Shown here one piece after another: positions 1 to 64,000 of a DNA stretch of 64,000 nt. A model generated the notes under the pieces. That model was given only the letters and a program-made list of their open reading frames with translations, was not told where the DNA came from and made no database searches. How positions within the stretch are numbered: position 1 is the first letter of the stretch; each line of letters opens with the position of its first letter. The stretch is taken from the NCBI GenBank assembly GCA_030680415.1, contig JAUXVE010000066.1, positions 30,899 to 94,898 of the forward strand. The letters run 5' to 3'. This DNA comes from Rubrivivax sp. Lineage in GTDB: Bacteria; Pseudomonadota; Gammaproteobacteria; Burkholderiales; Burkholderiaceae_C. The translations under genes were made by a program, and so were the position numbers.

Positions 1-1
1 G

Positions 2-607
2 GCGAATGCCTTGCTCAAGACACTGGAAGAACCGCCGGCGGGCACGCGGCTGGTGCTGACCGCCGGCGACCCGGCGCTGCTGCTGCCCACGGTGCGCAGC
101 CGCTGCCAGCGCCTGCGCCTGGCTGCCCCCGCGCCCGAGGTGGCGGCCCGCTGGCTGCTGGCGCAGGGTGTGGCGCAGCCGGAGGTGTTGCTGGCGGCCA
201 GCAGTGGCCGCCCGCTCGACGCACTGGCTCTGGCCCAGGCCGGCATCGACGCCGAGGCCTGGTCGGCGCTGCCGGCTGCCGTGGCCGGTGGCCGCGCCGC
301 GGCGCTGGCCGGCTGGCCGGTGCCGCAAGTCGTGGACGCGTTGCAGAAGCTGTGCCATGACGCCATGGCCCGCGCGTGTGGCGGCCCGGCGCTGTACTTT
401 CCGACCGATCGCGTGCCCGCCGGCAGCAGTGGGCCAGCGCTGGCGTCGTGGTCGCGTGAGCTCGCGCGCATCGCCCGCCAGGAAGACCACCCCTGGCAGG
501 AAGCGCTGATGATCGATGCGCTGGTGTCGCTGGGCCGGCTTGCGCTGGCAGCGGCCGCGCAACGCAGCGCTGCGCCGCGGCGGAGCTTCGTTACACTTGA
601 GCCATGA
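2..607 (+). CDS. holB: DNA polymerase III delta' subunit, 5'-truncated by window edge
   Basis: Reads ANALLKTLEEP...LLPTVRSRCQ (clamp-loader signature) from base 2; followed by pilZ and tatD, the usual proteobacterial synteny. Confidence 0.88.
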   Translation, partial: ANALLKTLEEPPAGTRLVLTAGDPALLLPTVRSRCQRLRLAAPAPEVAARWLLAQGVAQPEVLLAASSGRPLDALALAQAGIDAEAWSALPAAVAGGRAAALAGWPVPQVVDALQKLCHDAMARACGGPALYFPTDRVPAGSSGPALASWSRELARIARQEDHPWQEALMIDALVSLGRLALAAAAQRSAAPRRSFVTLEP

Positions 608-1005
608 GCGAATCCCCGCTGACACGGTCGGGAGGTCTCGGCCCGGCGCTGGTGCCGGGCGGGGCCGCGCGGCCGAGCGTGATCCAGCTCGTGTTCCGCG
701 AAAAGGGCGCGCTGTACGCTGCATACATTCCATTGCTGACCGACGGCGGGCTGTTCGTGCCGACGACGCGCGAGTACCGGCTCGGCGACGACATCTACCT
801 GCTGCTGTCACTGCCCGACGACCCGCAGCGCTTTCCGGTCGCCGGCAAGGTGGCGTGGATCACGCCGGCGAACGCCTCCGGCGGCCGCACCCAGGGCGTG
901 GGTGTGCGCTTCCCCAACGACGAGAAGTCGCGCCAGGTCAAGCTGAAGATCGAGGAAGCGCTGGGCACGAGCATCTCGTCGGCCAAGCCGACGCAGACAC
1001 TCTGA
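604..1005 (+). CDS. pilZ: Type IV pilus assembly PilZ-domain protein
   Basis: LYAAYIPLLTDGGLFVPT...VAGKVAWITP...QGVGVRF matches the PilZ family; start overlaps the holB stop (ATGA). Confidence 0.88.
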   Translation: MSESPLTRSGGLGPALVPGGAARPSVIQLVFREKGALYAAYIPLLTDGGLFVPTTREYRLGDDIYLLLSLPDDPQRFPVAGKVAWITPANASGGRTQGVGVRFPNDEKSRQVKLKIEEALGTSISSAKPTQTL

Positions 1006-1042
1006 GACCGGGCTTGAGGCCGGGGGGCCGTACAGTCGCTGC

Positions 1043-1837
1043 ATGTACGTCGACTCGCATTGCCACCTCAGCTTGCCTGAACTGCACGACCGCATTGCCG
1101 AGTTGCGGCGCGAGATGGCGGCCGCCCAGGTCGACCGCGCGCTGTGCATCTGCACCACGCTGGAGGAGTTCGAGCGTGTGCATGCACTGGCCATGGCGCA
1201 CGACAACTTCTGGTGCACGGTGGGCGTGCACCCCGACAACGAAGGGGTGCAGGAGCCCGCCGTCGACGATCTCGTCTCGCGCGCGCGCCTGCCGCGCGTG
1301 GTGGCGCTGGGCGAGACCGGGCTCGACTACTACCGCCTGAACGGCCGCAGCGTAGAACAGATGGCATGGCAGCGCGAGCGTTTCCGCGTCCACATCCGGG
1401 CCGCACGCGCCAGCGGGCTGCCACTGGTGGTGCACACGCGCAGCGCCAGCCAGGACACCGTGGCGCTGTTGCGCGAAGAGGGGCAGGGCACCGTGCGCGG
1501 GGTGTTCCACTGCTTCACCGAAACGCGCGAGGTGGCCAGGCAGGCGCTGGAACTCGGATTCGACATCTCGTTTTCAGGCATCCTGACCTTCCGCAGCGCA
1601 GAGGAGTTGCGCGAGGTGGCGCGCTTCGTGCCGCTGGATCGCTGCCTGATCGAAACCGACAGCCCCTACCTGGCGCCCATGCCTTACCGCGGCAAGACCA
1701 ATCACCCGGCGCTGGTGCCTTACGTGGCAGCCGGGCTGGCCGAGGTCAAGGGCTTGCCGGTGGCCGATGTCGCGCGTGCCACGAGCGCCAATTTCGAGCG
1801 TCTGTTCGGCCTGCCGGCGCTCTGCGAGGAATCCTGA
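1043..1837 (+). CDS. tatD: TatD-family metal-dependent hydrolase/DNase
   Basis: Motifs DSHCHL, GVHP, GETGLDYY, VVHTR, HCF, ETDSPYLAP. Confidence 0.92.
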   Translation: MYVDSHCHLSLPELHDRIAELRREMAAAQVDRALCICTTLEEFERVHALAMAHDNFWCTVGVHPDNEGVQEPAVDDLVSRARLPRVVALGETGLDYYRLNGRSVEQMAWQRERFRVHIRAARASGLPLVVHTRSASQDTVALLREEGQGTVRGVFHCFTETREVARQALELGFDISFSGILTFRSAEELREVARFVPLDRCLIETDSPYLAPMPYRGKTNHPALVPYVAAGLAEVKGLPVADVARATSANFERLFGLPALCEES

Positions 1838-1841
1838 GGAC

Positions 1842-2477
1842 ATGAAGTATTACTTTAGATTCGTGTTCTATCTTGTTTTGGCATTTGGGATTTCTTCTTC
1901 AATTGCCGGCTCCTACGAGGACTACTTCCGTGCTCTCGAGGTTGACGATGCGGGCACGGTGTCAGGGTTGCTCGAACGCGGCTTCGATCCCAACGCGCCC
2001 GACGAGAACGGCCAGGTCGGCCTGTACCTGGCGCTGCGCGACGGCGCCTTGAAGGTGGCGGCGACGCTGCTCGCACACCCAGAACTCAAGGTCGACGCCG
2101 TCAACGCGGCCGACGAGACGCCGCTGATGATGGCTGCGCTGCGCGGCAACCGGGAGTGGACGCAGCGGCTGCTCGACCGTGGCGCGCAGCTCAACCGCAG
2201 CGGCTGGACGCCATTGCACTACGCCGCCAGCGGCCCCGAGCCGAAGCTGCTGACGCTGCTGCTGGACCGCGGCGCGCTGATCGAGGCGGCCTCGCCCAAC
2301 CGCACGACGCCACTGATGATGGCCGCACGCTATGGCGCGCCGGGCGCCGCCGAAGCGCTGCTGGCGCGTGGCGCCGACCCGCGGGCACGCAACGATCTCG
2401 GTCTGACGGCGGCGGATTTCGCACGTCAGGCTGGCCGCGAGGCACTGGCCGCCAGCTTGCAGGCAGCGGGCCGCTGA
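1842..2477 (+). CDS. Exported ankyrin-repeat protein
   Basis: Hydrophobic N-terminus (MKYYFRFVFYLVLAFGISSSIA) then repeated TPLMMAA / TPLHYAA ankyrin motifs. ATG at 1842 preferred over the ORF-track start at 1767. Confidence 0.85.
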   Translation: MKYYFRFVFYLVLAFGISSSIAGSYEDYFRALEVDDAGTVSGLLERGFDPNAPDENGQVGLYLALRDGALKVAATLLAHPELKVDAVNAADETPLMMAALRGNREWTQRLLDRGAQLNRSGWTPLHYAASGPEPKLLTLLLDRGALIEAASPNRTTPLMMAARYGAPGAAEALLARGADPRARNDLGLTAADFARQAGREALAASLQAAGR

Positions 2478-2496
2478 GGCGGGATGGGAGCGATCC

Positions 2497-2561
2497 GTGT
2501 CGGAAGTCGTCCGACACTCCGATTGGCGCGGCGCCGACTTGGCCGGCGATCAGTCGGCGCC
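2497..2561. other. Two tandem inverted repeats (hairpins) in an intergenic leader
   Basis: GTGTCGGA-agtcg-TCCGACAC (2497-2517) and GGCGCCGACT-N12-AGTCGGCGCC (2530-2561); no U-tract. Confidence 0.45.
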
Positions 2562-2609
2562 TAGAGTTGCCGATAAGGGCGTTGCATCCCCAACCCCAGG
2601 AGTATGGAA

Positions 2610-2819
2610 ATGGCCCAGTCGACTGCGCAGCACAATCCGTTCATGCTGATGATCAACCCGGAGGTGGTGTTTGCCGCCATGGAAAAATCAGAGCGGCTGG
2701 GGCAGCTCAACCGGCACCTGTGCCGCCCGCTGGACCGTATCTCGCCCACGGACGCCGGCATCCCGCCAGCCGTCGTCGATGACGAGGATGCGGAGCCGAA
2801 CGGGGATTCGCTGGCCTGA
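2610..2819 (+). CDS. Small hypothetical protein (about 69 aa)
   Basis: AGGAG RBS at 2598-2602 before ATG 2610 (alternative start 2604); protein-like sequence with an acidic tail; no family recognised. Confidence 0.55.
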   Translation: MAQSTAQHNPFMLMINPEVVFAAMEKSERLGQLNRHLCRPLDRISPTDAGIPPAVVDDEDAEPNGDSLA

Positions 2820-2928
2820 CGCGGCCAGCGGCGGTGCGCGGCTTGCGTGGCCGCACCCACGGTGAAGCGTGACTCTCAGCGGTGCACCGGCTGAAGTCCC
2901 ATCGCCACCGATCTGCCCATCACTATTT

Positions 2929-2956
2929 ATTGTGCACAATGTATATTATGTTAACT
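2929..2956 (+). other. dif: Probable chromosomal dif site (XerC/XerD recombination site)
   Basis: ATTGTGCACAA-TGTATA-TTATGTTAACT. Spacer identical to E. coli dif and XerD arm matches TTATGTTAAAT at 10/11. AT-rich patch between convergent genes. Confidence 0.75.
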
Positions 2957-3046
2957 TGCGAGTACGCTAGCGCCTGAGGAGTGAGCTGGCGACCCGCTCG
3001 CCCCGCCGCAGGATCGAGCGTGCAGCCTGCGTTCAGCGGACCCCGC

Positions 3047-5779
3047 TCAACCGGCCCGACGGTCGGCGCCCGGGTTGCCAGCGCCAGCCGCCGGCTGGCC
3101 CGCCACGCCGCCGATGGGCCCGCGTTGGCGCAAGGCGGCCAAGACGACGCCCAAGCGCTGGCGTTGCAGCACATCGAGCCCACGACGGCCGAGCAGCGCC
3201 GCCAGCACAAACTCAGGCGTCGAGGGTGTCGCCGTGGTCGGCCGGCGGCCTTCCATCGCCGCCTTCATCGCCTGCAGCTTCAGCAGCCGCCGCGCCGCGT
3301 CGAACGCGGCCGGCGATTGCAGGCCCCAAGCGGCCTCTGCCTGAAGCAGCAACTCGTCGGTGCCCAGCGCGCCCGGCGCCTTGCCGGCCGCGGCAACGCC
3401 GGACAGTCCGGCGCGTGCAGCCAAGGCCTGCTCCCACGGCGCCGGCAGTGCCGGTACTGCCGACCAGCGCTCAGTGAGCACAGCGCGTGCGTCGGCCGGG
3501 TCGGCGCCGGATTCCAGTTCCTCGCACAACGCGAGCTTGGCAGCCAGCGCGTCGCACGTGGCGTGCCAGCGGCGCTGCGCGCTGCTGCCCAAGTACTGGA
3601 CCGCCGCTTCGCGCGCATTGCGGAACCGCGCATCGAGCGCTGCCGCGTCGCTGCGAGGCGCCGGCCCCGCACGCTGCCACGCGGCATCGACCTCGGCCAG
3701 TGCGCGCTTGAGCTCGGCCGGCGCCGTGTCGGCGGACAAGGCCTCCAGGCGTCCGATCAAGGCCAGGCGCTCGGCGCCGTGAGCCCTGAACTCGGCGTCG
3801 CGGGCGCTGAAGACCGCGTCACGGGCGCTGAAGATCGCGTCGATCGCGGTCTTGAATTCCGCCCACAGCGCGTTCTCGTCGCCGCGCGCCAGCGGCAGGG
3901 CCCTGGCCTGCTGCTGCCAATCGGCCTGCAGTTCGCGTACGCGGTCGACCAGTTCGCGGCCCTGGCCACCGGCCAGCGCCTCGGCACCCAGCGCGCTGGC
4001 GCGGGCGATGAGTCGCTCACGCGCGACCCGGGCGCCGCGTCGGGCTTCTTGAAGCGGTGATTCGAGCCGCGCCACCGCGGCGTGCATGCGTTCGACCAGC
4101 TTGTCCTGCGCCTTGTGAGGCACGGTGTGCTCGAGCGGCCCGAGCTTGCGCCACTCGGTCCGGAAGTGATCGAGCGCGCCGGCCAGCTTCCTCCAGTCGG
4201 GCGTCGCATCCCCACCGTCCACCTCGGGCAGTACAAGCATGTCCAGGGCCGCGATGAGCTGTTGCCGCGACTGCAGGTTCTGCTCGCGTGCCGCCCGCTG
4301 TGCCGCCACGTGCGCGGCCACGGGCTGGTATGCCGCCTTGAGTGCCGCTTCGAAGCGCTGCCACAGCGAGCGGCTGGTGGCGCCGCCCAGGCGGTCGAGC
4401 TCCTTCCAGCGCGCGCGCATGTCGTCGATGACTTCGGCCTGTTGTCGCGTCGTCAGCTTCACGGTGCGGGCATCGCCTGGGCTGTTCGTCGCCGCGGCCA
4501 GGGCCTCGGCCTGCAGCACGAGTTCGTCGCGTGCGCGGCCGCCGCCCCAGTGCTGCCAGCCCTTGAGCTGCGCGTAGCCGGCCTGCAGCGCGTCGATGCG
4601 CGCCCGCAGCGTGCCGGCCGACGCGCCGCCGTGCAGCCACTCGTCGATCTCGACCAGGTGTTTGTGGGTATCGGCCAGATGCCCGTCGGCCAGCGCGACT
4701 TCGGCCCGTTCCAGGACGCTGGCCAGGGTCTCGATGCGCTCGTTGCGCGCCGCATGCTGCCGCGCCCTGGCTTGATCGCGCCGCTGCGCCTTGCGCGCCT
4801 GGCGCGCATCCTCCTGGGCCTGCTGCCATTGCTCGAAGCGCCGGTTCAGCAAATCGCCGAGCCGGGCATCGGCCAGCGGCGCAAGCTGCTGCCAGCGCAG
4901 TGCAGCGTCCTGCCGTGGTGCAGCGCGACCGGCCGGGTCGCCGGGCGGATCCGCGTCGGTGGACGCCACCGGCTCGTCCACCGAGGAGGCCTGCAGCAAC
5001 TCGTCGAGAACGGCCAGACGCTCGTCGAGCTGGGCCCAGGTCTGCAGCGCGCCGGCCAGGGCGTCGCGCAGCACAGCGCTGTCATCGCCCGCCGCTGCGC
5101 CGTCGCCGGCCTGGCGCGCCGCAGCGCTGGCCGCGGCCAGGCCGCTGCGGCCATGCGTGCCCGCGGCGGCCTCGAAGCAGGCGGCCTGCAGGCCGGACAG
5201 CGCGAGCTGCGCCTGCGCTGTCCAACGCTTGCGCTTCAGCGCCTCGTCGGCACGCTCGCGCGTCAGCGTCGACAGCTGCGTCAGCAGGGTCTCGAACTCG
5301 ACCCGCTGTGCGGCGTCGAGCGCGCCTGCGTCCAGGGCCTGCCATGCGCGGTCGAGCTCCACCAGGCGGTTGACGGCGAGCAGCGGCTCATCGAGCAGCG
5401 CCTTGGCAGCCTCGATCAAGCGGGCCGCTTTCTCGCCGGTTTCGCGCAGCGCCACCAGCACCCCGAGGCGCTGCTTGGCCAGGCGGTGAACGCGGCGGTC
5501 ATGGTCGCGGAATTCGCGCTCGGCCAGCTTCAGCGCCGCCTCGGTGGCGAGCGCGCCGACGGCAGCCAGTTTCACGTCCAGCGGCGCACCCGCGAGCGCC
5601 AGCGTCAGCAGCGCGGTGTCGTCGCCCATGGCCGCTTGCAGCTTCAGCGACCAATCGCCGAACGCTGGCACGGCCCCACCGCCCTTCGCGGCGGCGCCGG
5701 TCGTGGCCGTCGTCCCCGCGGCACTTGCCGAGGTGTCGGCGGCGAGCGCCTCGTCATTCTTGAAGATCCAGCCGATCAT
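3047..5779 (-). CDS. Long alpha-helical repeat protein, probably DUF349 family
   Basis: 910 aa from MIGWIFK; repeated W-x-x-L/A-G-P helical blocks (RARWKELDRLG, RTEWRKLGPL, DAAWQRAGPA). The ORF-track extension to 6316 overlaps the WYL gene and was rejected. Confidence 0.65.
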   Translation of the reverse strand: MIGWIFKNDEALAADTSASAAGTTATTGAAAKGGGAVPAFGDWSLKLQAAMGDDTALLTLALAGAPLDVKLAAVGALATEAALKLAEREFRDHDRRVHRLAKQRLGVLVALRETGEKAARLIEAAKALLDEPLLAVNRLVELDRAWQALDAGALDAAQRVEFETLLTQLSTLTRERADEALKRKRWTAQAQLALSGLQAACFEAAAGTHGRSGLAAASAAARQAGDGAAAGDDSAVLRDALAGALQTWAQLDERLAVLDELLQASSVDEPVASTDADPPGDPAGRAAPRQDAALRWQQLAPLADARLGDLLNRRFEQWQQAQEDARQARKAQRRDQARARQHAARNERIETLASVLERAEVALADGHLADTHKHLVEIDEWLHGGASAGTLRARIDALQAGYAQLKGWQHWGGGRARDELVLQAEALAAATNSPGDARTVKLTTRQQAEVIDDMRARWKELDRLGGATSRSLWQRFEAALKAAYQPVAAHVAAQRAAREQNLQSRQQLIAALDMLVLPEVDGGDATPDWRKLAGALDHFRTEWRKLGPLEHTVPHKAQDKLVERMHAAVARLESPLQEARRGARVARERLIARASALGAEALAGGQGRELVDRVRELQADWQQQARALPLARGDENALWAEFKTAIDAIFSARDAVFSARDAEFRAHGAERLALIGRLEALSADTAPAELKRALAEVDAAWQRAGPAPRSDAAALDARFRNAREAAVQYLGSSAQRRWHATCDALAAKLALCEELESGADPADARAVLTERWSAVPALPAPWEQALAARAGLSGVAAAGKAPGALGTDELLLQAEAAWGLQSPAAFDAARRLLKLQAMKAAMEGRRPTTATPSTPEFVLAALLGRRGLDVLQRQRLGVVLAALRQRGPIGGVAGQPAAGAGNPGADRRAG

Positions 5780-5922
5780 GTTCAGGTGCAGGCTCGAGTG
5801 ATGGGGAACGGAGCCCGCATTGTGCGGGGAAGACCGAGATGCACCTTTCACTGCGTGCAGCGAGTCAGTTGACTCCCGGCGTGGCGTGTTGGTCGTGTCA
5901 GGAGTCGATCGTCGCCCCGGCA

Positions 5923-6900
5923 TCATGCGTAGAGCGCCGCCGCCGCCTGCAGCCGCGCACGCACCGCAGCCACCAGCGCCGGCGGTGCCAGCACCCTCAC
6001 CTGCTCGCCCTGGCGCAGCACGTCCATCACCAGTTCGGTGTCGTCGACGTAGGGCAGGCGCAGCTCGTAGCGTCCGTCGCCCAGCCAGCGGCCCTGCTGC
6101 TCGGGGTGCCATTCCTCCCGGCTGGCCCACGGCGCAGCGCGGGCGTCGAAGGCCAGCACGGCCCAGCGCCGCCGGCCGCCGGCATAGATGCCGTAGCCGG
6201 CGTCCATCCGGGCCTGCACCTCGGCCAGCGGCACGTCGTCGGCCGCGTCGTCGAGCACCGTCGCCGCCTCCATCGCATCCAGCGCGAAGCGCCGCAGCGC
6301 ATGGGCGCGGTGGCACCAGGCGTCCAGGTACCAGGTGTTGCGGTAGTGCACCAGGCGCTGCGGCGAAACGTCGCGCTCGCTGAGCTCGCTGCGGCCGCGC
6401 GTGAGGTAGCGGAGGTGCAGCCTGCGCCGTGCCAGCAGCGCGGCGCTGACACGCTCGAAGAACTGGCTCGGCACCGGGCGCCGCAGCGCCGTGACGACCT
6501 TCACGCGCTGCATCAGCGTTGCCGCCGCCGCACCCTCACCGCTGCCCAGCAGCTGGTGGATGCGTCCGAGCAGGGGCTGCAGGTGGCGGCTGAGCAGGCC
6601 GTCGCCGCCCAGGCTGCTCAACAGCTGGTTGGCCATCAGCAGCGAATACAGCTCGGCCTCGTCGAACCACAGCCCCGGCAGTTCGTGCCGGCCGCCGGCA
6701 TGGGCAGAGCCGAAGCGGTAGGCGTTGAGGTCGCGGTCGTATTCGATTGGCGCGCCCAGGCGGCTGCGCAGAAACTCGAGGTCACGCTTGAGCGTGGCCG
6801 GCGAGACCTCGAGCTCGGCCAGCAGGGCCGCAAAGCTGACGTGCCCGCGCGAGCGGATCAGCGTCTCGATGCGGCACAGGCGCGCGGTGTTGTTGGCCAT
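5923..6900 (-). CDS. WYL-domain transcriptional regulator (wHTH + WYL + WCX; PafB/C-like)
   Basis: N-terminal LLAELEVSPATLKRDLEFLR helix-turn-helix; VSPQRLVHYRNTWYLDAWCH...LRRFALD WYL motif. Confidence 0.9.
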   Translation of the reverse strand: MANNTARLCRIETLIRSRGHVSFAALLAELEVSPATLKRDLEFLRSRLGAPIEYDRDLNAYRFGSAHAGGRHELPGLWFDEAELYSLLMANQLLSSLGGDGLLSRHLQPLLGRIHQLLGSGEGAAAATLMQRVKVVTALRRPVPSQFFERVSAALLARRRLHLRYLTRGRSELSERDVSPQRLVHYRNTWYLDAWCHRAHALRRFALDAMEAATVLDDAADDVPLAEVQARMDAGYGIYAGGRRRWAVLAFDARAAPWASREEWHPEQQGRWLGDGRYELRLPYVDDTELVMDVLRQGEQVRVLAPPALVAAVRARLQAAAALYA

Positions 6901-6937
6901 CTGCGCGGGCTCTCCGAGAGCGTGAGGCCCTTGAGCC

Positions 6938-9374
<2,437 letters not shown>

Positions 9375-9443
9375 CTGAAGAGCCACACTGCCACGCCTGC
9401 AACAGCGCGTGGCCTGCAGCGCGCCTGCGGCGGGGCGAAGGGC

Positions 9444-9457
9444 TTGACCCAGATCAA
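9444..9457. promoter_or_regulatory. FNR/CRP-family (AcpR/AadR-like) box upstream of hcrC
   Basis: TTGACCCAGATCAA versus consensus TTGAT-N4-ATCAA (1 mismatch); possible -10 CAGAAT at 9480-9485. Confidence 0.7.
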
Positions 9458-9465
9458 TTCTTTTA

Positions 9466-9481
9466 TGGTATTGCGGTACCA
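9466..9481. promoter_or_regulatory. Putative operator TGGTA-N6-TACCA, shared with 63745-63760
   Basis: TGGTATTGCGGTACCA; the core GGTATTGYGGTACC recurs upstream of the bcr remnant operon. Confidence 0.5.
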
Positions 9482-9588
9482 GAATAGCGATTCAGGACGT
9501 GAGCCATGCGTCCCGACCGTGCGAACAGGCCGTTCCGGCGCTCCGCCGCGCAGGGGTCGAACGGCGCCGCCCCGAGGAACACGACACC

Positions 9589-10059
9589 GTGAACAAGCGC
9601 CTGCTGACCCTGACCGTCAACGAACGCGTCGAGCAACATGCGGTGGCCGACAACGCATTGCTGCTGGACGTGCTGCGCGACACGCTGGGCCTGACCGGCA
9701 CCATGCAGGGCTGCGACGGCGGCGAATGCGGCGCCTGCACGGTGCTCGTCGACGACCAGCCGCAGCTGGCCTGCCTGACGCTCGCCGCCACCTGCGCCGG
9801 GCGGCGCATCGAGACCATTGAACACCTCACGCGCAACGGCCGCATGAGCCTCTTGCAGCAAGCCTTTCACGAGCACCTGGGCACCCAGTGCGGCTACTGC
9901 ACGCCGGGCATGGTGATGGCCGCCGAGGCGCTGCTGCGCCGCGTGCCGCAGCCCAGCGACGCGCAGATCCGCGACGGGCTGGCGGGCAACCTGTGCCGCT
10001 GCACCGGCTACGTGAAGATCATCGAGTCCGTGCGCGCGGCGGCGGGAGTGGCGCGATGA
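9589..10059 (+). CDS. hcrC: 4-hydroxybenzoyl-CoA reductase gamma subunit (2x[2Fe-2S])
   Basis: GCDGGECGACT and QCGYCTPG...NLCRCTGY clusters; GAGGA before GTG 9589; first gene of a C-A-B operon. Confidence 0.85.
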   Translation: MNKRLLTLTVNERVEQHAVADNALLLDVLRDTLGLTGTMQGCDGGECGACTVLVDDQPQLACLTLAATCAGRRIETIEHLTRNGRMSLLQQAFHEHLGTQCGYCTPGMVMAAEALLRRVPQPSDAQIRDGLAGNLCRCTGYVKIIESVRAAAGVAR

Positions 10060-12440
10060 GCGGCACCAACACCACCACGCCGGTGCGCGGTGCGGTCGGC
10101 CGGCGCACGCCACTGATCGACGGCATCGAGAAGGTCACCGGCCGCGCGCGCTACACCGCCGACCTGCCGCTGGGCCCGGCGCTGATCGGGCGCATCCTGC
10201 GCAGCCCCGTCGCGCACGGCATCATCCGCGGCATCGACACCACGAAGGCGCGCGCCATCCCGGGGGTGCGGGCCGTCGTCACCGGCGAGGATTTCGCCGC
10301 TCCCTACGGCGTGATCCCGATCGCGCAGAACGAATGGCCGCTGGCGCGCGACAAGGTGCGCTACCGCGGCGAGCCGGTGGCCGCGGTGGCGGCTGTCGAC
10401 GAAGCCACCGCCGAAGCGGCGCTGCGGGCGATCGTGCTCGACATCGAGCCCTTGCCGGCGTACTTCGCCGCCGCCGATGCGCGCGCCGAAGGCGCGGTGC
10501 TGCTGCACGACAACAAGGCCGGCAACATCGAACGCCGCGTCGATCAGGCCTTCGGCGATGTCGACGCCGGCTTTGCAGCGGCCGACCTGGTGCTCGAGCG
10601 CAGCACGAGCTATGCCGAGGTCGCGCACGGTCAGATCGAGCTCAACGCCGCCGTGGCCTGCTACGAGCCCGAGGCCGATCGCCTGACCACGCATTCGGTG
10701 ACGCAGGTGCCCTACTACCTGCACCTGACGCTGGCGCAAGTGCTGGGCATGGACGCCTCGCGCATCCGCGTCGTCAAGCCCTTCGTCGGCGGCGGCTTCG
10801 GCCACCGCGTCGAGCCCTTGAACTTCGAGATGGTCACCGCCGCGCTGGCGCGGGCGGCCGGCGGCACGGTGAGGACGCAGCTCACGCGCGAGGAAGGTTT
10901 CCTCACGCACCGCGGCCGGCCGGCGACCGACATCCGGCTCAGGATCGGCATCAAGCGCTCGGGCGAGATCACCGCCGTCGATTGCGAGATCGTGCAGCGC
11001 GGCGGCGCCTACGGCGGCTACGGGCTGGTGACCATCCTCTACGCCGGCGCGCTGCTGCACGCGCTGTACCGCGTCGGCGCGGTGCGTTACCAGGGCTTTC
11101 GCGTCTACACCAACCTGCCGCCCTGCGGCGCCATGCGCGGCCATGGTGCCGTCGACGCGCGCCACGCCTTCGAGTCGCTGCTCGACGAGATGGCGGGCCA
11201 GCTCGGGCTGGACCCGTTCGCGGTGCGGCGCGCCAACCTGATCGACACGCCCTACCGCACGCTCAACGACCTGCAAGTCAACTCCTACGGCATCCCCGCC
11301 TGCCTGGACTGGGCCGAGCAGGCTTCGGGCTGGGCCACGCGGCGCGGCAGGCCCCCGCGCAGCGACGGTCTCAAGCGCGGCCTGGGCCTGGCCTGCTCTC
11401 ACTACGTCTCGGGGTCGGCCAAGCCGGTGCACTGGAGCGGCGAGCCGCACGCGGTGATCAACCTCAAGCTCGACTTCGACGCCAGTATCACCATTCTCAC
11501 CGGCGCATCCGACATCGGCCAGGGCTCGTCGACGCTGCTGACGCAGGTGGTGGCCGAGGTGCTGATGTTGCCGATGGCGCGCATCCGCGTCGTCGCCACC
11601 GACAGCGTGCTGACGCCCAAGGACAACGGCTCGTACTCGTCGCGCGTGTCGTTCATGGTCGGCAACGCGGCGCTGCGCGCGGCCGAGGCCCTGAAGCGCG
11701 TGCTCGTCGCGGCCGCGGCGCGCAAGCTGGAAGTCACGCCCGACGAGGTCGACTGGGCCGGTGAGCGCTGCGCCGTCGTCGGCACCGACAAGACGCTCGA
11801 CTTCGCGCAGGTCGTCGAGGCCGCGCTGATCGACAGCGGCACGCTCACGGTCAAGGGCGTGTGGTCGACGCCGAAGGAAACGCAGGGCGGCACCTTCCGC
11901 GGCGCCGCGGTCGGTTCGACCGCCGGTTTCTCCTACGCCGCGCAGGTGGTCGAAGTCAGCGTCGACGAGGACACCGGCGTCGTCAAGGTCGAGCAGGTCT
12001 GGGTGGCGCACGACTGCGGTTTCGCGATCAACCCGCTGGCCGTCGAAGGCCAGGTGCAGGGCGCCGTCTGGATGGGCATGGGGCAGGCCCTGTGCGAGGA
12101 GACGCAGTACCACGAGGGCCTGCCGATGCGGCCCAACTTCCTCGACTACCGCGTCCCGACCATCGCCGAGTCGCCACCGATCGAGGTCAAGCTGATCGAG
12201 AGCATGGACCCGCTCGGCCCCTTCGGCGCCAAGGAGGCGAGCGAAGGCGCGCTGCACGGTTTCCCGCCGGCCTTGACGAACGCGATCTGCGACGCCATCG
12301 GCATTCGCCTGACGGCGCTGCCGGCGACACCCGATCGTGTGCTCGACGCGATCCACACCCGCCGGCGCGAGCAGCGGCTGCAGGCACGCCGCGCGGCGGC
12401 GACGACGACGCCGCAGGCCGCCACCAGCGCAGCGAAATAG
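10056..12440 (+). CDS. hcrA: 4-hydroxybenzoyl-CoA reductase alpha (molybdenum cofactor) subunit
   Basis: Xanthine-oxidase-family Mo subunit: VGGGFG, AMRGHG, SYSSRV, GAKEASEG (Hcr-type rather than KGVGE); ATGA overlap with hcrC. Confidence 0.85.
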   Translation: MSGTNTTTPVRGAVGRRTPLIDGIEKVTGRARYTADLPLGPALIGRILRSPVAHGIIRGIDTTKARAIPGVRAVVTGEDFAAPYGVIPIAQNEWPLARDKVRYRGEPVAAVAAVDEATAEAALRAIVLDIEPLPAYFAAADARAEGAVLLHDNKAGNIERRVDQAFGDVDAGFAAADLVLERSTSYAEVAHGQIELNAAVACYEPEADRLTTHSVTQVPYYLHLTLAQVLGMDASRIRVVKPFVGGGFGHRVEPLNFEMVTAALARAAGGTVRTQLTREEGFLTHRGRPATDIRLRIGIKRSGEITAVDCEIVQRGGAYGGYGLVTILYAGALLHALYRVGAVRYQGFRVYTNLPPCGAMRGHGAVDARHAFESLLDEMAGQLGLDPFAVRRANLIDTPYRTLNDLQVNSYGIPACLDWAEQASGWATRRGRPPRSDGLKRGLGLACSHYVSGSAKPVHWSGEPHAVINLKLDFDASITILTGASDIGQGSSTLLTQVVAEVLMLPMARIRVVATDSVLTPKDNGSYSSRVSFMVGNAALRAAEALKRVLVAAAARKLEVTPDEVDWAGERCAVVGTDKTLDFAQVVEAALIDSGTLTVKGVWSTPKETQGGTFRGAAVGSTAGFSYAAQVVEVSVDEDTGVVKVEQVWVAHDCGFAINPLAVEGQVQGAVWMGMGQALCEETQYHEGLPMRPNFLDYRVPTIAESPPIEVKLIESMDPLGPFGAKEASEGALHGFPPALTNAICDAIGIRLTALPATPDRVLDAIHTRRREQRLQARRAAATTTPQAATSAAK

Positions 12441-12442
12441 CC

Positions 12443-13432
12443 ATGGAACGTTTGCCCGACTTCCGCCTGTTGCGCCCGACGACCTACGGCGAGGCGGCGG
12501 CGCTGCTGGCTGCCGAGCCCGGCGCACGGCTGCTGGCCGGCGGCACCGACCTCGTGCCCAACCTGCGGCGGGGGCTCGAGAGCCCGCCGGTGCTGGTCGA
12601 TCTGGGCGCTGTGCAGGGCCGCGCCGACCTCGAGTTCGAGGCCGAGGGGCTGGTGCTCGGCGCCGGCGTCACGCTGGCCCGGCTGGCGGCGGACGAACGC
12701 ATCGCCAGCGAATACGCCGCCATCGGCCAGGCCGCCCAGGCCGCGGCGGGCCCGGGCCACCGCAGCGTGGCCACGCTGGGCGGCAACCTGTGCCTGGACA
12801 CGCGCTGCGTGTTCTACAACCAGAGTGCCTGGTGGCGCCAGGCCAACGACCACTGCCTCAAGCGCGGCGGCGACACCTGCCATGTCGCACCGCAGGGCCG
12901 GCGCTGCCATGCCGCGTTCAGCGGCGATCTGGCGCCGGCGCTGATCGCCCTGGCCGCCGAGGTCGAAGTGCTGTCGTGCCGCGGCACGCGCCGCGTCGCG
13001 CTGGCCGACTGCTACCGCGACGACGGCGCCGCGCCGTTGACCATCGAACGCGACGAGGTCCTGACCCGGGTGCACCTGCCGGCGCCTGCAGCCGGGCTGG
13101 CCAGTGGCTATCGCAAGGCGCGCGTGCGCGGGGCGATGGATTTCCCCCTCGCCGGCGTGGCCTGCGCGCTGCGCATGGACGGTGGCGCCATCGCCGAGCT
13201 GCGCATCGCGCTGACCGGAACCAACTCGCACCCGCTGCTGCTGCAAGGCACCGCGGCGCTGCTCGGCAAACCGCTGGACGAGGCCGCACTGGCGGCGCTG
13301 GGCAAGCTGGTGCACAAGCAGGTGAGCCCCATGCGCACGACGGTGACGCCCTCCAATTACCGGCGCCTGGTAGCCGCCGTGCACGTGCAACGCCTGCTGC
13401 GCGACCTGGCCGCCATACCGGCGTCGAACTGA
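12443..13432 (+). CDS. hcrB: 4-hydroxybenzoyl-CoA reductase beta subunit (FAD + [4Fe-4S])
   Basis: AGGTDL and ATLGGNLC FAD motifs plus the HcrB-specific Cys insert CVFYNQS...CLKRGGDTCHVAPQGRRCHA. Confidence 0.88.
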   Translation: MERLPDFRLLRPTTYGEAAALLAAEPGARLLAGGTDLVPNLRRGLESPPVLVDLGAVQGRADLEFEAEGLVLGAGVTLARLAADERIASEYAAIGQAAQAAAGPGHRSVATLGGNLCLDTRCVFYNQSAWWRQANDHCLKRGGDTCHVAPQGRRCHAAFSGDLAPALIALAAEVEVLSCRGTRRVALADCYRDDGAAPLTIERDEVLTRVHLPAPAAGLASGYRKARVRGAMDFPLAGVACALRMDGGAIAELRIALTGTNSHPLLLQGTAALLGKPLDEAALAALGKLVHKQVSPMRTTVTPSNYRRLVAAVHVQRLLRDLAAIPASN

Positions 13433-13433
13433 G

Positions 13434-15575
13434 ATGGCCATCTCCCCGGCCACACCTGCCGGCGAGGCTCTTTCCTGTGCAGGCGCCGGCGGCGTCTGGC
13501 AGTGCGACAGCTGCGGCCGGACCAGCGAGGGTTTCGCCTTTCCCTTCGGCCTGTGCCCGCACTGCAGCGGCCAGCTTCGCCGTGTCGACGCCGCGCCACA
13601 GGCCAGCGGCCGGGCGGCGGCGGTCGAAGGCGTGCGCATGGCCTTCGAGATCGAACTCGGTGGCCGCGCCTACTACCAGCGCGCCGCCGCCGAAACCGGC
13701 GACCGCGAACTGCAGCAGCTGTTCGGCCGCTTCGCCCTCATGGAGGGCGAGCACATGGAAACGCTGACGCGCCGCTACCACCTCGACGTGCCGCCGCCGT
13801 CGCCGGCGTTGCGCCGCGAGGTGGCGGCGATCTATGCCGGCGTCGAAGACCAGCCGCACGACCCGGCCAACCTGTTCCGCATCGCGATCGCGCTGGAGCA
13901 GCGGGCGGCGCAGTTCTTCGGCAGCCGCGCCGGGCTCGCCGCCGCCGGCTCGGCCGAGCAGCAGCTGTACCAGGAGCTGGCGGCCGAGGAACACGAACAC
14001 GCCAGCCTGCTGGCCAGCGAACTGGAGCGCTGGCGCAGTGGCCAGGCCGGGCGCTTCAGCACCGCCACGCCGGGGTCCGCGGCGTGGCCGGCCGCCACCG
14101 CCGGCACGCCGCAGGCGGCGGCACCAAGTGCCTCGGCGAACGCGGCCGTGCTGCTGCTCGCCGCGGCCGACACGCAGCACACCGCGCTCGTCTGCGGCAC
14201 CGCCAGCGTCAGTTACGGCGAGCTGCGCGAGCAGGTGGCACGCGCGGCGGCCTGCTGGCGCGCGCGTGGCCTGCACCCCGGCGACCGCATCGCCATCAAG
14301 CTGCCCGACGGCATCGACTGGGTCACGGCCTTCCTGGGTGCGCTGTGGGCCGGCGCGGTGGCGGTGCCGGTCAACCCGCGCGTGCCGGCACCGGAATGGC
14401 AGTACATCCTGGACGAGGCCGGTTTCAGCGTCATCCTGGCCGAGTCGAACGACGACACGCCGACGCCGTGGCGCGAACGCACGCTGCTGGTCGAGGACTT
14501 CCGCCGCGGCGTGCAGGGCGCCGCAGCCGTTGCGGCCTGTGCCGTGGCGCCGAGTGCGCCGGCCTTCTGGTGCCATTCGTCGGGCACTTCGGGCAAGCCC
14601 AAGGCGGTGGTGCACGCGCACGCCTTCGCCCGCCACATCGAACAGGTGTCGAGCGAGGCGCTGGGCATCCGCGCCGACGACCGTCTGTACGCCAGCTCCA
14701 GGCTGTTCTTCTCCTACCCGCAGACGAACAGCCTGTGGGCCGGCCTGAAGCTTGGCGCCTGCGTCATCCTCGACCCGCAGTGGCCCACCGCCGCCGGCGT
14801 GGCTGCCACGGTCGCGGCGCAGCGCCCGACGGTGTTGTTCAGCGTGCCCTCGCTGTACCGCAACCTGCTGCACGAAGGGCTGGCGCCGGCCATTGCCCGG
14901 GCCGGCGTGCGCCTGTGTGTCTCGGCCGGCGAAGCGCTGCCGCCCAGCCTGCGCGACGAGTGGCGGCGGCAGACCGGCCTGGCCATCGCCAACGGCTACG
15001 GTGCGTCGGAGACGCTGGTGCTGGTGATGATCGACCGCGGCGACGCACACGGCTTTGCGCCCTCGCCCGGCGTCGACATCCAGCCGCTGGACGAGGTGCC
15101 TGTCGGCCTGCCGTCGCGCCTGTGCATCCGCGCGCCGACGCTGGCCCTGGGCTACCTCGACCGGCCGCAGGCCCAGGCCGAGAACTTCCGCGACGGCGCC
15201 TTCTGCCCGGCCGACCTCTTCGCCCGCGACGCAAGCGGCGGCTGGCGCTTCGCCGGCCGCGAGGACTCGCTGGTGAAGATCCATGGCCGCTGGGTCAACC
15301 TGGTCGAACTCGAAGAACGCCTGGCGTCGAAGGCGCCCGGCCTGAAGGAGGCGGCCGCGGTGCTGGTGCCCGACGCCGACGGTGTCGACGCCGTGGCCTT
15401 CTTCTTCGCCGCCGCCGACGACGCTGCCGCCCGCGCCGCCTTGCAGGCCTGCGCCAGCGCCCTGCCCCCGCACCAGCGGCCGCGCTGGTGGCATGCGGTG
15501 GAAACCCTGCCGCGCGGCCCCACCGGCAAGTTGCTGCGGCGCAAGTTGCGCGAACTGCACGACCTCATGGGCTGA
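13434..15575 (+). CDS. Fusion: Zn-ribbon + ferritin/rubrerythrin-like domain + aryl-CoA ligase (AMP-binding)
   Basis: CDSC...CPHC; EIELGGRAYY...EGEH and ALEQRAAQFF...EEHEH di-iron helices; then SSGTSGKPKAVVH, YGASET, GREDSLVK, PRGPTGK. Confidence 0.8.
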   Translation: MAISPATPAGEALSCAGAGGVWQCDSCGRTSEGFAFPFGLCPHCSGQLRRVDAAPQASGRAAAVEGVRMAFEIELGGRAYYQRAAAETGDRELQQLFGRFALMEGEHMETLTRRYHLDVPPPSPALRREVAAIYAGVEDQPHDPANLFRIAIALEQRAAQFFGSRAGLAAAGSAEQQLYQELAAEEHEHASLLASELERWRSGQAGRFSTATPGSAAWPAATAGTPQAAAPSASANAAVLLLAAADTQHTALVCGTASVSYGELREQVARAAACWRARGLHPGDRIAIKLPDGIDWVTAFLGALWAGAVAVPVNPRVPAPEWQYILDEAGFSVILAESNDDTPTPWRERTLLVEDFRRGVQGAAAVAACAVAPSAPAFWCHSSGTSGKPKAVVHAHAFARHIEQVSSEALGIRADDRLYASSRLFFSYPQTNSLWAGLKLGACVILDPQWPTAAGVAATVAAQRPTVLFSVPSLYRNLLHEGLAPAIARAGVRLCVSAGEALPPSLRDEWRRQTGLAIANGYGASETLVLVMIDRGDAHGFAPSPGVDIQPLDEVPVGLPSRLCIRAPTLALGYLDRPQAQAENFRDGAFCPADLFARDASGGWRFAGREDSLVKIHGRWVNLVELEERLASKAPGLKEAAAVLVPDADGVDAVAFFFAAADDAAARAALQACASALPPHQRPRWWHAVETLPRGPTGKLLRRKLRELHDLMG

Positions 15576-15579
15576 CGAG

Positions 15580-16350
15580 ATGGCCTCCTTCGTCGGCGTC
15601 GAGAGAATCGGCCGCGTGCTCGTGGCCACGCTGTCGCGGCCGCCGGTGAATGCCATCGACGACGCGCTGGTGGCCGAACTCGACGCCGTGCTCGAGCGCG
15701 CCATCGCGGACGCCGATATCGCCGTGCTGCACCTGCGCAGCGACCAGCGCGCATTCAGCGCGGGCGCCGACCTGGCCCTCATCGAGTCCTGCTTCGCCAC
15801 GCCGCAGGGGCCCGATGCGATGACCGAGGTCGTGCGCAAGATGCAGGGCCTGTACCGGCGGCTCGAAGCGGCGCCGCTGGTGACGCTGGCCGAGATTGCG
15901 ACCACCGCGCTGGGCGGCGGGCTCGAACTGGCGCTGGCCTGCGACCTGCGCGTGGCCGCCCTGGAAGCCAGGCTGGGTCTGCCGGAAGCGCGGCTCGGGC
16001 TGGTGCCCGGCGCCGGCGGCACGCAGCGCCTGACGCGGCTGTGCGGTCCGGGTGTGGCCAAGCGCCTGATCCTCGGCGCCGAAGTGATCGACGGTGCCAC
16101 GGCCGAGCGGCTGGGTGTCGTGCAGTGGGCCCGGCCCGGGCCCGAGTTGGCTGACTTCGCATGCCGGTTGGCGGCGCAGTTGGCCGAGATGCCCAAGGCG
16201 GCGCTGGCCGCCAACAAGCGTTGCATCGCCGCCGCCACCGACGCCGCCAGCGACGGCTACGCGGCCGAGATCAGCGAAACGCGCCGCCTTTACGATCACC
16301 CCGAAACGCGAGGCAAGGTCGCAGAATTCCTGGCCCGGCGCGCGCATTGA
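15580..16350 (+). CDS. Enoyl-CoA hydratase/isomerase family protein
   Basis: PPVNAID, AFSAGADL, ALGGGLELALACD, PEARLGLVPGAGGTQRL. Confidence 0.88.
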   Translation: MASFVGVERIGRVLVATLSRPPVNAIDDALVAELDAVLERAIADADIAVLHLRSDQRAFSAGADLALIESCFATPQGPDAMTEVVRKMQGLYRRLEAAPLVTLAEIATTALGGGLELALACDLRVAALEARLGLPEARLGLVPGAGGTQRLTRLCGPGVAKRLILGAEVIDGATAERLGVVQWARPGPELADFACRLAAQLAEMPKAALAANKRCIAAATDAASDGYAAEISETRRLYDHPETRGKVAEFLARRAH

Positions 16351-16369
16351 CCCCCAGAAAGGACACGCC

Positions 16370-17116
16370 ATGGAGTTCAAGGACAAGACCGCGGTCGTCA
16401 CCGGTGCCGGCTCCGGCATCGGCCGCGCGACGGCACAGGCACTGGCCCGCGAGGGCGCGCAGGTGATCGTCGCCGACATCGACCCCGCCGGCGGCGAGGC
16501 CACCGCCAACGCCATTCGCGAGCAGGGCCAGCGGGCCACCTTCATGCCCGTCGACATGACCGACCCGGCGTCGATCAGGGCTTTCGCAGCGGCGGCGCAG
16601 GCGCAGTTCGGTGCCGTCGATGTGCTCGTCAACGCCGCCGGCTGGGGCCGCACCGCACCTTTCGTCGACGGCACGCCGGAGTTCTGGAACAAGCTCGTCG
16701 CGCTCAATTTCGTCGGCCCGATGCAGCTGACCCAGGCCCTGCTGCCGGCGATGATCGAGCGCGCCAGCGGGCGCATCGTCAACATCGCCAGCGACGCCGG
16801 GCGCGTGGGCAGCCTGGGCGAGACCGTCTACGCCGGCGCCAAGGGCGGCCTGATCGCGTTCACCAAGTCGCTGGCACGCGAGACGGCGCGCTACCAGATC
16901 AACGTCAACTGCGTCTGCCCCGGCCCCACCGACACGCCGCTGATGGCGGCGGTGCCCGACAAGGTCAAGGAAGCGCTGATCAAGGCAATCCCGTTTCGCC
17001 GCCTGGGCAAACCGGAGGAGGTGGCCGAGGCGGTGCTGTTCTTCGCCAGCGGCCGCGCCGCCTACATCACCGGCCAGGTGCTCAGCGTCAGCGGCGGACT
17101 GACGATGGCCGGCTGA
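16370..17116 (+). CDS. SDR dehydrogenase, BadH-like (hydroxyacyl-CoA dehydrogenase)
   Basis: TGAGSGIG, NAAGWG, SDAGRVGS, YAGAK, CPGPTDTPL; AGAAAGGA RBS. Confidence 0.85.
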   Translation: MEFKDKTAVVTGAGSGIGRATAQALAREGAQVIVADIDPAGGEATANAIREQGQRATFMPVDMTDPASIRAFAAAAQAQFGAVDVLVNAAGWGRTAPFVDGTPEFWNKLVALNFVGPMQLTQALLPAMIERASGRIVNIASDAGRVGSLGETVYAGAKGGLIAFTKSLARETARYQINVNCVCPGPTDTPLMAAVPDKVKEALIKAIPFRRLGKPEEVAEAVLFFASGRAAYITGQVLSVSGGLTMAG

Positions 17117-17141
17117 GACGACAGACTCCGGAGCCCGCACC

Positions 17142-17639
17142 ATGGACTACACCCTGCCCGAATTCCTGGCCCATGCGATCGCGCTCGAGCACGAGGCCGC
17201 CGAACGCTACCTCGAGCTGGCCGACATGATGGAGGCGCACCGCAACGACGAGGTGTCGGCGCTGTTTCGCGACATGGTGCGCTTTTCGCGCCTGCACCAC
17301 GACTCGATCGTCGAGCGCGCCCGCGGCGTTGCGCTGCCCGTGCTGCGCTCGTGGCAGTACCGCTGGACCCACCCGCCCGAAGCCGGCGGCGAGGAGGCCT
17401 TCGACTACACGCTCGATGCCTACAGCGCGCTGTGCTATGCGCGCGAGAACGAGGCGCGGGCGTTGGACTACTACAGCACGGTCGGCCAGCAGTCCTCCGA
17501 TCCCGAGGTACACCGGCTGGCGGCCGAATTCGCGGCCGAGGAAACCGAGCACGTGCAGGCACTGGACGACTGGCTAGCCCGCACGCCGCGGCCGTCGACG
17601 CCGTGGCGCGACGACCCGCAGCAGCCGCCGTCGGACTGA
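17142..17639 (+). CDS. Stand-alone ferritin-like/rubrerythrin-family protein
   Basis: AIALEHEAAERY...SRLHH and ARENEARALDYY...AAEETEHV helix pairs. Confidence 0.8.
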   Translation: MDYTLPEFLAHAIALEHEAAERYLELADMMEAHRNDEVSALFRDMVRFSRLHHDSIVERARGVALPVLRSWQYRWTHPPEAGGEEAFDYTLDAYSALCYARENEARALDYYSTVGQQSSDPEVHRLAAEFAAEETEHVQALDDWLARTPRPSTPWRDDPQQPPSD

Positions 17640-17657
17640 GCTGCGATGCGGCCCGCG

Positions 17658-18077
17658 CTACTCACACAGGCGGCGGATGTCCTCGGGCACCGGGATGGCA
17701 TGGATGCGCCGCCGGTCCTGGGCATCACGCACGCAGAAGACACGCGTCTCGGTGCTCTCGCAGATCAGCTCGTCGCCGCGCGTGACGGTGTGCTTCTGGA
17801 TGAAGACCTTGGCGCGCCACTCCTCGACGCAGGTGCTGATCGTGATGCGCTCGCCGTAGGTGGCGCTCTTGACGAAACGCGCGTGGTGCTCCAGCAGCGG
17901 CGTACCGATGATGCCGTTGGTGTGTTCGAGAACATGCCACGGCGGCACGCCGCAGGTCATAAAGAAATGCAGCGACGACGCATCCATCCAGCGGTGGTAG
18001 CGCGGAAAGAACACGATGCCCGCCGGGTCGCAGTCGCCGAAGCGGATCTCGACGTTCATCGTTGTCGTCTTGCTCAT
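17658..18077 (-). CDS. Hotdog-fold acyl-CoA thioesterase (4-hydroxybenzoyl-CoA thioesterase family)
   Basis: [17 protein letters not shown] motif. Confidence 0.88.
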
Positions 18078-18190
18078 GGCCGGCCTTTGAAGATGCGAGC
18101 GGAATTTTACGGTGCCGCGCCGTCGCCGCTGGCCGCCGCACACACGCCGCGACCCTGCAACCCATTCAACCACCCCCAAGGAACACCTCG

Positions 18191-19009
18191 ATGAAACGAG
18201 TCCAACTCGCCGGCTACCAGGCCACCCATTTCGGCTACTCGGCGGCAGGCAAGGTCGCCACCATCCGGCTCAACCGCCCCGATCGCAAGAACCCGCTGAC
18301 TTTCGACTCCTACGGCGAGTTGCGCGACCTGTTCCGCGAGATGGTCTACGCCACCGACATCAAGGCCATCGTGTTCACCGGTGAAGGCGGCAACTTCTGC
18401 TCCGGCGGCGACGTGCACGAGATCATCGGCCCGCTGGTCAGGATGGACATGCCCGAGCTGCTCGAGTTCACGCGCATGACCGGCGACATGGTCAAGGCCA
18501 TGCGTGCCTGCCCGCAACCGATCATCGCCGCCATCGACGGCGTGTGCACCGGGGCCGGCGCGATGATCGCCTGCGGCTCGGACATGCGGCTGGCCACCGC
18601 GCGCAGCAAGCTGGCCTTCCTGTTCGTGCGCGTCGGCCTGGCCGGTGCCGACATGGGAGCGTGCACGCTGCTGCCGCGGCTGATCGGGCTGTCGCGCGCG
18701 GCCGACCTGCTCTTCACCGGCCGCGTCGTCGGCGGTGAGGAAGCCGAACGCTTCGGCTTCTACAACCGCCTGGTCGATCCCGACCAGCTCCTGGCCGAGG
18801 CCACGGCGCTGGCGCAGAGCCTGGCCGACGGCCCGACCTTCGGCCATGCGATGACCAAGACGATGCTGTGGCAGGAATGGAGTTCTGGCCTGGGCGAATG
18901 CATCGAGGCCGAGGCGCAGGCGCAGGCCATCTGCATGCAGACGAATGACTTCGAGCGTGCCTACCACGCCTTCGCCGCCAAGCACAAGCCGGTCTTCGAG
19001 GGCAATTGA
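18191..19009 (+). CDS. Enoyl-CoA hydratase family protein (abm-cluster type)
   Basis: [38 protein letters not shown]. Confidence 0.85.
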
Positions 19010-19173
19010 TGAGCGCCGCACGGCCGTTCCGAAGGCGCTCTGCCTTGCAGGCCGCGACGTCGCGGGACGCGACGTCTCCTCGGTCCGTCCCTGCCCGCGC
19101 AGGCGGGCACGGAGCCGCGGACCTCGGCCCCCTTGGGGGGCAGCGAGTGCAGCGAGCCTGGGGGCGGCCATGA
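19009..19173 (+). repeat. REP-like intergenic element E1 with nested hairpins; encodes a 54-aa mini-ORF bridging both flanking genes
   Basis: Shares CGCACGGCCGT(T)CCGAAG, CCCCC-NN-GGGGGGCAG and GGGGGC with 30233-30313; ATG overlaps the upstream TGA and its TGA overlaps the downstream ATG. Confidence 0.7.
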
Positions 19174-20393
19174 CCACCCCCGGCGATCTGGCCTGGCCGT
19201 TCTTCGACGACGGCCACCGCGCCCTGGCGCGCGAGCTGGAGCAATGGACGGCGGACCGCCTGCCGCCCCTGCTCGAGCACGCCGAAGACGACCTCGACGC
19301 GGTCTACGCCTGCGTGCGCAGGCTGGTCGCCGAACTGGGCCGCGCCGGGCTGCTGCGCGTGTGCGTGCCGGCGGCCTATGGCGGCCTGCGTGAAAGGCTC
19401 GACGTGCGCAGCCTGAGCCTGGCGCGCGAAACGCTCGGCCGCGCCTCGGGCCTGGCCGACTTCGCGCTTGCCATGCAGGGCCTGGGCAGCGCACCGGTGA
19501 CGCTGTTCGGCAGCCACGAGCAGAAGCTCGCACTGCTGCCCGGCGTGGCTGCGGGCCGCACGGTGGCCGCGTTCGCGCTCTCCGAGCCCGATGCCGGGTC
19601 GGACGTCGCAGCCGTCGCCACCACGGCCACGCGCGTGAGCGGCGGCTGGCGCCTGGACGGCATCAAGACCTGGATCTCCAATGCCGGCCTGGCCGACAGC
19701 TACGTCATCTTCGCGCGCAGCGGCGAAGGTCCGGGCACCAAGGGGTTGTCGGCCTTCATCGTCGACGCCGAAACAAAGGGGCTCGACGCCAGCGAGCGCA
19801 TCGACGTCATCGCACCGCACCCGCTGGGCACGCTGAAGCTCGACGACTGCCGCGTCGGCGACGAGCAGTTGCTGGGCGAACCCGGCCAGGGTTTCAAGAT
19901 CGCGATGGGCACGCTCGACACCTTCCGCACCACGGTGGGCGCCGCGGCGCTGGGTTTCGCGCGACGCGCGCTCGACGAGTCCGTGCAGCGGGCGCACGCC
20001 CGGCGACTGTTCGGCCGCACACTGGCCGAGTTCCAGCTCACGCAGATGAAGCTCGGCGAGATGGCGATGGCCATCGACGCTTCGGCGCTGATGGTCTACC
20101 GCGCCGCCTGGACCAAGGACGTGCGCGGCGGTCGCGTCACGCGCGAGGCGTCGATGGCCAAGCTGTTTGCCACCGAATCGGCGCAGCAGGTGATCGACGC
20201 CGCAGTGCAGCTGTTCGGCGGCCTGGGCGTGGTGCGCGGCGTGACGGTGGAGCGGCTGTACCGCGAGATCCGCGCGCTGCGCATCTACGAAGGCGCCAGC
20301 GAAGTGCTCAAGCTGATCATCGGCGGCCTCGCGCTCGCGCCGGCCGCGCCGGCCGTGGCGCCGCCAGCCCGGCCGCCGGTCCCTTCGGCCTGA
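19170..20393 (+). CDS. Acyl-CoA dehydrogenase (abm-cluster type)
   Basis: [39 protein letters not shown]. Confidence 0.9.
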
Positions 20394-20447
20394 CCCTGGA
20401 GTGAGCCTGCAAGGTCGCCAACCGCCGCCACCCCACCGGCATCGTGC

Positions 20448-21035
20448 TCACCCGCGCTTCCAGTCAGGCGGCGTCTGCAGCCGCGGCCGCTGCGCCTCGG
20501 CGGCGCGCAGCGGTGCCACCTCTTTCATGGAGGCCAGGCAACGCCGCGTCAGGTCGTGATAGATGGCCGTGCCTTCGCGCTTGCGGACCACTTCTTCGTC
20601 GCTCAGCTGGCGCAGGTTCTTCGCCGGCACACCGGCGGCCAGCCAACGTGCCGGCACCCGCATCCCGGCGCGTACGAAGGCGCAGGCAGCGACCATGGCC
20701 TGCTCGCCGATCTCGGCCTCGTCCATCACGACCGCATTGATGCCCACCAACGCACCACCCCGCACGACGCAGGCATGCAGCACGGCGCCATGCCCGATGT
20801 GCCCGTTCTCTTCGATCAAGGTATCGGCAAACGGGAACCCGTGCACGACGCAGGTGTCCTGCACGTTCGCCCCGGCCTGCAACACGATGCGGCCGAAGTC
20901 ACCGCGCAGCGAGGCGTTCGGCCCGACATAGCAGCCCGGGCCGATGAAGACGTCACCGATCAGCACGGCACTGGGGTGCACGTAGGCGGCGGCGTCGACG
21001 ACGGGCGTCACACCTTCGACTGAATAGCAGGGCAC
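20448..21035 (-). CDS. Gamma-carbonic-anhydrase-like hexapeptide-repeat protein (PaaY/CaiE-like)
   Basis: HPSAVLIGDV, LRGDFG, ANVQDTCVVHGF, GHIGHGAVLHAC. Confidence 0.85.
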   Translation of the reverse strand: MPCYSVEGVTPVVDAAAYVHPSAVLIGDVFIGPGCYVGPNASLRGDFGRIVLQAGANVQDTCVVHGFPFADTLIEENGHIGHGAVLHACVVRGGALVGINAVVMDEAEIGEQAMVAACAFVRAGMRVPARWLAAGVPAKNLRQLSDEEVVRKREGTAIYHDLTRRCLASMKEVAPLRAAEAQRPRLQTPPDWKRG

Positions 21036-21292
21036 GACGATCTCCTGGAGATACGGCGCGGAGGCGCCCGCGCCCGCTCAGCCGCTCGGCGGCCTGTCCC
21101 CGGGGTATCGATACGCCGGGCGACGACTGGCAGCCGCGATTCTGACCGATGCCGTGCAGCCGACGCCGCGGCGTGCGCCAGGCGCAGTCGCCGCTGACAG
21201 GCGGCGCTGGACGCCGACCCGCCGCGAGGAGAATTGATCTGGTTCAACAAAGCCGCAGAACCTCGGAGAAACCCGGTGGCGCGCGGCGCTCT

Positions 21293-21310
21293 CTGTATAC
21301 AGTATGCACA
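21293..21310. promoter_or_regulatory. Putative GntR/FadR-family operator
   Basis: Perfect palindrome CTGTATACAG (21293-21302) followed by a related TATGCACA, about 45 bp upstream of the gntR start. Confidence 0.6.
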
Positions 21311-21347
21311 GGATCCCGGCAGCTCACGCCGGGCATGGAGGTTGCGG

Positions 21348-22055
21348 GTGTCCAGCCGTTCGCTCAAGCCCCTCGAGCGCCAACCCGTGCTGGTCGAGCA
21401 GGTCTACGACGCGCTGCGCCTGCAGTTGCGCAATGGCGGCGTGCGCCCGGGTCAAGCCCTGCAGGAAGTGCGGATCGCCGAGCAACTGGGTGTCTCGCGC
21501 ACGCCGGTGCGCGAAGCGATGGCGCGGCTGGCCAGCGAGGGCCTGCTCGCCACCGATCGACGCAGCTTCACGGTGCCTGCGCTCACGCTGGCCGACGTCG
21601 ACGACATCTACGAGCTGCGCTGCCTGATCGAACCGGCCGCTCTGCGCCGCGTCGCGCAACTGGCCGGCGACGCCACGCTGCGACAGGACATCGACCGCGC
21701 CCTGGTCGACGCGGCGGGGGCCCATCGCGCGGGCGACAGCCAGGCCTTCCAGGACGCCAACGTGCGCTACCGCGCGGCGTGGCTGGCCCTGGTGCCCAAC
21801 CAGCGCTGGGTGCGCATGATCGAGCTGTACGCCGACCACATGCAGCACATCCGTGCCGTCACGCTCGGCAGCTCCAGCGTGCGCACGATCGTGCTGCGGG
21901 GCCTGAAGCGCATCACCGCCGCGCTGAGCACCGGCGACGGCGACGCCGCGGCCGCGGCCATGCACGAGCACCTGCTGCAGGCACGCCACGCCTTCATCCG
22001 TGCCGTCGGGCTCGACGGCCAGGCTGCGGTTCAACGAAGGAGCAAGGGCTCGTGA
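21348..22055 (+). CDS. GntR-family regulator (HTH + FCD) heading the iaa-like operon
   Basis: IAEQLGVSRTPVREAMARL HTH; GGAGG RBS near 21337; start at GTG 21348 or TTG 21342. Confidence 0.88.
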   Translation: MSSRSLKPLERQPVLVEQVYDALRLQLRNGGVRPGQALQEVRIAEQLGVSRTPVREAMARLASEGLLATDRRSFTVPALTLADVDDIYELRCLIEPAALRRVAQLAGDATLRQDIDRALVDAAGAHRAGDSQAFQDANVRYRAAWLALVPNQRWVRMIELYADHMQHIRAVTLGSSSVRTIVLRGLKRITAALSTGDGDAAAAAMHEHLLQARHAFIRAVGLDGQAAVQRRSKGS

Positions 22056-23263
22056 ACTACCTCGCCGCGATCCCCTACGGTGCCTACTGGTGCACGCCCT
22101 TCGCGCGCTGGCAGGGCAGTTTCGCCCACCTCCACAGCGTGGAGTTCGCGGCCCACGTGGCGCGGCGCGAGCTGGCGCGCCGCGGTATCGACGCGGCGCG
22201 CTTCGACTACGGCGTGCTCGGCTTTTCGGTGCCGCAGAAGCACTCGTTCTACGGCCTGCCTTGGCTGACGGGCCTGGTCGGCGCCACGCAGGCCGGCGGC
22301 CCGACCCTGATGCAGGCCTGCGCCACCGGCGTGCGCACGCTGCTCGCCGCCGCGCAGGAGATCGAGGTCGGCCTGGCCACCACGGCGCTGGTGATCAACT
22401 GCGACCGCACCTCCAACGGCCCGCACCTGTACTACCCCAACCCGCGCGGCCCCGGCGGCACTGGCGTGGCCGAGGACTGGGTGCTGGACAACTTCGGCTG
22501 CGATCCGCTGGGCGGGCACTCGATGCTCGCCACCGCGGAAAACGTCGCAATGCGACACGGCATCGACACGGCACAGCAGCACGAGGTGGTGCTGCACCGC
22601 GAAGCCCAGTACACGCAGGCCCTGGCCGACAACTCGGCCTTCCTGCGGCGCTTCATGACCCTGCCCTTCGAGGTGCCCGGGCCCGGCTTCAGGAAGACCG
22701 TGGCCGTGCTCGAAGGCGACGAGGGCATCTCGCACTCGACCGCCGCGGGGCTGGCCGCACTCAAGCCCGTCACTCCAGGCGGCAGCGTCACCTTCGGTGG
22801 CCAGACGCACCCGGCCGACGGCAACGCGGGCCTGCTGGTGACCACCCGCGAGCAGGCACGCGAGCTGGCGGTCAACCCGAAGATTGCGGTGCGCCTGCTC
22901 GGCTTCGGCCTGGCGCGCGCCGAACTGGCCTACATGCCCGAGGCCACGGTGCCGGCAGCGCAGCGCGCGCTCGCGCAGGCCGGACAGCGCATCGAGCAGA
23001 TGGCAGCCGTCAAGACGCACAACCCGTTCGCCCTCAACGACCTTCTTTTCGCGCGCAGCACCGGCATCGACTGGCGGACCATGAACAACTACGGGTGTTC
23101 GCTCGTCTGGGGTCACCCGCAAGCGCCGATGGGCACGCGCGCGATCATCGAACTGATCGAGGAGCTCGCGCTGCGTGGCGGCGGCTTCGGCCTGTTCACG
23201 GGCTGTGCGGCCGGCGACACCGCGATGGCGGTCGTGCTCGAGGTCTGCGATGCCGCGGCCTGA
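22052..23263 (+). CDS. iaaA: Thiolase (IaaA-like)
   Basis: Catalytic motifs QACATG, THNPFA, WGHPQ, GCAAG; symbol assigned from position in an iaa-type gene order. Confidence 0.72.
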   Translation: MNYLAAIPYGAYWCTPFARWQGSFAHLHSVEFAAHVARRELARRGIDAARFDYGVLGFSVPQKHSFYGLPWLTGLVGATQAGGPTLMQACATGVRTLLAAAQEIEVGLATTALVINCDRTSNGPHLYYPNPRGPGGTGVAEDWVLDNFGCDPLGGHSMLATAENVAMRHGIDTAQQHEVVLHREAQYTQALADNSAFLRRFMTLPFEVPGPGFRKTVAVLEGDEGISHSTAAGLAALKPVTPGGSVTFGGQTHPADGNAGLLVTTREQARELAVNPKIAVRLLGFGLARAELAYMPEATVPAAQRALAQAGQRIEQMAAVKTHNPFALNDLLFARSTGIDWRTMNNYGCSLVWGHPQAPMGTRAIIELIEELALRGGGFGLFTGCAAGDTAMAVVLEVCDAAA

Positions 23264-23346
23264 AGCGAGCCGAACCATGCGGCCGAAGCCGCGCGCCGAT
23301 GCCTGCCGGGCGAGTGGCGCGCCAGGCTGAGCCGGAGGCCGATGCG

Positions 23347-24897
23347 ATGCCGCTCGCCGACTGGATTGCCGCCCATGCCAGGCGCACGCCGGCCCGGGTC
23401 GCCGTTCGTTTCGAAGACCAGACCCTGAGCTACGGCGGCCTCGCGGCGCGTTGCGAACAGATCGCCGGCGCCCTGTGTGCGGCCGGGGTGGCGCGCGGCG
23501 AGCGTGTCGCCTGGCTGGGCCTGAACTGCCCGGCGATGCTCGCCACGCTGTTCGCCTGCGCCAGACTCGGCGCGATCTTCATGCCCCTGAACTGGCGCCT
23601 TGCGCCGGCCGAGCACAAGGCGATGCTGCACGACTGCCTGCCCGCGGTGCTGTGTGCCGACGACGCCTACGCCGCCGCCAGCGCCGCCGCAGGCATCGCG
23701 CCGGCAGGCACACGCTGCGTCGCACGCAGCGCCGCCCCTGCCGGCTGGACACGCTGGGACGCTTTCCTCGCCGCGGCGCGGCCGCCGGCAGCGAGCGAGG
23801 CGGCGGTGGACAACAGCGCGCCGCTGCTGCTGTGCTACACCTCGGGCTCGACGGGGCGGCCCAAAGGCGTGCTGCTGAGCCAGGACGCCCTGGCCGCCAA
23901 CGCCGACGCCAGCGTCGACATGCACGCGATGACCAGCGACGACCGCGTGCTGACGACGCTGCCGCTGTTTCACGTCGGCGGCCTGAACATCCAGACCACG
24001 CCGGCGCTGCGCACCGGTTGCACCGTCGTGCTGCACGCCCGCTTCGACCCCGATGCCGTGTTCGACGCCATCGAGCGCGAACGCATCACGCTGACCGTGC
24101 TGGTGCCGGCGCAACTCGACGCGATGATCGCGCACCCGCGCTGGGCCCACGCCGACCTCTCGAGCCTGCGCATGATCAGCACCGGTTCGACGATGGTGCC
24201 CGAGCGCCTGATCCGCACCGTGCACGCACGCGGCGTGCCGCTGGTGCTGGTCTGGGGCGCCACCGAAACCGCGCCCATCGCGGCCTGCCTGCATGCCGAC
24301 GAGGCCATGCGCAAGGTCGGCTCGACCGGTCGCGCCGCCGCCGGGTGCGAACTGCGCATCGTCGACGCCGCCGGCCGCGACGCCGCACCGGGCAGCAGCG
24401 GCGAGATCCTCGTGCGCGGGCGCACCGTGATGAGCGGCTACTGGCGCGATGCGCCCGCCACCGCCAGGGCGCTGGCCGGAGGCTGGTACCACTCGGGCGA
24501 CAGCGGTCACTTCGACGACGACGGCTATCTCCATGTCGATGGCCGGCTCAAGGACATGATCATTTCGGGCGGCGAGAACGTCAGTCCGGCCGAAGTCGAA
24601 GCGGTGCTGCTCGAGTGCCCGGCCGTGGCCGAGGCGGCCGTCGTCGGCCGCGCCGACGAGCGCTGGGGCGAGGCGGTCGTCGCCGTCGTCACGGCGGCGC
24701 CCGGCGCGACGCTCACCGCCGAGCGCGTGATGGCCCTGTTCGACGGCCGGCTCGCGCGCTTCAAGCAACCCAAGCAGGTGTTCGTCGTCGACGCGCTGCC
24801 GCGCACGGCGCTGGGCAAGGTGCGCAAGGAAGAGGTGCGGCAGCTCGTCGCCCGTCTGGGCGCAGCGGCGCCCATCCACGTGGGGCGTATCGAATGA
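23347..24897 (+). CDS. iaaB: Acyl-CoA ligase (IaaB-like indoleacetate-CoA ligase)
   Basis: YTSGSTGRPKG, WGATET, SGDSG, DGRLKDMIISGGEN, PRTALGK; symbol from synteny. Confidence 0.7.
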   Translation: MPLADWIAAHARRTPARVAVRFEDQTLSYGGLAARCEQIAGALCAAGVARGERVAWLGLNCPAMLATLFACARLGAIFMPLNWRLAPAEHKAMLHDCLPAVLCADDAYAAASAAAGIAPAGTRCVARSAAPAGWTRWDAFLAAARPPAASEAAVDNSAPLLLCYTSGSTGRPKGVLLSQDALAANADASVDMHAMTSDDRVLTTLPLFHVGGLNIQTTPALRTGCTVVLHARFDPDAVFDAIERERITLTVLVPAQLDAMIAHPRWAHADLSSLRMISTGSTMVPERLIRTVHARGVPLVLVWGATETAPIAACLHADEAMRKVGSTGRAAAGCELRIVDAAGRDAAPGSSGEILVRGRTVMSGYWRDAPATARALAGGWYHSGDSGHFDDDGYLHVDGRLKDMIISGGENVSPAEVEAVLLECPAVAEAAVVGRADERWGEAVVAVVTAAPGATLTAERVMALFDGRLARFKQPKQVFVVDALPRTALGKVRKEEVRQLVARLGAAAPIHVGRIE

Positions 24898-27023
24898 GTC
24901 TCAAGATCGGCATCGACGTCGGCGGCACCTTCACCGACTTCGTCGTCGCCCGCGACGGCGAGCCGCCGCGCATCCACAAGACCCTGTCGACGCCGGCCGA
25001 CCCGTCGATCGCCGTCGTCGAGGGGCTGGCGCAGATCGCCGCGGGCATGCACCCGCCGCCGACCTTGCAGGAGTTCGCGCGCTCGATCGGCACCATCGTG
25101 CACGGCACGACCGTGACCACCAACGCCACGCTCACCAGCAGCGGCGCGCGCTGCGCGCTGCTGACCACCGAGGGCGTGCGCGATGCGCTGGAGATGCGCC
25201 GCGGCGTGCGCGAGGAGCAGTACAACAACCGCTATACCAACGTGCGCCCGCTGGTGCCACGCGAGCGCCGCATCGGCATCCGCGGCCGCATCGACCGCGA
25301 CGGCGCCCAGACCACGCCGCTCGACCTCGACGCAGTGCGCGCGGCGCTGGCGCTGTGGCGCGCCGACGGTGTGCAGGCCGTCGCGCTGTGTTTCATGAAC
25401 GCCTACGCCAACCCGGCGCATGAGCAGGCGGCGGCCGAGATCGTGCGGCGCGAGCTGCCCGACGCGTACTTGTCGGTGTCCACCGACGTGTTGCCGTCGA
25501 TCCGCTTCTACGACCGCGTCAGCACCACGGCGCTGAATGCCTACGTCGGCCCCAAGCTCGAGCATTACCTCGACCAGCTGGTCGAGCGGCTCGCCGGCAT
25601 CGGCTTCGGCGGGCTGCTGCTGATCATGCAGTCCAACGGCGGCGTGATCTCGCCGCAGGCGGCGCGCGACAAGGCAGCCTTGACGCTGCTGTCGGGGCCG
25701 GCCGGCGGGCCCGGCGCGGGGCTGTTCTATGTCGCTGCGCACGGGCAGCGGCGCTGCATCACCACCGACATGGGCGGCACCAGTTTCGAGGCCTCGGTCG
25801 CGGTGGGTGCGCCGATGGTCAAGAACGACGGCGAGATCGCGCGCCACCGGATCGCGCTGCCGATGCTCGACATCCACACCATCGGCGCCGGTGGCGGCTC
25901 GATCGGCTGGCTCGACGAAGGAGGCCTGCTGCGCATGGGCCCGCACAGCGCCGGCGCCGACCCCGGCCCGGCCTGCTATGGCCGCGGCGGCCGGCTGCCC
26001 ACCACCACCGACGCCAATGCCGTGCTCGGCTACCTCGACCCGGCGTTCTTTGCCGGCGGCCGCATGACGCTGGACGTGCAGGCGGCGCGGCGCGCGATCG
26101 AAGAGCACATCGCGCAGCCGATGGGGCTGAGCATCGAGCAGGCGGCCGCCGGCATGTACCGCGTGGCCTGCAACAACATGGCACAGGGCGTGCGTGAGGT
26201 GACCATCAAGCGCGGTTTCGACCCGCGCGAGTTCCCGCTCATTCCCGGCGGCGGCGCCGGCCCGATCCACGGCTGCCTGATCTGCAGCGAGCTCGGCATC
26301 CCGCTGCAGATCGTGCCGCGCGAGGCCTCGGTGCTGTGCGCCTTCGGCATGCTGATGAGCGAGCTGCGGCACGACTTCGTGCGCACCTTCGTCGCCCGCC
26401 TGGAAGGCATCGACTGGGCGCGTCTGTCGGCGCTGGTCGCGGCGATGGCGGCCGAGGGCACACGCCTGCTCGCCGCAGAGGGCATCGAAGCCGCACGCCG
26501 GCGCGTCGACCTGCGGCTGGATTGCCGCTACGTCAAGCAGTACCACGAGGTCTCGGTGGCGGTGCCGGGGGATCTGGTCGAGCGCCGCGACGCCGGCGCC
26601 ATCGCGGCCGCGTTCCATGCCGAACACCTGCGTCTGTACGGCTACTCGCTGCAGGCCGAGGGCTCGGCGGTCGAGATCATCAACGTGCGGCTGCAGGCGA
26701 TCGGCGCCACCGAGCGCCCAACCTACCGCAGCGAGGCGGCAGGCGACGCCGACGCCAGCCCGGCGCTGAAGGGCCGACGCCGCGTCTACGTTCCCGAGCG
26801 CGACGCCTACGCCGAGGTGGCGGTCTACGACGGCCACCGCATGCGCAGCGGCCAGCGCCTCGCCGGGCCGGCGCTGATCGAACAGGAGACCACCGCGATC
26901 CTGGTCAGCGACTCCTTCGACTGCGTGGTCGACGCGCTCGGCTCGTTCGTGCTCTACGCCAAGGGCCGGGAAGACCTGGTGGCCGCCAGCCTGCAGCAAG
27001 GGCAAGAGGAGGTGTGCAAGTGA
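24894..27023 (+). CDS. iaaC: Hydantoinase A/oxoprolinase-family ATP-dependent amidohydrolase subunit (IaaC-like)
   Basis: IDVGGTFTD, HGTTVTTNA, MQSNGG, LSGPAGG, DMGGTS, IGAGGGS, AGADPGPACYG. Confidence 0.78.
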   Translation: MSLKIGIDVGGTFTDFVVARDGEPPRIHKTLSTPADPSIAVVEGLAQIAAGMHPPPTLQEFARSIGTIVHGTTVTTNATLTSSGARCALLTTEGVRDALEMRRGVREEQYNNRYTNVRPLVPRERRIGIRGRIDRDGAQTTPLDLDAVRAALALWRADGVQAVALCFMNAYANPAHEQAAAEIVRRELPDAYLSVSTDVLPSIRFYDRVSTTALNAYVGPKLEHYLDQLVERLAGIGFGGLLLIMQSNGGVISPQAARDKAALTLLSGPAGGPGAGLFYVAAHGQRRCITTDMGGTSFEASVAVGAPMVKNDGEIARHRIALPMLDIHTIGAGGGSIGWLDEGGLLRMGPHSAGADPGPACYGRGGRLPTTTDANAVLGYLDPAFFAGGRMTLDVQAARRAIEEHIAQPMGLSIEQAAAGMYRVACNNMAQGVREVTIKRGFDPREFPLIPGGGAGPIHGCLICSELGIPLQIVPREASVLCAFGMLMSELRHDFVRTFVARLEGIDWARLSALVAAMAAEGTRLLAAEGIEAARRRVDLRLDCRYVKQYHEVSVAVPGDLVERRDAGAIAAAFHAEHLRLYGYSLQAEGSAVEIINVRLQAIGATERPTYRSEAAGDADASPALKGRRRVYVPERDAYAEVAVYDGHRMRSGQRLAGPALIEQETTAILVSDSFDCVVDALGSFVLYAKGREDLVAASLQQGQEEVCK

Positions 27024-28711
27024 CGACCATCGACCCGATCCTGTTGACCGTCTACGCGCGCACCTTCAAGTCGATCACCGACGAGATGAGCATCTCGATG
27101 GCGCAGACCACGCGCAGCCCGATCCTGTGCGAGGCCAAGGACTACGTCACCGGCCTCTACGACGCCGAAGGGCGCATGCTCGAGCAGACCGAGAACCTGC
27201 CGATCCTGGCCTTCTCGCTGGCGCCCGTGTGCAAGCACATCCGCAAGACCTTCGACGGCGAGATCTATCCCGGCGACGTCTTCTTTCACAACGACGTCTT
27301 CACGCTGGGCAATCAGAACAACGATGTCGCAGCCTTCAAGCCGGTGTTCGTCGACGACGAACTGGTGGGCTGGACGGCGGTCAAGGGCCACCAGGCCGAC
27401 ATCGGCGGCGCGGTCGCCGGCGGCTACAACCCGAACGCGGTCGAGGTCTGGCAAGAGGCGCTGCGCATCCCGGCGGTCAAGATCGTCGAGCGCGGCCGGC
27501 TGCGCCAGGACGTGTGGAACCTGATCTTCGCCAACGTGCGGCTGGACATCGTGCAGCACGACATGAAGGCCGAGATGGGCGCCTGCACGGTGGGCGAGCG
27601 GCGCCTGGTCGAGCTGCTGCGCAAGTACGGCGTGGCCAGCTACACCGCGCACAAGCAGGCCTTGTTCGATGCCACGCGGCGCATGATGGAAGCCGAGATC
27701 GCCAAGATCCCGAACGGCCGCTACAGCGGCGAAGGCCGTGTCTACTACGACGGCCGCCACGAAGGCAGCAAGTTCACGATCCGCGTCGACATCGAGGTCC
27801 AGGACAAGCGCATCAGGTTCGACTACTCGCGCACCGACGCGCAGACCAACGGCTTCGTCAACGGCACCTTCACGTCCAGCGCCTCGGCCACCATCCTGAC
27901 GCTGCTGCAGATGGTCAACCCCGACATCCCGCACAACGAGGGCATGGTCGAGCCGATCGAGATCGTGATCCCCGAAGGCACGATCCTCAACGCCGCGTAC
28001 CCGAAGGCGACGACCTTCGGCAACCACCTGTGCCCGCCGAATGCCGACGCCATCCAGCGCGCCCTGGCGCCAGTGCTGCCGGACCGGGGGACGGCCGGCT
28101 GGAACAACCTGCTGGCCGCGCTGACCACCGGCATCGACCCCAGGACGGGCGAGAAGTACGTCGACATCGGCTTCATGGGCTTGAAGGGCGGCTCCGGCGC
28201 GATGCAGGGCTGCGACGGCTACGACCACATCGGCATGATCGACGCTTCGGGTGGTGTGCTCGACCAGGACTACGAGATGTTCGAGCAGCAGACGCCGCAC
28301 CGCCTGATCAAGCACGAGTTGCTCACCGATACGGCCGGCGCCGGCCAGTGGCGCGGCGGCCTGGGCGTGGAGACGATCTTCGAGATCGGCTCGCACGACA
28401 CCCAGCTCGTGACCTTCGGCGATGGCGATTTCGAAGGCGCCTTCGGTCTCGCGGGCGGCCACGGCGCGGGCCTGAACTTCATCCGCCTTCACTATCCCGA
28501 TGGCCACACCGAGGTGCCGCGCAACAAGGACCTCATCACCGGCGTGCCGTGCGGCACGGTCTACCACCAGGTGGCCAATGGCGGCGGCGGCTGGGGCGAT
28601 CCCTTGCTGCGCGACCGCAAGGTGCTGGCCGAAGAAGTGCGCAATGGCGTGATTTCGCGCGCCGCGGCAATGCGCGACTACGGCATGACCGAGCCGGACT
28701 TCGATCGATGA
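27020..28711 (+). CDS. iaaE: Hydantoinase B/oxoprolinase-family subunit (IaaE-like)
   Basis: TTRSPILCEAKD, KGHQADIGG, GAGQWRGGLG, GGGGWGDP; GTGA overlap with the hydantoinase A gene. Confidence 0.78.
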   Translation: MTTIDPILLTVYARTFKSITDEMSISMAQTTRSPILCEAKDYVTGLYDAEGRMLEQTENLPILAFSLAPVCKHIRKTFDGEIYPGDVFFHNDVFTLGNQNNDVAAFKPVFVDDELVGWTAVKGHQADIGGAVAGGYNPNAVEVWQEALRIPAVKIVERGRLRQDVWNLIFANVRLDIVQHDMKAEMGACTVGERRLVELLRKYGVASYTAHKQALFDATRRMMEAEIAKIPNGRYSGEGRVYYDGRHEGSKFTIRVDIEVQDKRIRFDYSRTDAQTNGFVNGTFTSSASATILTLLQMVNPDIPHNEGMVEPIEIVIPEGTILNAAYPKATTFGNHLCPPNADAIQRALAPVLPDRGTAGWNNLLAALTTGIDPRTGEKYVDIGFMGLKGGSGAMQGCDGYDHIGMIDASGGVLDQDYEMFEQQTPHRLIKHELLTDTAGAGQWRGGLGVETIFEIGSHDTQLVTFGDGDFEGAFGLAGGHGAGLNFIRLHYPDGHTEVPRNKDLITGVPCGTVYHQVANGGGGWGDPLLRDRKVLAEEVRNGVISRAAAMRDYGMTEPDFDR

Positions 28712-29841
28712 ACTTCGACCTCAGCGAAGACCAGCGCGCGATCCGCGACACCTTCGCGCGCTTCAGCGACCAGCGCATCGCGCCGCAGGCGGCGGCGCTC
28801 GACGAGGCGCGAACCTTTCCGCGCCAGCTCTTCGGCGAACTGGCCGCGCTCGGCTTCTTCGGCATGCGTTACCCCGAGGACGTCGGCGGCAGCGGCGCCG
28901 GCCTGCTGGAGTACTCGCTCGCGCTGGCGGAGATCGCACGCGGCTCGATGTCGCTGGCTGGCGCCGCGGCGATGCAGTCGCTGATGGGAACCAAGTTCCT
29001 GCACATGCTCGGCAACGCCGACATCGTCGAACGGCTGTTCAAGCCCGCGCTGCAGGGCCGCAAGATCGGCGCCATCTGCATGACCGAGCCCGACGCCGGC
29101 TCGGACCTGGACGCCATCGCCACCACGGCACGCAAGGTCGATGGCGGCTATGTGCTGAACGGCCGCAAGACCTGGATCACCTCGGCGCCGGTGGCCGACT
29201 TCTTCACCGTCTTCGCCAAGGCCGGTGCGGAAAACAAGCTCACCATCTTCCTGGTCGAGAAGCACTTCGCGGGTTTCAGCGTCGGGCGCGAGATCCACAA
29301 GATGGGTGTGTGGGCGCTGCCGACCTCTGAGGTCGGGTTCGCTGAATGCTTCGTGCCCGACAGCCACCGCCTGTCGAAAACCGAAGGCGACGGCGAGGCG
29401 CATCTGCGCAAGACGCTGGCCGAGATACGCATCATCACCGGCGCCATGGCGCTGGGCGTGGCGCGCGCGGCGCTGGCGGCGGCGCTGGCATATGCCGGCG
29501 AGCGCAAGCAATTCGGCAAGCCGATCAACCGCTTTCAGGCCATCCAGTTCAAGCTCGCCGAGATGGCCACCGACCTCGAAGCCGCGGTGCACCTGGTGCA
29601 CTACGCGGCCTGGCTGCATGGCGCCGGGCGGCCGCACCACAAGGAAGCGGCGATGGCCAAGCTCAACGCCAGCGAGGCCGCGGCGCGCATCTGCGACCAG
29701 GCCGCACGTGTGCTGGCCAGCTACGGCTACGCGATGGAGTACCCGGTGCAGCGCCACCTGCGCGACGTGCGCTTCACGCTTATCGGTGGCGGCACCAGCG
29801 AGATCCTCAAACTCATCATCGCCAAGGAAGTGTCGTCATGA
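28708..29841 (+). CDS. iaaF: Acyl-CoA dehydrogenase (IaaF-like)
   Basis: CMTEPDAGSD, LNGRKTWIT, RKQFGKPI, IGGGTSEI; symbol from synteny. Confidence 0.75.
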   Translation: MNFDLSEDQRAIRDTFARFSDQRIAPQAAALDEARTFPRQLFGELAALGFFGMRYPEDVGGSGAGLLEYSLALAEIARGSMSLAGAAAMQSLMGTKFLHMLGNADIVERLFKPALQGRKIGAICMTEPDAGSDLDAIATTARKVDGGYVLNGRKTWITSAPVADFFTVFAKAGAENKLTIFLVEKHFAGFSVGREIHKMGVWALPTSEVGFAECFVPDSHRLSKTEGDGEAHLRKTLAEIRIITGAMALGVARAALAAALAYAGERKQFGKPINRFQAIQFKLAEMATDLEAAVHLVHYAAWLHGAGRPHHKEAAMAKLNASEAAARICDQAARVLASYGYAMEYPVQRHLRDVRFTLIGGGTSEILKLIIAKEVSS

Positions 29842-30236
29842 ACCACGGCAAACCCATCAAGGTGCTGCTCGCCAAACCCGGCCTGGACGGCCACGACCAG
29901 GGGGCCAAGGTGGTCGCGCGTGCCATGCTCGACGCGGGTTTCGACGTCCACTACACCGGTCTGCGGCAGACGCCCGAGCAGGTGGTCGATGCCGCGCGGC
30001 GCGACGACGCCGACGTCATCGCGCTGTCCAGCATGGCCGGCTCGCATCTGTCGTTCTGCTCCCGGCTCAAGCCGCTGCTCGAAGCGGCGGGCTTGGGCGG
30101 CAAGCTCTGGATCATCGGCGGCAACCTGCCGGCGCAGGACCACGACGCGCTGCGCGCGCTCGGCTTCAAGGGCGTCTTCCAGACCGGCTCGCGGCTGGAC
30201 GCGATCTGCGATTTCATCGAGGCGAATCGACCATGA
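29838..30236 (+). CDS. iaaG: Cobalamin-binding small subunit of an acyl-CoA mutase (IaaG-like)
   Basis: KPGLDGHDQG (DxHxxG B12 motif), YTGLRQTPE, LSSMAG. Confidence 0.78.
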   Translation: MNHGKPIKVLLAKPGLDGHDQGAKVVARAMLDAGFDVHYTGLRQTPEQVVDAARRDDADVIALSSMAGSHLSFCSRLKPLLEAAGLGGKLWIIGGNLPAQDHDALRALGFKGVFQTGSRLDAICDFIEANRP

Positions 30237-30313
30237 ACCATCGCACGGCCGTCCGAAGACGGTTCACGCCCCCGCGGGGGGCAGGCGCGGCACGCGCCAA
30301 GGGGGCCATTTGA
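30233..30313 (+). repeat. REP-like intergenic element E2; 26-aa mini-ORF bridging iaaG stop and iaaH start
   Basis: ATGA overlap at 30233-30236 and TTGA overlap at 30310-30313; same core motifs as E1. Confidence 0.7.
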
Positions 30314-31944
30314 AACGCGACATCGAAGGGCGCGCCCTGCGCAACGAGTCCGGCATCGTCATCCAGCCGCTCTACACGGCGGCCGATGTCCAGGCCAGCG
30401 GCGGCCTGGACATGCTGGGCGAACCCGGCGCCTACCCGTTCACGCGCGGCATCCACCCGCTGATGTACCGCAAGCAGCCGTTCACGATGCGTCAGTACAC
30501 GGGTTTCGGCAACGCTGCCGACACCAACCGGCGCTTCAAGTTCCTGATCGACAACGGCCAGACCGGATTGAACGTCGCCTTCGACCTGCCCACCCAGTGC
30601 GGCATCGACTCCGACGACCCGCAGGCCGAAGGCGAGATCGGGCGCGTGGGCATGGCGGTGGACACGCTGCACGACTTCGAGACCGCTTTCGACGGCATCG
30701 ACCTGGACAAGATCACCGTCTCGCTGACCATCAACGGCGCGGCGGCGATCCTGATCGCGATGTACCTGGCGATGGCCGAAAAGCGCGGGTTCGACGTCGA
30801 GCGCCTGCGCGGCACGGCGCAAAACGACATCCTGAAGGAGTTCGTCGGCCGCGGCACCTGGGTCTTTCCGGTCCAGCCGTCGATCCGGCTGGTGGGCGAC
30901 ACGATCGAGTACTGCGCCGAGCACGCGCCCAAGTACAGCCCGGTGTCGGTGTGCGGCTATCACATCCGCGAATCGGGCGCCACGCCGACGCAGGAAATGG
31001 CCTGGGCCTTCTGCATTGCGCGCGCCTATGCCGACGAGGTCATCAAGCGCGGCCTGCCGGTGGACGAGTTTGCCGGGCGGCTGTCGTACAACTTCAACAT
31101 CTTCGGCAACCTCTTCGAGCAGGTCGCCAAGTTCCGCGCCGGCCGCAGCCTGTGGGCCAGGATCATGAAGGAGGACTACGGCGCGACGAAGCCGGGTTCG
31201 ATGTGGCTGCGCATGATCGCCGGCGGGGGCGGCGGCGGCCTGACGCTCGAGCAGCCCGAGAACAACATCGTCCGCGGCGCCTATTACGCGCTGATCGCCG
31301 CCTTGTCGGGCGCGCAGACGATGGCGCTGTGCTGCTTCGACGAGGCCTACACCATACCGAGCGAACATGCGCAGCGCATCTCGCTGCGCACGATGCAGTT
31401 GCTGGTCGAGGAAATGGGGCTGGCCGAGACCGTGGATCCGCTCGGCGGCTCGTTCTACGTCGAGACGCTGACCAACCAGATGCGCGCCGAGATGCAGCGC
31501 GTCATCGAAGAGACGGACGCGGCGGGCGGCATCGTCAAGCTCATTGCCGAAGGCACCATCCAGTCGCGCGTGTCGGCGCAAGCCTATCGCATGCAGCGGG
31601 CCATCGAAGCGGGCGCCTTTCCCAAGGTCGGCGTCAACCGCTACCGCAGCGACGCAGACGCGGCGCCTCAGGTCGAGATGCATCCCTACCGGATCGACGA
31701 CGCGCGCTCGCAGATCGTCGCGTTGCAGCGCGTGCGCGCCGAACGCGATGCGGCCAGCGTGGCCCGCGCGCTCGACCGCGTCGAGTCGGATGCGCGCAGC
31801 GGCAGCAACCTGATGCCGGCCATCGTCGACGCCGTCAAGGCCTATGCCAGCGTCGGCGAGATCACGCAGCGCATGGTCGGAGTGTTCGGCCGCTACGTCG
31901 AGCCGGTGCGCTTCGACCATCGCGAGAGCGAGGCGACCGCATGA
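30310..31944 (+). CDS. iaaH: B12-dependent acyl-CoA mutase large subunit (IaaH-like)
   Basis: PGAYPFTRG, MRQYTGF, QNDILKEF, CGYHIRE, VDPLGGS; TTG start. Confidence 0.75.
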   Translation: MKRDIEGRALRNESGIVIQPLYTAADVQASGGLDMLGEPGAYPFTRGIHPLMYRKQPFTMRQYTGFGNAADTNRRFKFLIDNGQTGLNVAFDLPTQCGIDSDDPQAEGEIGRVGMAVDTLHDFETAFDGIDLDKITVSLTINGAAAILIAMYLAMAEKRGFDVERLRGTAQNDILKEFVGRGTWVFPVQPSIRLVGDTIEYCAEHAPKYSPVSVCGYHIRESGATPTQEMAWAFCIARAYADEVIKRGLPVDEFAGRLSYNFNIFGNLFEQVAKFRAGRSLWARIMKEDYGATKPGSMWLRMIAGGGGGGLTLEQPENNIVRGAYYALIAALSGAQTMALCCFDEAYTIPSEHAQRISLRTMQLLVEEMGLAETVDPLGGSFYVETLTNQMRAEMQRVIEETDAAGGIVKLIAEGTIQSRVSAQAYRMQRAIEAGAFPKVGVNRYRSDADAAPQVEMHPYRIDDARSQIVALQRVRAERDAASVARALDRVESDARSGSNLMPAIVDAVKAYASVGEITQRMVGVFGRYVEPVRFDHRESEATA

Positions 31945-32852
31945 ACGCGCAAGCAAGCGCCGCAGCGGCCGCGCCGGCGGCCGCCTTCGAACACTACCTG
32001 GCGCCCGCCAGCCTGGCGCAAGCGCTGGCGGCGCTGGCCGCCAGCGGTGGCGCCACGGTGCTGGCTGGTGGTACCGACCTGATGCCCCAACTCCACGCCG
32101 GGCGCCTGCGCCCGGCCGCCACGCTGCTCAACATCCGCCGCGTGCCGGGTCTCGACACGGTGCACGCCGCTGGCGGCACGCTGTGCCTGGGCGCCCTGAG
32201 CACCGTGGCCACGCTGCTGACACACCCGCTGGTGCGAGCCCATGCGCCGCTGCTCAGGCAAGCCGCAGACCACTTCGCCAGCGACCAGATCCGCAACGCC
32301 GCCACCGTGGGCGGCAACATCTGCAACGCCTCGCCCGCCGGCGACCTGCTGACGCCGTTGCTGGCGCTCGATGCCGTGGTCGAGCTGGCCTCGCTGGCCG
32401 CCGACGGCTCGGTCACGCTGCGCGCCATGCCGCTGGACGGCTTCTTCACCGCGCCCGGACGCACAAGGCGCGAAGCGCACGAACTGCTGACCGCGGTGCG
32501 GCTGCCGCTGGCGCCGCCCGGGCAGCGGGCGCGCTTCTACAAGACAGGCACGCGGCCGGCGCTGGACATCGCGACGATCTCGATCGCGTTCGCCGCCCGC
32601 CGCGACGAGGCCGGCCGGCTGTGCGACGTGCGCCTGGCGTTCGGCGCCCTGGGGCCGACGCCATTGCGCGCGCTGCGCACCGAAGCCCTGCTCGAAGGGG
32701 GACGGCTCGATGCCAGCCTGGCGGCGCAGGCCGCCGCTTGCGCCGCCAGCGAGGTGACACCAATCGACGACGTGCGCGCCAGCGCCTGGTACCGCCTGGA
32801 ACTGGTGCGCAACATGACACGAAGGATGCTCGACGATGTCGCTCACGCATGA
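31941..32852 (+). CDS. iaaI: Xanthine-dehydrogenase-family FAD subunit (IaaI-like)
   Basis: LAGGTDL, IRNAATVGGN, PIDDVRASAWYR; no [4Fe-4S] insert. Confidence 0.75.
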   Translation: MNAQASAAAAAPAAAFEHYLAPASLAQALAALAASGGATVLAGGTDLMPQLHAGRLRPAATLLNIRRVPGLDTVHAAGGTLCLGALSTVATLLTHPLVRAHAPLLRQAADHFASDQIRNAATVGGNICNASPAGDLLTPLLALDAVVELASLAADGSVTLRAMPLDGFFTAPGRTRREAHELLTAVRLPLAPPGQRARFYKTGTRPALDIATISIAFAARRDEAGRLCDVRLAFGALGPTPLRALRTEALLEGGRLDASLAAQAAACAASEVTPIDDVRASAWYRLELVRNMTRRMLDDVAHA

Positions 32853-33324
32853 AATCCGCTTCACGCTGAACGGCGTGCAACGCAGCGCCACGGTCGGCAT
32901 CGAGATCAGTGCGCTGCAGCTGCTGCGTGAGGTGATCGGCCTGACCGGCACCAAGTACGGTTGCGGCGAAGGCGAATGCGGCGCCTGCACGATCATCGTC
33001 GACGGCCGCTCGGTCAATGCCTGCCTGCTGTTCGCCGTCGATTGCGACGGCCGCGAGCTGACCACCGTCGAAGGCCTGAGCGGCAACGCGCGGGCGCAGG
33101 CGCTGCAACAAGCCTTCGTCGCGCATGGCGCCGTGCAGTGCGGCTTTTGCACGCCGGGCATGATGGTGCAGGCCACGCACCTGTTGGCCACGCAGCCGCG
33201 GCCCGACGCGGCTGCCGCCAAACGCGCCATCGAGGGCAACCTGTGCCGCTGCACCGGCTACCAGAAGATCGTCGAGGCGATCGTCCAGGCCGGTGAGTCG
33301 CTGGCGGCAGGAGATGCGGCATGA
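32836..33324 (+). CDS. iaaJ: Xanthine-dehydrogenase-family 2x[2Fe-2S] subunit (IaaJ-like)
   Basis: GCGEGECGACT, QCGFCTPG, NLCRCTGY. Confidence 0.78.
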   Translation: MSLTHEIRFTLNGVQRSATVGIEISALQLLREVIGLTGTKYGCGEGECGACTIIVDGRSVNACLLFAVDCDGRELTTVEGLSGNARAQALQQAFVAHGAVQCGFCTPGMMVQATHLLATQPRPDAAAAKRAIEGNLCRCTGYQKIVEAIVQAGESLAAGDAA

Positions 33325-35720
33325 GCGATACCCTGACACGCCCAGCGGCAGGCGCCAGCCTGATCGGCCAGCGCATCCCGAAGATGGATGCGCCGGAAAA
33401 GGCCAGCGGCAAGACGCGTTACATCCACGACATCAGCCTGCCGGGCCAGTTGCACGCGGCGATCCTGCGCTCGGCCAGGGTGCACGCGCGCATCGTTCGC
33501 ATCGACACCACGGCCGCGCGCGCACTGCCTGGCGTGCACTGCGTGCTCACCGCGGCCGATGTACCCGACCAGCGGCCGATCGGCGTGGCCAAGGATCACT
33601 TGCCGCTGAAAAGCGACCGCGTGCGCAGCGAGCGCGACGAGATCGCTGCGGTGGCCGCCGACAGCGAGGCCATTGCGCTGCAGGCGCTGCGCCTGATCGA
33701 GGTCGAGTACGAAGACCTGCCCGTGGTGCTTGATGCCCAAGCCGCGCTCGCCCCCGGTGCGCCGTTGGTGCATCCGCCGATCGCAGGCGCCGCCCCGGGC
33801 GGGCCGGTGGGGCTGGCCGGCAAGGCCGACAACATCGCGATGCGCTTCGACTACAGCCATGGCGACGTGGTGCAGGCCGAAAGCCAGTCCGACCTGGTGG
33901 TCGAAGACGTCTTCGAGCTGCACTACGTGACGCACTGCTGCATGGGTGTGTCGGGCGTGATCGCCGAATTCGACGCCAAGGGCAACCTGCTGCTGTATTC
34001 GAACACCCAGGTGCCGTTCCTGCACAAGCGCGAGTTCGCCGAGATCCTGGGCATGGACCCGGCGCGCATCCGCATCATCCAGCCGCCGATCGGCGGCGGC
34101 TTCGGCTCCAAGCTCGACATCTACCCTTTCGAGGTGATCTGCGTGTACTTGGCGCGCGCCACCGGCCGGCCGGTGCGACTGGTGTTCAGCCGCGAGGAGG
34201 AATTCCTGGCCTCGCCGACCCGGCAAACGGTGCGGCTGACGCTGCGCTCGGGCTGCAAGCGCGACGGCACCTTGAGCTTCCGCACGGTGCACACGCTGCA
34301 CGACAACGGCGCCTATACCTCGTGGGGCGCCACCACGCCGTTCGTGATGATGCAGACCTTCTCCTCGCTGTACCGGGTGCCGCACTGCGACTACCACACG
34401 GTGGCGGTGTATTCGAACAACCCCTACGCCGGCTCGTTCCGCGGCTACGGCAACCTGCAGGCCACCTTTGCCGTCGAGGCGCACATGGACCGCATGGCCG
34501 AAGCCTTGGCGCTGGACCCGCTCGAGTTTCGGCTCAAGAACGCGCAGCTGGCGGGCGAAGTGACCGGGCAGGGCATGGTGTTTCGCAGCTGCGGCTTCCA
34601 GGATTGCCTGCGCACTGCAGCCGGGCGCAGCGACTTCCAGCGCCTGCACCGCGAGTACGCAGCGCGCTGCCATGAATCCGGCCCGATCAAGCGCGGCATC
34701 GGCGTCGCTTCGATGCTGCATGTGGGCGGCGGCGCGAAGATCTACCCGTCCGACGGCTGCGGCACCATCCTCAAGCTCGACGACTTCGGCCATGTCACGC
34801 TGATCACCGGCGCGTCCGAGATCGGCCAGGGCTCGGAGACCGTGCTGTCGCAGCTGGTGTGCGAGGAGCTGGGGCTGCCGATGTCGGCGGTGACGGTGGT
34901 CAACAACGACACCGACATCACGCCCTGGGACGTCGGCGTTCACGCCAGCCGCACCACCTTCATCGCCGGCAACTCGGCGATCGGCGCAGCGCGCAAGGCC
35001 AGGGCCAAGATCCTGTCGGCTGCAGCCACGCGGTTCGAGTGCCCGGCCGAGTCGCTGGCCATGCGTGGTGGCCGCATCGTGCGTGCGCAGAGCGGCGAGC
35101 CACTGATCGATCTGGCGCGTTTCCTGCGCGGGCTGCACTTCAGCGACCGCGCCGAGCTGGTGATGACCAGCTTCTATTACGAGCCGCCCAGCGTGCACCA
35201 GGACAAGAACTACAAGGGCGATGTCTCGGCCGCCTACGCCTGGGCGGCACAGGTGGTCGAGGTCGAGGTCGACAGCGACACCGGGGTCGTGCGCATGATC
35301 AAGGTCACAGCGGCGCACGATGTCGGCCGCGTGCTCAACCGGCTGGGCATCGAAGGCCAGATCGAAGGCGGCATCGTGATGGGCCAGGGTTACGCGCTGA
35401 CCGAGAACCTGCAGGTCGAAGGCGGCCGCATCCGCAACCCCAACTTCCGCGACTACAAGCTGATCACGGCGCCCGAGATCCCCGAGATGGACATCGCCTT
35501 CATCGAGTCGATGGATGGCGAAGGCCCGCAGGGAGCCAAGGGCGTCGGCGAGGCGCCGGCGATCTGCATCGCGGCAGCCACGGCGAACGCGATCTACAAC
35601 GCCACCGGGGTGCGCATCACCAGCCTGCCGTTCACGCCGGAGCGGGTCTATCGGGCGCTGCACGGCGCACTACCCGCGCTGCGGCCGACACCCAGGGCAC
35701 CCACAAGGGAGGCGCCGTGA
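33321..35720 (+). CDS. iaaK: Xanthine-dehydrogenase-family molybdenum subunit (IaaK-like)
   Basis: [31 protein letters not shown]. Confidence 0.78.
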
Positions 35721-36916
35721 AGCCACGCACAGTGCTGTCGATGGAACAGGCCCTGTCCTTGCCTTACGCGACGCTGCGCTTCGCCCAGCTCGGCTGGCGC
35801 GTCATCCGCATCGAGGCCACGCCGTCCGGCGCCGGCCTGCCCGGTGACCCGAACCGCTACATCGGCAGCCGCCTGAGCGACGACCACGACGACGACCGCC
35901 GCAGCTACTTCGTGGCACCGAATGTCGCCAAGGAAGCGATCGCGCTCAACCTGAAGGACGCCCGCGGCCAGCACTTGCTCGCACGCCTGATCAACGCCTT
36001 GGATGTCGACGTGTTCTGCTGCAATACGCTGCCGTCTCGCTACGGCAGTCTGGGCATCGCCCCGGCCACGCTGCGCGCCGTGCGCCCGCAACTCATCTGG
36101 GCCGGCATCTCGGCGCAGGGTCCGGCCTGGCCCGAGGCACCGGGCTACGACCCGGTGTTGCAGGCGATGGCCGGCTATATGGAAGTCACCGGCGACCGCA
36201 ACGGCCCGCCGATGCTGACCGGCATCCCGGTCATCGACCTCAAGGCCGGCGACGAACTCTTCGCGGGGGTGATGATGGCGCTGCTGGAGCGGCACGAGAC
36301 CGGCGCCGGCAAGGAGATCCATGTCTCCATGCTGCAGGCCGCGGCCTCGTGGCTGATCACCGTTTTGCCCTTGATCGATTTCGGCTGCCAGCCCGGCGAG
36401 ATCACGCGCGCCGGCAACGAGCACCGCAAGTTCATTCCCACCAACGTCTACCCGGCGCGCGACGGCTACCTGTTCATGGCCATCGGCAGCGACGTGCAAT
36501 GGCGGCGATTCACCGCGATCCCGAAGTTCACGTGCGTCGCCAACGAGCTGCGCAAGACCAACGAAGGACGCCACCAGGAGCGCGAGGCGATCCACCGCGA
36601 CATTGCCGCGGTGACCGCTGCGCACCCGGTCGACGAGACGCTGGCCGAGCTGCGCGGCGCCACCATCCCGGCCACGCGCATCAACGACATCCGCCAGGTG
36701 CGCGAGTTGCCCCAGCTGCGCGACAAGCTCACCCGCACCACGCTGCCCGAGGGGCGCAGCGTGCGCATGCAGCCGATGGCCGTGGACCTGCCGCAGGCGA
36801 GCGCCGAATTCGCTTTCGCACCGAAGTATGGCCAGCACACGCGCGAAGTGCTGGCCGAGGCCGGCTTGGGCAACGACGAGGTGCATGCGCTTTACGGCGC
36901 AGGCATCGTGGCCTGA
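35717..36916 (+). CDS. iaaL: Family III CoA-transferase (CaiB/BaiF; IaaL-like)
   Basis: [32 protein letters not shown]. Confidence 0.75.
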
Positions 36917-36972
36917 GCTGCACCTTGCCGTCGCAGCGCTGGATTCCCGTTCGCAACCCTACAGGAGACGTC

Positions 36973-38112
36973 ATGAGTCACAAAAACATCGCCGCCATCG
37001 CACTGGCCGGCGTCCTCGCCGTCGGCGCCGCCCAAGCCGAGATCACGATCGGGGTCTCGCTGGGCACCACCGGGCCTGGATCGTCGTTGGGTGTCCCCTA
37101 CAAGAACGCGTTCCAGCTGGTACCGAAGACGCTCGGCGGCGAGCCGGTGCGCTACATCATCCTGGACGACGAGTCCAAACCCGATGGCGCCGCGAAGAAT
37201 GCCCGCAAGTTCGTCAGCGAGGACAAGGTCGACGCGCTGATGGGCTCCAACGGCGTGCCCTCGGGGGTGGCGATCGCACAGGTCGCAGCCGAGTCGAAAA
37301 CGCCGATGATCTCGCTGACGCCACTGCCGCCGCTGGCACCCGAGCGAGCGCACTGGACCTTCATCGTGCCGCAGCCGACCGAACTCATGATGAGCGCGGT
37401 GGCGCAGCACATGAAGAGCAAGGGCGTCAAGAAGGTCGGCTTCATCGGCTTTTCCGACACCTGGGGCGACCTGGTCTACAACGCCGTGACCGCCCTGGCC
37501 CCCACCGGCGGCTACGAGGTCCAGAGCAACGAACGTTACGGCCGCGCCGACACCAGCGTCACCGGGCAGGTGCTGAAGGTCATGGCCGGATCGCCCGACG
37601 CGGTCATCGTCGGCGGCTCGGGTTCGCCCGGCGCCACGCCGCACATCGCCCTCGTCGAGCGAGGCTACAAGGGGCAGATCTACCACAACCACGGCACCGT
37701 CAACCTGCCCTTCATCCAGACCGGCAAGAAGGCGGTCGAAGGCGCGATCGCGCCGACCGGTGCACTGATCGTGGCCGAGGAACTGCCTGCCGACTTCCCG
37801 ACCAAGGCGGTGTCGCTGGACTTCGTGAAGCGCTACGAGGCCGCGTTCGGCGCCGGCAGCCGCAATGCGTTTGCCGGCTACAGCATCGACGGCGTGCTGG
37901 TTCTCGACGCCGCTGCCGGCGTGGCATTGAAGCGGGCCAAGCCCGGCACGCCGGAGTTTCGGGCGGCCCTGCGCGACGCGCTCGAGAACATCAAGAACGT
38001 CGTCGGCACGCACGGTGTCTACAACATGAGTCCGGCCAACCACAACGGGCTGGACGAACGCGCGCGCGTACTGGTGCAGGTGGTCAATGGCGAATGGCGG
38101 CTGTTGAAGTAG
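36973..38112 (+). CDS. iaaM: ABC transporter substrate-binding protein (Liv-type, aromatic acid; IaaM-like)
   Basis: Signal peptide; [31 protein letters not shown]. Confidence 0.72.
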
Positions 38113-38161
38113 GCGCGGCGGCGATGATGCGCTCCAAGGCGGCCGACGCCATGCGCGCGCC

Positions 38162-39208
38162 ATGACCGGCGACATCGCGCTCTGGCTGATCCAGGACGGT
38201 GTCACCACCGGCGCGATCTACGCGCTGCTGGCGCTGGCCCTGCTGCTGGTGTTCGCCGTCACGCGCATCATCTTCGTGCCGCAGGGTGACTTCATTTCCT
38301 ACGCCGGCCTCACCCTGGGCACGCTGCAGCTGGGGCAGTTGCCGGGCACGGTCTACCTGCTGGCAGGCGGCGGTGCGCTCGTCGCGACGATCGAAGCCGC
38401 GGCAGCGCTGCGCGCCAGGAAGCCTTTCCTGCTGCCGCGCATCCTGGTCTTCCACCTTGGCCTGCCGCTGTCGATCGTGGCGCTGGCCGTCTGGGCCGCG
38501 CCGCGCCAGCTCGGCCTCGCGCTGCAGATGGCCTTGACGCTGGCCATCGTGGTGCCCTTGGGGCCGATGCTGTACCGCCTCGCCTACCAGCCGCTGGCCA
38601 ACGCGTCGGTGCTGGTGCTGTTCATTGTTTCCATGGCTGCGCACTACGTCCTCACCGGCCTCGGCCTGGTCATCTTCGGCGGCGAGGGTTTGCGCTCGAA
38701 TCCCATCTCCGAACTGAAGTTCGACGTCGGTGTCCTGCACATCGGCGCACAGAGTCTGTGGGTCGTCGGCACGAGCGTGGTCTGCATGACCGCGCTGTGG
38801 CTGTTCTTCGGTCACTCGCTTTACGGCAAGGCGCTGCGCGCCACGGCGTTGAACCGCATCGGCGCCCGGCTGGTCGGCATCCCGGGCGCGCTGGCCGGAC
38901 GCCTGGCGTTCCTGCTCGCCGCAGCGATCGGCGCGCTGTCGGGCGTGCTGATCTCGGCGTTCACGACGATCTACTACGACACCGGGCTGATGATCGGCCT
39001 GAAGGGCTTCGTCGGCGCCATCCTCGGCGGCATGGCCAGCTACCCGTTGGCCGCACTCGGGGCCTTGGCGGTGGGTCTGATCGAGGCCTTTGCGTCGTAC
39101 TGGGCCAGCGCATTGAAGGAGAGCATCGTCTTCACCTTCATCATTCCGGTGCTGTTGTGGCGCTCGCTGGTCTCGCGCCATCCGGTGGTCGAGGACGAAG
39201 AGGAATGA
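38162..39208 (+). CDS. Branched-chain amino acid-type ABC permease (LivH-like)
   Basis: [36 protein letters not shown]. Confidence 0.88.
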
Positions 39209-40968
39209 CCCGGTCGCGTCACGTGCTGGCAGTCTGCCTCGTCGGCCTGGCTGCCGCGCCATTGCTGTTGCCGGAGTTCTACGTCACGCTGCTCAATTAC
39301 GTCGGCCTGGCGACCTTGGTGGTACTTGGGTTGGTGGTGATGACCGGCGTGGCCGGGATCGTCTCGTTCGGCCAGCAGGCCTTCGTCGGCGTGGCCGCCT
39401 ACGCCACCGCAGGCCTGACCACTCTGTTGGGCTGGTCGCCCTGGGCTTCGCTCGCAGCCAGTATTGCGCTCGTCGCCGCCACGGCGCTGCTGATCGGCCT
39501 CGTCACGCTGCGCCTGTCCGGGCACTACCTGTCGATCGCGACGATCGCCTGGGGCATCGCGATCTACTACCTGTTCGGCAACCTGCCGCTGCTGGGCCAG
39601 TACAGCGGCATCGACAACGTGCCCGCGGTGTCGATTGCAGGCTGGGCCTTCGACAGCGGACGCAAGTCCTGCTTCCTGATCTGGACCATCACCGCGGTCG
39701 CACTGCTTGCAGCGCACAACCTGCTCGATTCGCGCCCCGGCCGCGCGATCCGGGCGCTGCGTTTTCGCAGTGTCATGGCCGAAAGCTGCGGCGTCGACAC
39801 CTCGACGCTCAAGCTCGTCGTCTTTGTCTATGCCGCCGTGCTCGCCGGCATCGCGGGCTGGCTGCATGCCCACTACCTGCGCTTCGTCAGCCCGCATGCG
39901 TTCGGCGTCAACGCCGGAATCGACTACCTGTTCATGGCCGTCATCGGTGGCGCGAACCAGGTCTGGGGCGCAGTGGTCGGCGCGGCGATCATGACCGTGC
40001 TCAAGGAGTGGCTGAAGGACCTCACGCCGATCCTGTTCCAGACCACAGGCAACTACGAAATCATCGTCTTCGGCGTGCTCATGCTGCTGTTGTTGCATCG
40101 CACGCGCAATGGCATCGCACCCGCGCTTGCGCGTTGGCTTCCCGCCCGCCCAGCCCGCACGCGCCCGGCCGATGCACCCGAGCCACCGCCGCGCGAGCGC
40201 CCCGCCGCCGGCGTGCCGCTCTTGCTGGTGGCCGGTCTGCACAAGCGCTTCGGCGGTCTGGTTGCGGTGAAGGACCTGTCGTTCTCGCTCGACGCGGGCG
40301 AGATTCTGGGCCTCATCGGCCCCAACGGCGCTGGCAAGACCACCGTGTTCAATCTCCTGAGCGGCACACTGGCCGGCGACGGCGGCACGGTCCATCTGCT
40401 CGGGCAGCGCATCGACAGGCTGCCCTCGCGTGTGATCGCCCGGCGCGGGCTGGCGCGCAGCTTTCAGCATGTCAATCTGGTCTCGAGCATGAGCGTGCTC
40501 GACAACGTCGCGCTCGGCGCACACCTGCGCGGGCACAAGGGCAGCGTGGCGGCCATGCTGCGCACCGACCGCGACGAAGAGGCCCAGCTGCTGGCCGAGG
40601 CGGTGCGACAGATCGAGCGCGTGGGCCTGGCCGAGCACATGATGGCCGCGGCGGGCAGCCTGCCGCTGGGCCAACAGCGCGTGGTCGAGATCGCGCGCGC
40701 GCTGGCCGCCGACCCCTTGTTGCTGCTGCTGGACGAGCCGGCCGCCGGGCTGCGTTACGGCGAAAAGCGCGCGCTGGCAGAGCTGTTGCGGCGCCTGCGC
40801 GCCGAGGGGCTGACCATCCTGCTCGTCGAGCACGACATGGAATTCGTGATGGGCCTCGTCGACCGCCTGGTCGTGATGGATTTCGGCGAGAAACTGGCCG
40901 AGGGCCCGCCGCTGGACATCCAGCGCGACCCCGCGGTGGTCGAAGCCTACCTCGGGGGCATCGCATGA
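39205..40968 (+). CDS. ABC permease-ATPase fusion (LivM + LivG-like)
   Basis: Membrane domain ([15 protein letters not shown]) followed by GPNGAGKTT and LLLDEPAAG. Confidence 0.88.
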
Positions 40969-41066
40969 GTCCGCCGCGCCGCTCCAAGGGCGAAGTCCGG
41001 GCTGCGCAGCACGAAGGGTCAGCCGTCGGTCCGGCACGGCAAGCCCGACAAGGGTGCCCGCGATGA
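40965..41066 (+). repeat. Intergenic element E3 (related REP-like type); 33-aa mini-ORF bridging both genes
   Basis: ATGA overlaps at 40965-40968 and 41063-41066; [18 protein letters not shown]... Only one copy of this subtype is in the window. Confidence 0.5.
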
Positions 41067-41791
41067 CGCGTCTGCTCGAAGTACGTGACCTCGTCGTCCG
41101 CTACGGCAGGGTCGAGGCCCTGCACGGCGTGAACCTGGACGTCGATGCGGGCTCCATCGTCACCGTGATCGGCCCGAACGGCGCCGGCAAGACGACGCTG
41201 CTGGCCGCGCTCATGGGCCTGCTGCCCAGCAGGGGAACGGTGCGCTACGCCGGCGGCGAAGTGGCCGCGATGCCGGTCGAGGCGCGTGTGGCTGCTGGCG
41301 TGTCGCTGGTGCCCGAGCGGCGCGAGCTGTTCGGCGAGCTCTGCGTCGAGGACAACCTGCGCCTGGGCGCGTTCCATCGCGTGCGCCGCGGCGAGCGTGG
41401 CGCCGACATGGATCTGGCTCCGATCTACGCGCGTTTCCCGCGCCTGCAGGAACGCCGGCGCCAGCTCGCCGCCACTTTGTCGGGGGGCGAACGCCAGATG
41501 CTGGCGATCGGACGCGCGCTGATGGCCAAGCCCAGACTGCTGATGCTCGACGAACCCAGCCTCGGTCTGGCGCCGCGCATCGTGCGCGACATCCTGCATA
41601 TCGTCGGCGAGCTGCGCGAGACCGGCGTGGCGATCCTGCTGGTGGAGCAGAACGCGCGCGCCGCGTTGCAGATCGCCGACCGCGGCTATGTGCTCGAGAC
41701 CGGCGAGGTCGCGCTGGTGGGCACCTCGGCCGAACTCGCCGGCAACCCACGCGTGGTCGAGTCCTACCTTGGCTTTGGCGGCACGGCATGA
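41063..41791 (+). CDS. ABC transporter ATP-binding protein (LivF-like)
   Basis: [26 protein letters not shown]. Confidence 0.9.
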
Positions 41792-43335
41792 ACCTCGCAA
41801 CCAGAGCGCTGCCTTGCACCTGGCCGACGGTGGTCGAGATGCTCGCGGCTGCGGCGGCCGACGCACCGGCCAGCGAGGCGCTGGTCTGTGGCGAGCGCCG
41901 CATCGACTACGCCACCTACCTCGCCTGCGTTGCCGGCTTCGCGCGCGAGCTGGAGCCTCTGGGCGCGCGGGGCGGCCGCGTCGCCACGCTGGTCGGCAAC
42001 TCGATCGAGGCCTGTGTGGCCGCGTTCGCCGCCCTGGCCGCTGGCGCCCAGCAGGTGCCGCTGAACCCGCTGTACACCGAGCATGAACTCGGGCCGATCC
42101 TCGAGGACGCCGCACCGATCGTGCTGGTGGTCGACGAGGCGGCGGCGCGCATGGCCGAACCGGTCGCCCGGCGCGCCGGCGTCCGGCACGTGATCGTGGT
42201 TGGCGACCACACCCGGCGGCTCGACACCTGGCGCGCCGGCGAGGCCGGGTTGCCGCCCCTGCCCGACGCGCAGTCACTGGCCCTGCTGCAGTACACCGGT
42301 GGCACCACCGGCCGCGCCAAGGGCGTGGATCTGAGCCACCAGGCGATTGCGATCAACGTCGCGCAGCGCGAGGCCTTGCTGCCCAGCCACCGTGGCGACC
42401 GCATCCTGTGCATGATGCCGCTGTCGCACGCTTACGGCATGGCCATGGGCCTGTTCCTCGCTGCCTATTGCGGCGGCGTGCTGGTGATCCTGCCGCGCTA
42501 CCAGCCCGACGAGGTGCTCGCGGTGGTGCCGCGCGAGCGCATCGGCGTGTTTCCGGGCAGCCCGACGGTGTTCGTCGGGCTGATGGCGCACCCTGATTTC
42601 GGCCGCACCGATTGGCGCAGCGTGCACACCTGCTACTCGGGCGCGTCGGCGCTCGCGTCGGCCACGCTCGAACGCTGGCGCGAGGCCGTCGGCGCCCCCG
42701 TCTACGAGGGCTACGGCCTGACGGAGGCCGGGCCGGTGCTGTCGTTCAACCCCGCCGGCCGCCCGGCCAGGCCGGGCTCGGTGGGCGTGGCGGTGCCGTT
42801 GACCGAGATCGAGATCGTCGATGTCGAGAGCGGGCTCGCGGTGTTGCAAGCCGGGCAGCGCGGCGAGATCCGCGCCCGCGGCCCGCAATGCATGCGCGGT
42901 TACCGCAACCGCCCCGACGAGACCGCGCTGGCGCTGCGCGACGGCTGGCTCTACACCGGAGACATCGGCGAATTCGACGCCGATGGCTATCTGTACATCC
43001 GCGACCGCAAGAAGGACATGGTCATCGTCGGCGGCTACAACGTCTACCCGCGCGAAGTCGAAGACCTGCTGTTCAGCCACCCCGATGTGGCGGACGCGGC
43101 GGTGGTCGGCGTGCCCGACGCCTATCGCGGCGAGGTGCTCGTCGCCTTTGTCGTGCTGCGTGCCGGCGCGCTGGCCGATGTCGATGCGCTGCAGGCGCAT
43201 TGCCGCGCCAAGCTCGCCAGGTACAAGGTGCCGACGCGCCTGCGAATTGCCGATGCTTTGCCCAAAACCTTGGTCAACAAGACCGACAAGAGCGCGTTGC
43301 GGCGCGCGGCCGCGGCCGACGCCGAAGCCGATTGA
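41788..43335 (+). CDS. Second acyl-CoA ligase (AMP-binding)
   Basis: [37 protein letters not shown]. Confidence 0.88.
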
Positions 43336-43351
43336 ATCCCGGGAGCCAGCC

Positions 43352-45370
43352 TTGACCTCGACCCGCTTCGCCAATCCCCTGCTGCAGCCCGCGACACGGC
43401 CGCAGCCGCGTCACATCGGCGTCATCGGCGCGGGCACGATCGGCCCCGACATCGCCTACTACCTGAAGGGCGCGCTGCCGGGGCTGAAGCTGACGCTGGT
43501 CGACATCCGCCAGGCGGCAATCGATGCCGCACTGGCGCGGTTGCGCGAGTACACCGACAAGGCCTTGGCGCGCGGCAAGCTCACCGCCGCGGCCGCTCGA
43601 GAGCTGCCGCAGGGCCTGCACGGCAGCACCGACTACGGCACGCTGGCCGACTGCGACTGGGTGCTCGAGGCAGCGACCGAGGACCTGGCGCTCAAACGCC
43701 GCATCTTTGCCGAGGTCGAAGCGCGCGTTGCCAGCGACGCGGTGATCACCTCCAACACCAGCTCGTTGCCGGCGGCGCGCATCTTCGCCGCCCTGCGCCA
43801 CCCCGAGCGCGCGACCGTGACGCACTTTTTCGCGCCCGCCTGGCGCAACCCGGCGGTGGAAGTCATCGACTGGCCGCGCGCCGACCCCGCGCTCGTCGCC
43901 TGGTTGCGGCGCTTGTTCTGCGCCACCGGCAAGCTGCCGCTGGTGACGGCCGACGCGCCCTGCTTCATGCTCGACCGCGTGTTCGACAACTGGTGCAACG
44001 AGGCCGCCCTGCTGCTCGGCGACGCCACCGCGGCCGCGATCGACAGCGTCGCCGGCGAGTTCGTGCACGCCGGGCCGTTCTTCGTGCTCAACCTGGCGCA
44101 CGGCAACCCGATCATCATCGAGACCAACACGCTGCAAGCCGACGAGGAAGGCGAGCACTACCGGCCGGCCGCCATCTTCCGCTCGGTCGAGCGCTGGCTC
44201 ACCGGCGCCCCCAACCGGCCCGCCGAAGTGCCGGCCCCGACGCGGGCACGCATCCGTGACCGTCTGCTCGGCGTGCTGCTGTCGCAAACGGTGGACATCC
44301 TGGACCGCGGCATCGGCGGCGCGGCCGACCTCGACCTGGGCTGCCGCACGGCGCTCGGCTTCAAGCAGGGGCCGATCGAGCTGATGCGCGGGCTGGGCGA
44401 GGCCGAGGTCGCCCGTCTGCTCGAACGATTCGGACATGATCGGCCCGGCATGCCGGTGGCGCAGCGTGCCCTGGCCACCTACCTGCCGGCCGAGCGCCAC
44501 GTGCTGGTCGACCGCATCGACGACGTGCTCGTGATCACGCTGCGCCGGCCCGAGGCGCTGAACGCGTTGCACGACGAGATGACCGACGAGATCCTCGCGC
44601 TGCTGCGCCGGCACGAGGACGACGCGGCCGTCGCCGGTTTCGTCATCGTCGGCTACGGCACCAAGGCCTTCTGTGCCGGCGGCGACATCGGCCGCTTTCC
44701 GTCGCTGCTGGGCAACGCCGAGGCGGCGGCGCAATATGCGCGCGACTGCTCGCGGCTGCTGGTGCATCTGGACCGCAGCACCAAGCCGGTGGTCGCCGCG
44801 CTGAACGGCATGGCGCTCGGCGGTGGCCTGGAGCTGGCGATGCGCTGCCACGCCCTGGTGGCGCAGCGCAGCGCGTGGCTGCAAATGCCCGAAGTCACAC
44901 TCGGCATCCTGCCGGCCATCGGTGCGATGGTGGTGCCATTCCGCCGCTGGCCGGCGGCGGCCGCGGTCTTCTACGGCATGCTGACACGCGCCGAACGCGT
45001 CGACGCCGCCCAGGCCCATGGTCTGGGCATCGTCGACGAATTGGCCGAGGACTTCGATGCGCTGATCCGCCAGGCCGTGGCACGCGTGCACGCGCTGCAG
45101 GGGCGCGTGGGGCGCATCCCCGATGGCGCACAGACGCTGCCGCCCTTCGAGCCCGGTGAGGCGCGCACGGCCGAGGGTCGCGCACTCAGTCCGACCGTGG
45201 TGGGATTGATCGCCGGCGCGGTGCGCGACGCGGCGTCGTCGCCGACGCTGGAGCAGGCGCTCGAGATCGGCTATCGCGCGTTCGGCGTCGTCGCCTGCAC
45301 CGCCGCGGCGCATGAAGGCATAGCCGCCTTTCTGGCCAAGCGAGACGCCGACTTCAGCGCCACGGGGTAA
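43352..45370 (+). CDS. iaaP: 3-hydroxyacyl-CoA dehydrogenase / enoyl-CoA hydratase fusion (IaaP-like)
   Basis: GAGTIG, EAATEDLALK, TSNTSSL, HFFAP; then RPEALNAL, FCAGGDI, GGGLELA; GGGAG before TTG 43352. Confidence 0.72.
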   Translation: MTSTRFANPLLQPATRPQPRHIGVIGAGTIGPDIAYYLKGALPGLKLTLVDIRQAAIDAALARLREYTDKALARGKLTAAAARELPQGLHGSTDYGTLADCDWVLEAATEDLALKRRIFAEVEARVASDAVITSNTSSLPAARIFAALRHPERATVTHFFAPAWRNPAVEVIDWPRADPALVAWLRRLFCATGKLPLVTADAPCFMLDRVFDNWCNEAALLLGDATAAAIDSVAGEFVHAGPFFVLNLAHGNPIIIETNTLQADEEGEHYRPAAIFRSVERWLTGAPNRPAEVPAPTRARIRDRLLGVLLSQTVDILDRGIGGAADLDLGCRTALGFKQGPIELMRGLGEAEVARLLERFGHDRPGMPVAQRALATYLPAERHVLVDRIDDVLVITLRRPEALNALHDEMTDEILALLRRHEDDAAVAGFVIVGYGTKAFCAGGDIGRFPSLLGNAEAAAQYARDCSRLLVHLDRSTKPVVAALNGMALGGGLELAMRCHALVAQRSAWLQMPEVTLGILPAIGAMVVPFRRWPAAAAVFYGMLTRAERVDAAQAHGLGIVDELAEDFDALIRQAVARVHALQGRVGRIPDGAQTLPPFEPGEARTAEGRALSPTVVGLIAGAVRDAASSPTLEQALEIGYRAFGVVACTAAAHEGIAAFLAKRDADFSATG

Positions 45371-45420
45371 CGACCATGACGCGCTGCCGCCGCCTGAAAC
45401 CGCAGCTGCCGCCGTGGTGG

Positions 45421-46230
45421 TCAGCGCGCCGCGTCGATGAACGCCAGCACGGCAGCGGCGAACTCCTCGGGCAGTTGATCCGGCAGCGGCACCATGCCGT
45501 GCGGGATGTCGTGCCGGGTGGCCTGGGGCAACTGTGCGCACAGCGCTTGGGCGTGCGGCGATGCGAACGGGTCGGCACCGGCTCGAAGCACCAGCACCGG
45601 CTGCCTGACGCGCGCGATGCGGTCTTCCATGCGATAGCGGGCAACGGCACGGTGACCGTCTTCGGCCCGGCCACCGGCCTTCAAGGCATCGAGCACGAAG
45701 GCCGCCAGCAATTCAGGCCGCTGCTGCGGGTAGAACGGCTGGCGCCGTTGCCACAGCTGCGCCAGGTGGCTGCCATCGGCCTGCGTGGCCACCTCGTCGA
45801 TGGGCGGTCGGGCCGCGCGCTCGCGACGGAATGCCGCGTCCGTGAAGGGGGTCGACGACAGCACGAGGCGATCGACACGCCCGGGGTACGCGGCGGCCAA
45901 CTCGACCGCGATCACGCCGCCGGTGTGGTGCCCAACGACATGGGCGCGCGCGATGCCCAGCGCGTCGAGCAGTTCGACCGCCACCGCTGCCCAGCGCTCG
46001 ATGCTCGGCGGCCAGCGCGGCACGAACGAATCACCGAAGCCTGCGGTGTCCATGGCGATGGCGCGATAGCGCGCGCCGAGGATAGGCAGCACCGCGGCGT
46101 ACTCGGCCCAGCTGCGCGGCGTCTGGTGCAGCAGCAGCACGGCTTGCCCTTGCGGCGGGCCGCATGCGGCGAAGTGAACCTGGCCATCGCGCAGGCCAGC
46201 GAAGGCGCGGTGAACGGTGGGGTCCGGCAT
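45421..46230 (-). CDS. Alpha/beta-fold hydrolase with atypical nucleophile elbow (GHHTGG)
   Basis: LLHQTPRS, DTAGFGDS, VVGHHTGG, GADP. Confidence 0.82.
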   Translation of the reverse strand: MPDPTVHRAFAGLRDGQVHFAACGPPQGQAVLLLHQTPRSWAEYAAVLPILGARYRAIAMDTAGFGDSFVPRWPPSIERWAAVAVELLDALGIARAHVVGHHTGGVIAVELAAAYPGRVDRLVLSSTPFTDAAFRRERAARPPIDEVATQADGSHLAQLWQRRQPFYPQQRPELLAAFVLDALKAGGRAEDGHRAVARYRMEDRIARVRQPVLVLRAGADPFASPHAQALCAQLPQATRHDIPHGMVPLPDQLPEEFAAAVLAFIDAAR

Positions 46231-46301
46231 CCAAGCTCCCTACGCCGCACGGCAGGCAGGCAGCGCCTGCACGGCGCGAACGATAACCCGGTGAGAGCGA
46301 G

Positions 46302-49300
46302 ATGAGTCTGGCCAACGTCGCCCTCGACGACAAGTACGTTCTTGAACGCGGCCGCGTCTTCCTCACCGGCGTGCAGGCGCTGGCGCGGCTGCCGATGCTG
46401 CAGCGCCAGCGCGACCGTGCCGCGGGGCTGCACACCGCCGGCTATGTCTCAGGCTACCGCGGCTCGCCGCTGGGTGGTCTGGACACCGCGTTGCACGAGG
46501 CCGAACGCTTTCTGTCCGCACACGACGTGCGCTTTCGGCCCGGCGTCAACGAGGACCTCGCCGCCACCGCGATCTGGGGCACGCAGCAACTGCACCTGCT
46601 GCCGGGCGCCAGGCGTGACGGCATCTTCGCCATGTGGTACGGCAAGGGGCCCGGCGTGGACCGTTGCGGCGACGTCTTCAAGCACGCCAATTACGCCGGC
46701 ACGTCGGCCGCCGGCGGTGTGCTGGTGGTGGCCGGGGACGACCACGCCGCCCGTTCCTCGGCGGTGGCGCATCAGAGCGAGCACATCTTCTCGGCCTGTG
46801 CGATCCCGGTGCTGGCGCCGGCCGGGGTGCAGGACATCCTCGACTTCGGCTTGCACGGCTGGGCCATGTCGCGCTACACCGGCTGCTGGGTGGCGCTCAA
46901 GCTCAGCGCCGACGTCGTCGAGAGTTCGGCCACGGTGGAGATCGACACCACGCGCGTTCGGGTCCACACCCCCGATGACTTCGAACTGCCCGCCGACGGC
47001 CTGCACATCCGCTGGCCCGATCCGGTACTGGCGCAGGAACACCGGATGCAGGCCTACAAGATCTACGCCGCCGCTGCCTACGCGCGCGCCAACGGCCTGG
47101 ATCGGGTGGTCTACGACAGCCCGCGCGCGCGCCTGGGGCTGGTGGCCTGCGGCAAGGCCTGGCTGGACTTGCGCCAGGCCTTGCACGATCTCGGCATCGA
47201 CGCGGCGGCGGCCGCGCGCCTGGGCCTGCGCGTCTACAAGGTCGGCATGCCCTGGCCGCTCGAGGCCGACGGCGCGCGCCGCTTCGCCACCGGGCTCGAA
47301 GAGATCCTGGTCGTCGAGGAGAAACGCCAGATCATCGAGTACCAGCTCAAGGAGATGCTCTACAACTGGCGCGATGACGTGCGCCCGCGTGTCCTGGGCA
47401 AGTTCGACGAGACCGGTGAATGGCCGGCACCGCCGCACCAATGGCTGCTGCCGCCCACCGGCGAGTTGACGCCGGTGCTCGTCGCGCGCGCGGTCGCTGC
47501 GCGTCTGGCGCGTCTGGATGCCGCAGGCCACTGGATCGAGCGTGCCGACGCGCTGGCGGGCCGCACCGCCGCGCCGGCACGCTCGCCACTGCAGCGCACA
47601 CCGTACTTCTGCTCGGGCTGCCCGCACAACCGCTCGACGCTGGTGCCCGCGGGCTCGTGCGCGTTCGGCGGTGTCGGCTGCCACCTGATGGCGGTGACGA
47701 TGGAGCGCAACACGCTGACGATCAGCCAGATGGGCGGTGAAGGCACCACCTGGATCGGCATGGCCGAGCATGCCGGCGCCCCGCATGTGTTTGCCAACAT
47801 GGGCGACGGCACCTACTTCCACTCCGGGCTGCTGGCGATCCGTGCTGCGGTGGCGGCCGGCGTCAACATCACCTACAAGCTGCTCTACAACGACGCCGTC
47901 GCGATGACCGGCGGCCAGCCGGTGGACGGTTCGCTGACCGTGCCGCAGCTCACGCGCCAGATCGACGCCGAGGGTGTCGGGCGCATCGTCGTGCTCGCCG
48001 ATGACCCGGCCAAGTACCCGCCGGCTGCCGACTTCGCCCCTGGCGTCCAGGTCTTGCCGCGCGAACAGCTCGACGCGGTGCAGCGCGAGCTGCGCAGCCT
48101 GCCCGGTGTCACCGTGCTGGTCTACGACCAGGGCTGTGCCACCGCAGCACGGCGCCGGCGCAAGCGCGGCGACTTGCCGGCGCCGACGCGTCATGTCTTC
48201 ATCAACGAGGCCGTGTGCGAAGGCTGCGGCGACTGCAGCGTCAAGTCCAACTGCCTGTCGGTGGTGCCGGTGACCACCGAATTCGGGCCCAAGCGTGCGA
48301 TCGACCTCTACACCTGCAACCTCGACCTGAGCTGCCTCGAGGGCTGCTGCCCGGCCCTGGTCACCGTCGAAGGGGCCGTACCCAGGCGCGCGCAGGGGCT
48401 GCCGGTGGGCGACGAGGCTCTCCCCGAGCCGGTGCTGCCGGCACTCGAGGAACCGTATTCCCTGCTCATCGCCGGTGTCGGCGGCACCGGTGTCGTGACG
48501 CTCGGGGCGCTGCTCGGCATGGCCGCGCACCTGGAGGGCAAGGGGGTCACCGTGCTCGACCAGACCGGGCTGGCGCAAAAGGGCGGCGCGGTGCTGACGC
48601 ATGTGCGCATCGCCGCTGCGCCCGATGCGCTGCACGCGCCGCGCATCGTGCACGCCGACCTGCTGCTGGGCTGCGACCTGCTGGTGGCAGCGGCAGCCGA
48701 TACCCTGCAACGCCTGCGGCGCGACCGCACGCGCGCCGTCGTCAACACGGCGCAGGCCATCACGGGCGCATTCGTTCGCCACCCCGAGCAGACGTTCCCG
48801 GGTGATGCCACGCTGGCACTGCTGCGCGACACGGTGGCTGCCGCCGACGAGATCGATGCGACGCGGCTCGCCTCGCTGCTGGTCGGCCACTCGATCGCGA
48901 CCAACATGTTCATGCTCGGCTATGCCTGGCAACGTGGCTGGGTGCCGGTCGGGCACGCGGCGCTGATGCGCGCGGTCGAGCTCCATGGCGTCGCCGCGGC
49001 CGACAATCGGCACGCCTTTGCCTGGGGCCGGCACGCTGCCGTCGACCCCTCGCGCGTGGCGGGCCAGGCCGCTGCTGCCGAGGCGCTGCCGCCGTCGCGC
49101 CGGCTGTCGCGCGACCTCGACGAGGTCGTCGCGCGCCGGCGTGCCGATCTGGTGGCCTATCAGGGCGAGGCGCTCGCGCGCCACTACGGCGCTCTGGTCG
49201 AGCGTGTGCGCCGCGCCGAACAGCAGGCCGTGCCTGGCAGCGAGCGCTTGGCCCAGGCCGTGGCGCGGCAGGCCCACCGCCTGTTCGCGTACAAGGACGA

Positions 49301-49784
49301 GTACGAGGTCGCTCGCCTGTTCGGCGACCCCGCGTTCGCTGCCACGCTGGCCGCCACCTTCGAAGGCGAGTCCCGGGTTCGGTTCCATCTGGCGCTGCCG
49401 TGGCAACGCGCAGCGGTCGCTGGCGAGCCACGCAAGCAGACCTTCGGGCCCTGGATAGGGCCTGCGATGCGGCTGCTGGCGCATGGCAAGTGGCTGCGCG
49501 GCACGCCATGCGACCCCTTCGGGTGGGGCGCCGAGCGCCGTCTCGAACGTGCGCTGGCCGCCGAGTACGAGACCAGCGTCGAACGCCTGCTGCGCCGGCT
49601 CGACGCCGGACGGCTGGACGCGGCGGTGGCGATCGCCGAACTACCGGCGCGCATCCGTGGCTTCGGCCCGGTCAAGCAAGGCCAGGCACAGGCCGCGCGC
49701 GAGCGTCTGGCCGCGTTGCTGGCGGCCTACGAGGCCGACGCGCCACAGCCGCGGGCGGCCATGGCCGCGGCCCGGCCCGCATGA
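46302..49784 (+). CDS. Fused indolepyruvate:ferredoxin oxidoreductase-family protein (2-oxoacid oxidoreductase)
   Basis: SGYRGSPLG, FCSGCPH, TPP motif GDGTYFHSG...NDAVAMTGGQ, CEGCGDC ferredoxin, GVGGTGV, TGLAQKGG. Confidence 0.88.
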   Translation: MSLANVALDDKYVLERGRVFLTGVQALARLPMLQRQRDRAAGLHTAGYVSGYRGSPLGGLDTALHEAERFLSAHDVRFRPGVNEDLAATAIWGTQQLHLLPGARRDGIFAMWYGKGPGVDRCGDVFKHANYAGTSAAGGVLVVAGDDHAARSSAVAHQSEHIFSACAIPVLAPAGVQDILDFGLHGWAMSRYTGCWVALKLSADVVESSATVEIDTTRVRVHTPDDFELPADGLHIRWPDPVLAQEHRMQAYKIYAAAAYARANGLDRVVYDSPRARLGLVACGKAWLDLRQALHDLGIDAAAAARLGLRVYKVGMPWPLEADGARRFATGLEEILVVEEKRQIIEYQLKEMLYNWRDDVRPRVLGKFDETGEWPAPPHQWLLPPTGELTPVLVARAVAARLARLDAAGHWIERADALAGRTAAPARSPLQRTPYFCSGCPHNRSTLVPAGSCAFGGVGCHLMAVTMERNTLTISQMGGEGTTWIGMAEHAGAPHVFANMGDGTYFHSGLLAIRAAVAAGVNITYKLLYNDAVAMTGGQPVDGSLTVPQLTRQIDAEGVGRIVVLADDPAKYPPAADFAPGVQVLPREQLDAVQRELRSLPGVTVLVYDQGCATAARRRRKRGDLPAPTRHVFINEAVCEGCGDCSVKSNCLSVVPVTTEFGPKRAIDLYTCNLDLSCLEGCCPALVTVEGAVPRRAQGLPVGDEALPEPVLPALEEPYSLLIAGVGGTGVVTLGALLGMAAHLEGKGVTVLDQTGLAQKGGAVLTHVRIAAAPDALHAPRIVHADLLLGCDLLVAAAADTLQRLRRDRTRAVVNTAQAITGAFVRHPEQTFPGDATLALLRDTVAAADEIDATRLASLLVGHSIATNMFMLGYAWQRGWVPVGHAALMRAVELHGVAAADNRHAFAWGRHAAVDPSRVAGQAAAAEALPPSRRLSRDLDEVVARRRADLVAYQGEALARHYGALVERVRRAEQQAVPGSERLAQAVARQAHRLFAYKDEYEVARLFGDPAFAATLAATFEGESRVRFHLALPWQRAAVAGEPRKQTFGPWIGPAMRLLAHGKWLRGTPCDPFGWGAERRLERALAAEYETSVERLLRRLDAGRLDAAVAIAELPARIRGFGPVKQGQAQAARERLAALLAAYEADAPQPRAAMAAARPA

Positions 49785-50965
49785 CGCGCAGCTGGCGGCG
49801 GGCCGCGGCGGCCCCCCTGCTGGCGAGCGGCTTCCGCCCCTTCTACCTGCTGGGTGCGCTGTACGCGCCGCTGCTCGCCGTCGGTGGCATCGGCGCCTTC
49901 CTCGGCATCGTCGACCTCGCCGGGTCGCTCGGGCCCGCGCTGTGGCATGGGCACGAAATGCTGTTCGGCTTCGCCACCGCCATCGTCGTCGGCACCCTGC
50001 TGACGGCCTTGCCGAGCTGGGCCGGCATGCCCGAACTCCGCGGCCCGCCGCTGGCCTGGCTGACTGCGGCCTGGCTGCTCGGGCGCATCGCCTTCTGGGC
50101 CGCACCCTGGCTGCCGCCACTGGCGGTGGCGCTGGCCGACCTGCTGCTGTGGCCGCTGCTGGCCGCCGTTCTGGCGCCGGCACTGTGGCGGGTGCCGAAC
50201 CGGCTGTACCGCTTGCTGTTGCCGATCCTGCTCGCGCTCGTGGCGGCCAACCTGAGCTACCACGCAGCGGTGCTGGCCGGCGACGTGCCGCTCGCGCAGC
50301 GGGCACTGCACGCCGCGGTCTGGACGCTGGTGGTGCTGTTCACGCTCAAGGGCGGTCTGCTGACACCGATCTTCACCGGCAATGCGCTGCGCGAACTCGG
50401 GCGCGGCGAGCAGGCGCGTTTCCTGATGCCGCTGGAGGCGCTGGCCTTGCTGCTGCTGCTTGGGCTGGCGGTGGCCGACCTGGCTGGCGCACCAGCCACC
50501 GCCACCGGGGCGCTGGCCGCTGCCTGCGCGCTGGTGCATGGCGTGCGCGTGGCGCGCTGGCGCGGCTGGCGCGTCGCCGACCAGCCGCTGCTGCCGGCCA
50601 TGCACCTGGGCTTCGCATGGCTGCTGATCGCGCTCATGCTCAAGGCCGCGGCCGACCTCGGCAGCCCGGTACCGCAGGCCGCCTGGCTGCACGCCTTCAC
50701 GGTCGGTGCGCTGGGCATGATGATGCTCGGTCTGATGACACGGGTGTCGCTGCGTCACACCGGGCGCGCGCTCGCGGCGCCGGCGCCGATGCGCGCCGCT
50801 GCGGTCGCGATGTTCATCGCCGCGGCGCTGCGCTTGGCCACCACCGTGCACGGCCTGGGTCCCTGGGCGATGACGCTGGCCGCACTGCTGTGGGCTGCGG
50901 CCTTCGTCGTCTACCTGGTGCGCTTCGGCGCCGTGCTCGTCGCACCCAGCCTGCCGCGCGCCTGA
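49781..50965 (+). CDS. nnrS: NnrS-family membrane protein
   Basis: GFRPFYL, WHGHEMLFGF, HAFTVG, RVSLRHTGR; ATGA overlap with the oxidoreductase. Confidence 0.88.
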   Translation: MTRSWRRAAAAPLLASGFRPFYLLGALYAPLLAVGGIGAFLGIVDLAGSLGPALWHGHEMLFGFATAIVVGTLLTALPSWAGMPELRGPPLAWLTAAWLLGRIAFWAAPWLPPLAVALADLLLWPLLAAVLAPALWRVPNRLYRLLLPILLALVAANLSYHAAVLAGDVPLAQRALHAAVWTLVVLFTLKGGLLTPIFTGNALRELGRGEQARFLMPLEALALLLLLGLAVADLAGAPATATGALAAACALVHGVRVARWRGWRVADQPLLPAMHLGFAWLLIALMLKAAADLGSPVPQAAWLHAFTVGALGMMMLGLMTRVSLRHTGRALAAPAPMRAAAVAMFIAAALRLATTVHGLGPWAMTLAALLWAAAFVVYLVRFGAVLVAPSLPRA

Positions 50966-51002
50966 CCGGCGCCGTCGATCGCCGGCCAGGCCCGACGGCC
51001 TG

Positions 51003-52373
51003 CTAAGCCGTTTCCGCCACCGACGGCAAGCCGGCCAGCGCCATCGCCAGTTCGGCCTCGTCGTAGCTGAGATCCTGCAGCTTGCCGTCGAAGTAGTCGA
51101 TGTAGGCCTGCATGTCGAAGTGACCGTGGCCGCACAGGTTGAACAGGATCGTGCGCGACTGGCCTTCCTCGCGGCAGCGGATCGCCTCGACGATCGCCCC
51201 CTTGACGGCGTGGTTGGCCTCGGGTGCGGGAACGATGCCTTCGGCGCGTGCGAACTGCACGCCGGCGTCGAAGCAGGCGATCTGATGGTAGGCCGTGGCC
51301 TCGATCAGCCCCAGGTTCGAAAGATGGCTGACCAGCGGCGCCATGCCGTGGTAGCGCAGGCCACCGGCATGGAAGCCCGGTGGCGTGAAGGTCGAACCCA
51401 GCGTGTGCATCTTGGTCAGCGGCGTCAGGTGCGCGGTGTCGCCGAAGTCGTAGGCGTACTTGCCGCGCGTCAGGCTCGGGCACGCGGCCGGCTCGACGGC
51501 GACGATGCGCACCTTCTTGCCGCCACGCAGTTGCGCGCCCAGGAACGGAAATACGATGCCGGCGAAGTTCGAACCGCCGCCGGTGCAGCCGACGATCACG
51601 TCGGGAAAATCGCCGGCCATCTCCATCTGGACCATGGCTTCCTGGCCGATGATCGTCTGGTGCATCAACACGTGGTTCAGTACGCTGCCCAGCGCGTACT
51701 TGGTGTCGTCGCGCTGGGCCGCGATCTCGACCGCTTCGGAGATTGCGATGCCCAGGCTGCCCGGGTGATCGGCGCGTTGCGCGAGGATCGCGCGGCCCGA
51801 CTGCGTCTCGCTGGACGGTGAAGCCACGCAGCGCGCGCCATAGGTCTCCATCAGTGCGCGGCGGTACGGCTTCTGGTTGTACGACACACGCACCATGAAG
51901 ACCTCGACTTCGAGCCCGAACACGCAGCCGGCGAAAGCCAGCGACGAGCCCCATTGCCCGGCGCCGGTCTCGGTGACCAGGCGCTTGATGCCGGCCTCGC
52001 GGTTGTAGAAGGCCTGCGGGATCGCGGTGTTGGGCTTGTGGCTGCCCGACGGCGACACGCCCTCGTATTTGTAGTAGATCTTGGCCGGCGTCTGCAACGC
52101 CGCCTCGAGCCGGCGCGCCCGGTACAGGGGCGACGGCCGCCATTGCCGATAGACCTGGCGCACCGGCTCGGGGATGTCGATCTCGCGCTCGGTCGACACC
52201 TCCTGCATGATCAGTTCCATCGGAAACAGCGGTGCCAGATCGCCGGGACCGATGGGCTGGTGCGTGCCCGGGTGCAACACGGCCGGTGCCGGTTTCGGCA
52301 GGTCGGCCTGGATGTTGTACCAGGTCTTCGGCAGCTGCCCCTCGTCGAGCATGTACTTGATCGTGTCGCTCAT
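51003..52373 (-). CDS. trpB2: Tryptophan synthase beta chain 2 (TrpB2; indole-salvaging type)
   Basis: WYNIQADLP, YKYEGVSPSGSHKPNTA (PLP Lys), TETGAGQWG, GGGSNFAG, GLRYHG, NLCGHG; no trpA adjacent. Confidence 0.9.
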   Translation of the reverse strand: MSDTIKYMLDEGQLPKTWYNIQADLPKPAPAVLHPGTHQPIGPGDLAPLFPMELIMQEVSTEREIDIPEPVRQVYRQWRPSPLYRARRLEAALQTPAKIYYKYEGVSPSGSHKPNTAIPQAFYNREAGIKRLVTETGAGQWGSSLAFAGCVFGLEVEVFMVRVSYNQKPYRRALMETYGARCVASPSSETQSGRAILAQRADHPGSLGIAISEAVEIAAQRDDTKYALGSVLNHVLMHQTIIGQEAMVQMEMAGDFPDVIVGCTGGGSNFAGIVFPFLGAQLRGGKKVRIVAVEPAACPSLTRGKYAYDFGDTAHLTPLTKMHTLGSTFTPPGFHAGGLRYHGMAPLVSHLSNLGLIEATAYHQIACFDAGVQFARAEGIVPAPEANHAVKGAIVEAIRCREEGQSRTILFNLCGHGHFDMQAYIDYFDGKLQDLSYDEAELAMALAGLPSVAETA

Positions 52374-52458
52374 GTGTGCTCCTTCGGATTGCGGTTGAAG
52401 TCAACGGTCCACCCAATCAGGGCCGTCGCGCATGGTGCGGGGCGGACCTGCACTTGCC

Positions 52459-52472
52459 TTGATTTGCTTCAA
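52459..52472. promoter_or_regulatory. FNR/CRP-family box upstream of trpB2
   Basis: TTGATTTGCTTCAA (1 mismatch to TTGAT-N4-ATCAA), centre about 92 bp upstream of the ATG. Confidence 0.62.
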
Positions 52473-52530
52473 GGACATTCGACATCGGCCTGCGCCGAAC
52501 CGACTTGGGTATGGGGTCCGTGCACGGCGC

Positions 52531-53232
52531 TCATCCCGTGTGCAGGAAGTGCCGGCTCGTGCCGTCGAGGACGAGGCAGGTCAGCACGCCGCTGCGGTGG
52601 GCCCCGGTGTCGATGCCGATGCGATTCGGGCGCAGTTGTGGCCGTTCGGAGATGCTGTGCCCATGCACGACGACCGCGCCGTGATCGAGCGTCGACTCGA
52701 GGAACGGCGCGCGGATCCACATCAGGTCGTGCGCGGCCTGCCGTTCGAGTGGCACCCCCGGTCGGACCCCGGCGTGGACAAAGAAGTAGTCGCCGCAATG
52801 GTGGCAATAGTCGGTCGAGCGCAGGAAACTGAGGTGCGCCGACGGCAGCACCGCGTCGAAAGCGTCGCGCAGGGCAGCAACAGTTGCGTTCTCGCGTCGA
52901 CGGCGGCCGGCGACGTCGACGCCGTAGTCGGCCAGCGTGTCGAGACCGTCGTAGTCGAACCAATGGCGGCCGGCATCGAGGTCGCCGTCGAGAAAGCGCA
53001 GCCAGAGGTCCTCATGGTTGCCGCGCAGCGTGATGCGGGTAAAGCCCGGTGGCGGGGCGGCAACCATCGTCTCGACGACGCGCCTGGAGTCGGCGCCCCG
53101 GCTCACGTAGTCGCCCAGATAGACCAGGCGCCGCTGGCGCGCCGGCCGCCGCGCCGCGTCGGCTTCGATCGAGACCAGAAGGGCCTGCAGCAAGTCGAAG
53201 GGGCCATGGATGTCACCGATCGCGTAGATCAC
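52531..53232 (-). CDS. Calcineurin-like metallophosphoesterase (PPP/PrpA-like)
   Basis: GDIHG, GDYVSRG, RGNHE, VHAG, VHGH, GIDTG. Confidence 0.87.
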   Translation of the reverse strand: MIYAIGDIHGPFDLLQALLVSIEADAARRPARQRRLVYLGDYVSRGADSRRVVETMVAAPPPGFTRITLRGNHEDLWLRFLDGDLDAGRHWFDYDGLDTLADYGVDVAGRRRRENATVAALRDAFDAVLPSAHLSFLRSTDYCHHCGDYFFVHAGVRPGVPLERQAAHDLMWIRAPFLESTLDHGAVVVHGHSISERPQLRPNRIGIDTGAHRSGVLTCLVLDGTSRHFLHTG

Positions 53233-53255
53233 GGTCCCGGCCGCCGTGCTCGCGC

Positions 53256-53855
53256 CTATCTCGGCGTTCGTCGCGGCTCCTTCGTGTCGGCGCCGTGGCC
53301 GGTCCAGCGCTGGAACAGGTCGTGCTCGATGCCGACCTGGTCGAGCGCCTTGCCCAGGGTCTGGTGAATGAGGTCCATGATCGTGCGTGGCCGGTGGTAG
53401 AACGCGGGCATCGGCGGCAGCAGCACCGCGCCACAGTCGGCCGCGCGTGTCATCAACTCCAGGTGTCCCCTGTGCAGCGGTGTCTCGCGCACCAGCAGCA
53501 CCAGCTTGCGCCCCTCCTTGAGCTGTACGTCGGCGGCACGCACGACCAGGTTGTAGGTGAACGAATTGGCGATCGCCGACAGCGTCTTCACCGTGCAGGG
53601 CGCGACGATCATGCCGCGTGTGCGGAACGATCCGCTCGCCACCGCGGCGCCGATGTCCTTGTTGCTGTAGACGATGTCGGCCAGCGCACGCACCTCTTCC
53701 AGCGTGTCGTCGGTCTCGATCGTCAGGTTCATGCCGGCCGCCTCGCTGAGGATCAGGTGCGTCGGCTGGCCCAGGCTCTTGAGCACGCGCAGCAGTTCGA
53801 CGCCGTAGATGACGCCGGTGGCGCCGGTGATGGCCACGATCAGGGGCAAGGTCAT
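53256..53855 (-). CDS. ubiX: Flavin prenyltransferase
   Basis: VAITGATG, IASGSF-like VASGSF, APCTVKTL, RAADVQLKEGR, RETP, PPMPAFY. Confidence 0.92.
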   Translation of the reverse strand: MTLPLIVAITGATGVIYGVELLRVLKSLGQPTHLILSEAAGMNLTIETDDTLEEVRALADIVYSNKDIGAAVASGSFRTRGMIVAPCTVKTLSAIANSFTYNLVVRAADVQLKEGRKLVLLVRETPLHRGHLELMTRAADCGAVLLPPMPAFYHRPRTIMDLIHQTLGKALDQVGIEHDLFQRWTGHGADTKEPRRTPR

Positions 53856-53883
53856 GAGTGGATCCTGTGCACGGGCATGGGGT

Positions 53884-54570
53884 TCAGGTGGCGAGCGCGG
53901 GCTGCTGCGCATCGACCGACTCGATGACCGGAATCCCGGCCGCCGCCAGCGCCGCGGCGACCTCGAGCACGTCGGCAGCGTGGAAACGGACGATGATCTT
54001 GTGCTCGACGAGGTCGTTGTCGATCTCCGCGTCGTGGCGGCCCAGCATCGGGTAGATCGCCTGCAGGACGGCGCCGGCGCCCTCGGCCACTTCGGCGATG
54101 CGCCCGATGACGCCGGCTCCGAGCCTGACGGGCCCGGTGGTGATGCCGCTGCAGCGCTGCCAGGCGCCCAGGCAATGCGCCGCGATCTGGAAGATCTCGT
54201 TGGCCGAGATCACGCCGACGACCCGATCGCCCTCGAGCACCGGGAACTGCGCGACGCCGAGTTCCCGACCCTTGCGCAGGCAGTATTCGATGGTGTCGCC
54301 GGCCTGAACCGTGCCCGGGTTGCGCACCATGACGTCGCGAACCCGCAGCCGGGTGACGAAGTAGTTGAACTCGTCGCTGTCCTGCGTGCGCAGCACGAAG
54401 TGGCCCATGCGCAACAGGTTGGCGCGTGTGACGAGGCCGCGAAGCCGACCGTCGTCGACCACCGGCAAGGCATGCAGGTTGTTCTCGCTGAGGATGCGCT
54501 TGGCCTCGGAGACCAGCGTGTCGCTCGCGATCGTCAACGGATCGGTCTGCATCCAGGTGCGCACGATCAT
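53884..54570 (-). CDS. ppsC: Phenylphosphate synthase gamma subunit (CBS pair + ACT-like)
   Basis: MIVRTWMQTDP...SEAKRILSENNLHALPVVDDGRLRG closely resembles remembered Thauera PpsC. Confidence 0.85.
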   Translation of the reverse strand: MIVRTWMQTDPLTIASDTLVSEAKRILSENNLHALPVVDDGRLRGLVTRANLLRMGHFVLRTQDSDEFNYFVTRLRVRDVMVRNPGTVQAGDTIEYCLRKGRELGVAQFPVLEGDRVVGVISANEIFQIAAHCLGAWQRCSGITTGPVRLGAGVIGRIAEVAEGAGAVLQAIYPMLGRHDAEIDNDLVEHKIIVRFHAADVLEVAAALAAAGIPVIESVDAQQPALAT

Positions 54571-54582
54571 CGCCGGCTCCTT

Positions 54583-55824
54583 TCAGCCCAAGGCCCGCGA
54601 CAGGCGATACAGACGCACGAACTCGTCGACGGCGACGCGTGCGAACTCGGGTGTGTACAAGTGAAGGTCGAATTCCTTGATGCGGGCCCGATCGTCGATG
54701 CGCTCCTTCAGGCGCGCGACGAAAGCGGCGTTGGCCTGCGGGTCGTGGATCGGGCGGCCGGCGCGGTCGAGCGACGACCAGCCCTGCAGCGGCACGAGGA
54801 AGCTCCACTCGCCGCGCGCCGCGTTGAGCCGCTCGGCAATGACGTCGGCGGCCTGGCGCAGTTCGTCGGCAGTGGTGCGCACCTGCACCCGAAGTGCGTC
54901 CTGCACGTACTGCACGCGGTCCTTCGTCTTGTCCAGCATATCGGCGCGGCCGCCGTAGGACAGGATGTCCAGCCCGCAGGGCGCCAGCACGGTCGGGATG
55001 CCGGCGGCGGCCGCCGCCTTCAGCCGGTCCGGCCCCGGGTCGCGGTTGCCCTTGAACAGGTGCTCCATGACGCCGCCGATGCAGATGTCGACCACGCCCT
55101 GGAAGGCGCCGTCGCGGATCATCTCCTCCATCGCCTTGTCGCCCTTGCCCTGGGCATGGCAGACGATCGGCGTGAAGCCCGCCTGCTCGAGCATGCCAAT
55201 GGCGGCCTGCACCGCCATCTCGCCGAAGCCGAAGGACGAGATCGCCACGCAGGGCTGGTCGAAGCGGAAGTCGATGCCCAGCGTCATCTCGACCATGCCG
55301 CAGATGGCGCCCACCGCGTTGACGATCTGCGCCTTCAGCAGCGGGTTCATCTTGACGATGTCGAGCACCGTGTGGTGCATCGTGATGTCGCGCGTGCCGA
55401 CGTACTGGTCGATGTAGGCCGGGTGCGCGGCCATCGGCGAGGCCATCAGCTTCGGCAAGCCGAAGGGCAGCGTCTTCATGATCGACGTGGCCACCAGTGT
55501 CGCGGTGCCGCCGCCGATGCCGATGATGCCGTGTACCCGGCCCGCCTGCACCAGCTCGGCGACGATGGCCGCCGCGCCGCGGATCTGGTTGCGCGTGGCG
55601 GTGTCGCGGTCGCTGCGGTACTTCTCGCGCACCACCTCGATCGGCAGGCCGCCGCGCGCCGCCACGTCCTCGGTGCGGATGTCGCCCGGGAACGGCGGTG
55701 GCTCTTCCATGCTGAAGTCGAGCAGGATCGGCTCGTGCCCGCGCCCGGCGATGAGGTCCTTGACGAAGGCGATGTCTTCGCCGCGCGTGTCCAGGTTACA
55801 GACGATGACGATGCCTTTTCTCAT
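54583..55824 (-). CDS. Tm-1-like ATP-binding domain protein (UPF0261)
   Basis: NLDTRGED, GIGGGTAT, LPFGLPKLM, SSFG, HAQGKG, APCGLD, PLQGWSSLD; start at ATG 55824 or GTG 55836. Confidence 0.8.
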   Translation of the reverse strand: MRKGIVIVCNLDTRGEDIAFVKDLIAGRGHEPILLDFSMEEPPPFPGDIRTEDVAARGGLPIEVVREKYRSDRDTATRNQIRGAAAIVAELVQAGRVHGIIGIGGGTATLVATSIMKTLPFGLPKLMASPMAAHPAYIDQYVGTRDITMHHTVLDIVKMNPLLKAQIVNAVGAICGMVEMTLGIDFRFDQPCVAISSFGFGEMAVQAAIGMLEQAGFTPIVCHAQGKGDKAMEEMIRDGAFQGVVDICIGGVMEHLFKGNRDPGPDRLKAAAAAGIPTVLAPCGLDILSYGGRADMLDKTKDRVQYVQDALRVQVRTTADELRQAADVIAERLNAARGEWSFLVPLQGWSSLDRAGRPIHDPQANAAFVARLKERIDDRARIKEFDLHLYTPEFARVAVDEFVRLYRLSRALG

Positions 55825-55846
55825 GCCGACCGCCACCGGGTTCGCG

Positions 55847-57352
55847 TCACTTGGCCTTCTTGGCTTCGGGCCGCGTCAGCCGGTTGATCATGCCGGCCAC
55901 CGGGCTGGCGCCGGCAAAGCCGTACTCGCTCCAGCGATCCGACACCTTCTGCAGCACGGCGCGGTCCATGAAGATCTCGCTCGGCTTGTTCTTCCACTCG
56001 AACGGCGTGCAGGCGTCGAGGATGATGCGGCTGGTGATCTCGCGCGCCTCGATCGGCAGCCCGGGGTCGAGCGGCGTCGAGCGGCCGCGGTCGATGATCT
56101 GCGCCGAGCGCTTGGGGTCGAAGCGCGTGGCCAGCGCCCACCAGATGCGGTCCCAGTCGTCGGCCTCGATGTCGTGGTCGACCGTGATCACGCCCTTGAC
56201 GCCGTAGTGCCCGGTGGTGCTGGCGATGACGGCGTTGCCGACGTGGTTCGAGTGCCCCGGGTACATCTGCTTGACCGAGACCACGACCCAGAAGCGGCCG
56301 CAGGCCTCGGGCGGGATGTAGACGCTCTGGATGCCCGGCACCTTCATCGTCTCGAGGTCGTGCCACAGCGTGGCGGTGCGGTTGAGCGACTGGATCATGT
56401 GGATGTCGTTGATCGGCTTGCCCACCGTCGTCGACCACATCACCGGCTTGTTGCGATGCAGGATGCGCTTGATGCGCAGCACCGGCTTCGGATAGTCCTT
56501 GCCCTTGTTGCCGGAGTAGTAACCCGTGTACTCGCCGAACGGCCCTTCGTCCATCAGCTCGTTGGGGTCGATGAAACCCTCGGCGATGATCTCGGCGTTG
56601 GCCGGCAGCGTCAGGCCGGTGACCTCGGACTTGAACACCGGCACCGGCCGGCCGCGCAGCGAGCCGGCGATGTCGTATTCGTCGACCTGCGCGCTGACCA
56701 GCGTCGAGGCGGCCAGGAACAGCACCGGGTCGCAGCCGACGACAGCCGCCGCGGGCATCAGCTCGCCGCGCTCCTGGTATTTCTTCATGTGCATGTCGCC
56801 ATGCTTGCCCTTGATGATCTGCGAGCCCAGGATGTCCCTGGCGAGCACCTGCGAGCGGTAGGTGCCCAGGTTCGTCCAGCCGGTGTCGGGGTCTTGCGTG
56901 ACCAGGAAGCCGGAGGTGACGAAGAAGCGGCCGCCGTCGTCCGGATAGAACCAAGGCGAGGGGAATTTCTCGATGTCGATGTCGGCGCCGGTGATCTGGT
57001 TCTCCATCACCGGCGGGTTGTCCACATGCACCGGCTTGACCATCTGCTTGGTGGTCAGCTCCATCCACTTCTTCGACAGCTGGCTCATCGACAGCGAGGG
57101 GTCCTGCTCGAGCGCGATCGCCAGCCGCTGCGCGGTGGTGAAGGCGCTGGTGAAGACCGGGATGTCGTAGCCCTTGACGTTCTCGTACAGCAGCGCCGGG
57201 CCCTTCTGTTCCTCGTTGACCTTCGAGACGTGGCAGAGCTCGAACTTCCAGTCGACCTCGGTCTTCACGCGGTGCAGTTGCCCGCTGGCCTCGAGTGCCG
57301 CGATGTAGCTGCGCAGGTCGTCGATGGGCCGGATGTCGTGGCGTGCATTCAT
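55847..57352 (-). CDS. ppcB: UbiD-family prFMN (de)carboxylase, phenylphosphate carboxylase beta-like
   Basis: EVDWKFELCHVSK, NLGTYR, EGPFGEYTGYY, RTATLW, GRFWVVVSVKQMYPGH, GRSTPLDP resemble remembered PpcB; located in a pps operon. Confidence 0.78.
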   Translation of the reverse strand: MNARHDIRPIDDLRSYIAALEASGQLHRVKTEVDWKFELCHVSKVNEEQKGPALLYENVKGYDIPVFTSAFTTAQRLAIALEQDPSLSMSQLSKKWMELTTKQMVKPVHVDNPPVMENQITGADIDIEKFPSPWFYPDDGGRFFVTSGFLVTQDPDTGWTNLGTYRSQVLARDILGSQIIKGKHGDMHMKKYQERGELMPAAAVVGCDPVLFLAASTLVSAQVDEYDIAGSLRGRPVPVFKSEVTGLTLPANAEIIAEGFIDPNELMDEGPFGEYTGYYSGNKGKDYPKPVLRIKRILHRNKPVMWSTTVGKPINDIHMIQSLNRTATLWHDLETMKVPGIQSVYIPPEACGRFWVVVSVKQMYPGHSNHVGNAVIASTTGHYGVKGVITVDHDIEADDWDRIWWALATRFDPKRSAQIIDRGRSTPLDPGLPIEAREITSRIILDACTPFEWKNKPSEIFMDRAVLQKVSDRWSEYGFAGASPVAGMINRLTRPEAKKAK

Positions 57353-57400
57353 GTTCGCTCCGTTTCGGTGGGGGGTTCGTGAAGGGTGGGAGAGGGGCGC

Positions 57401-58537
<1,137 letters not shown>

Positions 58538-58538
58538 C

Positions 58539-60374
58539 TCAGCGCGTGATGGTGACGGCGCCGGTCGAACCGTCGACGCGGATCATCATGCCGGTCCTGA
58601 TGATCTTCGTCGCATGCCCGGTGCCCACCACCGCGGGCATGCCGTATTCGCGGCAGACGATCGCCGCGTGGCTCATCACGCCGCCAACGTCGGTGATGCA
58701 GGCGCCGATCTTGGCGAAGGCCGGTGCCCACGACGGCGAGGTCGTCGGCGCCACCAGGATCTCGCCTTCGAGCAGTTCACCCACTTCGCCGACCGTGCGG
58801 CACACCCTGGCCTTGCCTTCGGCGATGCCGGGGCTGCCGGCAAAGCCCTTCAGTTCGGTGATGGTGTCGGGGTCGGCCACCTCCTGCACCGAAGCCCAGT
58901 CGGCGAGCGACTTGTTGGTCACGCCCCAGAGCACGATGGTGAAAGGCTCTTGAATCACCTCGGGGGCGGTGCCGATGGCTGGCGGCGGGCTCCACTCCTT
59001 GAACTTCGCCATCACGCCCTTGCGCCACTCGATCTCGGCCGGCCAGGTCTGCGTGCCGCGCGGCGTGACACCGGTGGCCCAGGCGGTGACGATGTCCCAC
59101 AAGGCCGACTTGATCTCGTCGCGGCGCAGCAGCCAGATGTCCTCGACATCGGCGATGACGCCGTGCTCCTGCATGATCGCGCCGACCTCGCGCATCTTGT
59201 TCCAGAACACGGAGTGGAACCAGTGTTCGACGTAGAAGAGGTGGTTCTCGACGTACGGGAACACGGTCTTGGCGCAGCCCAGCAGCTCGTCGAACTGCGC
59301 CAGGTCCTCGGGCTTTTCGATCAGCGCGCGGTACTCGGCAGTGATGCGGTCGCGCTCGGCGCGCACCTTCTCGGTCGGGCGGTCGATCGAGGCGCCGGAC
59401 TTCAACTTGCCGATGTAGGTCTGGATGCCCGACAGCGGCACATCCATCTGGTCGTTCCACGAGCGGTCGTGGTGGAACCAGCCGGTGCCGGTGGAGATGT
59501 TGAACCAGGGTTCGCGGGCCAGGCTCAGCGAGCTCAGCCAGTCCATGCCCTTGGGCAGCTTCTTCAGCGCCTCCTCGACCACCGCGAAGCGCGGGCTGAA
59601 GGCCACGACCTCGTCGACGCCGAGTTCGATCGCCCGGCGCGCGAGCTTCTTGAGCTCCTCGTCGGGCTGGTACATGATGACGTCGATGCCCGAGATCATC
59701 TGCGTCACCCGCTGCGCCGGGATGTTGGGGAATAGCTTCTGGGCGAAGTCGAGGAAGAACACGTAAGCGGCGTAGCCGAGGTTCAGGAACTCGAAGTGGT
59801 ACTGCCAGCACTTGATGCCGAGGTTGATCAGGTCGTCGTAGTTCTTCAGCAGGTGGTAGCCCTTGGATTCGCCCAGTGCGTCGGTCACCACCGAGATGTC
59901 CTCCATCTCGGCCAGGCGCGGGATCTGCAGCGCCTCGAGCTCGCGGATGGTGGCCTCCATCTTGACCTTCCACCTGGCTTCGAGCGCGTCCCAGTTCTTG
60001 TAGTAGTGGCCGGCGCGCTCCATGAAGTGCGGCACCCGGGCGCCGATCTCGGCGCCGTCCTTGACCGGCACCGGCGAGATGTAGACGTAGCCGTTGATGA
60101 TGCGGTGGTCGACGCCGCGCACCGGTGGCACCATGAAAATGCGGTTGTTGAACTGCGACAGCGCCAGGAACCAGGCCTCGTCCCAGATGGTGTCGAAGGG
60201 ATAAAGCGGCTCCGGATAGTGCAGCCCGTCGTAGAACCAGAACGTGTCCTTCTCGTACTGCTGGCGCACCGCATCGTCGGTGACGAACTGGTATTGGTAT
60301 GGATACATCCGCTCCCAGCCTTCGGTGCCGGGGATCGTCTTGGCCTTCACGTCGTGCGGAACCGGAAATTTCAT
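58539..60374 (-). CDS. ppsA: Phenylphosphate synthase alpha subunit (phospho-His)
   Basis: MKFPVPHD...TIPGTEGWERMYPY, DGLHYPEP, GGVMSHAAIVCRE; very close to remembered Thauera PpsA, 611 aa. Confidence 0.92.
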   Translation of the reverse strand: MKFPVPHDVKAKTIPGTEGWERMYPYQYQFVTDDAVRQQYEKDTFWFYDGLHYPEPLYPFDTIWDEAWFLALSQFNNRIFMVPPVRGVDHRIINGYVYISPVPVKDGAEIGARVPHFMERAGHYYKNWDALEARWKVKMEATIRELEALQIPRLAEMEDISVVTDALGESKGYHLLKNYDDLINLGIKCWQYHFEFLNLGYAAYVFFLDFAQKLFPNIPAQRVTQMISGIDVIMYQPDEELKKLARRAIELGVDEVVAFSPRFAVVEEALKKLPKGMDWLSSLSLAREPWFNISTGTGWFHHDRSWNDQMDVPLSGIQTYIGKLKSGASIDRPTEKVRAERDRITAEYRALIEKPEDLAQFDELLGCAKTVFPYVENHLFYVEHWFHSVFWNKMREVGAIMQEHGVIADVEDIWLLRRDEIKSALWDIVTAWATGVTPRGTQTWPAEIEWRKGVMAKFKEWSPPPAIGTAPEVIQEPFTIVLWGVTNKSLADWASVQEVADPDTITELKGFAGSPGIAEGKARVCRTVGEVGELLEGEILVAPTTSPSWAPAFAKIGACITDVGGVMSHAAIVCREYGMPAVVGTGHATKIIRTGMMIRVDGSTGAVTITR

Positions 60375-60456
60375 GTCATGTCTCCTGGACTCGTCGGTGG
60401 CTGGCGCCGCAGGGCAGCGCAACGTTGGCGCGACCTGCCGGTCGTTGCGATTCCAT

Positions 60457-60472
60457 TGCATAGGCCGTGCCA
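60457..60472 (-). promoter_or_regulatory. sigma54 -24/-12 promoter of the pps/ppc operon
   Basis: Minus strand TGGCAC-GGCCT-ATGCA, 82 bp upstream of ppsA. Confidence 0.85.
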
Positions 60473-60599
60473 CGCCGCCTGCGCGCCTTGCCGACGGCGC
60501 ACGCGCAGGGGTCGAGTTGCCCGTGCAGGCACGGGCGACGAATCCGCGCGCAGGGCGGCCCGGTGCAGGCGTTGAGGGGCGGCGCGGCGCCATCGGCGC

Positions 60600-60655
60600 T
60601 TGATCACTTGGTGAGATTGGGCGCCTCGCATGGTGCGAACTGACCATTTGGTGAA
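60600..60655. promoter_or_regulatory. Paired XylR/DmpR-type upstream activating sequences
   Basis: TTGATCACTTGGTGAG (60600-60615) and CTGACCATTTGGTGAA (60640-60655); 12/16 and 11/16 matches to TTGATCAATTGATCAA; about 130-185 bp upstream of the -24. Confidence 0.6.
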
Positions 60656-60707
60656 CTGCGGCGCGGCCGCCGGGCCGTCGCACCACAAGGGCTGTTCGCA
60701 GAAAGCC

Positions 60708-60721
60708 TTGACCCACATCAA
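60708..60721. promoter_or_regulatory. FNR/CRP-family box upstream of the XylR-type regulator
   Basis: TTGACCCACATCAA, 13/14 identical to the hcr box; possible -10 TAGAAG at 60744-60749. Confidence 0.7.
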
Positions 60722-60776
60722 GGCGGCCCCCAGCGTCCGGGCCTAGAAGCGAATCCCTCGTGACGACAGTCCATCG

Positions 60777-62512
<1,736 letters not shown>

Positions 62513-62513
<1 letters not shown>

Positions 62514-62998
62514 TGTTGCCGAAGCTGCCGCTCCGGGTGGCGCAGTATCTGCAGCAGCATCACGTCATGACCTTGGCCAGCCAGGGCGCCGAGGGTCCCT
62601 GGGCCGCCGCCGTGTTCTACGCCAACGAGGGTCCGGAACTGCTCTTCCTGTCTGCGCCCACCAGCCGCCACTGCCGCCATCTGGCGCAGGACCCGCGCTG
62701 CGCGGCGACGATCCAGGACGATTGCAGCGACTGGACGCAGGTTCAGGGCATCCAGCTGGAGGGACAGGTGACGCAGCTGCAGGGCGAATCGCAGGCGCGC
62801 GCGCAGCGGCTCTACGGGCAGAAGTTTCCGTTCCTCGAACGCGCAGGCGCGATCCCGGCCGCGATCGCCGCAGCACTGGCCCGCGTGCGCTGGTATCGCC
62901 TGCAACCCCGGCGGCTGTACTTCGTCGACAACAGCCAGGGATTCGGTCACCGCGACGAGATCGAACTGGGTCGCGGCGCAGCGCTCCCGCCCGCGTAG
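62513..62998 (+). CDS. Pyridoxamine 5'-phosphate oxidase-like FMN-binding split-barrel protein
   Basis: HVMTLAS, WAAAVFYA, SRHCRHL, QGIQLEG; TGATG overlap with the regulator. Confidence 0.78.
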
Positions 62999-63035
62999 CG
63001 GCAGCTCAGCGTCGCAGCAGATCAGGGGCTGCCGC

Positions 63036-63281
63036 TCAGCCGTGCAGGCTCTCGTACTTGGCCATCAACTCGGCCGGACTTTCGGCGAAGTCCGGGTTCG
63101 GGACGATGCAATCGGCCGGGCACACCAGCATGCACTGCGGCTCGTCCTCGGCGCCGACACACTCGGTGCAGCGCAGGGCGTCGATGACGTAGATCGGGTC
63201 GCCGACGGCGATGGCTTCGTTGGGGCACACCGGCTTGCAGGCGTCGCAAGCGGTGCAGTCGTCGTTGATCAGCAGGGCCAT
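63036..63281 (-). CDS. fdx: 2[4Fe-4S] ferredoxin of the benzoyl-CoA pathway type
   Basis: CTACDAC...CP and CTEC-x8-C-x3-CP; MALLINDDCTACDAC is very close to remembered Thauera aromatica ferredoxin. Confidence 0.9.
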   Translation of the reverse strand: MALLINDDCTACDACKPVCPNEAIAVGDPIYVIDALRCTECVGAEDEPQCMLVCPADCIVPNPDFAESPAELMAKYESLHG

Positions 63282-63324
63282 CGTGGGTTGCTCCTGAGAA
63301 GGTTGTGTCAAAGGTGGGACGGGC

Positions 63325-63525
63325 TCAGACCGTGGCGGCGGTCTCGAGCTGGCGCAGTTTGCCGTGGCGGAACGCGCCCCACAGCGCCGCGCCGATGGCG
63401 CCGGCATAGATCGAGTCGGGGTGCGAGACGGCCGTCACGGCGTTGAGGTGCAGGTCCTCGAACGGCGCTTCGCAGCGCGCCACGAGGCGCAGGACTTCGG
63501 GGCCATCCGGTGTGTCGGTGCTCAT
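63325..63525 (-). pseudogene. bcrC/bcrD: Chimeric bcrC'-'bcrD deletion scar (benzoyl-CoA reductase remnant)
   Basis: N-terminal VARCEAPFEDLHLNAV resembles BcrC start (IIARCEALYEDLDF); C-terminal HPDSIYAGAIGAALWGAFRH resembles BcrD end; directly upstream of fdx. Confidence 0.8.
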
Positions 63526-63526
63526 G

Positions 63527-63619
63527 TCAACGGTGCTCCCATGCGGGTGTGCGGCGTTCGATGAAGGCGGCCATCGCCCGCTCGGCGCCCACGGCCGGCG
63601 GCAGGTGTGTTGACTGCGG
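63527..63619 (-). pseudogene. Crotonase-family (Dch-like) C-terminal remnant
   Basis: HLPPAVGAERAMAAFIERRTPAWEHR*; the frame is closed upstream by TGA and the stop lies 1 bp before the bcrC' ATG. Confidence 0.5.
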
Positions 63620-63744
63620 TCATCAGCCAGCGATGGGCGACCGTGTTCATCGGCATCGTCTTCACTTTGCGGGTCGTTCGGCAGGCAGTGGAGCGGGCTG
63701 TGACCGGTTGCCGAAGCGCTTGACGGGGGTGCTCGCCACTATTG

Positions 63745-63760
63745 CGGTATTGTGGTACCG
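63745..63760. promoter_or_regulatory. Putative operator CGGTA-N6-TACCG in an AT-richer promoter region
   Basis: CGGTATTGTGGTACCG; 13/14 core identity with 9467-9480. Confidence 0.5.
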
Positions 63761-64000
63761 AATTACGTCTTATGGCAAGTTGTTCCCCGCCATGATGTGC
63801 TTCTACTTGGGTTGCACGTTGTGGTCAGGGTCGGCTGCTGTCTCACCAGCTGCCGGCCCTCCGTGTCGCTGATCCGCAGCGGCCTCGGTGGCCAGCATGC
63901 CGGGCCGGGCGCGGTGTTCGGTCAGGCAGGTATCGGCTCAACGCGCCGGATCCCCGCGAACCTCTCCGGCTGCTGTCGAGCCTCCCACAGGTCTCGCGCT

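Follow-up and report, generated by a model that had tools for sequence, protein, structure and literature searches.

The supply and protection of low-potential electrons for oxygen-sensitive aromatic-ring enzymes in facultative bacteria are only partly understood, and AadN, a fused pattern-B NfnAB homologue, was tied to anaerobic aromatic electron supply only in 2023. R. palustris depends on AadN (RPA0678) to grow on benzoate or 4-hydroxybenzoate under anaerobic conditions, and AadN-type genes adjoin hcr/hba genes; the study concerned neither mentions nor tests a ferritin-like tail and contains no length or domain map (PMC9973337). We found no discussion in print of a conserved rubrerythrin-like partner module of AadN. 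A published precedent is Rub-Bfu, a predicted bifurcating complex of BfuBC and rubrerythrin, with rubrerythrin as the terminal module and peroxide reduction as the predicted activity (Schut et al. 2022, PMC9304861). Rub-Bfu resembles the system described below in that a flavin-based bifurcating-type NAD(P)H/ferredoxin enzyme is genetically coupled to a rubrerythrin-like di-iron protein, but it belongs to the Bfu/HydBC family and not to Nfn, has no link to a CoA ligase, and is a prediction only. Two further families are relevant. Rubrerythrin and reverse rubrerythrin (PF02915, e.g. 1RYT) combine a four-helix bundle carrying the series E, ExxH, E, ExxH with a CxxC...CPxC Cys4 knuckle. The full ANL fold with all of its core motifs, which recurs in the gene described below, is that of the benzoate-CoA ligase family (TIGR02262; B. 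xenovorans 2V7B, R. palustris BadA 4EAT) and of the 3-hydroxybenzoate-CoA ligase HbdA.

We analyzed a 64,000-nucleotide stretch of Rubrivivax sp. DNA (the window) in which elements of these systems are joined in a single gene. The original prediction of one continuous ORF lying 1 bp after hcrB was borne out: the ATG at 13434 follows the hcrB TGA (13430-13432) by 1 bp, and the stop codon occupies 15573-15575. The third-position GC content of the ORF (GC3 = 0.91) matches that expected of a real gene in a window of 70% GC. The gene and its parts are as follows.

13434 to 15575, forward strand: fused gene encoding module, linker and aryl-CoA ligase (713 aa, P0001).
13497 to 13571, forward strand: Cys4 metal knuckle, residues 22-46 (W22-x-C24-x2-C27...C41-P-x-C44-x-G46), with invariant Cys and modelled beta-hairpins, similar in appearance to a rubredoxin or zinc ribbon.
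13611 to 14045, forward strand: ferritin/rubrerythrin-like four-helix bundle, residues 60-204, recognized from invariant ligands, AF2 helices and Foldseek.
14046 to 14141, forward strand: Ala/Pro-rich flexible linker, residues 205-236, of variable length and sequence, with low pLDDT and high dN/dS.
14142 to 15572, forward strand: ANL-superfamily aryl-CoA ligase domain, residues 237-713, assigned from PF00501, the core motifs and 2V7B as the best solved match.

The proposal that a CxxC...CxxC ribbon and ExxH di-iron helices are joined to an adenylate-forming enzyme was confirmed. The Cys4 ligands C24, C27, C41 and C44 and the di-iron ligands E72, E104, H107, E155, E186 and H189 (E104xxH107 and E186xxH189) are invariant in 112/112 full-length homologues. 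The four helices of the bundle (residues 60-87, 91-115, 145-168 and 174-201) were modelled by AF2 with high pLDDT. The order of knuckle and then bundle is that of reverse rubrerythrin (C. acetobutylicum revRbr), and the flow of electrons from the Cys4 centre to the di-iron site would be alike in rubrerythrin and in the module. However, sequence similarity to rubrerythrin is marginal. Pfam matches in the fused protein are weak (Zn_ribbon 23-51, Rubrerythrin 68-113, Ferritin_2 146-203), the Rubrerythrin PF02915 score is 21.0 bits against a gathering score of 22.8, and the PDB rubrerythrin matches only at E ~7; the spacing of the Cys4 site (CxxC-x13-CPxC) resembles that of the rubredoxin-like domain of rubrerythrin, a similarity that is not significant (E 6.5). 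A stand-alone paralogue of the module in the same genome passes PF02915 at 34.1, and many homologues carry a precomputed match to this family. PDB sequence and fold searches returned no close characterized relative of the module. The best Foldseek matches were the uncharacterized COG1633 proteins 2FZF and 2OH3 and bacterioferritins, rather than rubrerythrin; all are ferritin-like folds, none reaching E <= 1e-3. The metal of the Cys4 site could be structural zinc.

The ligase half is more readily placed. Its AMP-binding domain (PF00501, residues 245-575) scores 207.6 bits against a gathering score of 29.9 (E 3.5e-61), and the core motifs, namely the P-loop SSGTSGKPK (S382-K390), GYGASET (G521-E526) and the hinge GREDSLVK (G608-K615; pattern GRxDxxxKxxG), are invariant or nearly so in the 112 homologues. 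The catalytic Lys of motif A10, K699, is present and is invariant among homologues. The best solved structure is the benzoate-CoA ligase 2V7B (E 4e-63), and the best curated families are HbdA (NF053567, 312.1 against a cut-off of 1000) and TIGR02262 (257.1 against 375.25). Judged by these sequence scores, the enzyme is an aryl-CoA ligase related to, yet outside, the curated benzoate-CoA ligase and HbdA families, from which it also differs in its extra 236 residues of N-terminal module and linker. The substrate loop had been described as divergent, and comparison with 2V7B confirmed this: residues 425-432 read FFSYPQTN in place of FFAYGLGN, and the form FFxYPQTN is conserved across the family. 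Because hcrCAB adjoins the ligase gene in most loci, the enzyme probably supplies the neighbouring reductase by activating 4-hydroxybenzoate or a closely related para-substituted benzoate.

That reductase and the other neighbouring genes of the cluster are listed here.

9499 to 10059, forward strand: hcrC-like 2Fe-2S gamma subunit, ORF from GTG 9499 (Pfam Fer2 and Fer2_2; TIGR03193 248.2 bits, just under the cut-off of 257.8); since relatives are 156 aa long, translation probably begins near 9589.
10056 to 12440, forward strand: hcrA, molybdopterin alpha subunit of 4-hydroxybenzoyl-CoA reductase (TIGR03194 1176.6 bits, above 994.55).
12443 to 13432, forward strand: hcrB, FAD/[4Fe-4S] beta subunit of 4-hydroxybenzoyl-CoA reductase (TIGR03195 438.3 bits, above 404.55).
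15580 to 16350, forward strand: enoyl-CoA hydratase family gene, a conserved downstream partner (gene call, Pfam and related loci).
16370 to 17116, forward strand: SDR whose best match, BadH (2-hydroxycyclohexanecarboxyl-CoA dehydrogenase), is below cut-off (TIGR03206 293.9 against 431.2).
17142 to 17639, forward strand: stand-alone 165-aa ferritin-like protein, the second di-iron-type protein of the cluster (PF02915 E 1.9e-8).
17658 to 18077, reverse strand: 4HBT_2 thioesterase (gene calls and Pfam on L001, L002 and L095).
18191 to 19009, forward strand: enoyl-CoA hydratase family protein (PRK08258; NF006107 474 bits, above 330).
19176 to 20393, forward strand: acyl-CoA dehydrogenase (Pfam/NCBIfam annotation).

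The whole of HcrB can be aligned with T. aromatica 1RM6_B (E 3.6e-87), and the Cys-rich [4Fe-4S] loop is retained; hcrCAB is a bona fide 4-hydroxybenzoyl-CoA reductase. The 2-furoyl-CoA dehydrogenase HmfABC was ruled out as the identity of this molybdenum enzyme, since HcrA and HcrB both score above the cut-offs of the equivalog models for 4-hydroxybenzoyl-CoA reductase. The 165-aa ferritin-like protein is a close homologue of PDB 2OH3 (E 2.5e-60) and was rejected as a close paralogue of the fused module, to which its similarity is marginal (E 0.25). Elsewhere the genome carries bcrCBA, dch, had and oah as well as boxB, so that benzoyl-CoA reductase and BoxB are both present, and a separate canonical benzoate-CoA ligase lies next to boxB.

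The fusion is not peculiar to this assembly. A protein identical to the fused gene product is present on a separately assembled Logan contig, and sequencing run SRR13727517 yields an identical contig. Seeding a search with the module gave 765 protein clusters; among the 120 top-ranked, almost every one is a fusion of 700-740 aa. In all, more than 545 loci encode the module. We then surveyed the 80 best species loci related to the module, using an alignment of 7 closer module sequences as the query, and 43 of these carried the ligase-module fusion. The architecture is therefore present in at least 43 species-level Burkholderiales genomes of several genera; it is old and widespread in this order. 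Estimated dN/dS is 0.34 in the bundle and 0.26-0.34 in the ligase domain, compared with 0.65-0.85 in the linker. Module and ligase thus evolve at equally slow rates, with purifying selection acting on each. The spread of homologues and the selection on the module contradict the earlier suggestion of a deletion chimera and led us to reject an assembly chimera; the fused gene is a genuine, selectively maintained fusion. The linker is gappy in the alignment and modelled as disordered, with pLDDT <50 over residues 210-231. The junction flagged earlier (14050-14140) falls within this ~30-residue stretch.

A literature search on rubrerythrin- or ferritin-fused CoA ligases, bzdV, and Nfn with rubrerythrin returned nothing on the fused architecture; the mention of ferritin in an R. 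palustris syringate paper is unrelated to it. The statement that no characterized ligase has this architecture agrees with this search, which found none. As to whether the architecture might already be both common and characterized, the first proved correct and the second did not.

The origin of the module is indicated by its similarity to AadN. Residues 10-206 match positions 810-1004 of PRK12775 (NCBIfam), which are its C-terminal ~195 residues, with E 3.4e-72. This model, named 'trifunctional ... ferritin domain-containing protein', describes an Nfn-like NADPH oxidoreductase of the AadN type. The match substantiates the earlier suggestion that a similar module ends some NADPH-oxidoreductases of anaerobic aromatic clusters; where matches to the tail carried names, these were Thiocystis, Anaeromyxobacter and MAGs. 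The protein of the window shares this tail module with AadN but has none of the Nfn catalytic domains, and carries the module on a ligase instead. Its module is 48-55% identical to AadN-fused and AadN-adjacent modules.

Three settings of the module were distinguished among the 80 best loci: at the C-terminus of AadN (26 loci), as a separate ORF (11) and on the ligase (43). All 11 stand-alone modules directly follow aadN, and aadN lies directly upstream in 23/43 ligase fusions, as in locus L002, where a 779-aa AadN-like gene precedes the fused ligase. Overall, the module is fused to, or directly 3' of, an AadN-type gene in 60/80 loci, though not in the window, where hcrB precedes it and aadN is missing from the cluster. 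The genome does retain, on another contig (C126), an 801-aa aadN whose end overlaps (ATGA) a 211-aa stand-alone module, adjoining PFOR and ferredoxin genes; this order of aadN, module, PFOR and ferredoxin is conserved. In a quick tree of modules, the ligase-fused forms group together (16/19 rows of one fork, 86% SH-aLRT) inside the AadN-associated modules. Occurrence on AadN, alone beside AadN and on a CoA ligase is a classic Rosetta-stone signal that proteins work together.

The N-terminal Cys residues vary among modules. Most family members contain 8 Cys, rather than the 4 of rubrerythrin, in the arrangement CPxC, ~12 residues, CC, 6 residues, WxCxxC, 13 residues, CPxC. All eight are kept in 102/119 module-bearing homologues and in 76/80 loci. 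The module of the window keeps only C15, C24, C27, C41 and C44, and the first three Cys are gone across its clade. In a sister lineage (L095), 70 bp separate hcrCAB from a downstream fused ligase gene whose product has 8 Cys. Among ligase fusions, the first Cys site was lost in 3/20 without adjacent aadN and in 0/23 with adjacent aadN, a difference that is not significant (our own estimate, p ~0.09). This site is possibly an interface with AadN.

These observations suggest, with about an even chance of being right in our judgement, that the gene is a Rosetta-stone fusion of the redox partner of AadN to a 4-hydroxybenzoate-type CoA ligase, and that the module reduces H2O2 or O2 for the AadN-linked chain. 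Residues 1-205 would be a rubrerythrin-like redox module that usually belongs to AadN, a fused NfnAB-type NAD(P)H/ferredoxin oxidoreductase. The ancestral order in Burkholderiales-type clusters would have been hcrCAB, aadN, module and ligase, after which the module ORF would have become joined in frame to the aryl-CoA ligase gene that followed it, with a flexible linker between the two. The lineage of the window would later have lost aadN from the cluster, with the paralogous aadN and stand-alone module surviving on the other contig, and its extra N-terminal Cys site would have decayed. Electrons may pass from AadN to the Cys centre of the module and on to the di-iron site, which, as a leading guess, would reduce H2O2 or O2. 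Such a reaction may protect or poise the oxygen-sensitive Fe-S/flavin electron-supply chain of a facultative organism, and the tether to the ligase may keep this protection, and possibly AadN as well, beside the first enzyme of the pathway. In Anaeromyxobacter the fusion of AadN and module has unrelated genes around it, which suggests that this fusion protein works as an enzyme in its own right, probably with a small molecule as acceptor. The window lacks an adjacent aadN and has lost the first Cys site, so that the electron supply to this particular copy is uncertain.

An alternative is that the fused protein is a redox- or O2-sensing ligase, in which the di-iron module reports O2, H2O2 or redox state and, through the tether, shuts down the ligase whenever the oxygen-sensitive reductase is unable to function, sparing ATP and CoA. 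Such a switch would be useful to a facultative organism with BCR and BoxB. The module has also stayed under selection in the clade of the window despite the non-adjacent aadN and the loss of one Cys site, and the model of the whole protein reaches a fairly high pTM (0.78) even though the linker is disordered. However, in 37 loci that lack a ligase, including Anaeromyxobacter with its unrelated neighbours, this module with its invariant ligands is joined to AadN or lies beside it, and the linker is not only long but also variable and close to neutral. The constant association with AadN in ligase-less loci suggests that the ancestral role was not ligase regulation, and a sensing function specific to the ligase is less likely than a role inherited from AadN; we regard it as unlikely.

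The strict adjacency or fusion of the module to AadN, and its conserved place between aadN and the genes for PFOR and ferredoxin, would also fit a docking or electron-relay function. The module would then be an adaptor or a ferredoxin-like Cys carrier that couples AadN to its clients, the ligase fusion would bring ligase, AadN and 4-hydroxybenzoyl-CoA reductase together in one complex, and any O2 or peroxide chemistry would be incidental. Eight Cys, as found in most members, are enough for two metal centres, and the losses of the first Cys site among ligase fusions occur only where aadN is non-adjacent, at the non-significant level given above. A pure adaptor, however, would not need six invariant di-iron ligands, and no obvious client lies beside the Anaeromyxobacter enzyme. 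The potentials of rubredoxin-type centres and di-iron sites are much too high for electrons to be passed on to 4-hydroxybenzoyl-CoA or benzoyl-CoA reductase, which speaks against a relay to either enzyme. We consider this function rather improbable.

It is more doubtful still that AadN and the module together form an Nfn-type enzyme of a new kind, in which di-iron reduction of O2 or H2O2 serves as the high-potential acceptor of flavin-based bifurcation. Traces of oxidant would then drive ferredoxin reduction for the 4-hydroxybenzoyl-CoA and benzoyl-CoA reductases at oxic-anoxic interfaces, and the ligase fusion would couple substrate activation to electron supply.

A catalytic oxygenase of a miniature BoxB/PaaA type, in which the di-iron bundle hydroxylates or epoxidizes the aryl-CoA or aryl-AMP of the ligase, is very unlikely. 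A di-iron carboxylate site is indeed tethered to an enzyme that makes aryl-CoA, and the cluster encodes a second ferritin-like protein, but the bundle is small (~145 residues) and closest in fold to COG1633 proteins, bacterioferritin and Dps rather than to large oxygenase subunits, the module also accompanies AadN away from aromatic clusters, and the cluster itself specifies an anaerobic-type dehydroxylation route. Finally, an assembly artefact, a frameshift or a recent deletion chimera with a dead N-terminal remnant, which the 1-bp spacing from hcrB, the missing aadN and the lost first Cys site might suggest, is extremely improbable given the same in-frame architecture in hundreds of sequences from several genera, the identical protein on a separately assembled contig, the 8-Cys fused ligase behind hcrCAB in the sister lineage, and a dN/dS of the module equal to that of the ligase.

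The 211-aa stand-alone module and the 713-aa fusion provide compact, expressible handles on the function of the module. If the module proves to be a sensor or a bifurcation acceptor, this would be new enzymology. If, as in the preferred reading of a redox partner of AadN fused to the ligase, it reduces peroxide or O2, this would explain the persistence of 4-hydroxybenzoyl-CoA reductase pathways in the largely aerobic Burkholderiales.

The fused gene (13434–15575, + strand) is a single open reading frame that runs from an ATG at 13434 to a stop codon at 15573–15575, encodes 713 residues and begins 1 bp past the TGA of the upstream gene, hcrB; the continuous frame joining both domains was found as the original prediction described it. 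The G+C content of the window is 70%, and the third-position G+C of the fused gene, 0.91, matches that of the real genes of the window. The domain matches within the fused protein were as follows.

Residues 10–206: positions 810–1004 of PRK12775 (NCBIfam, E 3.4e-72)
First 205 residues (the module): Rubrerythrin, Ferritin_2 and Zn-ribbon (Pfam, weak matches)
Residues 245–575: AMP-binding domain (Pfam, E 3.5e-61)

The CxxC...CxxC ribbon and the ExxH helices, first read from the sequence alone, are present as C24xxC27...C41xxC44 and as E104xxH107 and E186xxH189, together with E72 and E155. The claim of a divergent substrate loop was likewise borne out, with FFSYPQTN in place of the FFAYGLGN of benzoate-CoA ligase 2V7B. 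AlphaFold2 predicted two confident domains, one a beta-knuckle plus a four-helix bundle, the other the ligase, with a disordered stretch between them at residues 210–231. The ligase part belongs to the ANL aryl-CoA ligases, but the curated families nearest to it, 3-hydroxybenzoate-CoA ligase HbdA and the benzoate-CoA ligase family, exclude it, both NCBIfam cut-offs being missed. The module is a distant relative of rubrerythrin, for which the window copy falls under the Pfam threshold. No close solved structure was found for the module; the best matches were 2FZF, 2OH3 and bacterioferritins, none of them at Foldseek E ≤ 1e-3.

The fusion is no artefact. With residues 1–240 as the seed, a search returned 765 protein clusters, and nearly all of the best 120 of these were 700–740 aa long with the same two-domain content; many of those homologues carry the JGI label 'acyl-CoA synthetase/rubrerythrin'. 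A separately assembled Logan contig encodes a protein identical to the fused protein. The four cysteines and the six di-iron ligands showed no variation in 112 full-length homologues, and the ligase motifs were likewise invariant, including the motif-A10 lysine K699, while the linker (residues 205–236) was variable and gappy in the alignment. When the window was compared with its two nearest relatives, dN/dS was 0.34 for the bundle, 0.26–0.34 for the ligase and 0.65–0.85 for the linker; codon bias inflates the absolute values, although the comparison between parts is still usable. Because the values for bundle and ligase compare closely, constraint on the module equals that on the ligase. These results show strong constraint on the metal ligands of the module and an intact ligase, and the suggestion of a deletion chimera is contradicted by the number of clusters, the invariant ligands and the equal constraint. 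The further proviso that the architecture might be already common and characterised held in its first part only: it is common in databases, though no name for it appears in the literature searched.

The original prediction also placed a similar module at the end of some NADPH-oxidoreductases of anaerobic aromatic clusters, which agrees with the PRK12775 match. The PRK12775 protein, 1006 residues long and named 'trifunctional 2-polyprenylphenol hydroxylase / glutamate synthase beta / ferritin domain', has a tail that is a homologue of the module; it and AadN are fused NfnA-NfnB enzymes. In L002, the locus of a relative, the gene between hcrB and the fused ligase encodes 779 aa with DHODB_Fe-S_bind, Fer4_20 and Pyr_redox_2 domains, corresponding to PRK12775 minus the tail. 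When one genome was scanned for each species, at least 545 module-encoding loci emerged, and architecture classes were assigned for the best 80.

Module fused to ligase: 43 of 80 loci, all Burkholderiales-type MAGs
Module fused to the AadN C-terminus: 26 of 80 loci (Anaeromyxobacter, Telmatospirillum, Aquincola)
Module as a separate ORF: 11 of 80 loci, directly 3' of aadN in 11 of 11

Among these best 80 loci, the ligase fusion occurs in Rubrivivax, Ramlibacter, Ideonella, Rhodoferax, Polaromonas, Caldimonas and Rhizobacter. The aadN gene lies directly upstream of the fusion in 23 of the 43 loci and not in the other 20, in most of which hcrB is immediately 5' of the fused gene, an arrangement shared by the window. 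The genome of the window has a second copy, on contig C126 (L010:5356-17730), where genes for the small and large subunits of a NiFe hydrogenase and cytochrome b, an HTH regulator, aadN, the module, pyruvate:ferredoxin oxidoreductase (PFOR, 1221 aa) and a ferredoxin occur. The stop codon of this aadN (801 aa) overlaps, as ATGA, with the start codon of the stand-alone module, whose 211 residues are 55% identical to the module of the window, and seven further loci show the same order of aadN, module, PFOR and ferredoxin. The module is thus shown to be a conserved partner of AadN.

HMMER, run exhaustively over 1.84 billion representatives, gave only 209 clusters at E ≤ 1e-3, with the same three architectures, so the module family is narrow. 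Strong matches are patchy within the genus (about 7 of 25 species genomes), and there were none in the 16 other families sampled within the order. In a quick tree of the modules, one 19-row fork (86% SH-aLRT support) holds 16 ligase-fused modules, nested among AadN-associated ones. In the simplest history, AadN and the module would have existed first, fused or split; a split module would then have joined the downstream ligase inside an hcrCAB, aadN, module, ligase operon, and some lineages, including that of the window, would have lost aadN from the cluster.

By homology the window module belongs to the AadN/PRK12775 tail family, but it is without the usual adjacency and the full cysteine motif. 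The usual motif has eight cysteines: CPxC, about 12 residues, CC, 6 residues, WxCxxC, 13 residues and CPxC. The first CPxC and one cysteine of the CC pair are substituted in the window and in the homologues P0002–P0008, P0010 and P0012. The sister lineage (P0009, locus L095) keeps all eight, yet has no aadN between hcrB and the ligase, which indicates that loss of aadN preceded loss of the cysteine site. Among the ligase fusions of the best 80 loci, the first site was lost in 3 of 20 without adjacent aadN versus 0 of 23 with it, a suggestive association that is not significant (our own estimate, about p 0.09). A divergent AadN-module fusion from a Planctomycetota MAG (P0177, 975 aa) retains eight cysteines while its two ExxH motifs have degenerated (QRKRAH, AEATTE), a sequence pattern hinting that the cysteine part can be kept where the di-iron site is lost.

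The genes 5' of the fused gene are, as judged from sequence, those of a genuine 4-hydroxybenzoyl-CoA reductase. HcrA and HcrB score above their equivalog cut-offs and HcrC just under, and HcrB aligns over its full length with T. aromatica 1RM6_B, including the Cys-rich [4Fe-4S] loop. On the 3' side are genes for an enoyl-CoA hydratase, a BadH-like SDR, a 165-aa ferritin-like protein, a thioesterase, a second hydratase and an acyl-CoA dehydrogenase, a set that accompanies the fused ligase in many loci. Further features of the window and of other contigs of the genome are listed here.

17142–17639, + strand: 165-aa ferritin-like protein, close homologue of PDB 2OH3 (E 2.5e-60)
23451–28711, 29920–31944, 33321–35720 and 46302–49784, + strand: catabolic island making up the remaining window
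Contig C20 (L094:7619-14626), up to the contig end: had, oah, dch, bcrC, bcrB, bcrA, each exceeding its equivalog cut-off
Contig C87: boxB and a canonical benzoate-CoA ligase

PDB 2OH3 is an uncharacterised Magnetospirillum protein, and the second helix of the 165-aa protein reads VRFSRLHH instead of ExxH. In the cluster of another relative (L003:14640-16778), DUF2249 and a hemerythrin-domain protein take its place, another O2- or iron-related accessory of the same neighbourhood. Hydantoinase A/B-type subunits, similar to acetone or acetophenone carboxylase, are encoded in the catabolic island along with a methylmalonyl-CoA mutase-like gene and another large subunit of a molybdopterin hydroxylase; an 1160-aa protein with DUF6537, also encoded there, resembles indolepyruvate-ferredoxin oxidoreductase. 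Contig L096 encodes P0006, which is 85% identical to the fused protein of the window. There hcrCAB is absent upstream, genes of the benzoyl-CoA reductase type (BcrAD_BadFG, HGD-D) occur some 5 kb downstream, and the genes 3' of the fusion are broken up (an SDR piece of 57 aa, an acyl-CoA dehydrogenase that is split), probably by assembly indels.

The C20 genes are those of the Thauera-type anaerobic benzoyl-CoA pathway; together with boxB, they imply that benzoyl-CoA can be degraded with or without oxygen. The ligase would serve the adjacent reductase by activating 4-hydroxybenzoate or a closely related compound. In R. palustris, anaerobic growth on benzoate and 4-hydroxybenzoate depends on AadN (RPA0678), which is presumed to reduce ferredoxin; the paper on it makes no mention of any ferritin-like tail (PMC9973337). 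The module could be an O2 or redox switch acting on the ligase, it could dock or relay for AadN, or it could be a small oxygenase. We favor a reading in which its cysteine center, which may hold zinc, would take electrons from AadN and hand them to the di-iron site, which would reduce H2O2 or O2 in a rubrerythrin-like manner. In another bifurcating family, Rub-Bfu, rubrerythrin is predicted as the terminal module (PMC9304861). The neighbors of the AadN-module fusion in Anaeromyxobacter are unrelated genes, which suggests that it acts as a self-contained enzyme. The named host genera are presumably not strict anaerobes but facultative or micro-aerotolerant. As indirect evidence, the Rub-Bfu precedent, the isolation of the Anaeromyxobacter fusion and the oxygen physiology of the hosts favor a small molecule as the acceptor.

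Follow-up and report, generated by a model that had tools for sequence, protein, structure and literature searches.

Does the run of genes at 21348-45370 of this window (the whole 64-kb stretch of DNA that was analysed) encode the degradation of the plant hormone (auxin) indole-3-acetate (IAA), and if so, is the pathway intact? Our analysis suggests, with a probability of roughly 0.85, that the region is an intact, orthologous iaa locus for oxygen-independent IAA degradation in an uncultured, nitrate-respiring, Rubrivivax-like betaproteobacterium. Third-position GC frame analysis together with Pfam domains placed 18 genes there, all on the forward strand; they are listed here with two further elements and one downstream gene.

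21293-21302, strand not applicable: perfect 10-bp palindrome CTGTATACAG, 46 nt ahead of the iaaR start codon
21348-22055, forward: GntR/FCD regulator, iaaR-like, 235 aa (Pfam GntR, FCD)
22052-23263, forward: beta-ketothiolase, iaaA-like (Thiolase_N/C)
23299-24897 (start 23299 or 23347), forward: AMP-ligase 1, iaaB-like indoleacetate-CoA ligase (AMP-binding)
24894-27023, forward: hydantoinase/oxoprolinase A, iaaC-like (Hydantoinase_A)
27020-28711, forward: hydantoinase/oxoprolinase B, iaaE-like (Hydantoinase_B)
28708-29841, forward: acyl-CoA dehydrogenase, iaaF-like decarboxylating (2-aminobenzyl)malonyl-CoA dehydrogenase (83% to EbN1 IaaF)
29838-30236, forward: B12-binding small mutase subunit, iaaG-like (B12-binding)
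30233-30313, forward: REP-like, GC-rich insert of 78 bp between iaaG and iaaH, absent from most relatives
30310-31944, forward: MCM-like large mutase subunit, iaaH-like, TTG start (MM_CoA_mutase, 612 bits)
31941-32852, forward: CoxM-like FAD subunit, iaaI-like (FAD_binding_5/CO_deh_flav_C)
32836-33324, forward: CoxS-like 2Fe-2S subunit, iaaJ-like (Fer2_2)
33321-35720, forward: CoxL-like Mo subunit, iaaK-like (Ald_Xan_dh_C/MoCoBD_1/2)
35717-36916, forward: family III CoA-transferase, iaaL-like, putative (2-aminophenyl)succinyl-CoA transferase (CoA_transf_3)
36973-38112, forward: ABC importer binding protein (Peripla_BP_6)
38162-39208, forward: ABC importer permease (BPD_transp_2)
39205-40968, forward: ABC importer permease/ATPase fusion (BPD_transp_2, ABC_tran)
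41063-41791, forward: ABC importer ATPase (ABC_tran)
41788-43335, forward: second AMP-forming CoA ligase, accessory (AMP-binding)
43352-45370, forward: 3-hydroxyacyl-CoA dehydrogenase/enoyl-CoA hydratase fusion, iaaP-like, TTG start (3HCDH_N, ECH_1)
46302-49784, forward: fused IOR-like 2-oxoacid:ferredoxin oxidoreductase (NCBIfam NF009588, 1660 bits vs cut-off 952)

The gene order given in the original prediction was correct but incomplete: it left out the regulator and, in the 38162-43335 region, three ABC-transporter genes and the second CoA ligase. Position 21348 belongs not to the thiolase, the first gene of that list, but to the GntR regulator, whose GTG start here (SD GGAGG at 21337-21341) was chosen because a conserved upstream motif sits within the longer ORF; the TTG start of the fusion gene was fixed by N-terminal conservation of M-T-x-x-ANPLL in relatives. 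Most junctions overlap, as had been claimed (11 of 17, by 4-17 nt, including a GTGA shared by the iaaR stop and the thiolase start), and the rest are gaps of 16-94 nt. Since the intergenic gaps of the cluster hold no terminator-like sites, with counts near the shuffle expectation (4 found vs 6.8 expected; 7 vs 3.8), one transcript for the whole cluster is plausible. Nor is the arrangement due to chance, since the order R-A-B-C-E-F-G-H-I-J-K-L is common to 80/80 related loci compared, as far as each contig reaches.

The iaa locus of Aromatoleum was reportedly described by Ebenau-Jehle et al. in 2012 and Schuhle et al. in 2016. As iaaABCDEFGHIJKLMPQR it is known from Aromatoleum aromaticum EbN1 and Aromatoleum (Azoarcus) evansii KB740 (PMC8360864; locus name as cited in PMC9613470), and we traced the EbN1 reference (genome G134) through the two published iaaF primers, which it contains without mismatch, 1.1 kb apart (primers from PMC8360864). 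The original prediction had matched the cluster to this pathway, and the match holds: the window is collinear with EbN1 iaaR-A-B-C-E-F-G-H-I-J-K-L-M, and 13 of its proteins are 55-85% identical to their EbN1 counterparts (global alignment; IaaM excluded). By global alignment and tblastn, identities are 55-59% for R, 79% for A, 59-60% for B, 77% for C, 85-87% for E, 83% for F, 72-75% for G, 77% for H, 57-59% for I, 69-70% for J, 80% for K, 66-67% for L, 66% for P and about 40-41% for M, rather than the low values that had been named as a sign of another substrate. The proposed reciprocal comparison likewise came out in favour of orthology, the EbN1 proteins finding their best match in the cluster by a wide margin for all but IaaM (79% vs 25% for the next best with IaaA, 60% vs 34% with IaaB, 83% vs 40% with IaaF, 77% vs 42% with IaaH and 66% vs 32% with IaaL), while ligase 1 searched back against EbN1 retrieved IaaB (60% vs 34%). 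In three other genomes, IaaF orthologs (~85%) are clearly apart from paralogs (<=42%). The IaaF hallmark GGG instead of YEG, defined in PMC8360864, is present both here (…FTLIGGGTSE…) and in 119/120 of the best IaaF homologs, and the mutase motif DxHxxG of IaaG, also shared with EbN1, appears as DGHDQG at residues 17-22.

These data also bear on whether the same enzyme families might act on another substrate, be it a different indole or arylacetate derivative or an N-heterocycle. Such a reading could draw on IaaB and IaaI, the least conserved enzymes (57-60%), on a binding protein not orthologous to IaaM, and on the presence of an extra ligase. We nevertheless regard it as unlikely, as all 13 genes are collinear with an IAA-induced locus and give reciprocal best matches to it, GGG-type IaaF is confined to iaa-type operons (PMC8360864), and the ring-opening enzymes, the mutase and the dehydrogenase reach 77-85% identity, which is usual for same-function orthologs. 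The expectation that automated annotation would yield generic names was borne out: no Iaa-specific NCBIfam model exists, the cluster enzymes all match below NCBIfam cut-offs (the best match of hydantoinase A/B being caprolactamase alpha), and public relatives are called 'acyl-CoA dehydrogenase family protein' or 'butyryl-CoA dehydrogenase'.

The window differs from EbN1 in several respects. There is no iaaD fragment between iaaC and iaaE in this locus, and iaaQ is absent when the EbN1 Iaa proteins are compared with this genome. The iaaP fusion lies 3' on the same strand, whereas EbN1 iaaP is divergent and upstream of iaaR; here iaaR overlaps iaaA, and the REP-like insert separates iaaG from iaaH. 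The four genes at 36973-41791 have the domain make-up of a complete HAAT-type ABC importer with full permease and ATPase set, while the EbN1 iaa locus holds no ABC membrane components. Judged by similarity, the binding protein is another family member and no clear IaaM ortholog, a paralog on contig C65 scoring equally. The same four importer genes occur in the clusters of L012, L016, L028, L031, L033 and L041 (68-88% identity). The second CoA ligase also has no EbN1 ortholog (best match 40% over partial length); its nearest solved structures are MatB-type malonyl-CoA synthetases, and the ligase-fusion pair recurs in L004, L008, L024 and Ramlibacter monticola.

Closer counterparts are found in Ramlibacter monticola KACC 19175 (L016/L086) and in Burkholderiales MAGs (L012, L028, L031, L041), which share an identical order (R-A-B-C-E-F-G-H-I-J-K-L-M-permease-permease/ATPase-ATPase-ligase2-fusion-IOR) at 64-92% protein identity, the window differing from them by the 78-bp insert and by an opposite-strand alpha/beta-hydrolase gene between the fusion and the IOR-like gene. 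The aerobic iac (Pseudomonas putida 1290) and iad (Variovorax, Achromobacter) systems share the substrate IAA, and iad loci also carry an ABC importer (PMC9613470), but their enzymology is unrelated (oxygenases, MarR regulators, and catechol or anthranilate-type products), and Pfam searches found no iac/iad domain types among the 18 cluster genes.

By orthology to the Aromatoleum enzymes, from which all steps are predicted, IAA would enter the cell through the ABC importer encoded in the cluster and be converted to indoleacetyl-CoA by the IaaB-like ligase. The original prediction had begun with oxidation to free 2-oxo-IAA; the current scheme opens instead with activation by IaaB (PMC8360864, Fig. 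1). The IaaIJK-like molybdenum hydroxylase would then introduce oxygen from water at C2 of the indole ring, giving the 2-oxo (oxindole) form, whose lactam an ATP-dependent, IaaCE-like hydantoinase-type enzyme would open to (2-aminophenyl)succinyl-CoA. IaaL would move CoA between the two carboxyl groups, the B12 mutase IaaGH would rearrange the skeleton to (2-aminobenzyl)malonyl-CoA, and IaaF would oxidise and decarboxylate this to 2-aminocinnamoyl-CoA. One beta-oxidation-like round, carried out by the fused hydratase/dehydrogenase together with the thiolase IaaA, would finally release acetyl-CoA and 2-aminobenzoyl-CoA, the end product also predicted for EbN1, and these products would feed benzoyl-CoA metabolism. 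In the literature consulted, we found no biochemical characterisation of IaaIJK, IaaCE, IaaA or IaaP for Aromatoleum. The genome (96% complete) encodes Thauera-type BcrB (776 bits vs cut-off 487), BoxB (900 vs 499) and the nitrate reductase NarG (2176 vs 1084), so that the 2-aminobenzoyl-CoA/benzoyl-CoA product should be usable with or without oxygen. The label 'anaerobic' given earlier is to be read as oxygen-independent: IAA supports growth of EbN1 about as well in the presence of oxygen as in its absence (PMC8360864).

As for regulation, the palindrome upstream of iaaR has an extended form, TCTGTATACAGTATGCA (21292-21308), and a ACTGTATACAGT-like motif (<=2 mismatches) occupies the same relative place 5' of the GntR gene in 41/57 sequences, including EbN1 (ATACTGTATACAGTAT), with a single occurrence within the 64-kb window. 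It is likely the operator of IaaR, which probably represses the operon from this conserved site 5' of its own gene; operator binding, like induction by IAA, co-transcription and the substrates of the enzymes, we infer from sequence.

The insert between iaaG and iaaH raises the question of whether the cluster is decaying. In most relatives the two genes overlap directly at this point, in ATGA (CCATGAAACGC), and the insert, which apart from the window is seen only in L001, a relative at 97%, comes with a change of the iaaH start from ATG to TTG; together the two might lower mutase expression. Loss of function, by this route or through missing downstream capacity, seems very improbable to us, given that all 18 frames are uninterrupted and align at full length, that third-position GC is 0.85-0.95 over the genes, as for selected coding sequence, and that intact BcrB and BoxB are encoded elsewhere in the genome. 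The insert itself holds a 26-codon mini-ORF, whose ATG overlaps the iaaG stop and whose TGA overlaps the iaaH TTG, keeping the stop/start relay (ATGA … TTGA), and it has been retained in the 97% relative.

Some observations do count against an intact IAA locus as the best explanation: IaaB sets the substrate, yet its identity to the characterised enzyme is no higher than 59-60%; to this may be added the lack of both a clear IaaM ortholog and iaaQ, and the broken iaaG/iaaH overlap.

The IOR-like gene, which lies beyond the range first considered, is probably linked to the iaa cluster. It follows the cluster on the same strand in about 12/29 assessable loci (12-13 of 29-30; 58-80% identity), in both Burkholderiaceae-labelled and Rhodocyclaceae-labelled genomes, starting 70 nt past the fusion gene in Ramlibacter monticola and after some 30-40 nt in L006 and L013. 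Here it begins 0.9 kb downstream, and a PLP-dependent (PALP-domain) gene is nearby. It is therefore possible, though on balance doubtful, that the same chemistry is fed mainly by tryptophan-derived indole-3-pyruvate rather than by free auxin: the IOR-like enzyme would form indoleacetyl-CoA directly, and IaaB with the importer would be a second, scavenging entry, a scheme compatible with our preferred reading. Against it, the convergent alpha/beta-hydrolase gene parts the IOR-like gene from the operon in the window, the gene is absent from EbN1, the strain from which the pathway is known, and 17/29 assessable loci lack it within the available flank. The assignment of the fused subfamily follows homology and its substrate is a prediction; the enzyme could alternatively supply reduced ferredoxin to benzoyl-CoA reductase, for which the KGOR of Thauera is a precedent.

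An iaa locus for IAA degradation thus remains our preferred reading. The pathway is a known one, to which this locus adds the palindrome upstream of iaaR, the REP-like insert between iaaG and iaaH, and the IOR-like gene that follows the cluster.

Because the window is about 70% G+C, raw lists of open reading frames were rich in spurious frames; genes were defined by third-position GC per frame together with inspection of start codons, and were then scanned against Pfam. Between 21348 and 45370 this yields 18 genes, all on the forward strand. The gene order given in the original prediction stands as listed, with the regulator, three transporter genes and the second ligase missing from it. Its first coordinate, 21348, is exactly the GTG start of the regulator, yet the regulator had been left out of its list.

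Genes of the cluster (Pfam assignments) and neighbouring features, in window coordinates
9448-20393, + strand: separate upstream aromatic-acyl-CoA operon
20448-21035, divergent: hexapeptide transferase
21293-21302: AT-rich palindrome upstream of iaaR
Genes 1-3, from 21348, + strand: GntR/FCD regulator; thiolase; AMP-forming ligase (ligase 1, IaaB-like, 23299-24897)
Genes 4-6, + strand: hydantoinase/oxoprolinase A and B subunits (hydA, hydB); acyl-CoA dehydrogenase
Genes 7-8, + strand: B12-binding small subunit; methylmalonyl-CoA-mutase-like large subunit
30233-30313: insert at the iaaG/iaaH junction
Genes 9-12, + strand: CoxM-, CoxS- and CoxL-like molybdenum hydroxylase subunits; family III CoA-transferase
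Genes 13-16, + strand: Peripla_BP_6 binding protein; permease; permease-ATPase fusion; ATPase
Genes 17-18, to 45370, + strand: second AMP-forming ligase (ligase 2, 41788-43335); 3-hydroxyacyl-CoA dehydrogenase/enoyl-CoA hydratase fusion (iaaP-like, 43352-45370)
45421-46230, - strand: convergent alpha/beta-hydrolase
46302-49784, + strand: fused 2-oxoacid:ferredoxin oxidoreductase (IOR-like)

Overlaps of 4-17 nt occur at 11 of the 17 gene junctions. The intergenic gaps of the cluster contain no terminator-like hairpin, and promoter and terminator consensus scans returned nothing in these gaps, with counts close to shuffle expectation. Co-transcription of the cluster is thus plausible from its layout. 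A start of the fusion gene at ATG 43253 was ruled out, since conservation among relatives starts only at TTG 43352. The separate upstream operon, which the divergent hexapeptide transferase separates from iaaR, encodes a CoxL-like Mo enzyme, an SDR, a rubrerythrin-like protein, an enoyl-CoA hydratase, a 733-aa protein in which a long N-terminal extension is fused to an AMP-ligase domain, and an acyl-CoA dehydrogenase of the ordinary type, with 35% identity to IaaF.

The cluster was compared with Aromatoleum aromaticum EbN1, for which primers amplifying iaaF (ebA2055) have been published (PMC8360864). Among 401 genomes of the Rhodocyclaceae-type family the forward primer has one exact match, and the reverse primer matches 1.1 kb downstream of it in the same genome (G134); from these primer matches we infer that G134 is EbN1 or an indistinguishable strain. 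When sought by its primer-derived N-terminus, EbN1 IaaF was absent among the best 120 homologs of the window IaaF. The G134 locus opens with the fusion protein and a 302-aa gene, both on the minus strand; after these come the GntR regulator, thiolase, ligase, hydA, a gap (iaaD) and hydB, followed by the acyl-CoA dehydrogenase, the small and large mutase subunits, the FAD, FeS and Mo subunits, the CoA-transferase and the binding protein, in agreement with the published gene list iaaABCDEFGHIJKLMPQR (PMC9613470).

The window is collinear with this locus from iaaR through iaaM, and tblastn against the EbN1 locus returned the identical order from A through L. Global identities to EbN1 are 55% for R, 79% for A, 59% for B, 77% for C, 85% for E, 83% for F, 72% for G, 77% for H, 57% for I, 69% for J, 80% for K, 67% for L, 66% for P and 41% for M; the claimed match to the Aromatoleum iaa pathway is therefore upheld by collinearity and by identities of 55-85% in all but IaaM. 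When the host genome (4.76 Mb in 167 contigs, 96% complete, 4% contaminated) was searched with EbN1 proteins, IaaA-L, IaaP and IaaR all matched the window cluster best, and by wide margins over the next-best match (IaaB 60% vs 34%, IaaC 77% vs 34%, IaaF 83% vs 40%, IaaH 77% vs 42%, IaaL 66% vs 32%). For the reverse direction, IaaB was searched against the whole EbN1 genome, and the comparison of the other window proteins covered the EbN1 locus region; ligase 1 matched EbN1 IaaB at 60%, with no other match above 34%. The reciprocal BLAST proposed as a check thus came out in favour of the prediction, with IaaM as the exception among the best matches. Judged by its sequence, the cluster is an iaa-type locus, and this call is correct and well founded; the iaa system itself has already been described.

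Several features set the window apart from EbN1 and from other loci. While EbN1 has iaaD between hydA and hydB, the window has no remnant of it, as the two hydantoinase genes directly overlap. The 302-aa EbN1 gene at the iaaQ position has no match in the host genome at E<=1e-10. Aerobic iac and iad loci differ from the cluster in that they carry oxygenases (IacA; IacCD/IadDE of the Rieske type) and a MarR regulator (PMC9613470); Pfam found no Rieske, ring-hydroxylating dioxygenase or MarR domain among the 18 genes of the window cluster. At the iaaG/iaaH junction, most related loci have a direct ATGA overlap, whereas the window and L001, its 97% relative, have a GC-rich, hairpin-bearing, REP-like insert of 78 bp between the two genes, placed exactly at the ancestral overlap. 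The insert forms a mini-ORF of 26 codons that begins with an ATG lying across the iaaG stop and closes with a TGA lying across the new iaaH start, now a TTG; in this way it keeps a relay of overlapping stop and start codons. It is shared by L001 alone; at the same junction, loci L018, L035, L038, L054, L069 and L074 carry other, unrelated inserts of 43-345 nt.

Enzyme hallmarks agree with the assignment. All IaaF orthologs have GGG instead of the catalytic YEG of other acyl-CoA dehydrogenases (PMC8360864). In the window IaaF, GGG likewise replaces YEG within …RFTLIGGGTSEILK…, the dehydrogenase ending in …FTLIGGGTSEILKLIIAKEVSS, and GGG is present in 119 of its 120 closest homologs. The cobalamin-binding DxHxxG motif of IaaG reads DGHDQG (residues 17-22), identical in EbN1. 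Ligase 1 shares 59-60% identity with the characterised IaaB; it has no close solved structure, the best PDB match being a feruloyl/fatty-acyl-CoA synthetase. The best named relative of hydA, caprolactamase alpha, scores below cut-off.

Of the Aromatoleum enzymes, IaaB, IaaL, IaaGH and IaaF have been characterised; the remaining steps are proposals of the same authors (PMC8360864). Given the orthology to these enzymes, the pathway in the window would begin with uptake and activation of auxin to indoleacetyl-CoA, followed by Mo-dependent hydroxylation at C2, ATP-dependent opening of the lactam by hydA and hydB, and intramolecular CoA transfer. A B12-dependent rearrangement and oxidative decarboxylation by IaaF would then lead, through hydration, dehydrogenation and thiolysis, to 2-aminobenzoyl-CoA and acetyl-CoA. 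The label "anaerobic" in the original prediction is apt insofar as the pathway itself needs no oxygen; as EbN1 also grows on IAA about equally well aerobically and anaerobically (PMC8360864), "oxygen-independent" is the better reading.

Elsewhere in the host genome, a Thauera-type benzoyl-CoA reductase subunit BcrB (C20:26001-27236, and thus outside the window), a BoxB benzoyl-CoA oxygenase (C87:47732-49144) and a respiratory nitrate reductase NarG (C15:16605-20351; C numbers denote contigs of the assembly) each score over their family cut-offs, which makes the host a facultative nitrate-respiring aromatic degrader. By its predicted gene content, the host can process the pathway product 2-aminobenzoyl-CoA further.

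Two kinds of variation were seen among the other iaa loci. In 16 otherwise orthologous clusters (L017, L020, L023, L025, L033, L036, L037, L038, L043, L045, L049, L055, L058, L062, L070 and L078), Mo-hydroxylase subunits I, J and K reach no more than ~50-60% identity to their window counterparts, against 75-88% for subunit K in the remaining loci and EbN1; the same operon is therefore served by two hydroxylase lineages. Clusters L034, L046, L052, L061, L063, L075 and L076 have no collinear pair of hydantoinase A and B genes between ligase and IaaF. Most of them carry instead, upstream of the regulator and in opposite orientation, a distant hydantoinase paralog (29-38%); in L061 and L076 this is the A subunit only.

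The IaaR ortholog of the window is 55-59% identical to IaaR of EbN1. Its start is preceded, at 46 nt, by an AT-rich palindrome, CTGTATACAG, that occurs only once in the window; of 57 sequences, 41 have a near-identical motif in the corresponding position, EbN1 included (ATACTGTATACAGTAT). The GT…AC form of this palindrome is typical of GntR-family operators, and we propose it as a candidate IaaR operator. A first gene model had placed the GntR start at TTG 21234 and was rejected because the conserved palindrome falls within its extension; GTG 21348, preceded by a GGAGG Shine-Dalgarno sequence, fits better. Two other operator candidates fell away. The GC-rich palindrome CCCGGGGTATCGATACGCCGGG (21099-21120) is conserved in none of 55 relatives, and a scan for the FadR-type TNGTN(3-5)ACNA pattern found no shared upstream site, with none in EbN1 or five relatives; the window has a single match, which falls just within the longer GntR frame rejected above.

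The importer and ligase 2 are accessory to the core. The EbN1 locus has a binding protein only, whereas the window and many Burkholderiales relatives have a different Peripla_BP_6 protein accompanied by two membrane components and two ATPase domains. In the window this protein occupies the iaaM position; its identity to IaaM is 39-41%, and a paralog on host contig C65 scores equally. Ligase 2 has no ortholog in EbN1; among solved structures it is closest to MatB-type malonyl-CoA synthetases (244 bits). A role as benzoate-CoA ligase is unsupported, that enzyme falling outside its best 25 NCBIfam families, and so is one as anthranilate-CoA ligase, the solved enzyme scoring 177 bits against the MatB-type value. 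Since phenylsuccinyl-CoA isomers readily hydrolyse (PMC8360864), re-activation of a dicarboxylate intermediate by ligase 2 is a reasonable guess, no more.

The IOR-like gene, which matches NF009588 over cut-off, starts 0.9 kb past the fusion gene. Of 29 loci with sufficient flank, 12 have the same gene downstream of their iaa cluster and in the same orientation, and so does Ramlibacter monticola, where it begins 70 nt after the fusion gene (L086, 5702-9106); the other recurrences are in L006, L013, L020, L021, L025, L038, L044, L054, L060, L068, L069, L074 and L077. The EbN1 genome has no homolog, the host genome has one paralog (54%, contig C75, with one in-frame TGA), and we found no paper in the literature collection searched that ties such an enzyme to the iaa locus. 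The intervening hydrolase, with weak PcaD-like matches below cut-off, has no counterpart in related loci and hence seems to have been inserted locally into an operon that is continuous elsewhere.

These accessories invite a tentative reading, to which we give roughly a one-in-three chance: in one branch of Betaproteobacteria, the iaa operon has expanded into a funnel for indole side chains that takes in both auxin and indolepyruvate, with salvage by ligase 2. Members of the branch would include the Rubrivivax-like host, Ramlibacter monticola and a number of MAGs from Rhodocyclaceae and Sulfuritalea. The dedicated ABC importer and IaaB would be the entry for free auxin, and tryptophan-derived indolepyruvate would be converted directly to indoleacetyl-CoA by the co-located IOR-like oxidoreductase that EbN1 is missing. 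The MatB-like ligase 2 would re-activate (2-aminophenyl)succinate or (2-aminobenzyl)malonate, dicarboxylates that would arise by hydrolysis of labile thioesters. If this is true, denitrifiers of wastewater and soil would use the "auxin" pathway for the most part to catabolise tryptophan.

A search of species-representative genomes with the mutase large subunit gave 444 relatives, the best 80 of which, with identities of 77-97%, all belong to Betaproteobacteria, as isolates or MAGs under the labels Rubrivivax, Ideonella, Ramlibacter, Azohydromonas, Rhodocyclaceae, Sulfuritalea or Ca. Desulfobacillus; wastewater, groundwater or peat was the source of many. The core iaa order is kept in all 80, as far as contigs reach. 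Locus tails vary, with the fusion alone, ligase 2 and the fusion, or importer genes. A tail of importer, ligase 2 and fusion, in this order, is common to the window and Ramlibacter monticola KACC 19175. Within the host family an IaaF ortholog (81-85% identity) occurs in 3 of 150 other sampled genomes, so the distribution is sporadic, which suggests patchy inheritance, possibly through horizontal transfer.

Our findings leave knowledge of the iaa pathway itself unchanged. They do give a 24-kb run of generically named genes a specific predicted function, the oxygen-independent removal of auxin or of the indoleacetyl group, whose predicted bearer is a nitrate-respiring Rubrivivax-like bacterium, and they provide a candidate IaaR operator common to the window and EbN1. 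Ramlibacter monticola KACC 19175 is a cultured strain with the same extended architecture in which predictions can be tested, and the accessory genes merit modest follow-up in this cultured relative. Outside Aromatoleum, the fused IOR-like gene, the ABC importer and the second ligase recur as accessories of the iaa locus, and their recurrence bears on whether the role of the pathway is auxin scavenging or tryptophan catabolism.

Follow-up and report, generated by a model that had tools for sequence, protein, structure and literature searches.

Stand-alone TrpB2 and a fused indolepyruvate oxidoreductase family protein beside a colinear iaa cluster: a plausible feed of tryptophan and free indole into anaerobic indoleacetate degradation

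Whereas the role known or assumed for TrpB2 enzymes is anabolic indole salvage, the trpB2 gene of the window (the whole 64-kb stretch of DNA analysed here) stands beside a catabolic gene cluster and behind an FNR-type box, which raises the question of what the enzyme does at such a place. An initial annotation had set it at the head of a route in which indole would pass through tryptophan, indolepyruvate and indoleacetyl-CoA into the iaa pathway. The TrpB2, the oxidoreductase, the FNR-type box and the iaa genes that it named were all found where it had located them.

Gene content at the end of the iaa cluster

Positions 46302-52472 hold four features, namely the genes of a fused 2-oxoacid:ferredoxin oxidoreductase of the indolepyruvate oxidoreductase (IOR) family and of NnrS on the plus strand, trpB2 on the minus strand and the FNR-type box (Table 1). 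Directly upstream of IOR, at about 21.2-45.4 kb on the plus strand, lies a complete iaa cluster for the conversion of indoleacetate to 2-aminobenzoyl-CoA, in which the whole Aromatoleum-type gene set (ligase, hydantoinases, Mo-hydroxylase, CoA-transferase, mutase, acyl-CoA dehydrogenase (ACAD) and HCDH/ECH) is gathered, gene roles and pathway being assigned after PMC8360864. The iaa cluster for anaerobic indoleacetate degradation has been described in Aromatoleum aromaticum EbN1 and A. evansii KB740 (PMC8360864, citing Ebenau-Jehle et al. 2012 and Schuhle et al. 2016), and the homologs of IaaB, the hydantoinases, the Mo-hydroxylase, IaaL, IaaGH, IaaF, HCDH/ECH, the GntR regulator and the ABC uptake system in the window are 59-86% identical to those of KB740 (ACAD 82%, hydB 86%, hydA 77%). 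Unlike the divergent Aromatoleum clusters, that of the window is colinear, and clusters of its type bear at their distal end the fused IOR and NnrS, joined in a minority of genomes by TrpB2; in loci L101 and L103 of Aromatoleum, the 10 kb flanking HCDH/ECH on each side contain none of the three. PMC8360864 has 0 mentions each of 'tryptophan' and 'indolepyruvate' and names neither IOR nor TrpB2. The antisense alpha/beta-hydrolase gene between HCDH/ECH and IOR keeps its position in L055, L066, L067, L074, L098 and L109. The pps-like/UbiD cluster reads, from its 3' end, metallophosphoesterase, UbiX, CBS protein, UPF0261, UbiD (PpcB-like), PpsB-like and PpsA-like.

Table 1. Features of the window and their coordinates
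Feature	Position	Strand	Basis or context
iaa-type cluster	21234..45370	+	Pfam domains; 59-86% identity to Aromatoleum evansii KB740 locus L103
GntR regulator	first gene of iaa-type cluster	+	Pfam domains
CoA ligase, iaaB-like	~23371-24897	+	after GntR regulator
Hydantoinase A and B	after iaaB-like ligase	+	Pfam domains
Acyl-CoA dehydrogenase, IaaF-like	28720-29841	+	after hydantoinase pair
B12 mutase (IaaGH-type)	after IaaF-like ACAD	+	Pfam domains
2Fe-2S protein and Mo-hydroxylase	after B12 mutase	+	Pfam domains
Family III CoA-transferase, IaaL-like	35729-36916	+	after Mo-hydroxylase
ABC transporter	between IaaL-like CoA-transferase and second CoA ligase	+	Pfam domains
Second CoA ligase	41788-43335	+	after ABC transporter
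3-Hydroxyacyl-CoA dehydrogenase/enoyl-CoA hydratase (HCDH/ECH) fusion	43352-45370	+	last gene of iaa-type cluster
Alpha/beta-hydrolase, antisense, between HCDH/ECH and IOR	45421..46230	-	Pfam Abhydrolase_1, 73 bits
Fused IOR-family 2-oxoacid:ferredoxin oxidoreductase, 1160 aa	46302..49784	+	NF009588, Pfam
NnrS family membrane protein	49781..50965	+	Pfam NnrS, 298.6 bits
Stand-alone TrpB2 (TrpB-like PLP enzyme), 456 aa	51003..52373	-	NF009057, TIGR01415
FNR/Dnr-type box TTGAAGCAAATCAA (gene's strand)	52459..52472		near-perfect TTGAT-N4-ATCAA-like palindrome
pps-like/UbiD cluster	52531..60371	-	neighbour, outside the proposed route

The IOR is a single chain carrying TPP_enzyme_C, POR and DUF6537 (Pfam), and it scored 1660 bits against the NCBIfam model NF009588 'indolepyruvate ferredoxin oxidoreductase family protein' (cut-off 952) and 1594 bits against NF009589 (cut-off 816), the IorA and IorB equivalogs matching weakly. 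Family and TPP-binding and POR domains are shared with the IOR of peptide-fermenting archaea and gut anaerobes, which turns arylpyruvates into arylacetyl-CoA, and the reaction proposed here is the same; unlike the two-subunit archaeal enzyme, the protein of the window is one fused chain with a C-terminal DUF6537. A second IOR paralog of the same genome, 52-54% identical to the iaa-linked one, lies on contig C75 next to a gene whose product, judged by eye, is an Lrp/AsnC-like regulator in sequence. The ATG of nnrS overlaps the IOR stop codon (ATGA), and NnrS after IOR is kept in many loci. The initial annotation had passed over NnrS, which lies between IOR and TrpB2.

TrpB2 exceeded the cut-offs of NF009057 (736 bits, cut-off 366) and TIGR01415 (629 bits, cut-off 518.85) and fell below that of the canonical trpB model TIGR00263 (145 bits, cut-off 392). 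It aligned with the solved structure 6hul_B at 440.9 bits over residues 11-424, the GSHK motif of the PLP-lysine being conserved. In these scores, in this motif and in the lack of an adjacent trpA it resembles the TrpB2 enzymes of Thermotoga and Sulfolobus (PDB 6hul, 4qys, 6hte). Its gene is flanked by nnrS and the metallophosphoesterase gene, and the same genome encodes a second TrpB2 on contig C7 and a canonical trpB on C36. No tryptophanase model matched anything in the genome, so that an internal origin of free indole is not evident. The strand of trpB2 is opposite to that of IOR and shared with the pps-like/UbiD cluster (52.5-60.4 kb), the gene lying 157 bp downstream of this operon and its metallophosphoesterase gene; in the closest ortholog, 92% identical and on the same island in genome G067, the distance is 141 bp after ubiX. 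The initial annotation had not stressed the opposite strands, and the co-orientation with the pps-like operon limits the reading of the genes as a route.

The initial annotation had also credited trpB2 with an FNR-type box of its own, and TTGAAGCAAATCAA, a predicted site, does lie with its proximal edge 86 bp 5' of the trpB2 start codon, which is a promoter distance. Strict TTGAN6TCAA boxes occur four times in the window (at 9444, 21234, 52459 and 60708) versus 0.08 in shuffles, and the other three lie between ppsA and xylR, just 5' of hcr-like Mo-enzyme ORFs and at the start of a GntR ORF. FNR-like boxes precede four iaa-linked trpB2 copies in all, those of the window, L151, L144 and L121, the last three being TTG-N8-CAA with an ATCAA half-site, a relaxed motif (TTG-N8-CAA) of which about 5 are expected per 64 kb. 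No such box was found upstream of the two serB-linked copies checked (L026 and L041), in the gap between ubiX and trpB2 of G067 or upstream of IOR.

IOR is a fixed member of colinear iaa clusters

Among colinear iaa loci with at least 5 kb of flank, IOR lies directly 3' of HCDH/ECH in 27 of 28, and it takes this place in 0 of 10 Aromatoleum-type (divergent) loci. Within the genus, each of the 7 iaa-positive genomes has the paralog (at least 67% identity) next to its iaa genes, and none of the 30 iaa-negative genomes has it (Fisher p = 1e-7). This IOR paralog is thus a fixed member of the colinear cluster type, and the co-occurrence check that the initial annotation had called for showed strict co-distribution and adjacency for IOR and, for TrpB2, the repeated recruitment described below. 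Several IOR-bearing colinear loci come from genera regarded as aerobic, such as Ramlibacter and Ideonella, and in G068 and G079 the island runs on into bcr genes (BcrAD_BadFG and HGD-D domains). No class I/II aminotransferase was detected on the contig of the window or in about 130 fetched loci, and the transaminase that the proposed route requires indeed lies outside the window, as had been supposed. Many carriers are metagenome-assembled genomes that, to judge by their isolate names, stem from samples of wastewater, groundwater and lakes.

At least five independent placements of TrpB2 at iaa clusters

TrpB2 lies beside or inside IOR-bearing iaa clusters (at most 10 kb away) in the window and in G067, G079, G068, G005, G002, G061, G062 and G063; it also adjoins HCDH/ECH on the short contig L077 and, in G049, an iaa cluster that lacks IOR. 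In G005 one strand reads iaaR-iaaB-hydAB-ACAD-mutase-Fe2S2-MoCo-CoAT-ligase-TrpB2-HCDH/ECH-IOR, and TrpB2 is likewise mid-operon within the catabolic arrays of G002, G061 and G062. In a tree of 44 TrpB2 sequences the linked copies occupy at least five separate positions, the type-B copies not stemming from the Rhodoferax-type clade. The linked copies of G049 and G063 are gene-sized duplicates of the resident ones (1381 bp with 99.5% and 1409 bp with 98.8% identity, respectively), and identities between linked and unlinked copies span 77-99.5%. A second TrpB2 accompanies the linked one in the window genome, G002, G049 and G063, and the linked copy is the sole TrpB2 of G005, G061, G062 and G067. 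That the two lie by chance no more than 10 kb apart, in either direction, was estimated at ~0.4% per genome, and the Poisson probability of at least five independent events at a mean of 0.3 is ~1.6e-5. In the genus, TrpB2 occurs in 6 of 7 iaa-positive and 8 of 30 iaa-negative genomes (p = 0.007, a statistic that ignores phylogeny).

In descriptions from earlier work trpB2 is found either inside trp operons or away from them (PMC2700814), and the copies outside iaa clusters stand in an mfd-serB-trpB2 context. In four Rhodoferax-like loci a TrpB2 in mfd-HAD context adjoins HCDH/ECH, with no other iaa genes close by. Linkage to pps-like genes is confined to the window and its relative G067, and the iaa-linked copies of G079, G068, G005, G002, G061, G062, G063 and G049 have no pps-like genes nearby; in the relative L095 (G103) the UbiX of the pps-like cluster adjoins NnrS, and this genome is devoid of any TrpB2. 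As roughly three in four IOR-bearing iaa clusters and all Aromatoleum-type ones lack TrpB2, it is accessory and dispensable for the pathway, in which it catalyses no core step.

A possible entry of tryptophan and indole into the iaa pathway

In the reading that we favour, trpB2 would be expressed from its own predicted FNR/Dnr-type promoter, and its product would join free indole to serine or O-phosphoserine, giving tryptophan, from which an unlinked general aminotransferase would form indolepyruvate; the IOR would most likely decarboxylate this oxidatively, and the iaa enzymes would carry the product to 2-aminobenzoyl-CoA. The IOR reaction on indolepyruvate yields indoleacetyl-CoA. This is the CoA intermediate at which the iaa pathway begins (PMC8360864), so that tryptophan would enter without the IaaB ligase. 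By making tryptophan from free indole, TrpB2 would pull indole into the same route, be it for detoxification, assimilation or both. NnrS, probably co-translated with IOR, likely guards this Fe-S enzyme from NO during denitrification. In fermenters the IOR product is turned into IAA and ATP, whereas that of the window IOR would be degraded further by iaa. Action of the IOR on indolepyruvate is the most likely assignment in view of its genomic context, the strict iaa linkage; gene identities, the place of IOR in the cluster, the repeated independent recruitment of TrpB2 and the FNR-type boxes are shown, whereas substrates, direction of flux and a flux large enough for growth on indole are what we infer. 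The location at the iaa end and the at least five independent gatherings make a feed of tryptophan and free indole into the pathway by TrpB2 and IOR plausible. Taken as one, the propositions that positions 46302-52472 form the distal, accessory end of an iaa catabolic island, that the IOR turns Trp-derived indolepyruvate into indoleacetyl-CoA and that TrpB2 draws free indole into this route come, in our tentative estimate, near to an even chance without reaching it.

The accepted role of TrpB2 is indole salvage, and 2-oxoacid:ferredoxin oxidoreductases are reversible in principle. TrpB2 might thus scavenge toxic or leaked indole and keep the tryptophan pool filled during indolic metabolism, with no catabolic funnel, and the IOR might even run backwards from indoleacetyl-CoA through indolepyruvate to tryptophan, the module making a costly amino acid from IAA and indole. 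The mfd-serB-trpB2 context of unlinked copies, the lack of a cluster-dedicated transaminase and the genomes whose sole TrpB2 is the linked one, which could be an ordinary salvage gene relocated, speak for salvage, but recruitment was repeated and reached mid-operon positions, four genomes retain an extra TrpB2, the IOR paralog is restricted to IAA-catabolising genomes, and the reverse reaction requires low-potential ferredoxin, unlikely in denitrifiers or facultative aerobes; we consider salvage, with or without reversal, unlikely. That an ordinary salvage TrpB2 sits in a mobile anaerobic aromatic-degradation island with no functional link, through hitch-hiking or shared ancestry, appears decidedly unlikely: the four Rhodoferax-like loci, the many iaa clusters devoid of TrpB2 and the position of the window copy at the junction of two clusters would agree with it, but the independent juxtapositions differ in arrangement and involve different TrpB2 clades, two unrelated genomes have a duplicate of gene size inserted next to iaa or IOR genes, the Poisson probability and the type-B copies outside the Rhodoferax-type clade tell against it, and among the copies checked FNR-like boxes precede only linked ones.

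Little credence is due to the idea that the IOR oxidises another 2-oxoacid to provide reduced ferredoxin for benzoyl-CoA reductase or a later step after 2-aminobenzoyl-CoA, TrpB2 being unrelated. In Thauera, a 2-oxoglutarate:ferredoxin oxidoreductase encoded with bcr serves ferredoxin supply, and this precedent would suit the G068 and G079 islands; the IOR, however, follows iaa and not bcr, adjoining HCDH/ECH even in presumed aerobes, the family models bear the name of indolepyruvate oxidoreductase, and the recurrent recruitment of TrpB2 would be left without explanation. It is very improbable that trpB2 of the window closes the pps-like/UbiD/UbiX operon and that its enzyme works for the pathway encoded there, for example on one of its N-heteroaromatic or phenolic products. 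Shared strand and short distances, with no FNR box in the G067 gap, would allow this, but the linkage is limited to two close relatives, G103 combines ubiX and NnrS without TrpB2, and eight other genomes have the iaa link alone. TrpB-type enzymes accept many nucleophiles, as seen with engineered TrpB, and the linked copies might use another one (e.g. an oxindole or aminophenyl by-product of the pathway) to form a non-canonical amino acid; their identity to unlinked copies, up to near-identical duplicates, betrays no shift in specificity and makes this hardly credible.

The favoured entry through TrpB2 and IOR resembles a route in Bifidobacterium, in which exogenous indole is converted by TrpB to tryptophan and on to indole-3-lactate, as shown with 13C-indole and mutants (PMC11085991). 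In both, indole enters through the tryptophan synthase beta reaction followed by indolepyruvate chemistry, which for the window is proposed; the Bifidobacterium route differs in its canonical TrpB and secreted end product, whereas the TrpB2 of the window is linked in the genome to an entire pathway of ring degradation. The initial annotation had known of no prior description of its route. We likewise found no paper linking TrpB2 or IOR to iaa, but the passage of exogenous indole through tryptophan to a catabolite has this precedent. Against the favoured reading, the anaerobic indole degradation reported from denitrifying sludge runs through oxindole, isatin and anthranilate, with no tryptophan intermediate reported (review PMC6221969). 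The proposed route would share with it the substrate indole, nitrate-reducing conditions and an intermediate at the level of anthranilate; unlike the classical one, which opens with water-dependent C2 hydroxylation, it would form a C-C bond between C3 and serine, free indole not being directly hydroxylated.

It is conceivable, though on balance doubtful, that denitrifying Burkholderiales possess a complete O2-independent route by which free indole is mineralised without prior hydroxylation, through TrpB2, transamination, the iaa-linked IOR and the iaa pathway. If so, TrpB2 would activate indole by joining it to serine or phosphoserine through a C-C bond in a PLP-dependent reaction, a 'co-substrate addition' akin in logic to fumarate addition, and a biosynthetic enzyme would on repeated occasions have become a gateway to catabolism.

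Genes and FNR-type boxes around the iaa-type and pps-like clusters

Because the G+C content of the window is about 70%, its genes were called by third-position GC together with domain searches, which placed a fused oxidoreductase of the indolepyruvate ferredoxin oxidoreductase (IOR) family, an NnrS protein and a TrpB2 downstream of a complete iaa-type cluster, the gene set for oxygen-independent degradation of indoleacetate (IAA). The initial annotation had described an oxidoreductase, trpB2 and an FNR-type box in this interval, and the profile scores and box count bear out all three; the NnrS gene was absent from that account. The IOR contains the Pfam domains TPP_enzyme_C, POR and DUF6537, and the start codon of nnrS overlaps its stop codon (ATGA). 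The TrpB2 aligns over its full length to solved TrpB2 structures, keeps the PLP-lysine motif and scores far under the cut-off for canonical TrpB. Strict TTGAN6TCAA boxes occur four times in the window, versus 0.08 in shuffled sequence. A terminator and sigma-70 promoter scan of 45.3-53.4 kb gave nothing above shuffle expectation.

Features of the window, with the evidence for each gene and the placement of each box
Feature	Position	Strand	Evidence or placement
FNR-type box	9444		immediately upstream of hcr-like Mo-enzyme ORFs
FNR-type box	21234		start of GntR ORF
Complete iaa-type cluster	21.2-45.4 kb	+	upstream of IOR
Fused IOR-family 2-oxoacid:ferredoxin oxidoreductase, 1160 aa	46302-49784	+	NCBIfam NF009588, 1660 bits (cut-off 952)
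NnrS	49781-50965	+	298.6 bits
TrpB2, 456 aa	51003-52373	-	NF009057, 736 bits (cut-off 366); TIGR01415, 629 bits (cut-off 518.85)
FNR-type box TTGAAGCAAATCAA	52459-52472		86 bp upstream of trpB2 start codon
pps-like/UbiD/UbiX/UPF0261 cluster	52531-60371	-	separate cluster; divergent XylR-type regulator
FNR-type box	60708		between ppsA and xylR

The iaa-type cluster encodes a GntR regulator, a CoA ligase, hydantoinase A and B, an IaaF-like acyl-CoA dehydrogenase, a B12 mutase, a 2Fe-2S and molybdenum hydroxylase, a family III CoA-transferase, an ABC transporter, a second ligase and a 3-hydroxyacyl-CoA dehydrogenase/enoyl-CoA hydratase (HCDH/ECH) fusion. Since NCBIfam has no iaa-specific models, the assignment rests on synteny and 59-86% protein identity with the Aromatoleum evansii KB740 locus, KB740 being the strain used for studies of anaerobic IAA metabolism.

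Linkage of the oxidoreductase to colinear iaa clusters

Using the HCDH/ECH fusion as query against 185,579 species genomes, we fetched 80 related loci (L046-L125) and compared them with all window proteins. Two iaa cluster architectures were distinguished: a colinear type, in which the CoA-transferase gene is followed by the HCDH/ECH gene on the same strand, versus a divergent, Aromatoleum-like type. Of the 28 colinear loci with at least 5 kb of flank, 27 carry an IOR of 60-80% identity after HCDH/ECH, often with nnrS next; none of the 10 divergent loci has one. Within the genus of the window the iaa HCDH/ECH is present in 7 of 37 genomes, all seven of which carry an adjacent IOR at 67% identity or more; no IOR above about 58% identity was detected in the 30 iaa-negative genomes. 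The Rubrivivax genome itself encodes a second fused IOR (52-54% identity) on another contig (C75:38.9-43.2 kb), which is probably the general amino-acid 2-oxoacid enzyme. The colinear linkage, the distribution in the genus and this separate second IOR together indicate that the iaa-linked IOR is a dedicated paralog, and it very likely belongs to the iaa system.

The gene adjoining and divergent from the second IOR appears by eye to encode an Lrp/AsnC-type regulator, and putative TRAP-transporter-like and amidase-like ORFs lie nearby. A conserved NnrS gene accompanies the iaa-linked IOR in the window and in L047, L056, L060, L064, L096, L110, L112-L117 and L121, usually directly downstream of the IOR gene, the exception being L121, where it lies upstream of HCDH/ECH. 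Two loci insert a TctC (Bug-family) solute-binding protein between HCDH/ECH and IOR (L061:12063-13049 and L089:12030-13025, both of type B below).

Joint pseudogenisation of IOR and TrpB2 in genome G079 was considered and rejected, since the same fragmentation affects many genes of both MFD04651-named genomes (G067, locus L143, and G079, locus L151): PpsA, PpsB, UPF0261, IOR and TrpB2 are among those split into two or three tblastn pieces, most likely by assembly indel errors.

Repeated placement of TrpB2 beside iaa genes

TrpB2 occupies several different positions relative to the iaa genes. The order HCDH/ECH, IOR, NnrS, with TrpB2 next on the minus strand (type A), is found in the window, G079 and G067, and in G068 TrpB2 lies 7 kb beyond NnrS, adjoining bcr genes (type A'). 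In G005, G002, G061 and G062 a ligase, TrpB2, HCDH/ECH and IOR follow one another on the same strand, separated by 36-100 bp (type B); in G005 TrpB2 sits in the middle of a 27-kb array running entirely in one direction, and on the short contig L077 it immediately precedes HCDH/ECH. TrpB2 is divergent from IOR in G063 (type C) and stands at the edge of the iaa cluster in G049 (type D). Four Rhodoferax-like loci (L083, L104, L108 and L118) have a divergent TrpB2 adjoining the HCDH/ECH gene; L083, the sole annotated locus of the four, continues with a GH10 gene and a large NAD(P)H-type 2-oxoacid oxidoreductase (POR_N, TPP_C, Fer4_20 and Pyr_redox_2 domains, plus a POR gamma subunit), and other iaa genes are absent nearby. 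In G063 the gap between HCDH/ECH and TrpB2 (L121:12044-15174) holds a 658-aa flavoprotein resembling old yellow enzyme and 2,4-dienoyl-CoA reductase, a small unknown ORF and a glyoxalase-fold protein.

In a maximum-likelihood tree built from 44 TrpB2 sequences, the linked copies fall at five or more separate positions. In two unrelated genomes the linked gene nearly duplicates another copy, over 1381 bp at 99.5% in G049 (L027:8995-10375 versus L026) and over 1409 bp at 98.8% in G063 (L121:15179-16586 versus L150), and in both the duplicate is confined to the TrpB2 gene itself, reflecting either recent duplication or gene conversion limited to the coding region. For genomes of this size, the chance that a single-copy gene falls within 10 kb either side of a given locus is about 0.4%, and the Poisson probability of at least five independent events among about 70 genomes is about 1.6e-5. 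In the genus, 6 of 7 iaa-positive genomes carry TrpB2, versus 8 of 30 iaa-negative ones (p = 0.007, uncorrected for phylogeny). The window, G079, G068 and G063 each have an FNR-like TTG-N8-CAA box, including an ATCAA half-site, 99-153 bp before the TrpB2 alignment start; this relaxed motif is expected only about five times per 64 kb, and the two serB-linked TrpB2 copies checked lack it at that position.

The Rubrivivax genome has two TrpB2 genes and one canonical trpB. Its second TrpB2 gene (C7:37.3-41.7 kb, locus L041) lies in the order mfd-serB-trpB2, a context shared by G049 (L026) and by Rhodoferax-like genomes, in which a serB-like HAD gene (Pfam Hydrolase/HAD) takes the place of serB. 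The gene before trpB2 was identified as serB by TIGR00338 in L041 (211 bits, cut-off 144) and as a serB-like HAD gene by Pfam in L083. That these non-iaa TrpB2 genes directly follow one for phosphoserine phosphatase is a hint that TrpB2 is coupled to the supply of phosphoserine or serine.

The TrpB2 of the window is co-oriented with the pps-like cluster, which raises the question of which neighbor it belongs to. Membership of a pps-like/UbiD/UbiX operon would account for the shared strand, and TrpB2 does stand behind a pps-like cluster in the window and its close relative G067, whose TrpB2 is 92% identical and lies in the same island. The linkage is restricted to these two genomes, however; in G103 the ubiX of the pps-like cluster adjoins NnrS and the genome has zero TrpB2, and in eight other genomes TrpB2 is linked to iaa with pps-like genes absent, so pps-like membership was rejected as the main reading. 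The co-occurrence of trpB2, oxidoreductase and iaa genes, named as a check in the initial annotation, is borne out across genomes, IOR being fixed in colinear clusters and TrpB2 recruited repeatedly, and a functional link between TrpB2 and the iaa-IOR genes is likely. In G068 and G079 the island runs from TrpB2 straight into benzoyl-CoA reductase-type genes with BcrAD_BadFG and HGD-D domains (L144:11008-14684 and L151:14702-15538), at the position of the pps-like cluster in the window.

A candidate route from indole and tryptophan into the iaa pathway

TrpB2 is an established indole-salvage enzyme, and IOR is established in amino-acid fermentation. The iaa-linked IOR is predicted to convert indolepyruvate to indoleacetyl-CoA, the compound from which the iaa pathway leads to 2-aminobenzoyl-CoA (PMC8360864), so that tryptophan would be degradable without the IaaB ligase. 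TrpB2 would make tryptophan from free indole and serine or phosphoserine, thereby drawing indole into the same route; that its ordinary reaction is in use is argued from the near identity of linked and unlinked copies. NnrS may shield the Fe-S oxidoreductase from NO under denitrification. A search of the genome found no tryptophanase, so the indole would come from outside.

The complete route from indole through tryptophan, indolepyruvate and indoleacetyl-CoA into the iaa pathway is put forward tentatively, with doubt slightly outweighing confidence. No aminotransferase is encoded on the window's contig or was found in any fetched locus (tblastn with ten PF00155 proteins of the same genome), TrpB2 is absent from most IOR-bearing iaa clusters, and some genomes have no TrpB2 besides the linked copy, all of which weigh against it. 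So does the published route: a 2018 review of anaerobic indole breakdown gives only oxindole and isatin as metabolites, with enzymes and genes unidentified (PMC6221969), unlike entry through tryptophan. The closest experimental precedent for such entry is Bifidobacterium, in which exogenous indole is converted by TrpB to tryptophan and then to indole-3-lactate (PMC11085991). Our search, which did not extend to the original iaa studies (Ebenau-Jehle 2012, Schuhle 2016), found no literature joining the iaa pathway, TrpB2 and IOR, and nothing relevant on TrpB2 or IOR in iaa clusters, indoleacetyl-CoA, anaerobic indole use via tryptophan or fused iorAB fitness. The iaa pathway, TrpB2 and IOR are each already known in their own right.

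Indole is an abundant toxic signaling molecule and pollutant, and the significance of these genes lies in the anaerobic degradation of indole and tryptophan. Whatever the outcome for indole, the strictness with which a fused IOR paralog accompanies iaa clusters gives a likely substrate for one member of a large, poorly characterized family. If the proposed route is true, entry through tryptophan and indoleacetyl-CoA would provide the first set of genes with which oxygen-free mineralisation of indole and tryptophan could be tested, the iaa auxin-degradation pathway would gain two more natural substrates, and there would be a reason for the persistence of 'orphan' TrpB2 across many bacteria.

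Follow-up and report, generated by a model that had tools for sequence, protein, structure and literature searches.

A probable Geobacter-type phenol operon with a single UbiD carboxylase in a Rubrivivax-like bacterium, and a candidate role for its UPF0261 protein

How might phenylphosphate be carboxylated by an operon that encodes only one UbiD subunit, and what does the UPF0261 protein encoded beside that subunit contribute? The locus lies in a window of 64,000 nucleotides, the whole stretch of DNA analysed. The host is a Rubrivivax-like betaproteobacterium with 4-hydroxybenzoyl-CoA reductase and class I benzoyl-CoA reductase: HcrA (1176 bits) and HcrC are encoded within the window and BcrB (776 bits) is encoded elsewhere in the genome. 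These downstream enzymes, the domain assignments and the identity to the canonical ppsABC-ppcBDAC cluster indicate that the region is very probably a Geobacter-type ("single-UbiD") operon whose products activate and carboxylate phenol anaerobically. An earlier, sequence-only reading took it for a strong candidate for an undescribed enzyme system. The operon type has in fact been described already, and here it occurs in a Rubrivivax-like bacterium; ppcB-only clusters are on record for Geobacter metallireducens and Desulfatiglans anilini (PMC6114531), the former with the same gene order at Gmet_2099-2105.

Gene content and control of the operon

The minus strand carries, in order, ppsA, ppsB, one PpcB-type UbiD gene, the UPF0261 gene, a CBS gene (ppsC), ubiX and a metallophosphoesterase gene, and a XylR-type sigma-54 activator gene diverges from the pps operon on the plus strand:

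60777-62513, plus strand: XylR/DmpR-type sigma-54-dependent activator (XylR_N, V4R, AAA+ and HTH_8; Pfam, NCBIfam)
60458-60472, minus strand: sigma-54 promoter-like -24/-12 element, TGGCAC-N5-ATGC, about 85 nt upstream of ppsA
58539-60374, minus strand: ppsA, phenylphosphate synthase alpha-like subunit with the His-carrying mobile domain (PF00391; NF006152, 1214 bits)
57401-58537, minus strand: ppsB, phenylphosphate synthase beta-like subunit with the ATP-binding PPDK_N domain (PF01326, 393 bits)
55847-57352, minus strand: single PpcB-type UbiD (prFMN) carboxylase gene (TIGR02724 phenyl_P_beta, 565 bits, cut-off 469)
54583-55836, minus strand: UPF0261 (MarK/Tm-1 family) gene (PF06792 and PF23189, Pfam)
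53884-54570, minus strand: ppsC-like CBS-pair protein (PF00571, two stretches)
53256-53855, minus strand: ubiX, flavin prenyltransferase making prFMN for UbiD (NF004685, 241 bits; TIGR00421, 235 bits)
52531-53232, minus strand: calcineurin-like metallophosphoesterase, weakly ApaH/PrpE-like (PF00149)

This layout bears out the sequence-only placement of the genes, including UPF0261 between the ppcB-type UbiD and ppsC. The accompanying description of PpsA, PpsB and PpsC as near-Thauera suits PpsA, which is 85% identical to its counterpart in the canonical cluster, but fits more loosely for PpsB (70%) and for the CBS protein (58% to canonical PpsC over its full length). A single UbiD subunit on the carboxylase side was also read correctly: the TIGR02724 match is the sole UbiD of the operon, carries the motifs NLGTYR, KHG and EGPFGE, and shares 53.5% identity with canonical PpcB and 31% with PpcA. 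ppsA starts at an ATG at 60374 with the ribosome-binding site AGGAGA. The UPF0261 start is likely at 55824 (MRKGIV...), which gives a product of 413 aa, the length of the database copy.

The metallophosphoesterase falls within the interval 52531-57352 on which the sequence-only reading centred and is distinct from ppsC; ppsB, ppsA and the activator gene fall just outside that interval. Since the metallophosphoesterase gene follows ubiX in just 21 of 80 related loci and is absent from many long contigs, it is an optional final gene and not a core component.

The operon appears to be controlled by the divergent sigma-54 XylR-type activator, whose gene is kept, again in divergent orientation, in 48 of the 80 related loci. 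Its top NCBIfam match is the phenol-degradation regulator MobR (612 bits, under the cut-off of 999), and it is probably a phenol sensor. The -24/-12 element was located by a pattern match with one mismatch and by reading the letters directly. Across the window this pattern shows no enrichment, occurring 69 times where about 89 occurrences would be expected, so only its position speaks for the element.

Homology to characterised enzymes suggests a route in which UbiX would supply prFMN to UbiD and the single PpcB-type UbiD would add CO2 para to the oxygen to form 4-hydroxybenzoate. The product would then undergo CoA ligation and dehydroxylation by HcrCAB, encoded in the same window.

Absent carboxylase subunits and conservation of the locus

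The sequence-only claim that ppcA, ppcC and ppcD are missing stands both in the host's own genome (4.76 Mb, 167 contigs, 96% complete) and in all 26 other genomes searched that carry the same operon. In the own genome, the phenyl_P_alpha model for PpcA (TIGR02723) matched the operon UbiD, at just 205 bits against a cut-off of 565, and one other gene. That second match was rejected as PpcA because the gene is the ubiquinone UbiD (NF008175, 796 bits). The phenyl_P_gamma model for PpcC (TIGR02725) had no match in the own genome, and phenyl_P_delta, for PpcD, found only a KdsC-like gene (113 bits; cut-off 282). The 26 related genomes gave the same outcome for TIGR02723 and nothing for TIGR02725 save one 21.5-bit match in a single genome (G411); matches to the PpcD model were again confined to KdsC-like genes, usually one per genome and at 90-148 bits across the own and related genomes. 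The same searches in a canonical genome (G145), used as a positive control, recovered PpcA at 1040, PpcD at 305 and PpcC at 124 bits.

PpcA is absent from 31 of 31 genomes with a UPF0261 orthologue, and PpcC and PpcD are likewise absent from all 27 of those tested for them (the own genome and 26 others). The three canonical PpcA genomes carry only a UPF0261 paralogue, 28-29% identical, which in the one genome compared (G145) does not share a contig with the ppc cluster. The distribution of the UPF0261 orthologue is thus complementary to that of PpcA, PpcC and PpcD.

The arrangement is not unique: of 306 species-level genomes, the 80 best share the order ppsA-ppsB-ubiD-UPF0261-CBS-ubiX. Most of these are betaproteobacterial, and all 80 are MAGs or uncultured assemblies, with zero isolates. 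The sequence-only reading named a lack of conservation of UPF0261 with pps operons among its grounds for refutation, and it passes on this point: in the 80 loci the gene immediately follows that for UbiD on every contig long enough to show it (UbiD was found in 73, the CBS gene in 76 and ubiX in 70). Among loci with enough upstream sequence, none lacks ppsAB. Median identity across the loci is 89% for UbiD (range 83-93%) and 85% for UPF0261 (80-89%; 80 species), 77% for PpsB and 70% for the CBS protein. In Anaeromyxobacter MAGs, PpsA falls to about 70%, yet UbiD stays at 84% and UPF0261 at 82%. UPF0261 is under very strong purifying selection along its whole length, including D16, T17, G203 and H227.

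The UPF0261 protein and its possible roles

The sequence-only view that this family has hardly any known bacterial role is out of date. MarK (Saro_1862; PDB 9MPY) of Novosphingobium aromaticivorans is a UPF0261 kinase that phosphorylates phenolic hydroxyl groups while converting ATP to ADP (Hall et al., 2025; PMC12624787). It is the sole characterised member of the family, and its known activity runs only in the forward, kinase direction. K16, in the ATP-site motif D14-T15-K16, is needed for fast kinase activity, H348 binds the ketone group, and the phenol-pocket residues G195, H219 and H304 are more than 90% conserved among MarK homologues (PMC12624787).

The operon protein is homologous to MarK over its full length in both sequence (E = 9e-45 against 9MPY) and fold. 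Its top Foldseek matches are 9MPY and Tm-1, at a probability of 1.00 (TM about 0.56 for 9MPY), and the structural alignment with MarK gives about 29% identity. D16, T17 and H227, the counterparts of MarK D14, T15 and H219, are kept in 81 of 81 orthologues, and G203 (MarK G195) in 80 of 81. Because G203 and H227 are also kept in distant UPF0261 paralogues whose gene neighbourhoods are of sugar type, they are signs of an intact family core and do not speak for phenol binding. Pocket loops 290-297 and 309-320 of the structure model have pLDDT below 50.

Other positions set the operon clade apart. The ATP-site motif reads D16-T17-R18, with Arg at the MarK K16 position in all 81 orthologues, whereas distant paralogues retain Lys; the MarK H304 position is Asp or Gln by alignment and never His in the operon clade. 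As both changes depart from otherwise family-wide residues, they suggest an altered, non-standard kinase chemistry. T196 is replaced by Phe and H348 by Leu, the latter in keeping with a substrate that lacks a para-carbonyl group. The PEP-hydrolase-like TIM-barrel (PF09370), fused or adjacent as in Tm-1, is absent from all operon proteins, and the neighbours of UPF0261 are UbiD and the CBS protein.

The tentatively preferred reading, held with slightly less than even confidence, is that UPF0261 may be a MarK-family phosphotransferase partner of a homomeric prFMN carboxylase that handles phenylphosphate in place of PpcD, PpcA and PpcC. It would bind phenylphosphate, take off the phosphoryl group, hand it to water or a nucleotide, and pass the bound phenolate to the UbiD carboxylase, thereby standing in for the HAD-type delta subunit PpcD and making PpcA and PpcC needless. 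This reading draws on the presence of UPF0261 where the three subunits are absent, on the greater conservation of UbiD and UPF0261 than of PpsB or the CBS protein, on the movement of phosphate between ATP and a phenolic oxygen by MarK, and on the full-length homology to MarK, with D16, T17, G203 and H227 kept, H348 replaced by Leu and the K16 and H304 positions altered throughout the clade. It also fits G. metallireducens, where a 418-aa gene sits in the same order, and the view that ppcB-only enzymes need a different mechanism. For the part of the single-UbiD carboxylase missing since 2009, UPF0261 is the leading candidate. The sequence-only proposal of a new carboxylase subunit or phenylphosphate-binding partner is likewise a reasonable hypothesis.

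Several observations count against a phosphotransferase partner. MarK is known as a forward kinase, a search for UbiD-UPF0261 fusion proteins found none, G203 and H227 are family-wide, the pocket loops are of low confidence, and the UPF0261 identity of the G. metallireducens gene comes from size and position. Moreover, two refolded UbiD-type subunits of D. anilini produced 4-aminobenzoate from phenylphosphoamidate with no UPF0261, although the P-N bond of that substrate is labile and two different UbiD subunits were required (PMC6114531; PMC7500099). A more specific version is quite unlikely: UPF0261 might be a reverse aryl-phosphate phosphotransferase docked on the homomeric carboxylase, transferring phosphate from phenylphosphate to ADP so that ATP is regenerated, and releasing enzyme-bound phenolate into the UbiD active site. 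If true, the net cost of anaerobic phenol activation would drop from two ATP equivalents to one, and the form common in nature would be a two-protein carboxylase and not the four-subunit enzyme of Thauera.

The foremost rival, itself unlikely, is that UPF0261 is an additional, less costly kinase of phenol (phenol + ATP -> phenylphosphate + ADP) working alongside the PpsABC dikinase, for instance when phenol concentrations are high, while a homomeric PpcB-type enzyme cleaves and carboxylates phenylphosphate alone. Exactly such an ADP-forming reaction is the shown activity of MarK, its D-T and G/H core residues are preserved in the operon protein, and in the MarK study about 25% of the aromatic-kinase genomes had MarK together with a kinase of the dikinase type (PMC12624787). 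However, a redundant kinase leaves unexplained both the match of the orthologue with the absence of PpcA, PpcC and PpcD and its rank among the operon's two most conserved genes. The ATP-contacting Lys is always Arg and H304 is lost, unlike in MarK and its homologues, and ppsAB is never dispensed with where enough upstream sequence is available.

A non-catalytic role is very doubtful. Here UPF0261 would be a nucleotide-sensing regulatory or scaffold subunit that stabilises or gates the carboxylase or synthase, much as Tm-1 works by ATP-bridged binding and not by catalysis; the clade's two changed family-wide residues (K16 to Arg, H304 absent) and the neighbouring CBS protein, a nucleotide-sensing domain type, would suit it. 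Very strong purifying selection that takes in D16, T17, G203 and H227 argues otherwise, and the system would still have no phosphoryl-removing activity. Least probable is a cofactor role, as a dimethylallyl monophosphate kinase for UbiX or an ATP-dependent prFMN loading or maturation factor for UbiD: UPF0261 shares an operon with ubiX, at least one locus, L041, has a Nudix gene inserted beside it and inserts of matching size occur in about 15, and helper proteins such as LpdD can be needed for UbiD activation (PMC10865409), but the canonical cluster carries no orthologue despite its ubiX and two or three UbiD genes, UPF0261 always adjoins ubiD and is parted from ubiX by the CBS gene, and the known substrates of the family are aromatic phenols only.

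Comparison with known phenol-activating systems

The Thauera aromatica type consists of PpcABCD and PpsABC (Schuhle and Fuchs, 2004, summarised in PMC6114531). It shares with the window operon the PpsA, PpsB and PpsC homologues, a PpcB-type UbiD, UbiX, sigma-54 XylR-type control and the downstream 4-hydroxybenzoyl-CoA route. Unlike in T. aromatica, neither operon nor genome encodes an alpha (second UbiD), a gamma (10 kDa) or a delta (HAD phosphatase-like) subunit, a UPF0261 gene is present instead, and the UbiD resembles PpcB only at the identity given above. The D. anilini phe cluster has ppsA and ppsB, a single ppcB, no ppcC and a ubiX-like gene (PMC6114531; PMC7500099). It differs in gene order and content, with ligase and Hcr genes inside it, and a second ppcB-like gene and a KdsC-like gene elsewhere in the genome are proposed to encode the alpha and delta subunits (PMC6114531; PMC7500099). 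The carboxylase mechanism was concluded to differ from that of Thauera (Xie and Muller, 2018, PMC6114531; Xie et al., 2020, PMC7500099).

MarK resembles the operon protein in its two-domain UPF0261 architecture and in being encoded in an aromatic catabolic operon, and in both pathways the phenolic oxygen is phosphorylated ahead of the carboxylation step. The partners differ, being a prFMN UbiD carboxylase and a dikinase here and a biotin-dependent AcvCDE-type carboxylase for MarK.

The phenol operon of G. metallireducens was reportedly the subject of work by Schleinitz et al. in 2009. The Geobacter type is also defined by phenol-induced expression and by phenylphosphate carboxylase activity without 14CO2 exchange. 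The host here is betaproteobacterial, has a class I ATP-dependent benzoyl-CoA reductase and is not a strict anaerobe; its PpsA shares 85% identity with the Thauera type, and no ppcD homologue lies nearby. In strain GS-15, Gmet_2099-2105 comprise a Fis-type regulator, ppsA-like and ppsB-like genes, a ppcB carboxylyase, a 418-aa hypothetical, a CBS gene and a UbiX-like gene (Butler et al., 2007, supplementary gene table; PMC1924859). Gmet_2103, the unannotated gene between ppcB and the CBS gene (PMC1924859), is by size and position presumably a UPF0261 gene. Both operons have ppcB alone, with no ppcA or ppcC reported for G. metallireducens, and their gene order is identical, with a sigma-54/Fis-type regulator adjoining each.

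Gene content and the Thauera-type subunits

Seven minus-strand genes separated by short spacers run from 60374 down to 52531. At a window G+C of ~70%, reading frames were chosen by codon-position G+C together with domain matches. The UPF0261 gene probably starts at 55824, because the public copy of its protein has 413 aa. A TGGCAC-N5-ATGC element lies ~85 nt upstream of ppsA.

Genes of the operon and its regulator
60777-62513, divergent from the operon: XylR_N/V4R sigma-54 activator
58539-60374, minus: ppsA, PEP-utilizers mobile domain; NF006152, 1214 bits
57401-58537, minus: ppsB, PPDK_N
55847-57352, minus: UbiD-family gene, TIGR02724 phenyl_P_beta, 565 bits (cut-off 469)
54583-55836, minus: UPF0261 gene, PF06792 and PF23189
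53884-54570, minus: CBS-pair gene, PF00571
53256-53855, minus: ubiX, NF004685 and TIGR00421
52531-53232, minus: calcineurin-like metallophosphoesterase, PF00149

The canonical Thauera-type cluster of a control genome (G145) has the order ppsA-ppsB-ppsC-ppcB-ppcD-ppcA-ppcC-ubiD-like-ubiX. The sequence-only reading had called the window's PpsA, PpsB and PpsC close to those of Thauera, which holds for PpsA (85% identical to the control's), but the likeness is looser for PpsB (70%) and for the CBS protein against PpsC (58%). UbiD is 53.5% identical to PpcB and 31% to PpcA. That reading had also described an operon with one UbiD subunit and no ppcA, ppcC or ppcD, which is confirmed, and whole-genome searches give the same absence. 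The window's genome has one other UbiD gene only, that of the ubiquinone pathway; it gives no match to PpcC (gamma), and for PpcD (HAD-type delta) only a KdsC-like gene (113 bits against a cut-off of 282). Absence from this genome alone is weak evidence because the assembly is 96% complete. None of 26 further operon-carrying genomes has PpcA, PpcC or PpcD above the family cut-offs, and the control scores for all three.

Among 401 species sampled evenly across the order, PpcA occurs in one and an orthologue of the UPF0261 gene, its operon-linked counterpart, in three others and the window's genome; among 251 species of the control's family, PpcA occurs in three and the orthologue in one. PpcA and the orthologue occur together in no genome of either sample. 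The single-UbiD operon and the Thauera-type subunits are mutually exclusive. PpcA-bearing genomes have only a UPF0261 paralogue, 28-29% identical, which in the control lies on a contig other than that of the ppc cluster. UPF0261 matches are either ~85% or at most 37% identical, and the operon gene therefore forms a sharply bounded orthologous group. One operon-carrying genome has a distant PpcA-like UbiD gene (G411:C36:14799-16468; 344 bits, below the cut-off) adjoining a weak PpcC-like small ORF (21.5 bits), a pair that probably belongs to another UbiD system, one that includes a small subunit.

The window's UbiD protein contains the metal-site His as well as the motifs NLGTYR and EGPFGE, residue roles being assumed to follow Fdc1. 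At the position of Fdc1 H191, which we take to be the Mn-binding His of UbiD enzymes, it has His (KHG), where canonical PpcB has Arg (KRG) and canonical PpcA has Leu; the canonical proteins (L088:13245-14669 and L088:11086-12600) come from one cluster. On this one-cluster comparison, the single-UbiD enzyme seems to resemble ordinary prFMN enzymes more closely than either Thauera-type subunit does. Its closest structural relative, PDB 7PDA (PhdA, phenazine-1-carboxylate decarboxylase), is uninformative on PpcB.

Spread of the operon and its hosts

The UPF0261 protein has >1300 relatives in the database; identity is 85-100% for the best 120, of which every one with an organism name comes from MAGs. 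In a species-level genome collection, ~306 genomes have a relative of the gene. The best 80 loci from 306 genomes, mainly in Burkholderiales and Rhodocyclales MAGs (e.g. Rubrivivax, Ideonella, Rhizobacter, Ramlibacter and Sulfuritalea) with a few in Anaeromyxobacter MAGs, were searched by tblastn with the window proteins as queries. The suggested co-localisation of UPF0261 and pps genes is borne out: the regulator and ppsA-ppsB-ubiD-UPF0261-CBS-ubiX keep their order wherever the contig is long enough. CBS is found in 76/80 loci, UbiD in 73/80, UbiX in 70/80, PpsB in 65/80 and PpsA in 62/80, with median identities to the window of 89% for PpsA and UbiD, 85% for UPF0261, 82% for UbiX, 77% for PpsB and 70% for CBS. 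The metallophosphoesterase, considered as a PpcD substitute, is rejected as a core component because only 21/80 loci have it.

The whole operon is present at three loci of Anaeromyxobacter (Myxococcota) MAGs (L063, L065 and L078), where identity to the window is 83-85% for UbiD, 81-82% for UPF0261, 69-71% for PpsA and 55-59% for CBS. This pattern points to horizontal transfer of an operon whose genes are unevenly constrained or of mosaic origin.

Some loci carry an insert between the UPF0261 and CBS genes. At L041:11236-11781 this is a gene for a 181-aa, weakly NudE-like Nudix hydrolase that overlaps the UPF0261 stop codon; an insert of 550-590 bp occurs in ~15 loci (L018, L020, L034, L050 and L064 among them), of which the one in L041 was read. 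The 786-bp insert of L010 contains no convincing ORF. Two MAGs, CAVPNN01 (L072 and L075) and JAPLQT01 (L067 and L086), each have the operon, or its UPF0261-CBS-ubiX part, twice, on separate contigs, which reflects either a genuine duplication or a bin that mixes strains.

The window also encodes 4-hydroxybenzoyl-CoA reductase (HcrA, 1176 bits, at ~10056-12440; HcrC, 248 bits) and an aryl-CoA ligase. The molybdenum hydroxylase gene at 33321-35720, placed by an earlier note in an iaa operon, is the wrong gene for HcrA. Adjoining hcrCAB, a benzoate-CoA-ligase-family gene (13434-15575, plus strand) has at its N-terminus a ~200-aa domain matching the ferritin/rubrerythrin-like end of NF009413 (244 bits), an unusual fusion. 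Another note on the window held that central ring reduction has been lost. Across the whole genome this fails for the B subunit of class I benzoyl-CoA reductase, which is intact on another contig (G000:C20:26001-27236; TIGR02260, 776 bits, above cut-off) and present in 5/5 related genomes tested. The occurrence of the single-UbiD operon thus extends beyond energy-limited strict anaerobes; it is widespread in betaproteobacteria with this reductase, many of them wastewater and groundwater MAGs.

The UPF0261 protein and its possible role

The claim that the UPF0261 family has essentially no assigned bacterial function no longer holds. The closest PDB sequence match of the window protein is 9MPY (E = 9e-45, full length), which is MarK of Novosphingobium aromaticivorans (Hall et al., 2025, PMC12624787). 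MarK phosphorylates the phenolic hydroxyl of acetovanillone, 4-hydroxyacetophenone and related compounds, converting ATP to ADP, and this is reported as the domain's first catalytic activity; phenylphosphate is nowhere mentioned in the paper (PMC12624787). Modelled with AlphaFold2 (mean pLDDT 75.7), the window protein has full-length structural matches to MarK and tomato Tm-1 only. MarK's named residues were mapped onto 81 orthologues.

MarK residues and their counterparts in the operon clade
D14 and T15, ATP site: D16 and T17, invariant
K16, ATP site: R18, invariant
G195, hydrogen bond to phenolic oxygen: G203, 80/81
H219, hydrogen bond to phenolic oxygen: H227, invariant
T196, hydrophobic side of pocket: Phe
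H304, pi-stacking: His in none
H348, binds ketone oxygen: Leu

Two distant paralogues (L089:7059-8351 in G446 and L090:7081-8322 in G145; 28-37% identical) retain D-T-K, G195, H219 and H304. One has genes for a class II aldolase, a gluconolactonase and a sugar ABC transporter as neighbours; around the other, the genes checked include none from an aromatic pathway. The family's substrates are therefore not limited to aromatics, and the retained residues mark a family core without demonstrating phenol binding, which weakens pocket residues as proof of such binding, since G195 and H219 are kept even beside sugar-related genes. Changes at K16 and H304 are seen in the operon clade alone, which makes this clade the exception.

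By homology to characterised enzymes, PpsAB, stimulated by PpsC, would make phenylphosphate, UbiX would make prFMN and the PpcB-type UbiD would carboxylate. On the best reading, held tentatively and with almost as much confidence as doubt, the UPF0261 protein may take the phosphoryl group off phenylphosphate and pass phenolate to a homomeric UbiD carboxylase. The phosphoryl acceptor would be water or ADP; if ADP, one ATP would be recovered. The conserved UPF0261 gene is a concrete candidate for the operon's missing component. Two results count against phosphoryl removal. A concatenated query scored on its UPF0261 part, which reaches close relatives only, found no UbiD-UPF0261 fusion, its sole match being one 508-aa chimera with TPR repeats. 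In Desulfatiglans anilini, two refolded UbiD subunits alone turned phenylphosphoamidate into 4-aminobenzoate, a result qualified by that substrate's labile P-N bond.

A parallel phenol kinase, which would share MarK's activity and its kept D-T, Gly and His positions, is unlikely: the K16 and H304 changes fit altered chemistry better than a plain MarK copy. They fit loss of catalysis equally well, as a non-catalytic nucleotide-binding partner would have it; we consider such a partner distinctly improbable. Cofactor supply or maturation is very doubtful.

Comparison with known systems

PpcB-only phenylphosphate carboxylation is a question reportedly raised by Geobacter work of 2009 and taken up by Desulfatiglans work of 2018 (PMC6114531): can the enzyme do without the missing subunits, and what pays for the ATP it consumes? 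Xie and Muller (2018, PMC6114531) describe a ppcB-only D. anilini cluster with no ppcC, whose carboxylase activity could not be measured, and conclude, citing Geobacter work, that its mechanism is unlike Thauera's. Butler et al. (2007, PMC1924859) named Gmet_2100-2102 the phenol operon of G. metallireducens.

Gmet_2099-2105 (Butler et al. 2007, supplementary table)
Gmet_2099: Fis-family regulator
Gmet_2100: top match T. aromatica PpsA
Gmet_2101: PpsB-like
Gmet_2102: carboxylyase, top match T. aromatica PpcB
Gmet_2103: hypothetical, 1257 bp (418 aa), top match in Haloarcula
Gmet_2104: CBS protein
Gmet_2105: UbiX-like

The gene order is that of the window, with a UPF0261-sized gene at the UPF0261 position, and from size and position in the gene table we infer that Gmet_2103 is the orthologue. 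The literature search found no paper linking UPF0261 with phenylphosphate carboxylation, or Tm-1-like proteins with UbiD. The operon type is already in the literature (Gmet_2099-2105, D. anilini) and the UPF0261 gene's part in it is not; the proposal of an undescribed system falls for the operon. Overall, what the sequence-only reading observed is confirmed, and its interpretation is partly supported.

A single gene of the operon lacks an assignment, and the first activity found in its family is the transfer of a phosphoryl group to a phenolic oxygen. Together with the operon's spread and its exclusion of Thauera-type subunits, this makes the mechanism question reducible to three or four proteins, and the outcome touches both the energetics of anaerobic aromatic degradation and UbiD enzymes as CO2-fixing catalysts for phenols. 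The operon is a new, betaproteobacterial representative of a known type. In the Thauera enzyme, as one account has it, delta turns phenylphosphate into bound phenolate, which an alpha-beta-gamma core then carboxylates (PMC6114531); the window's system is without delta, alpha and gamma, and has the UPF0261 gene in their place.
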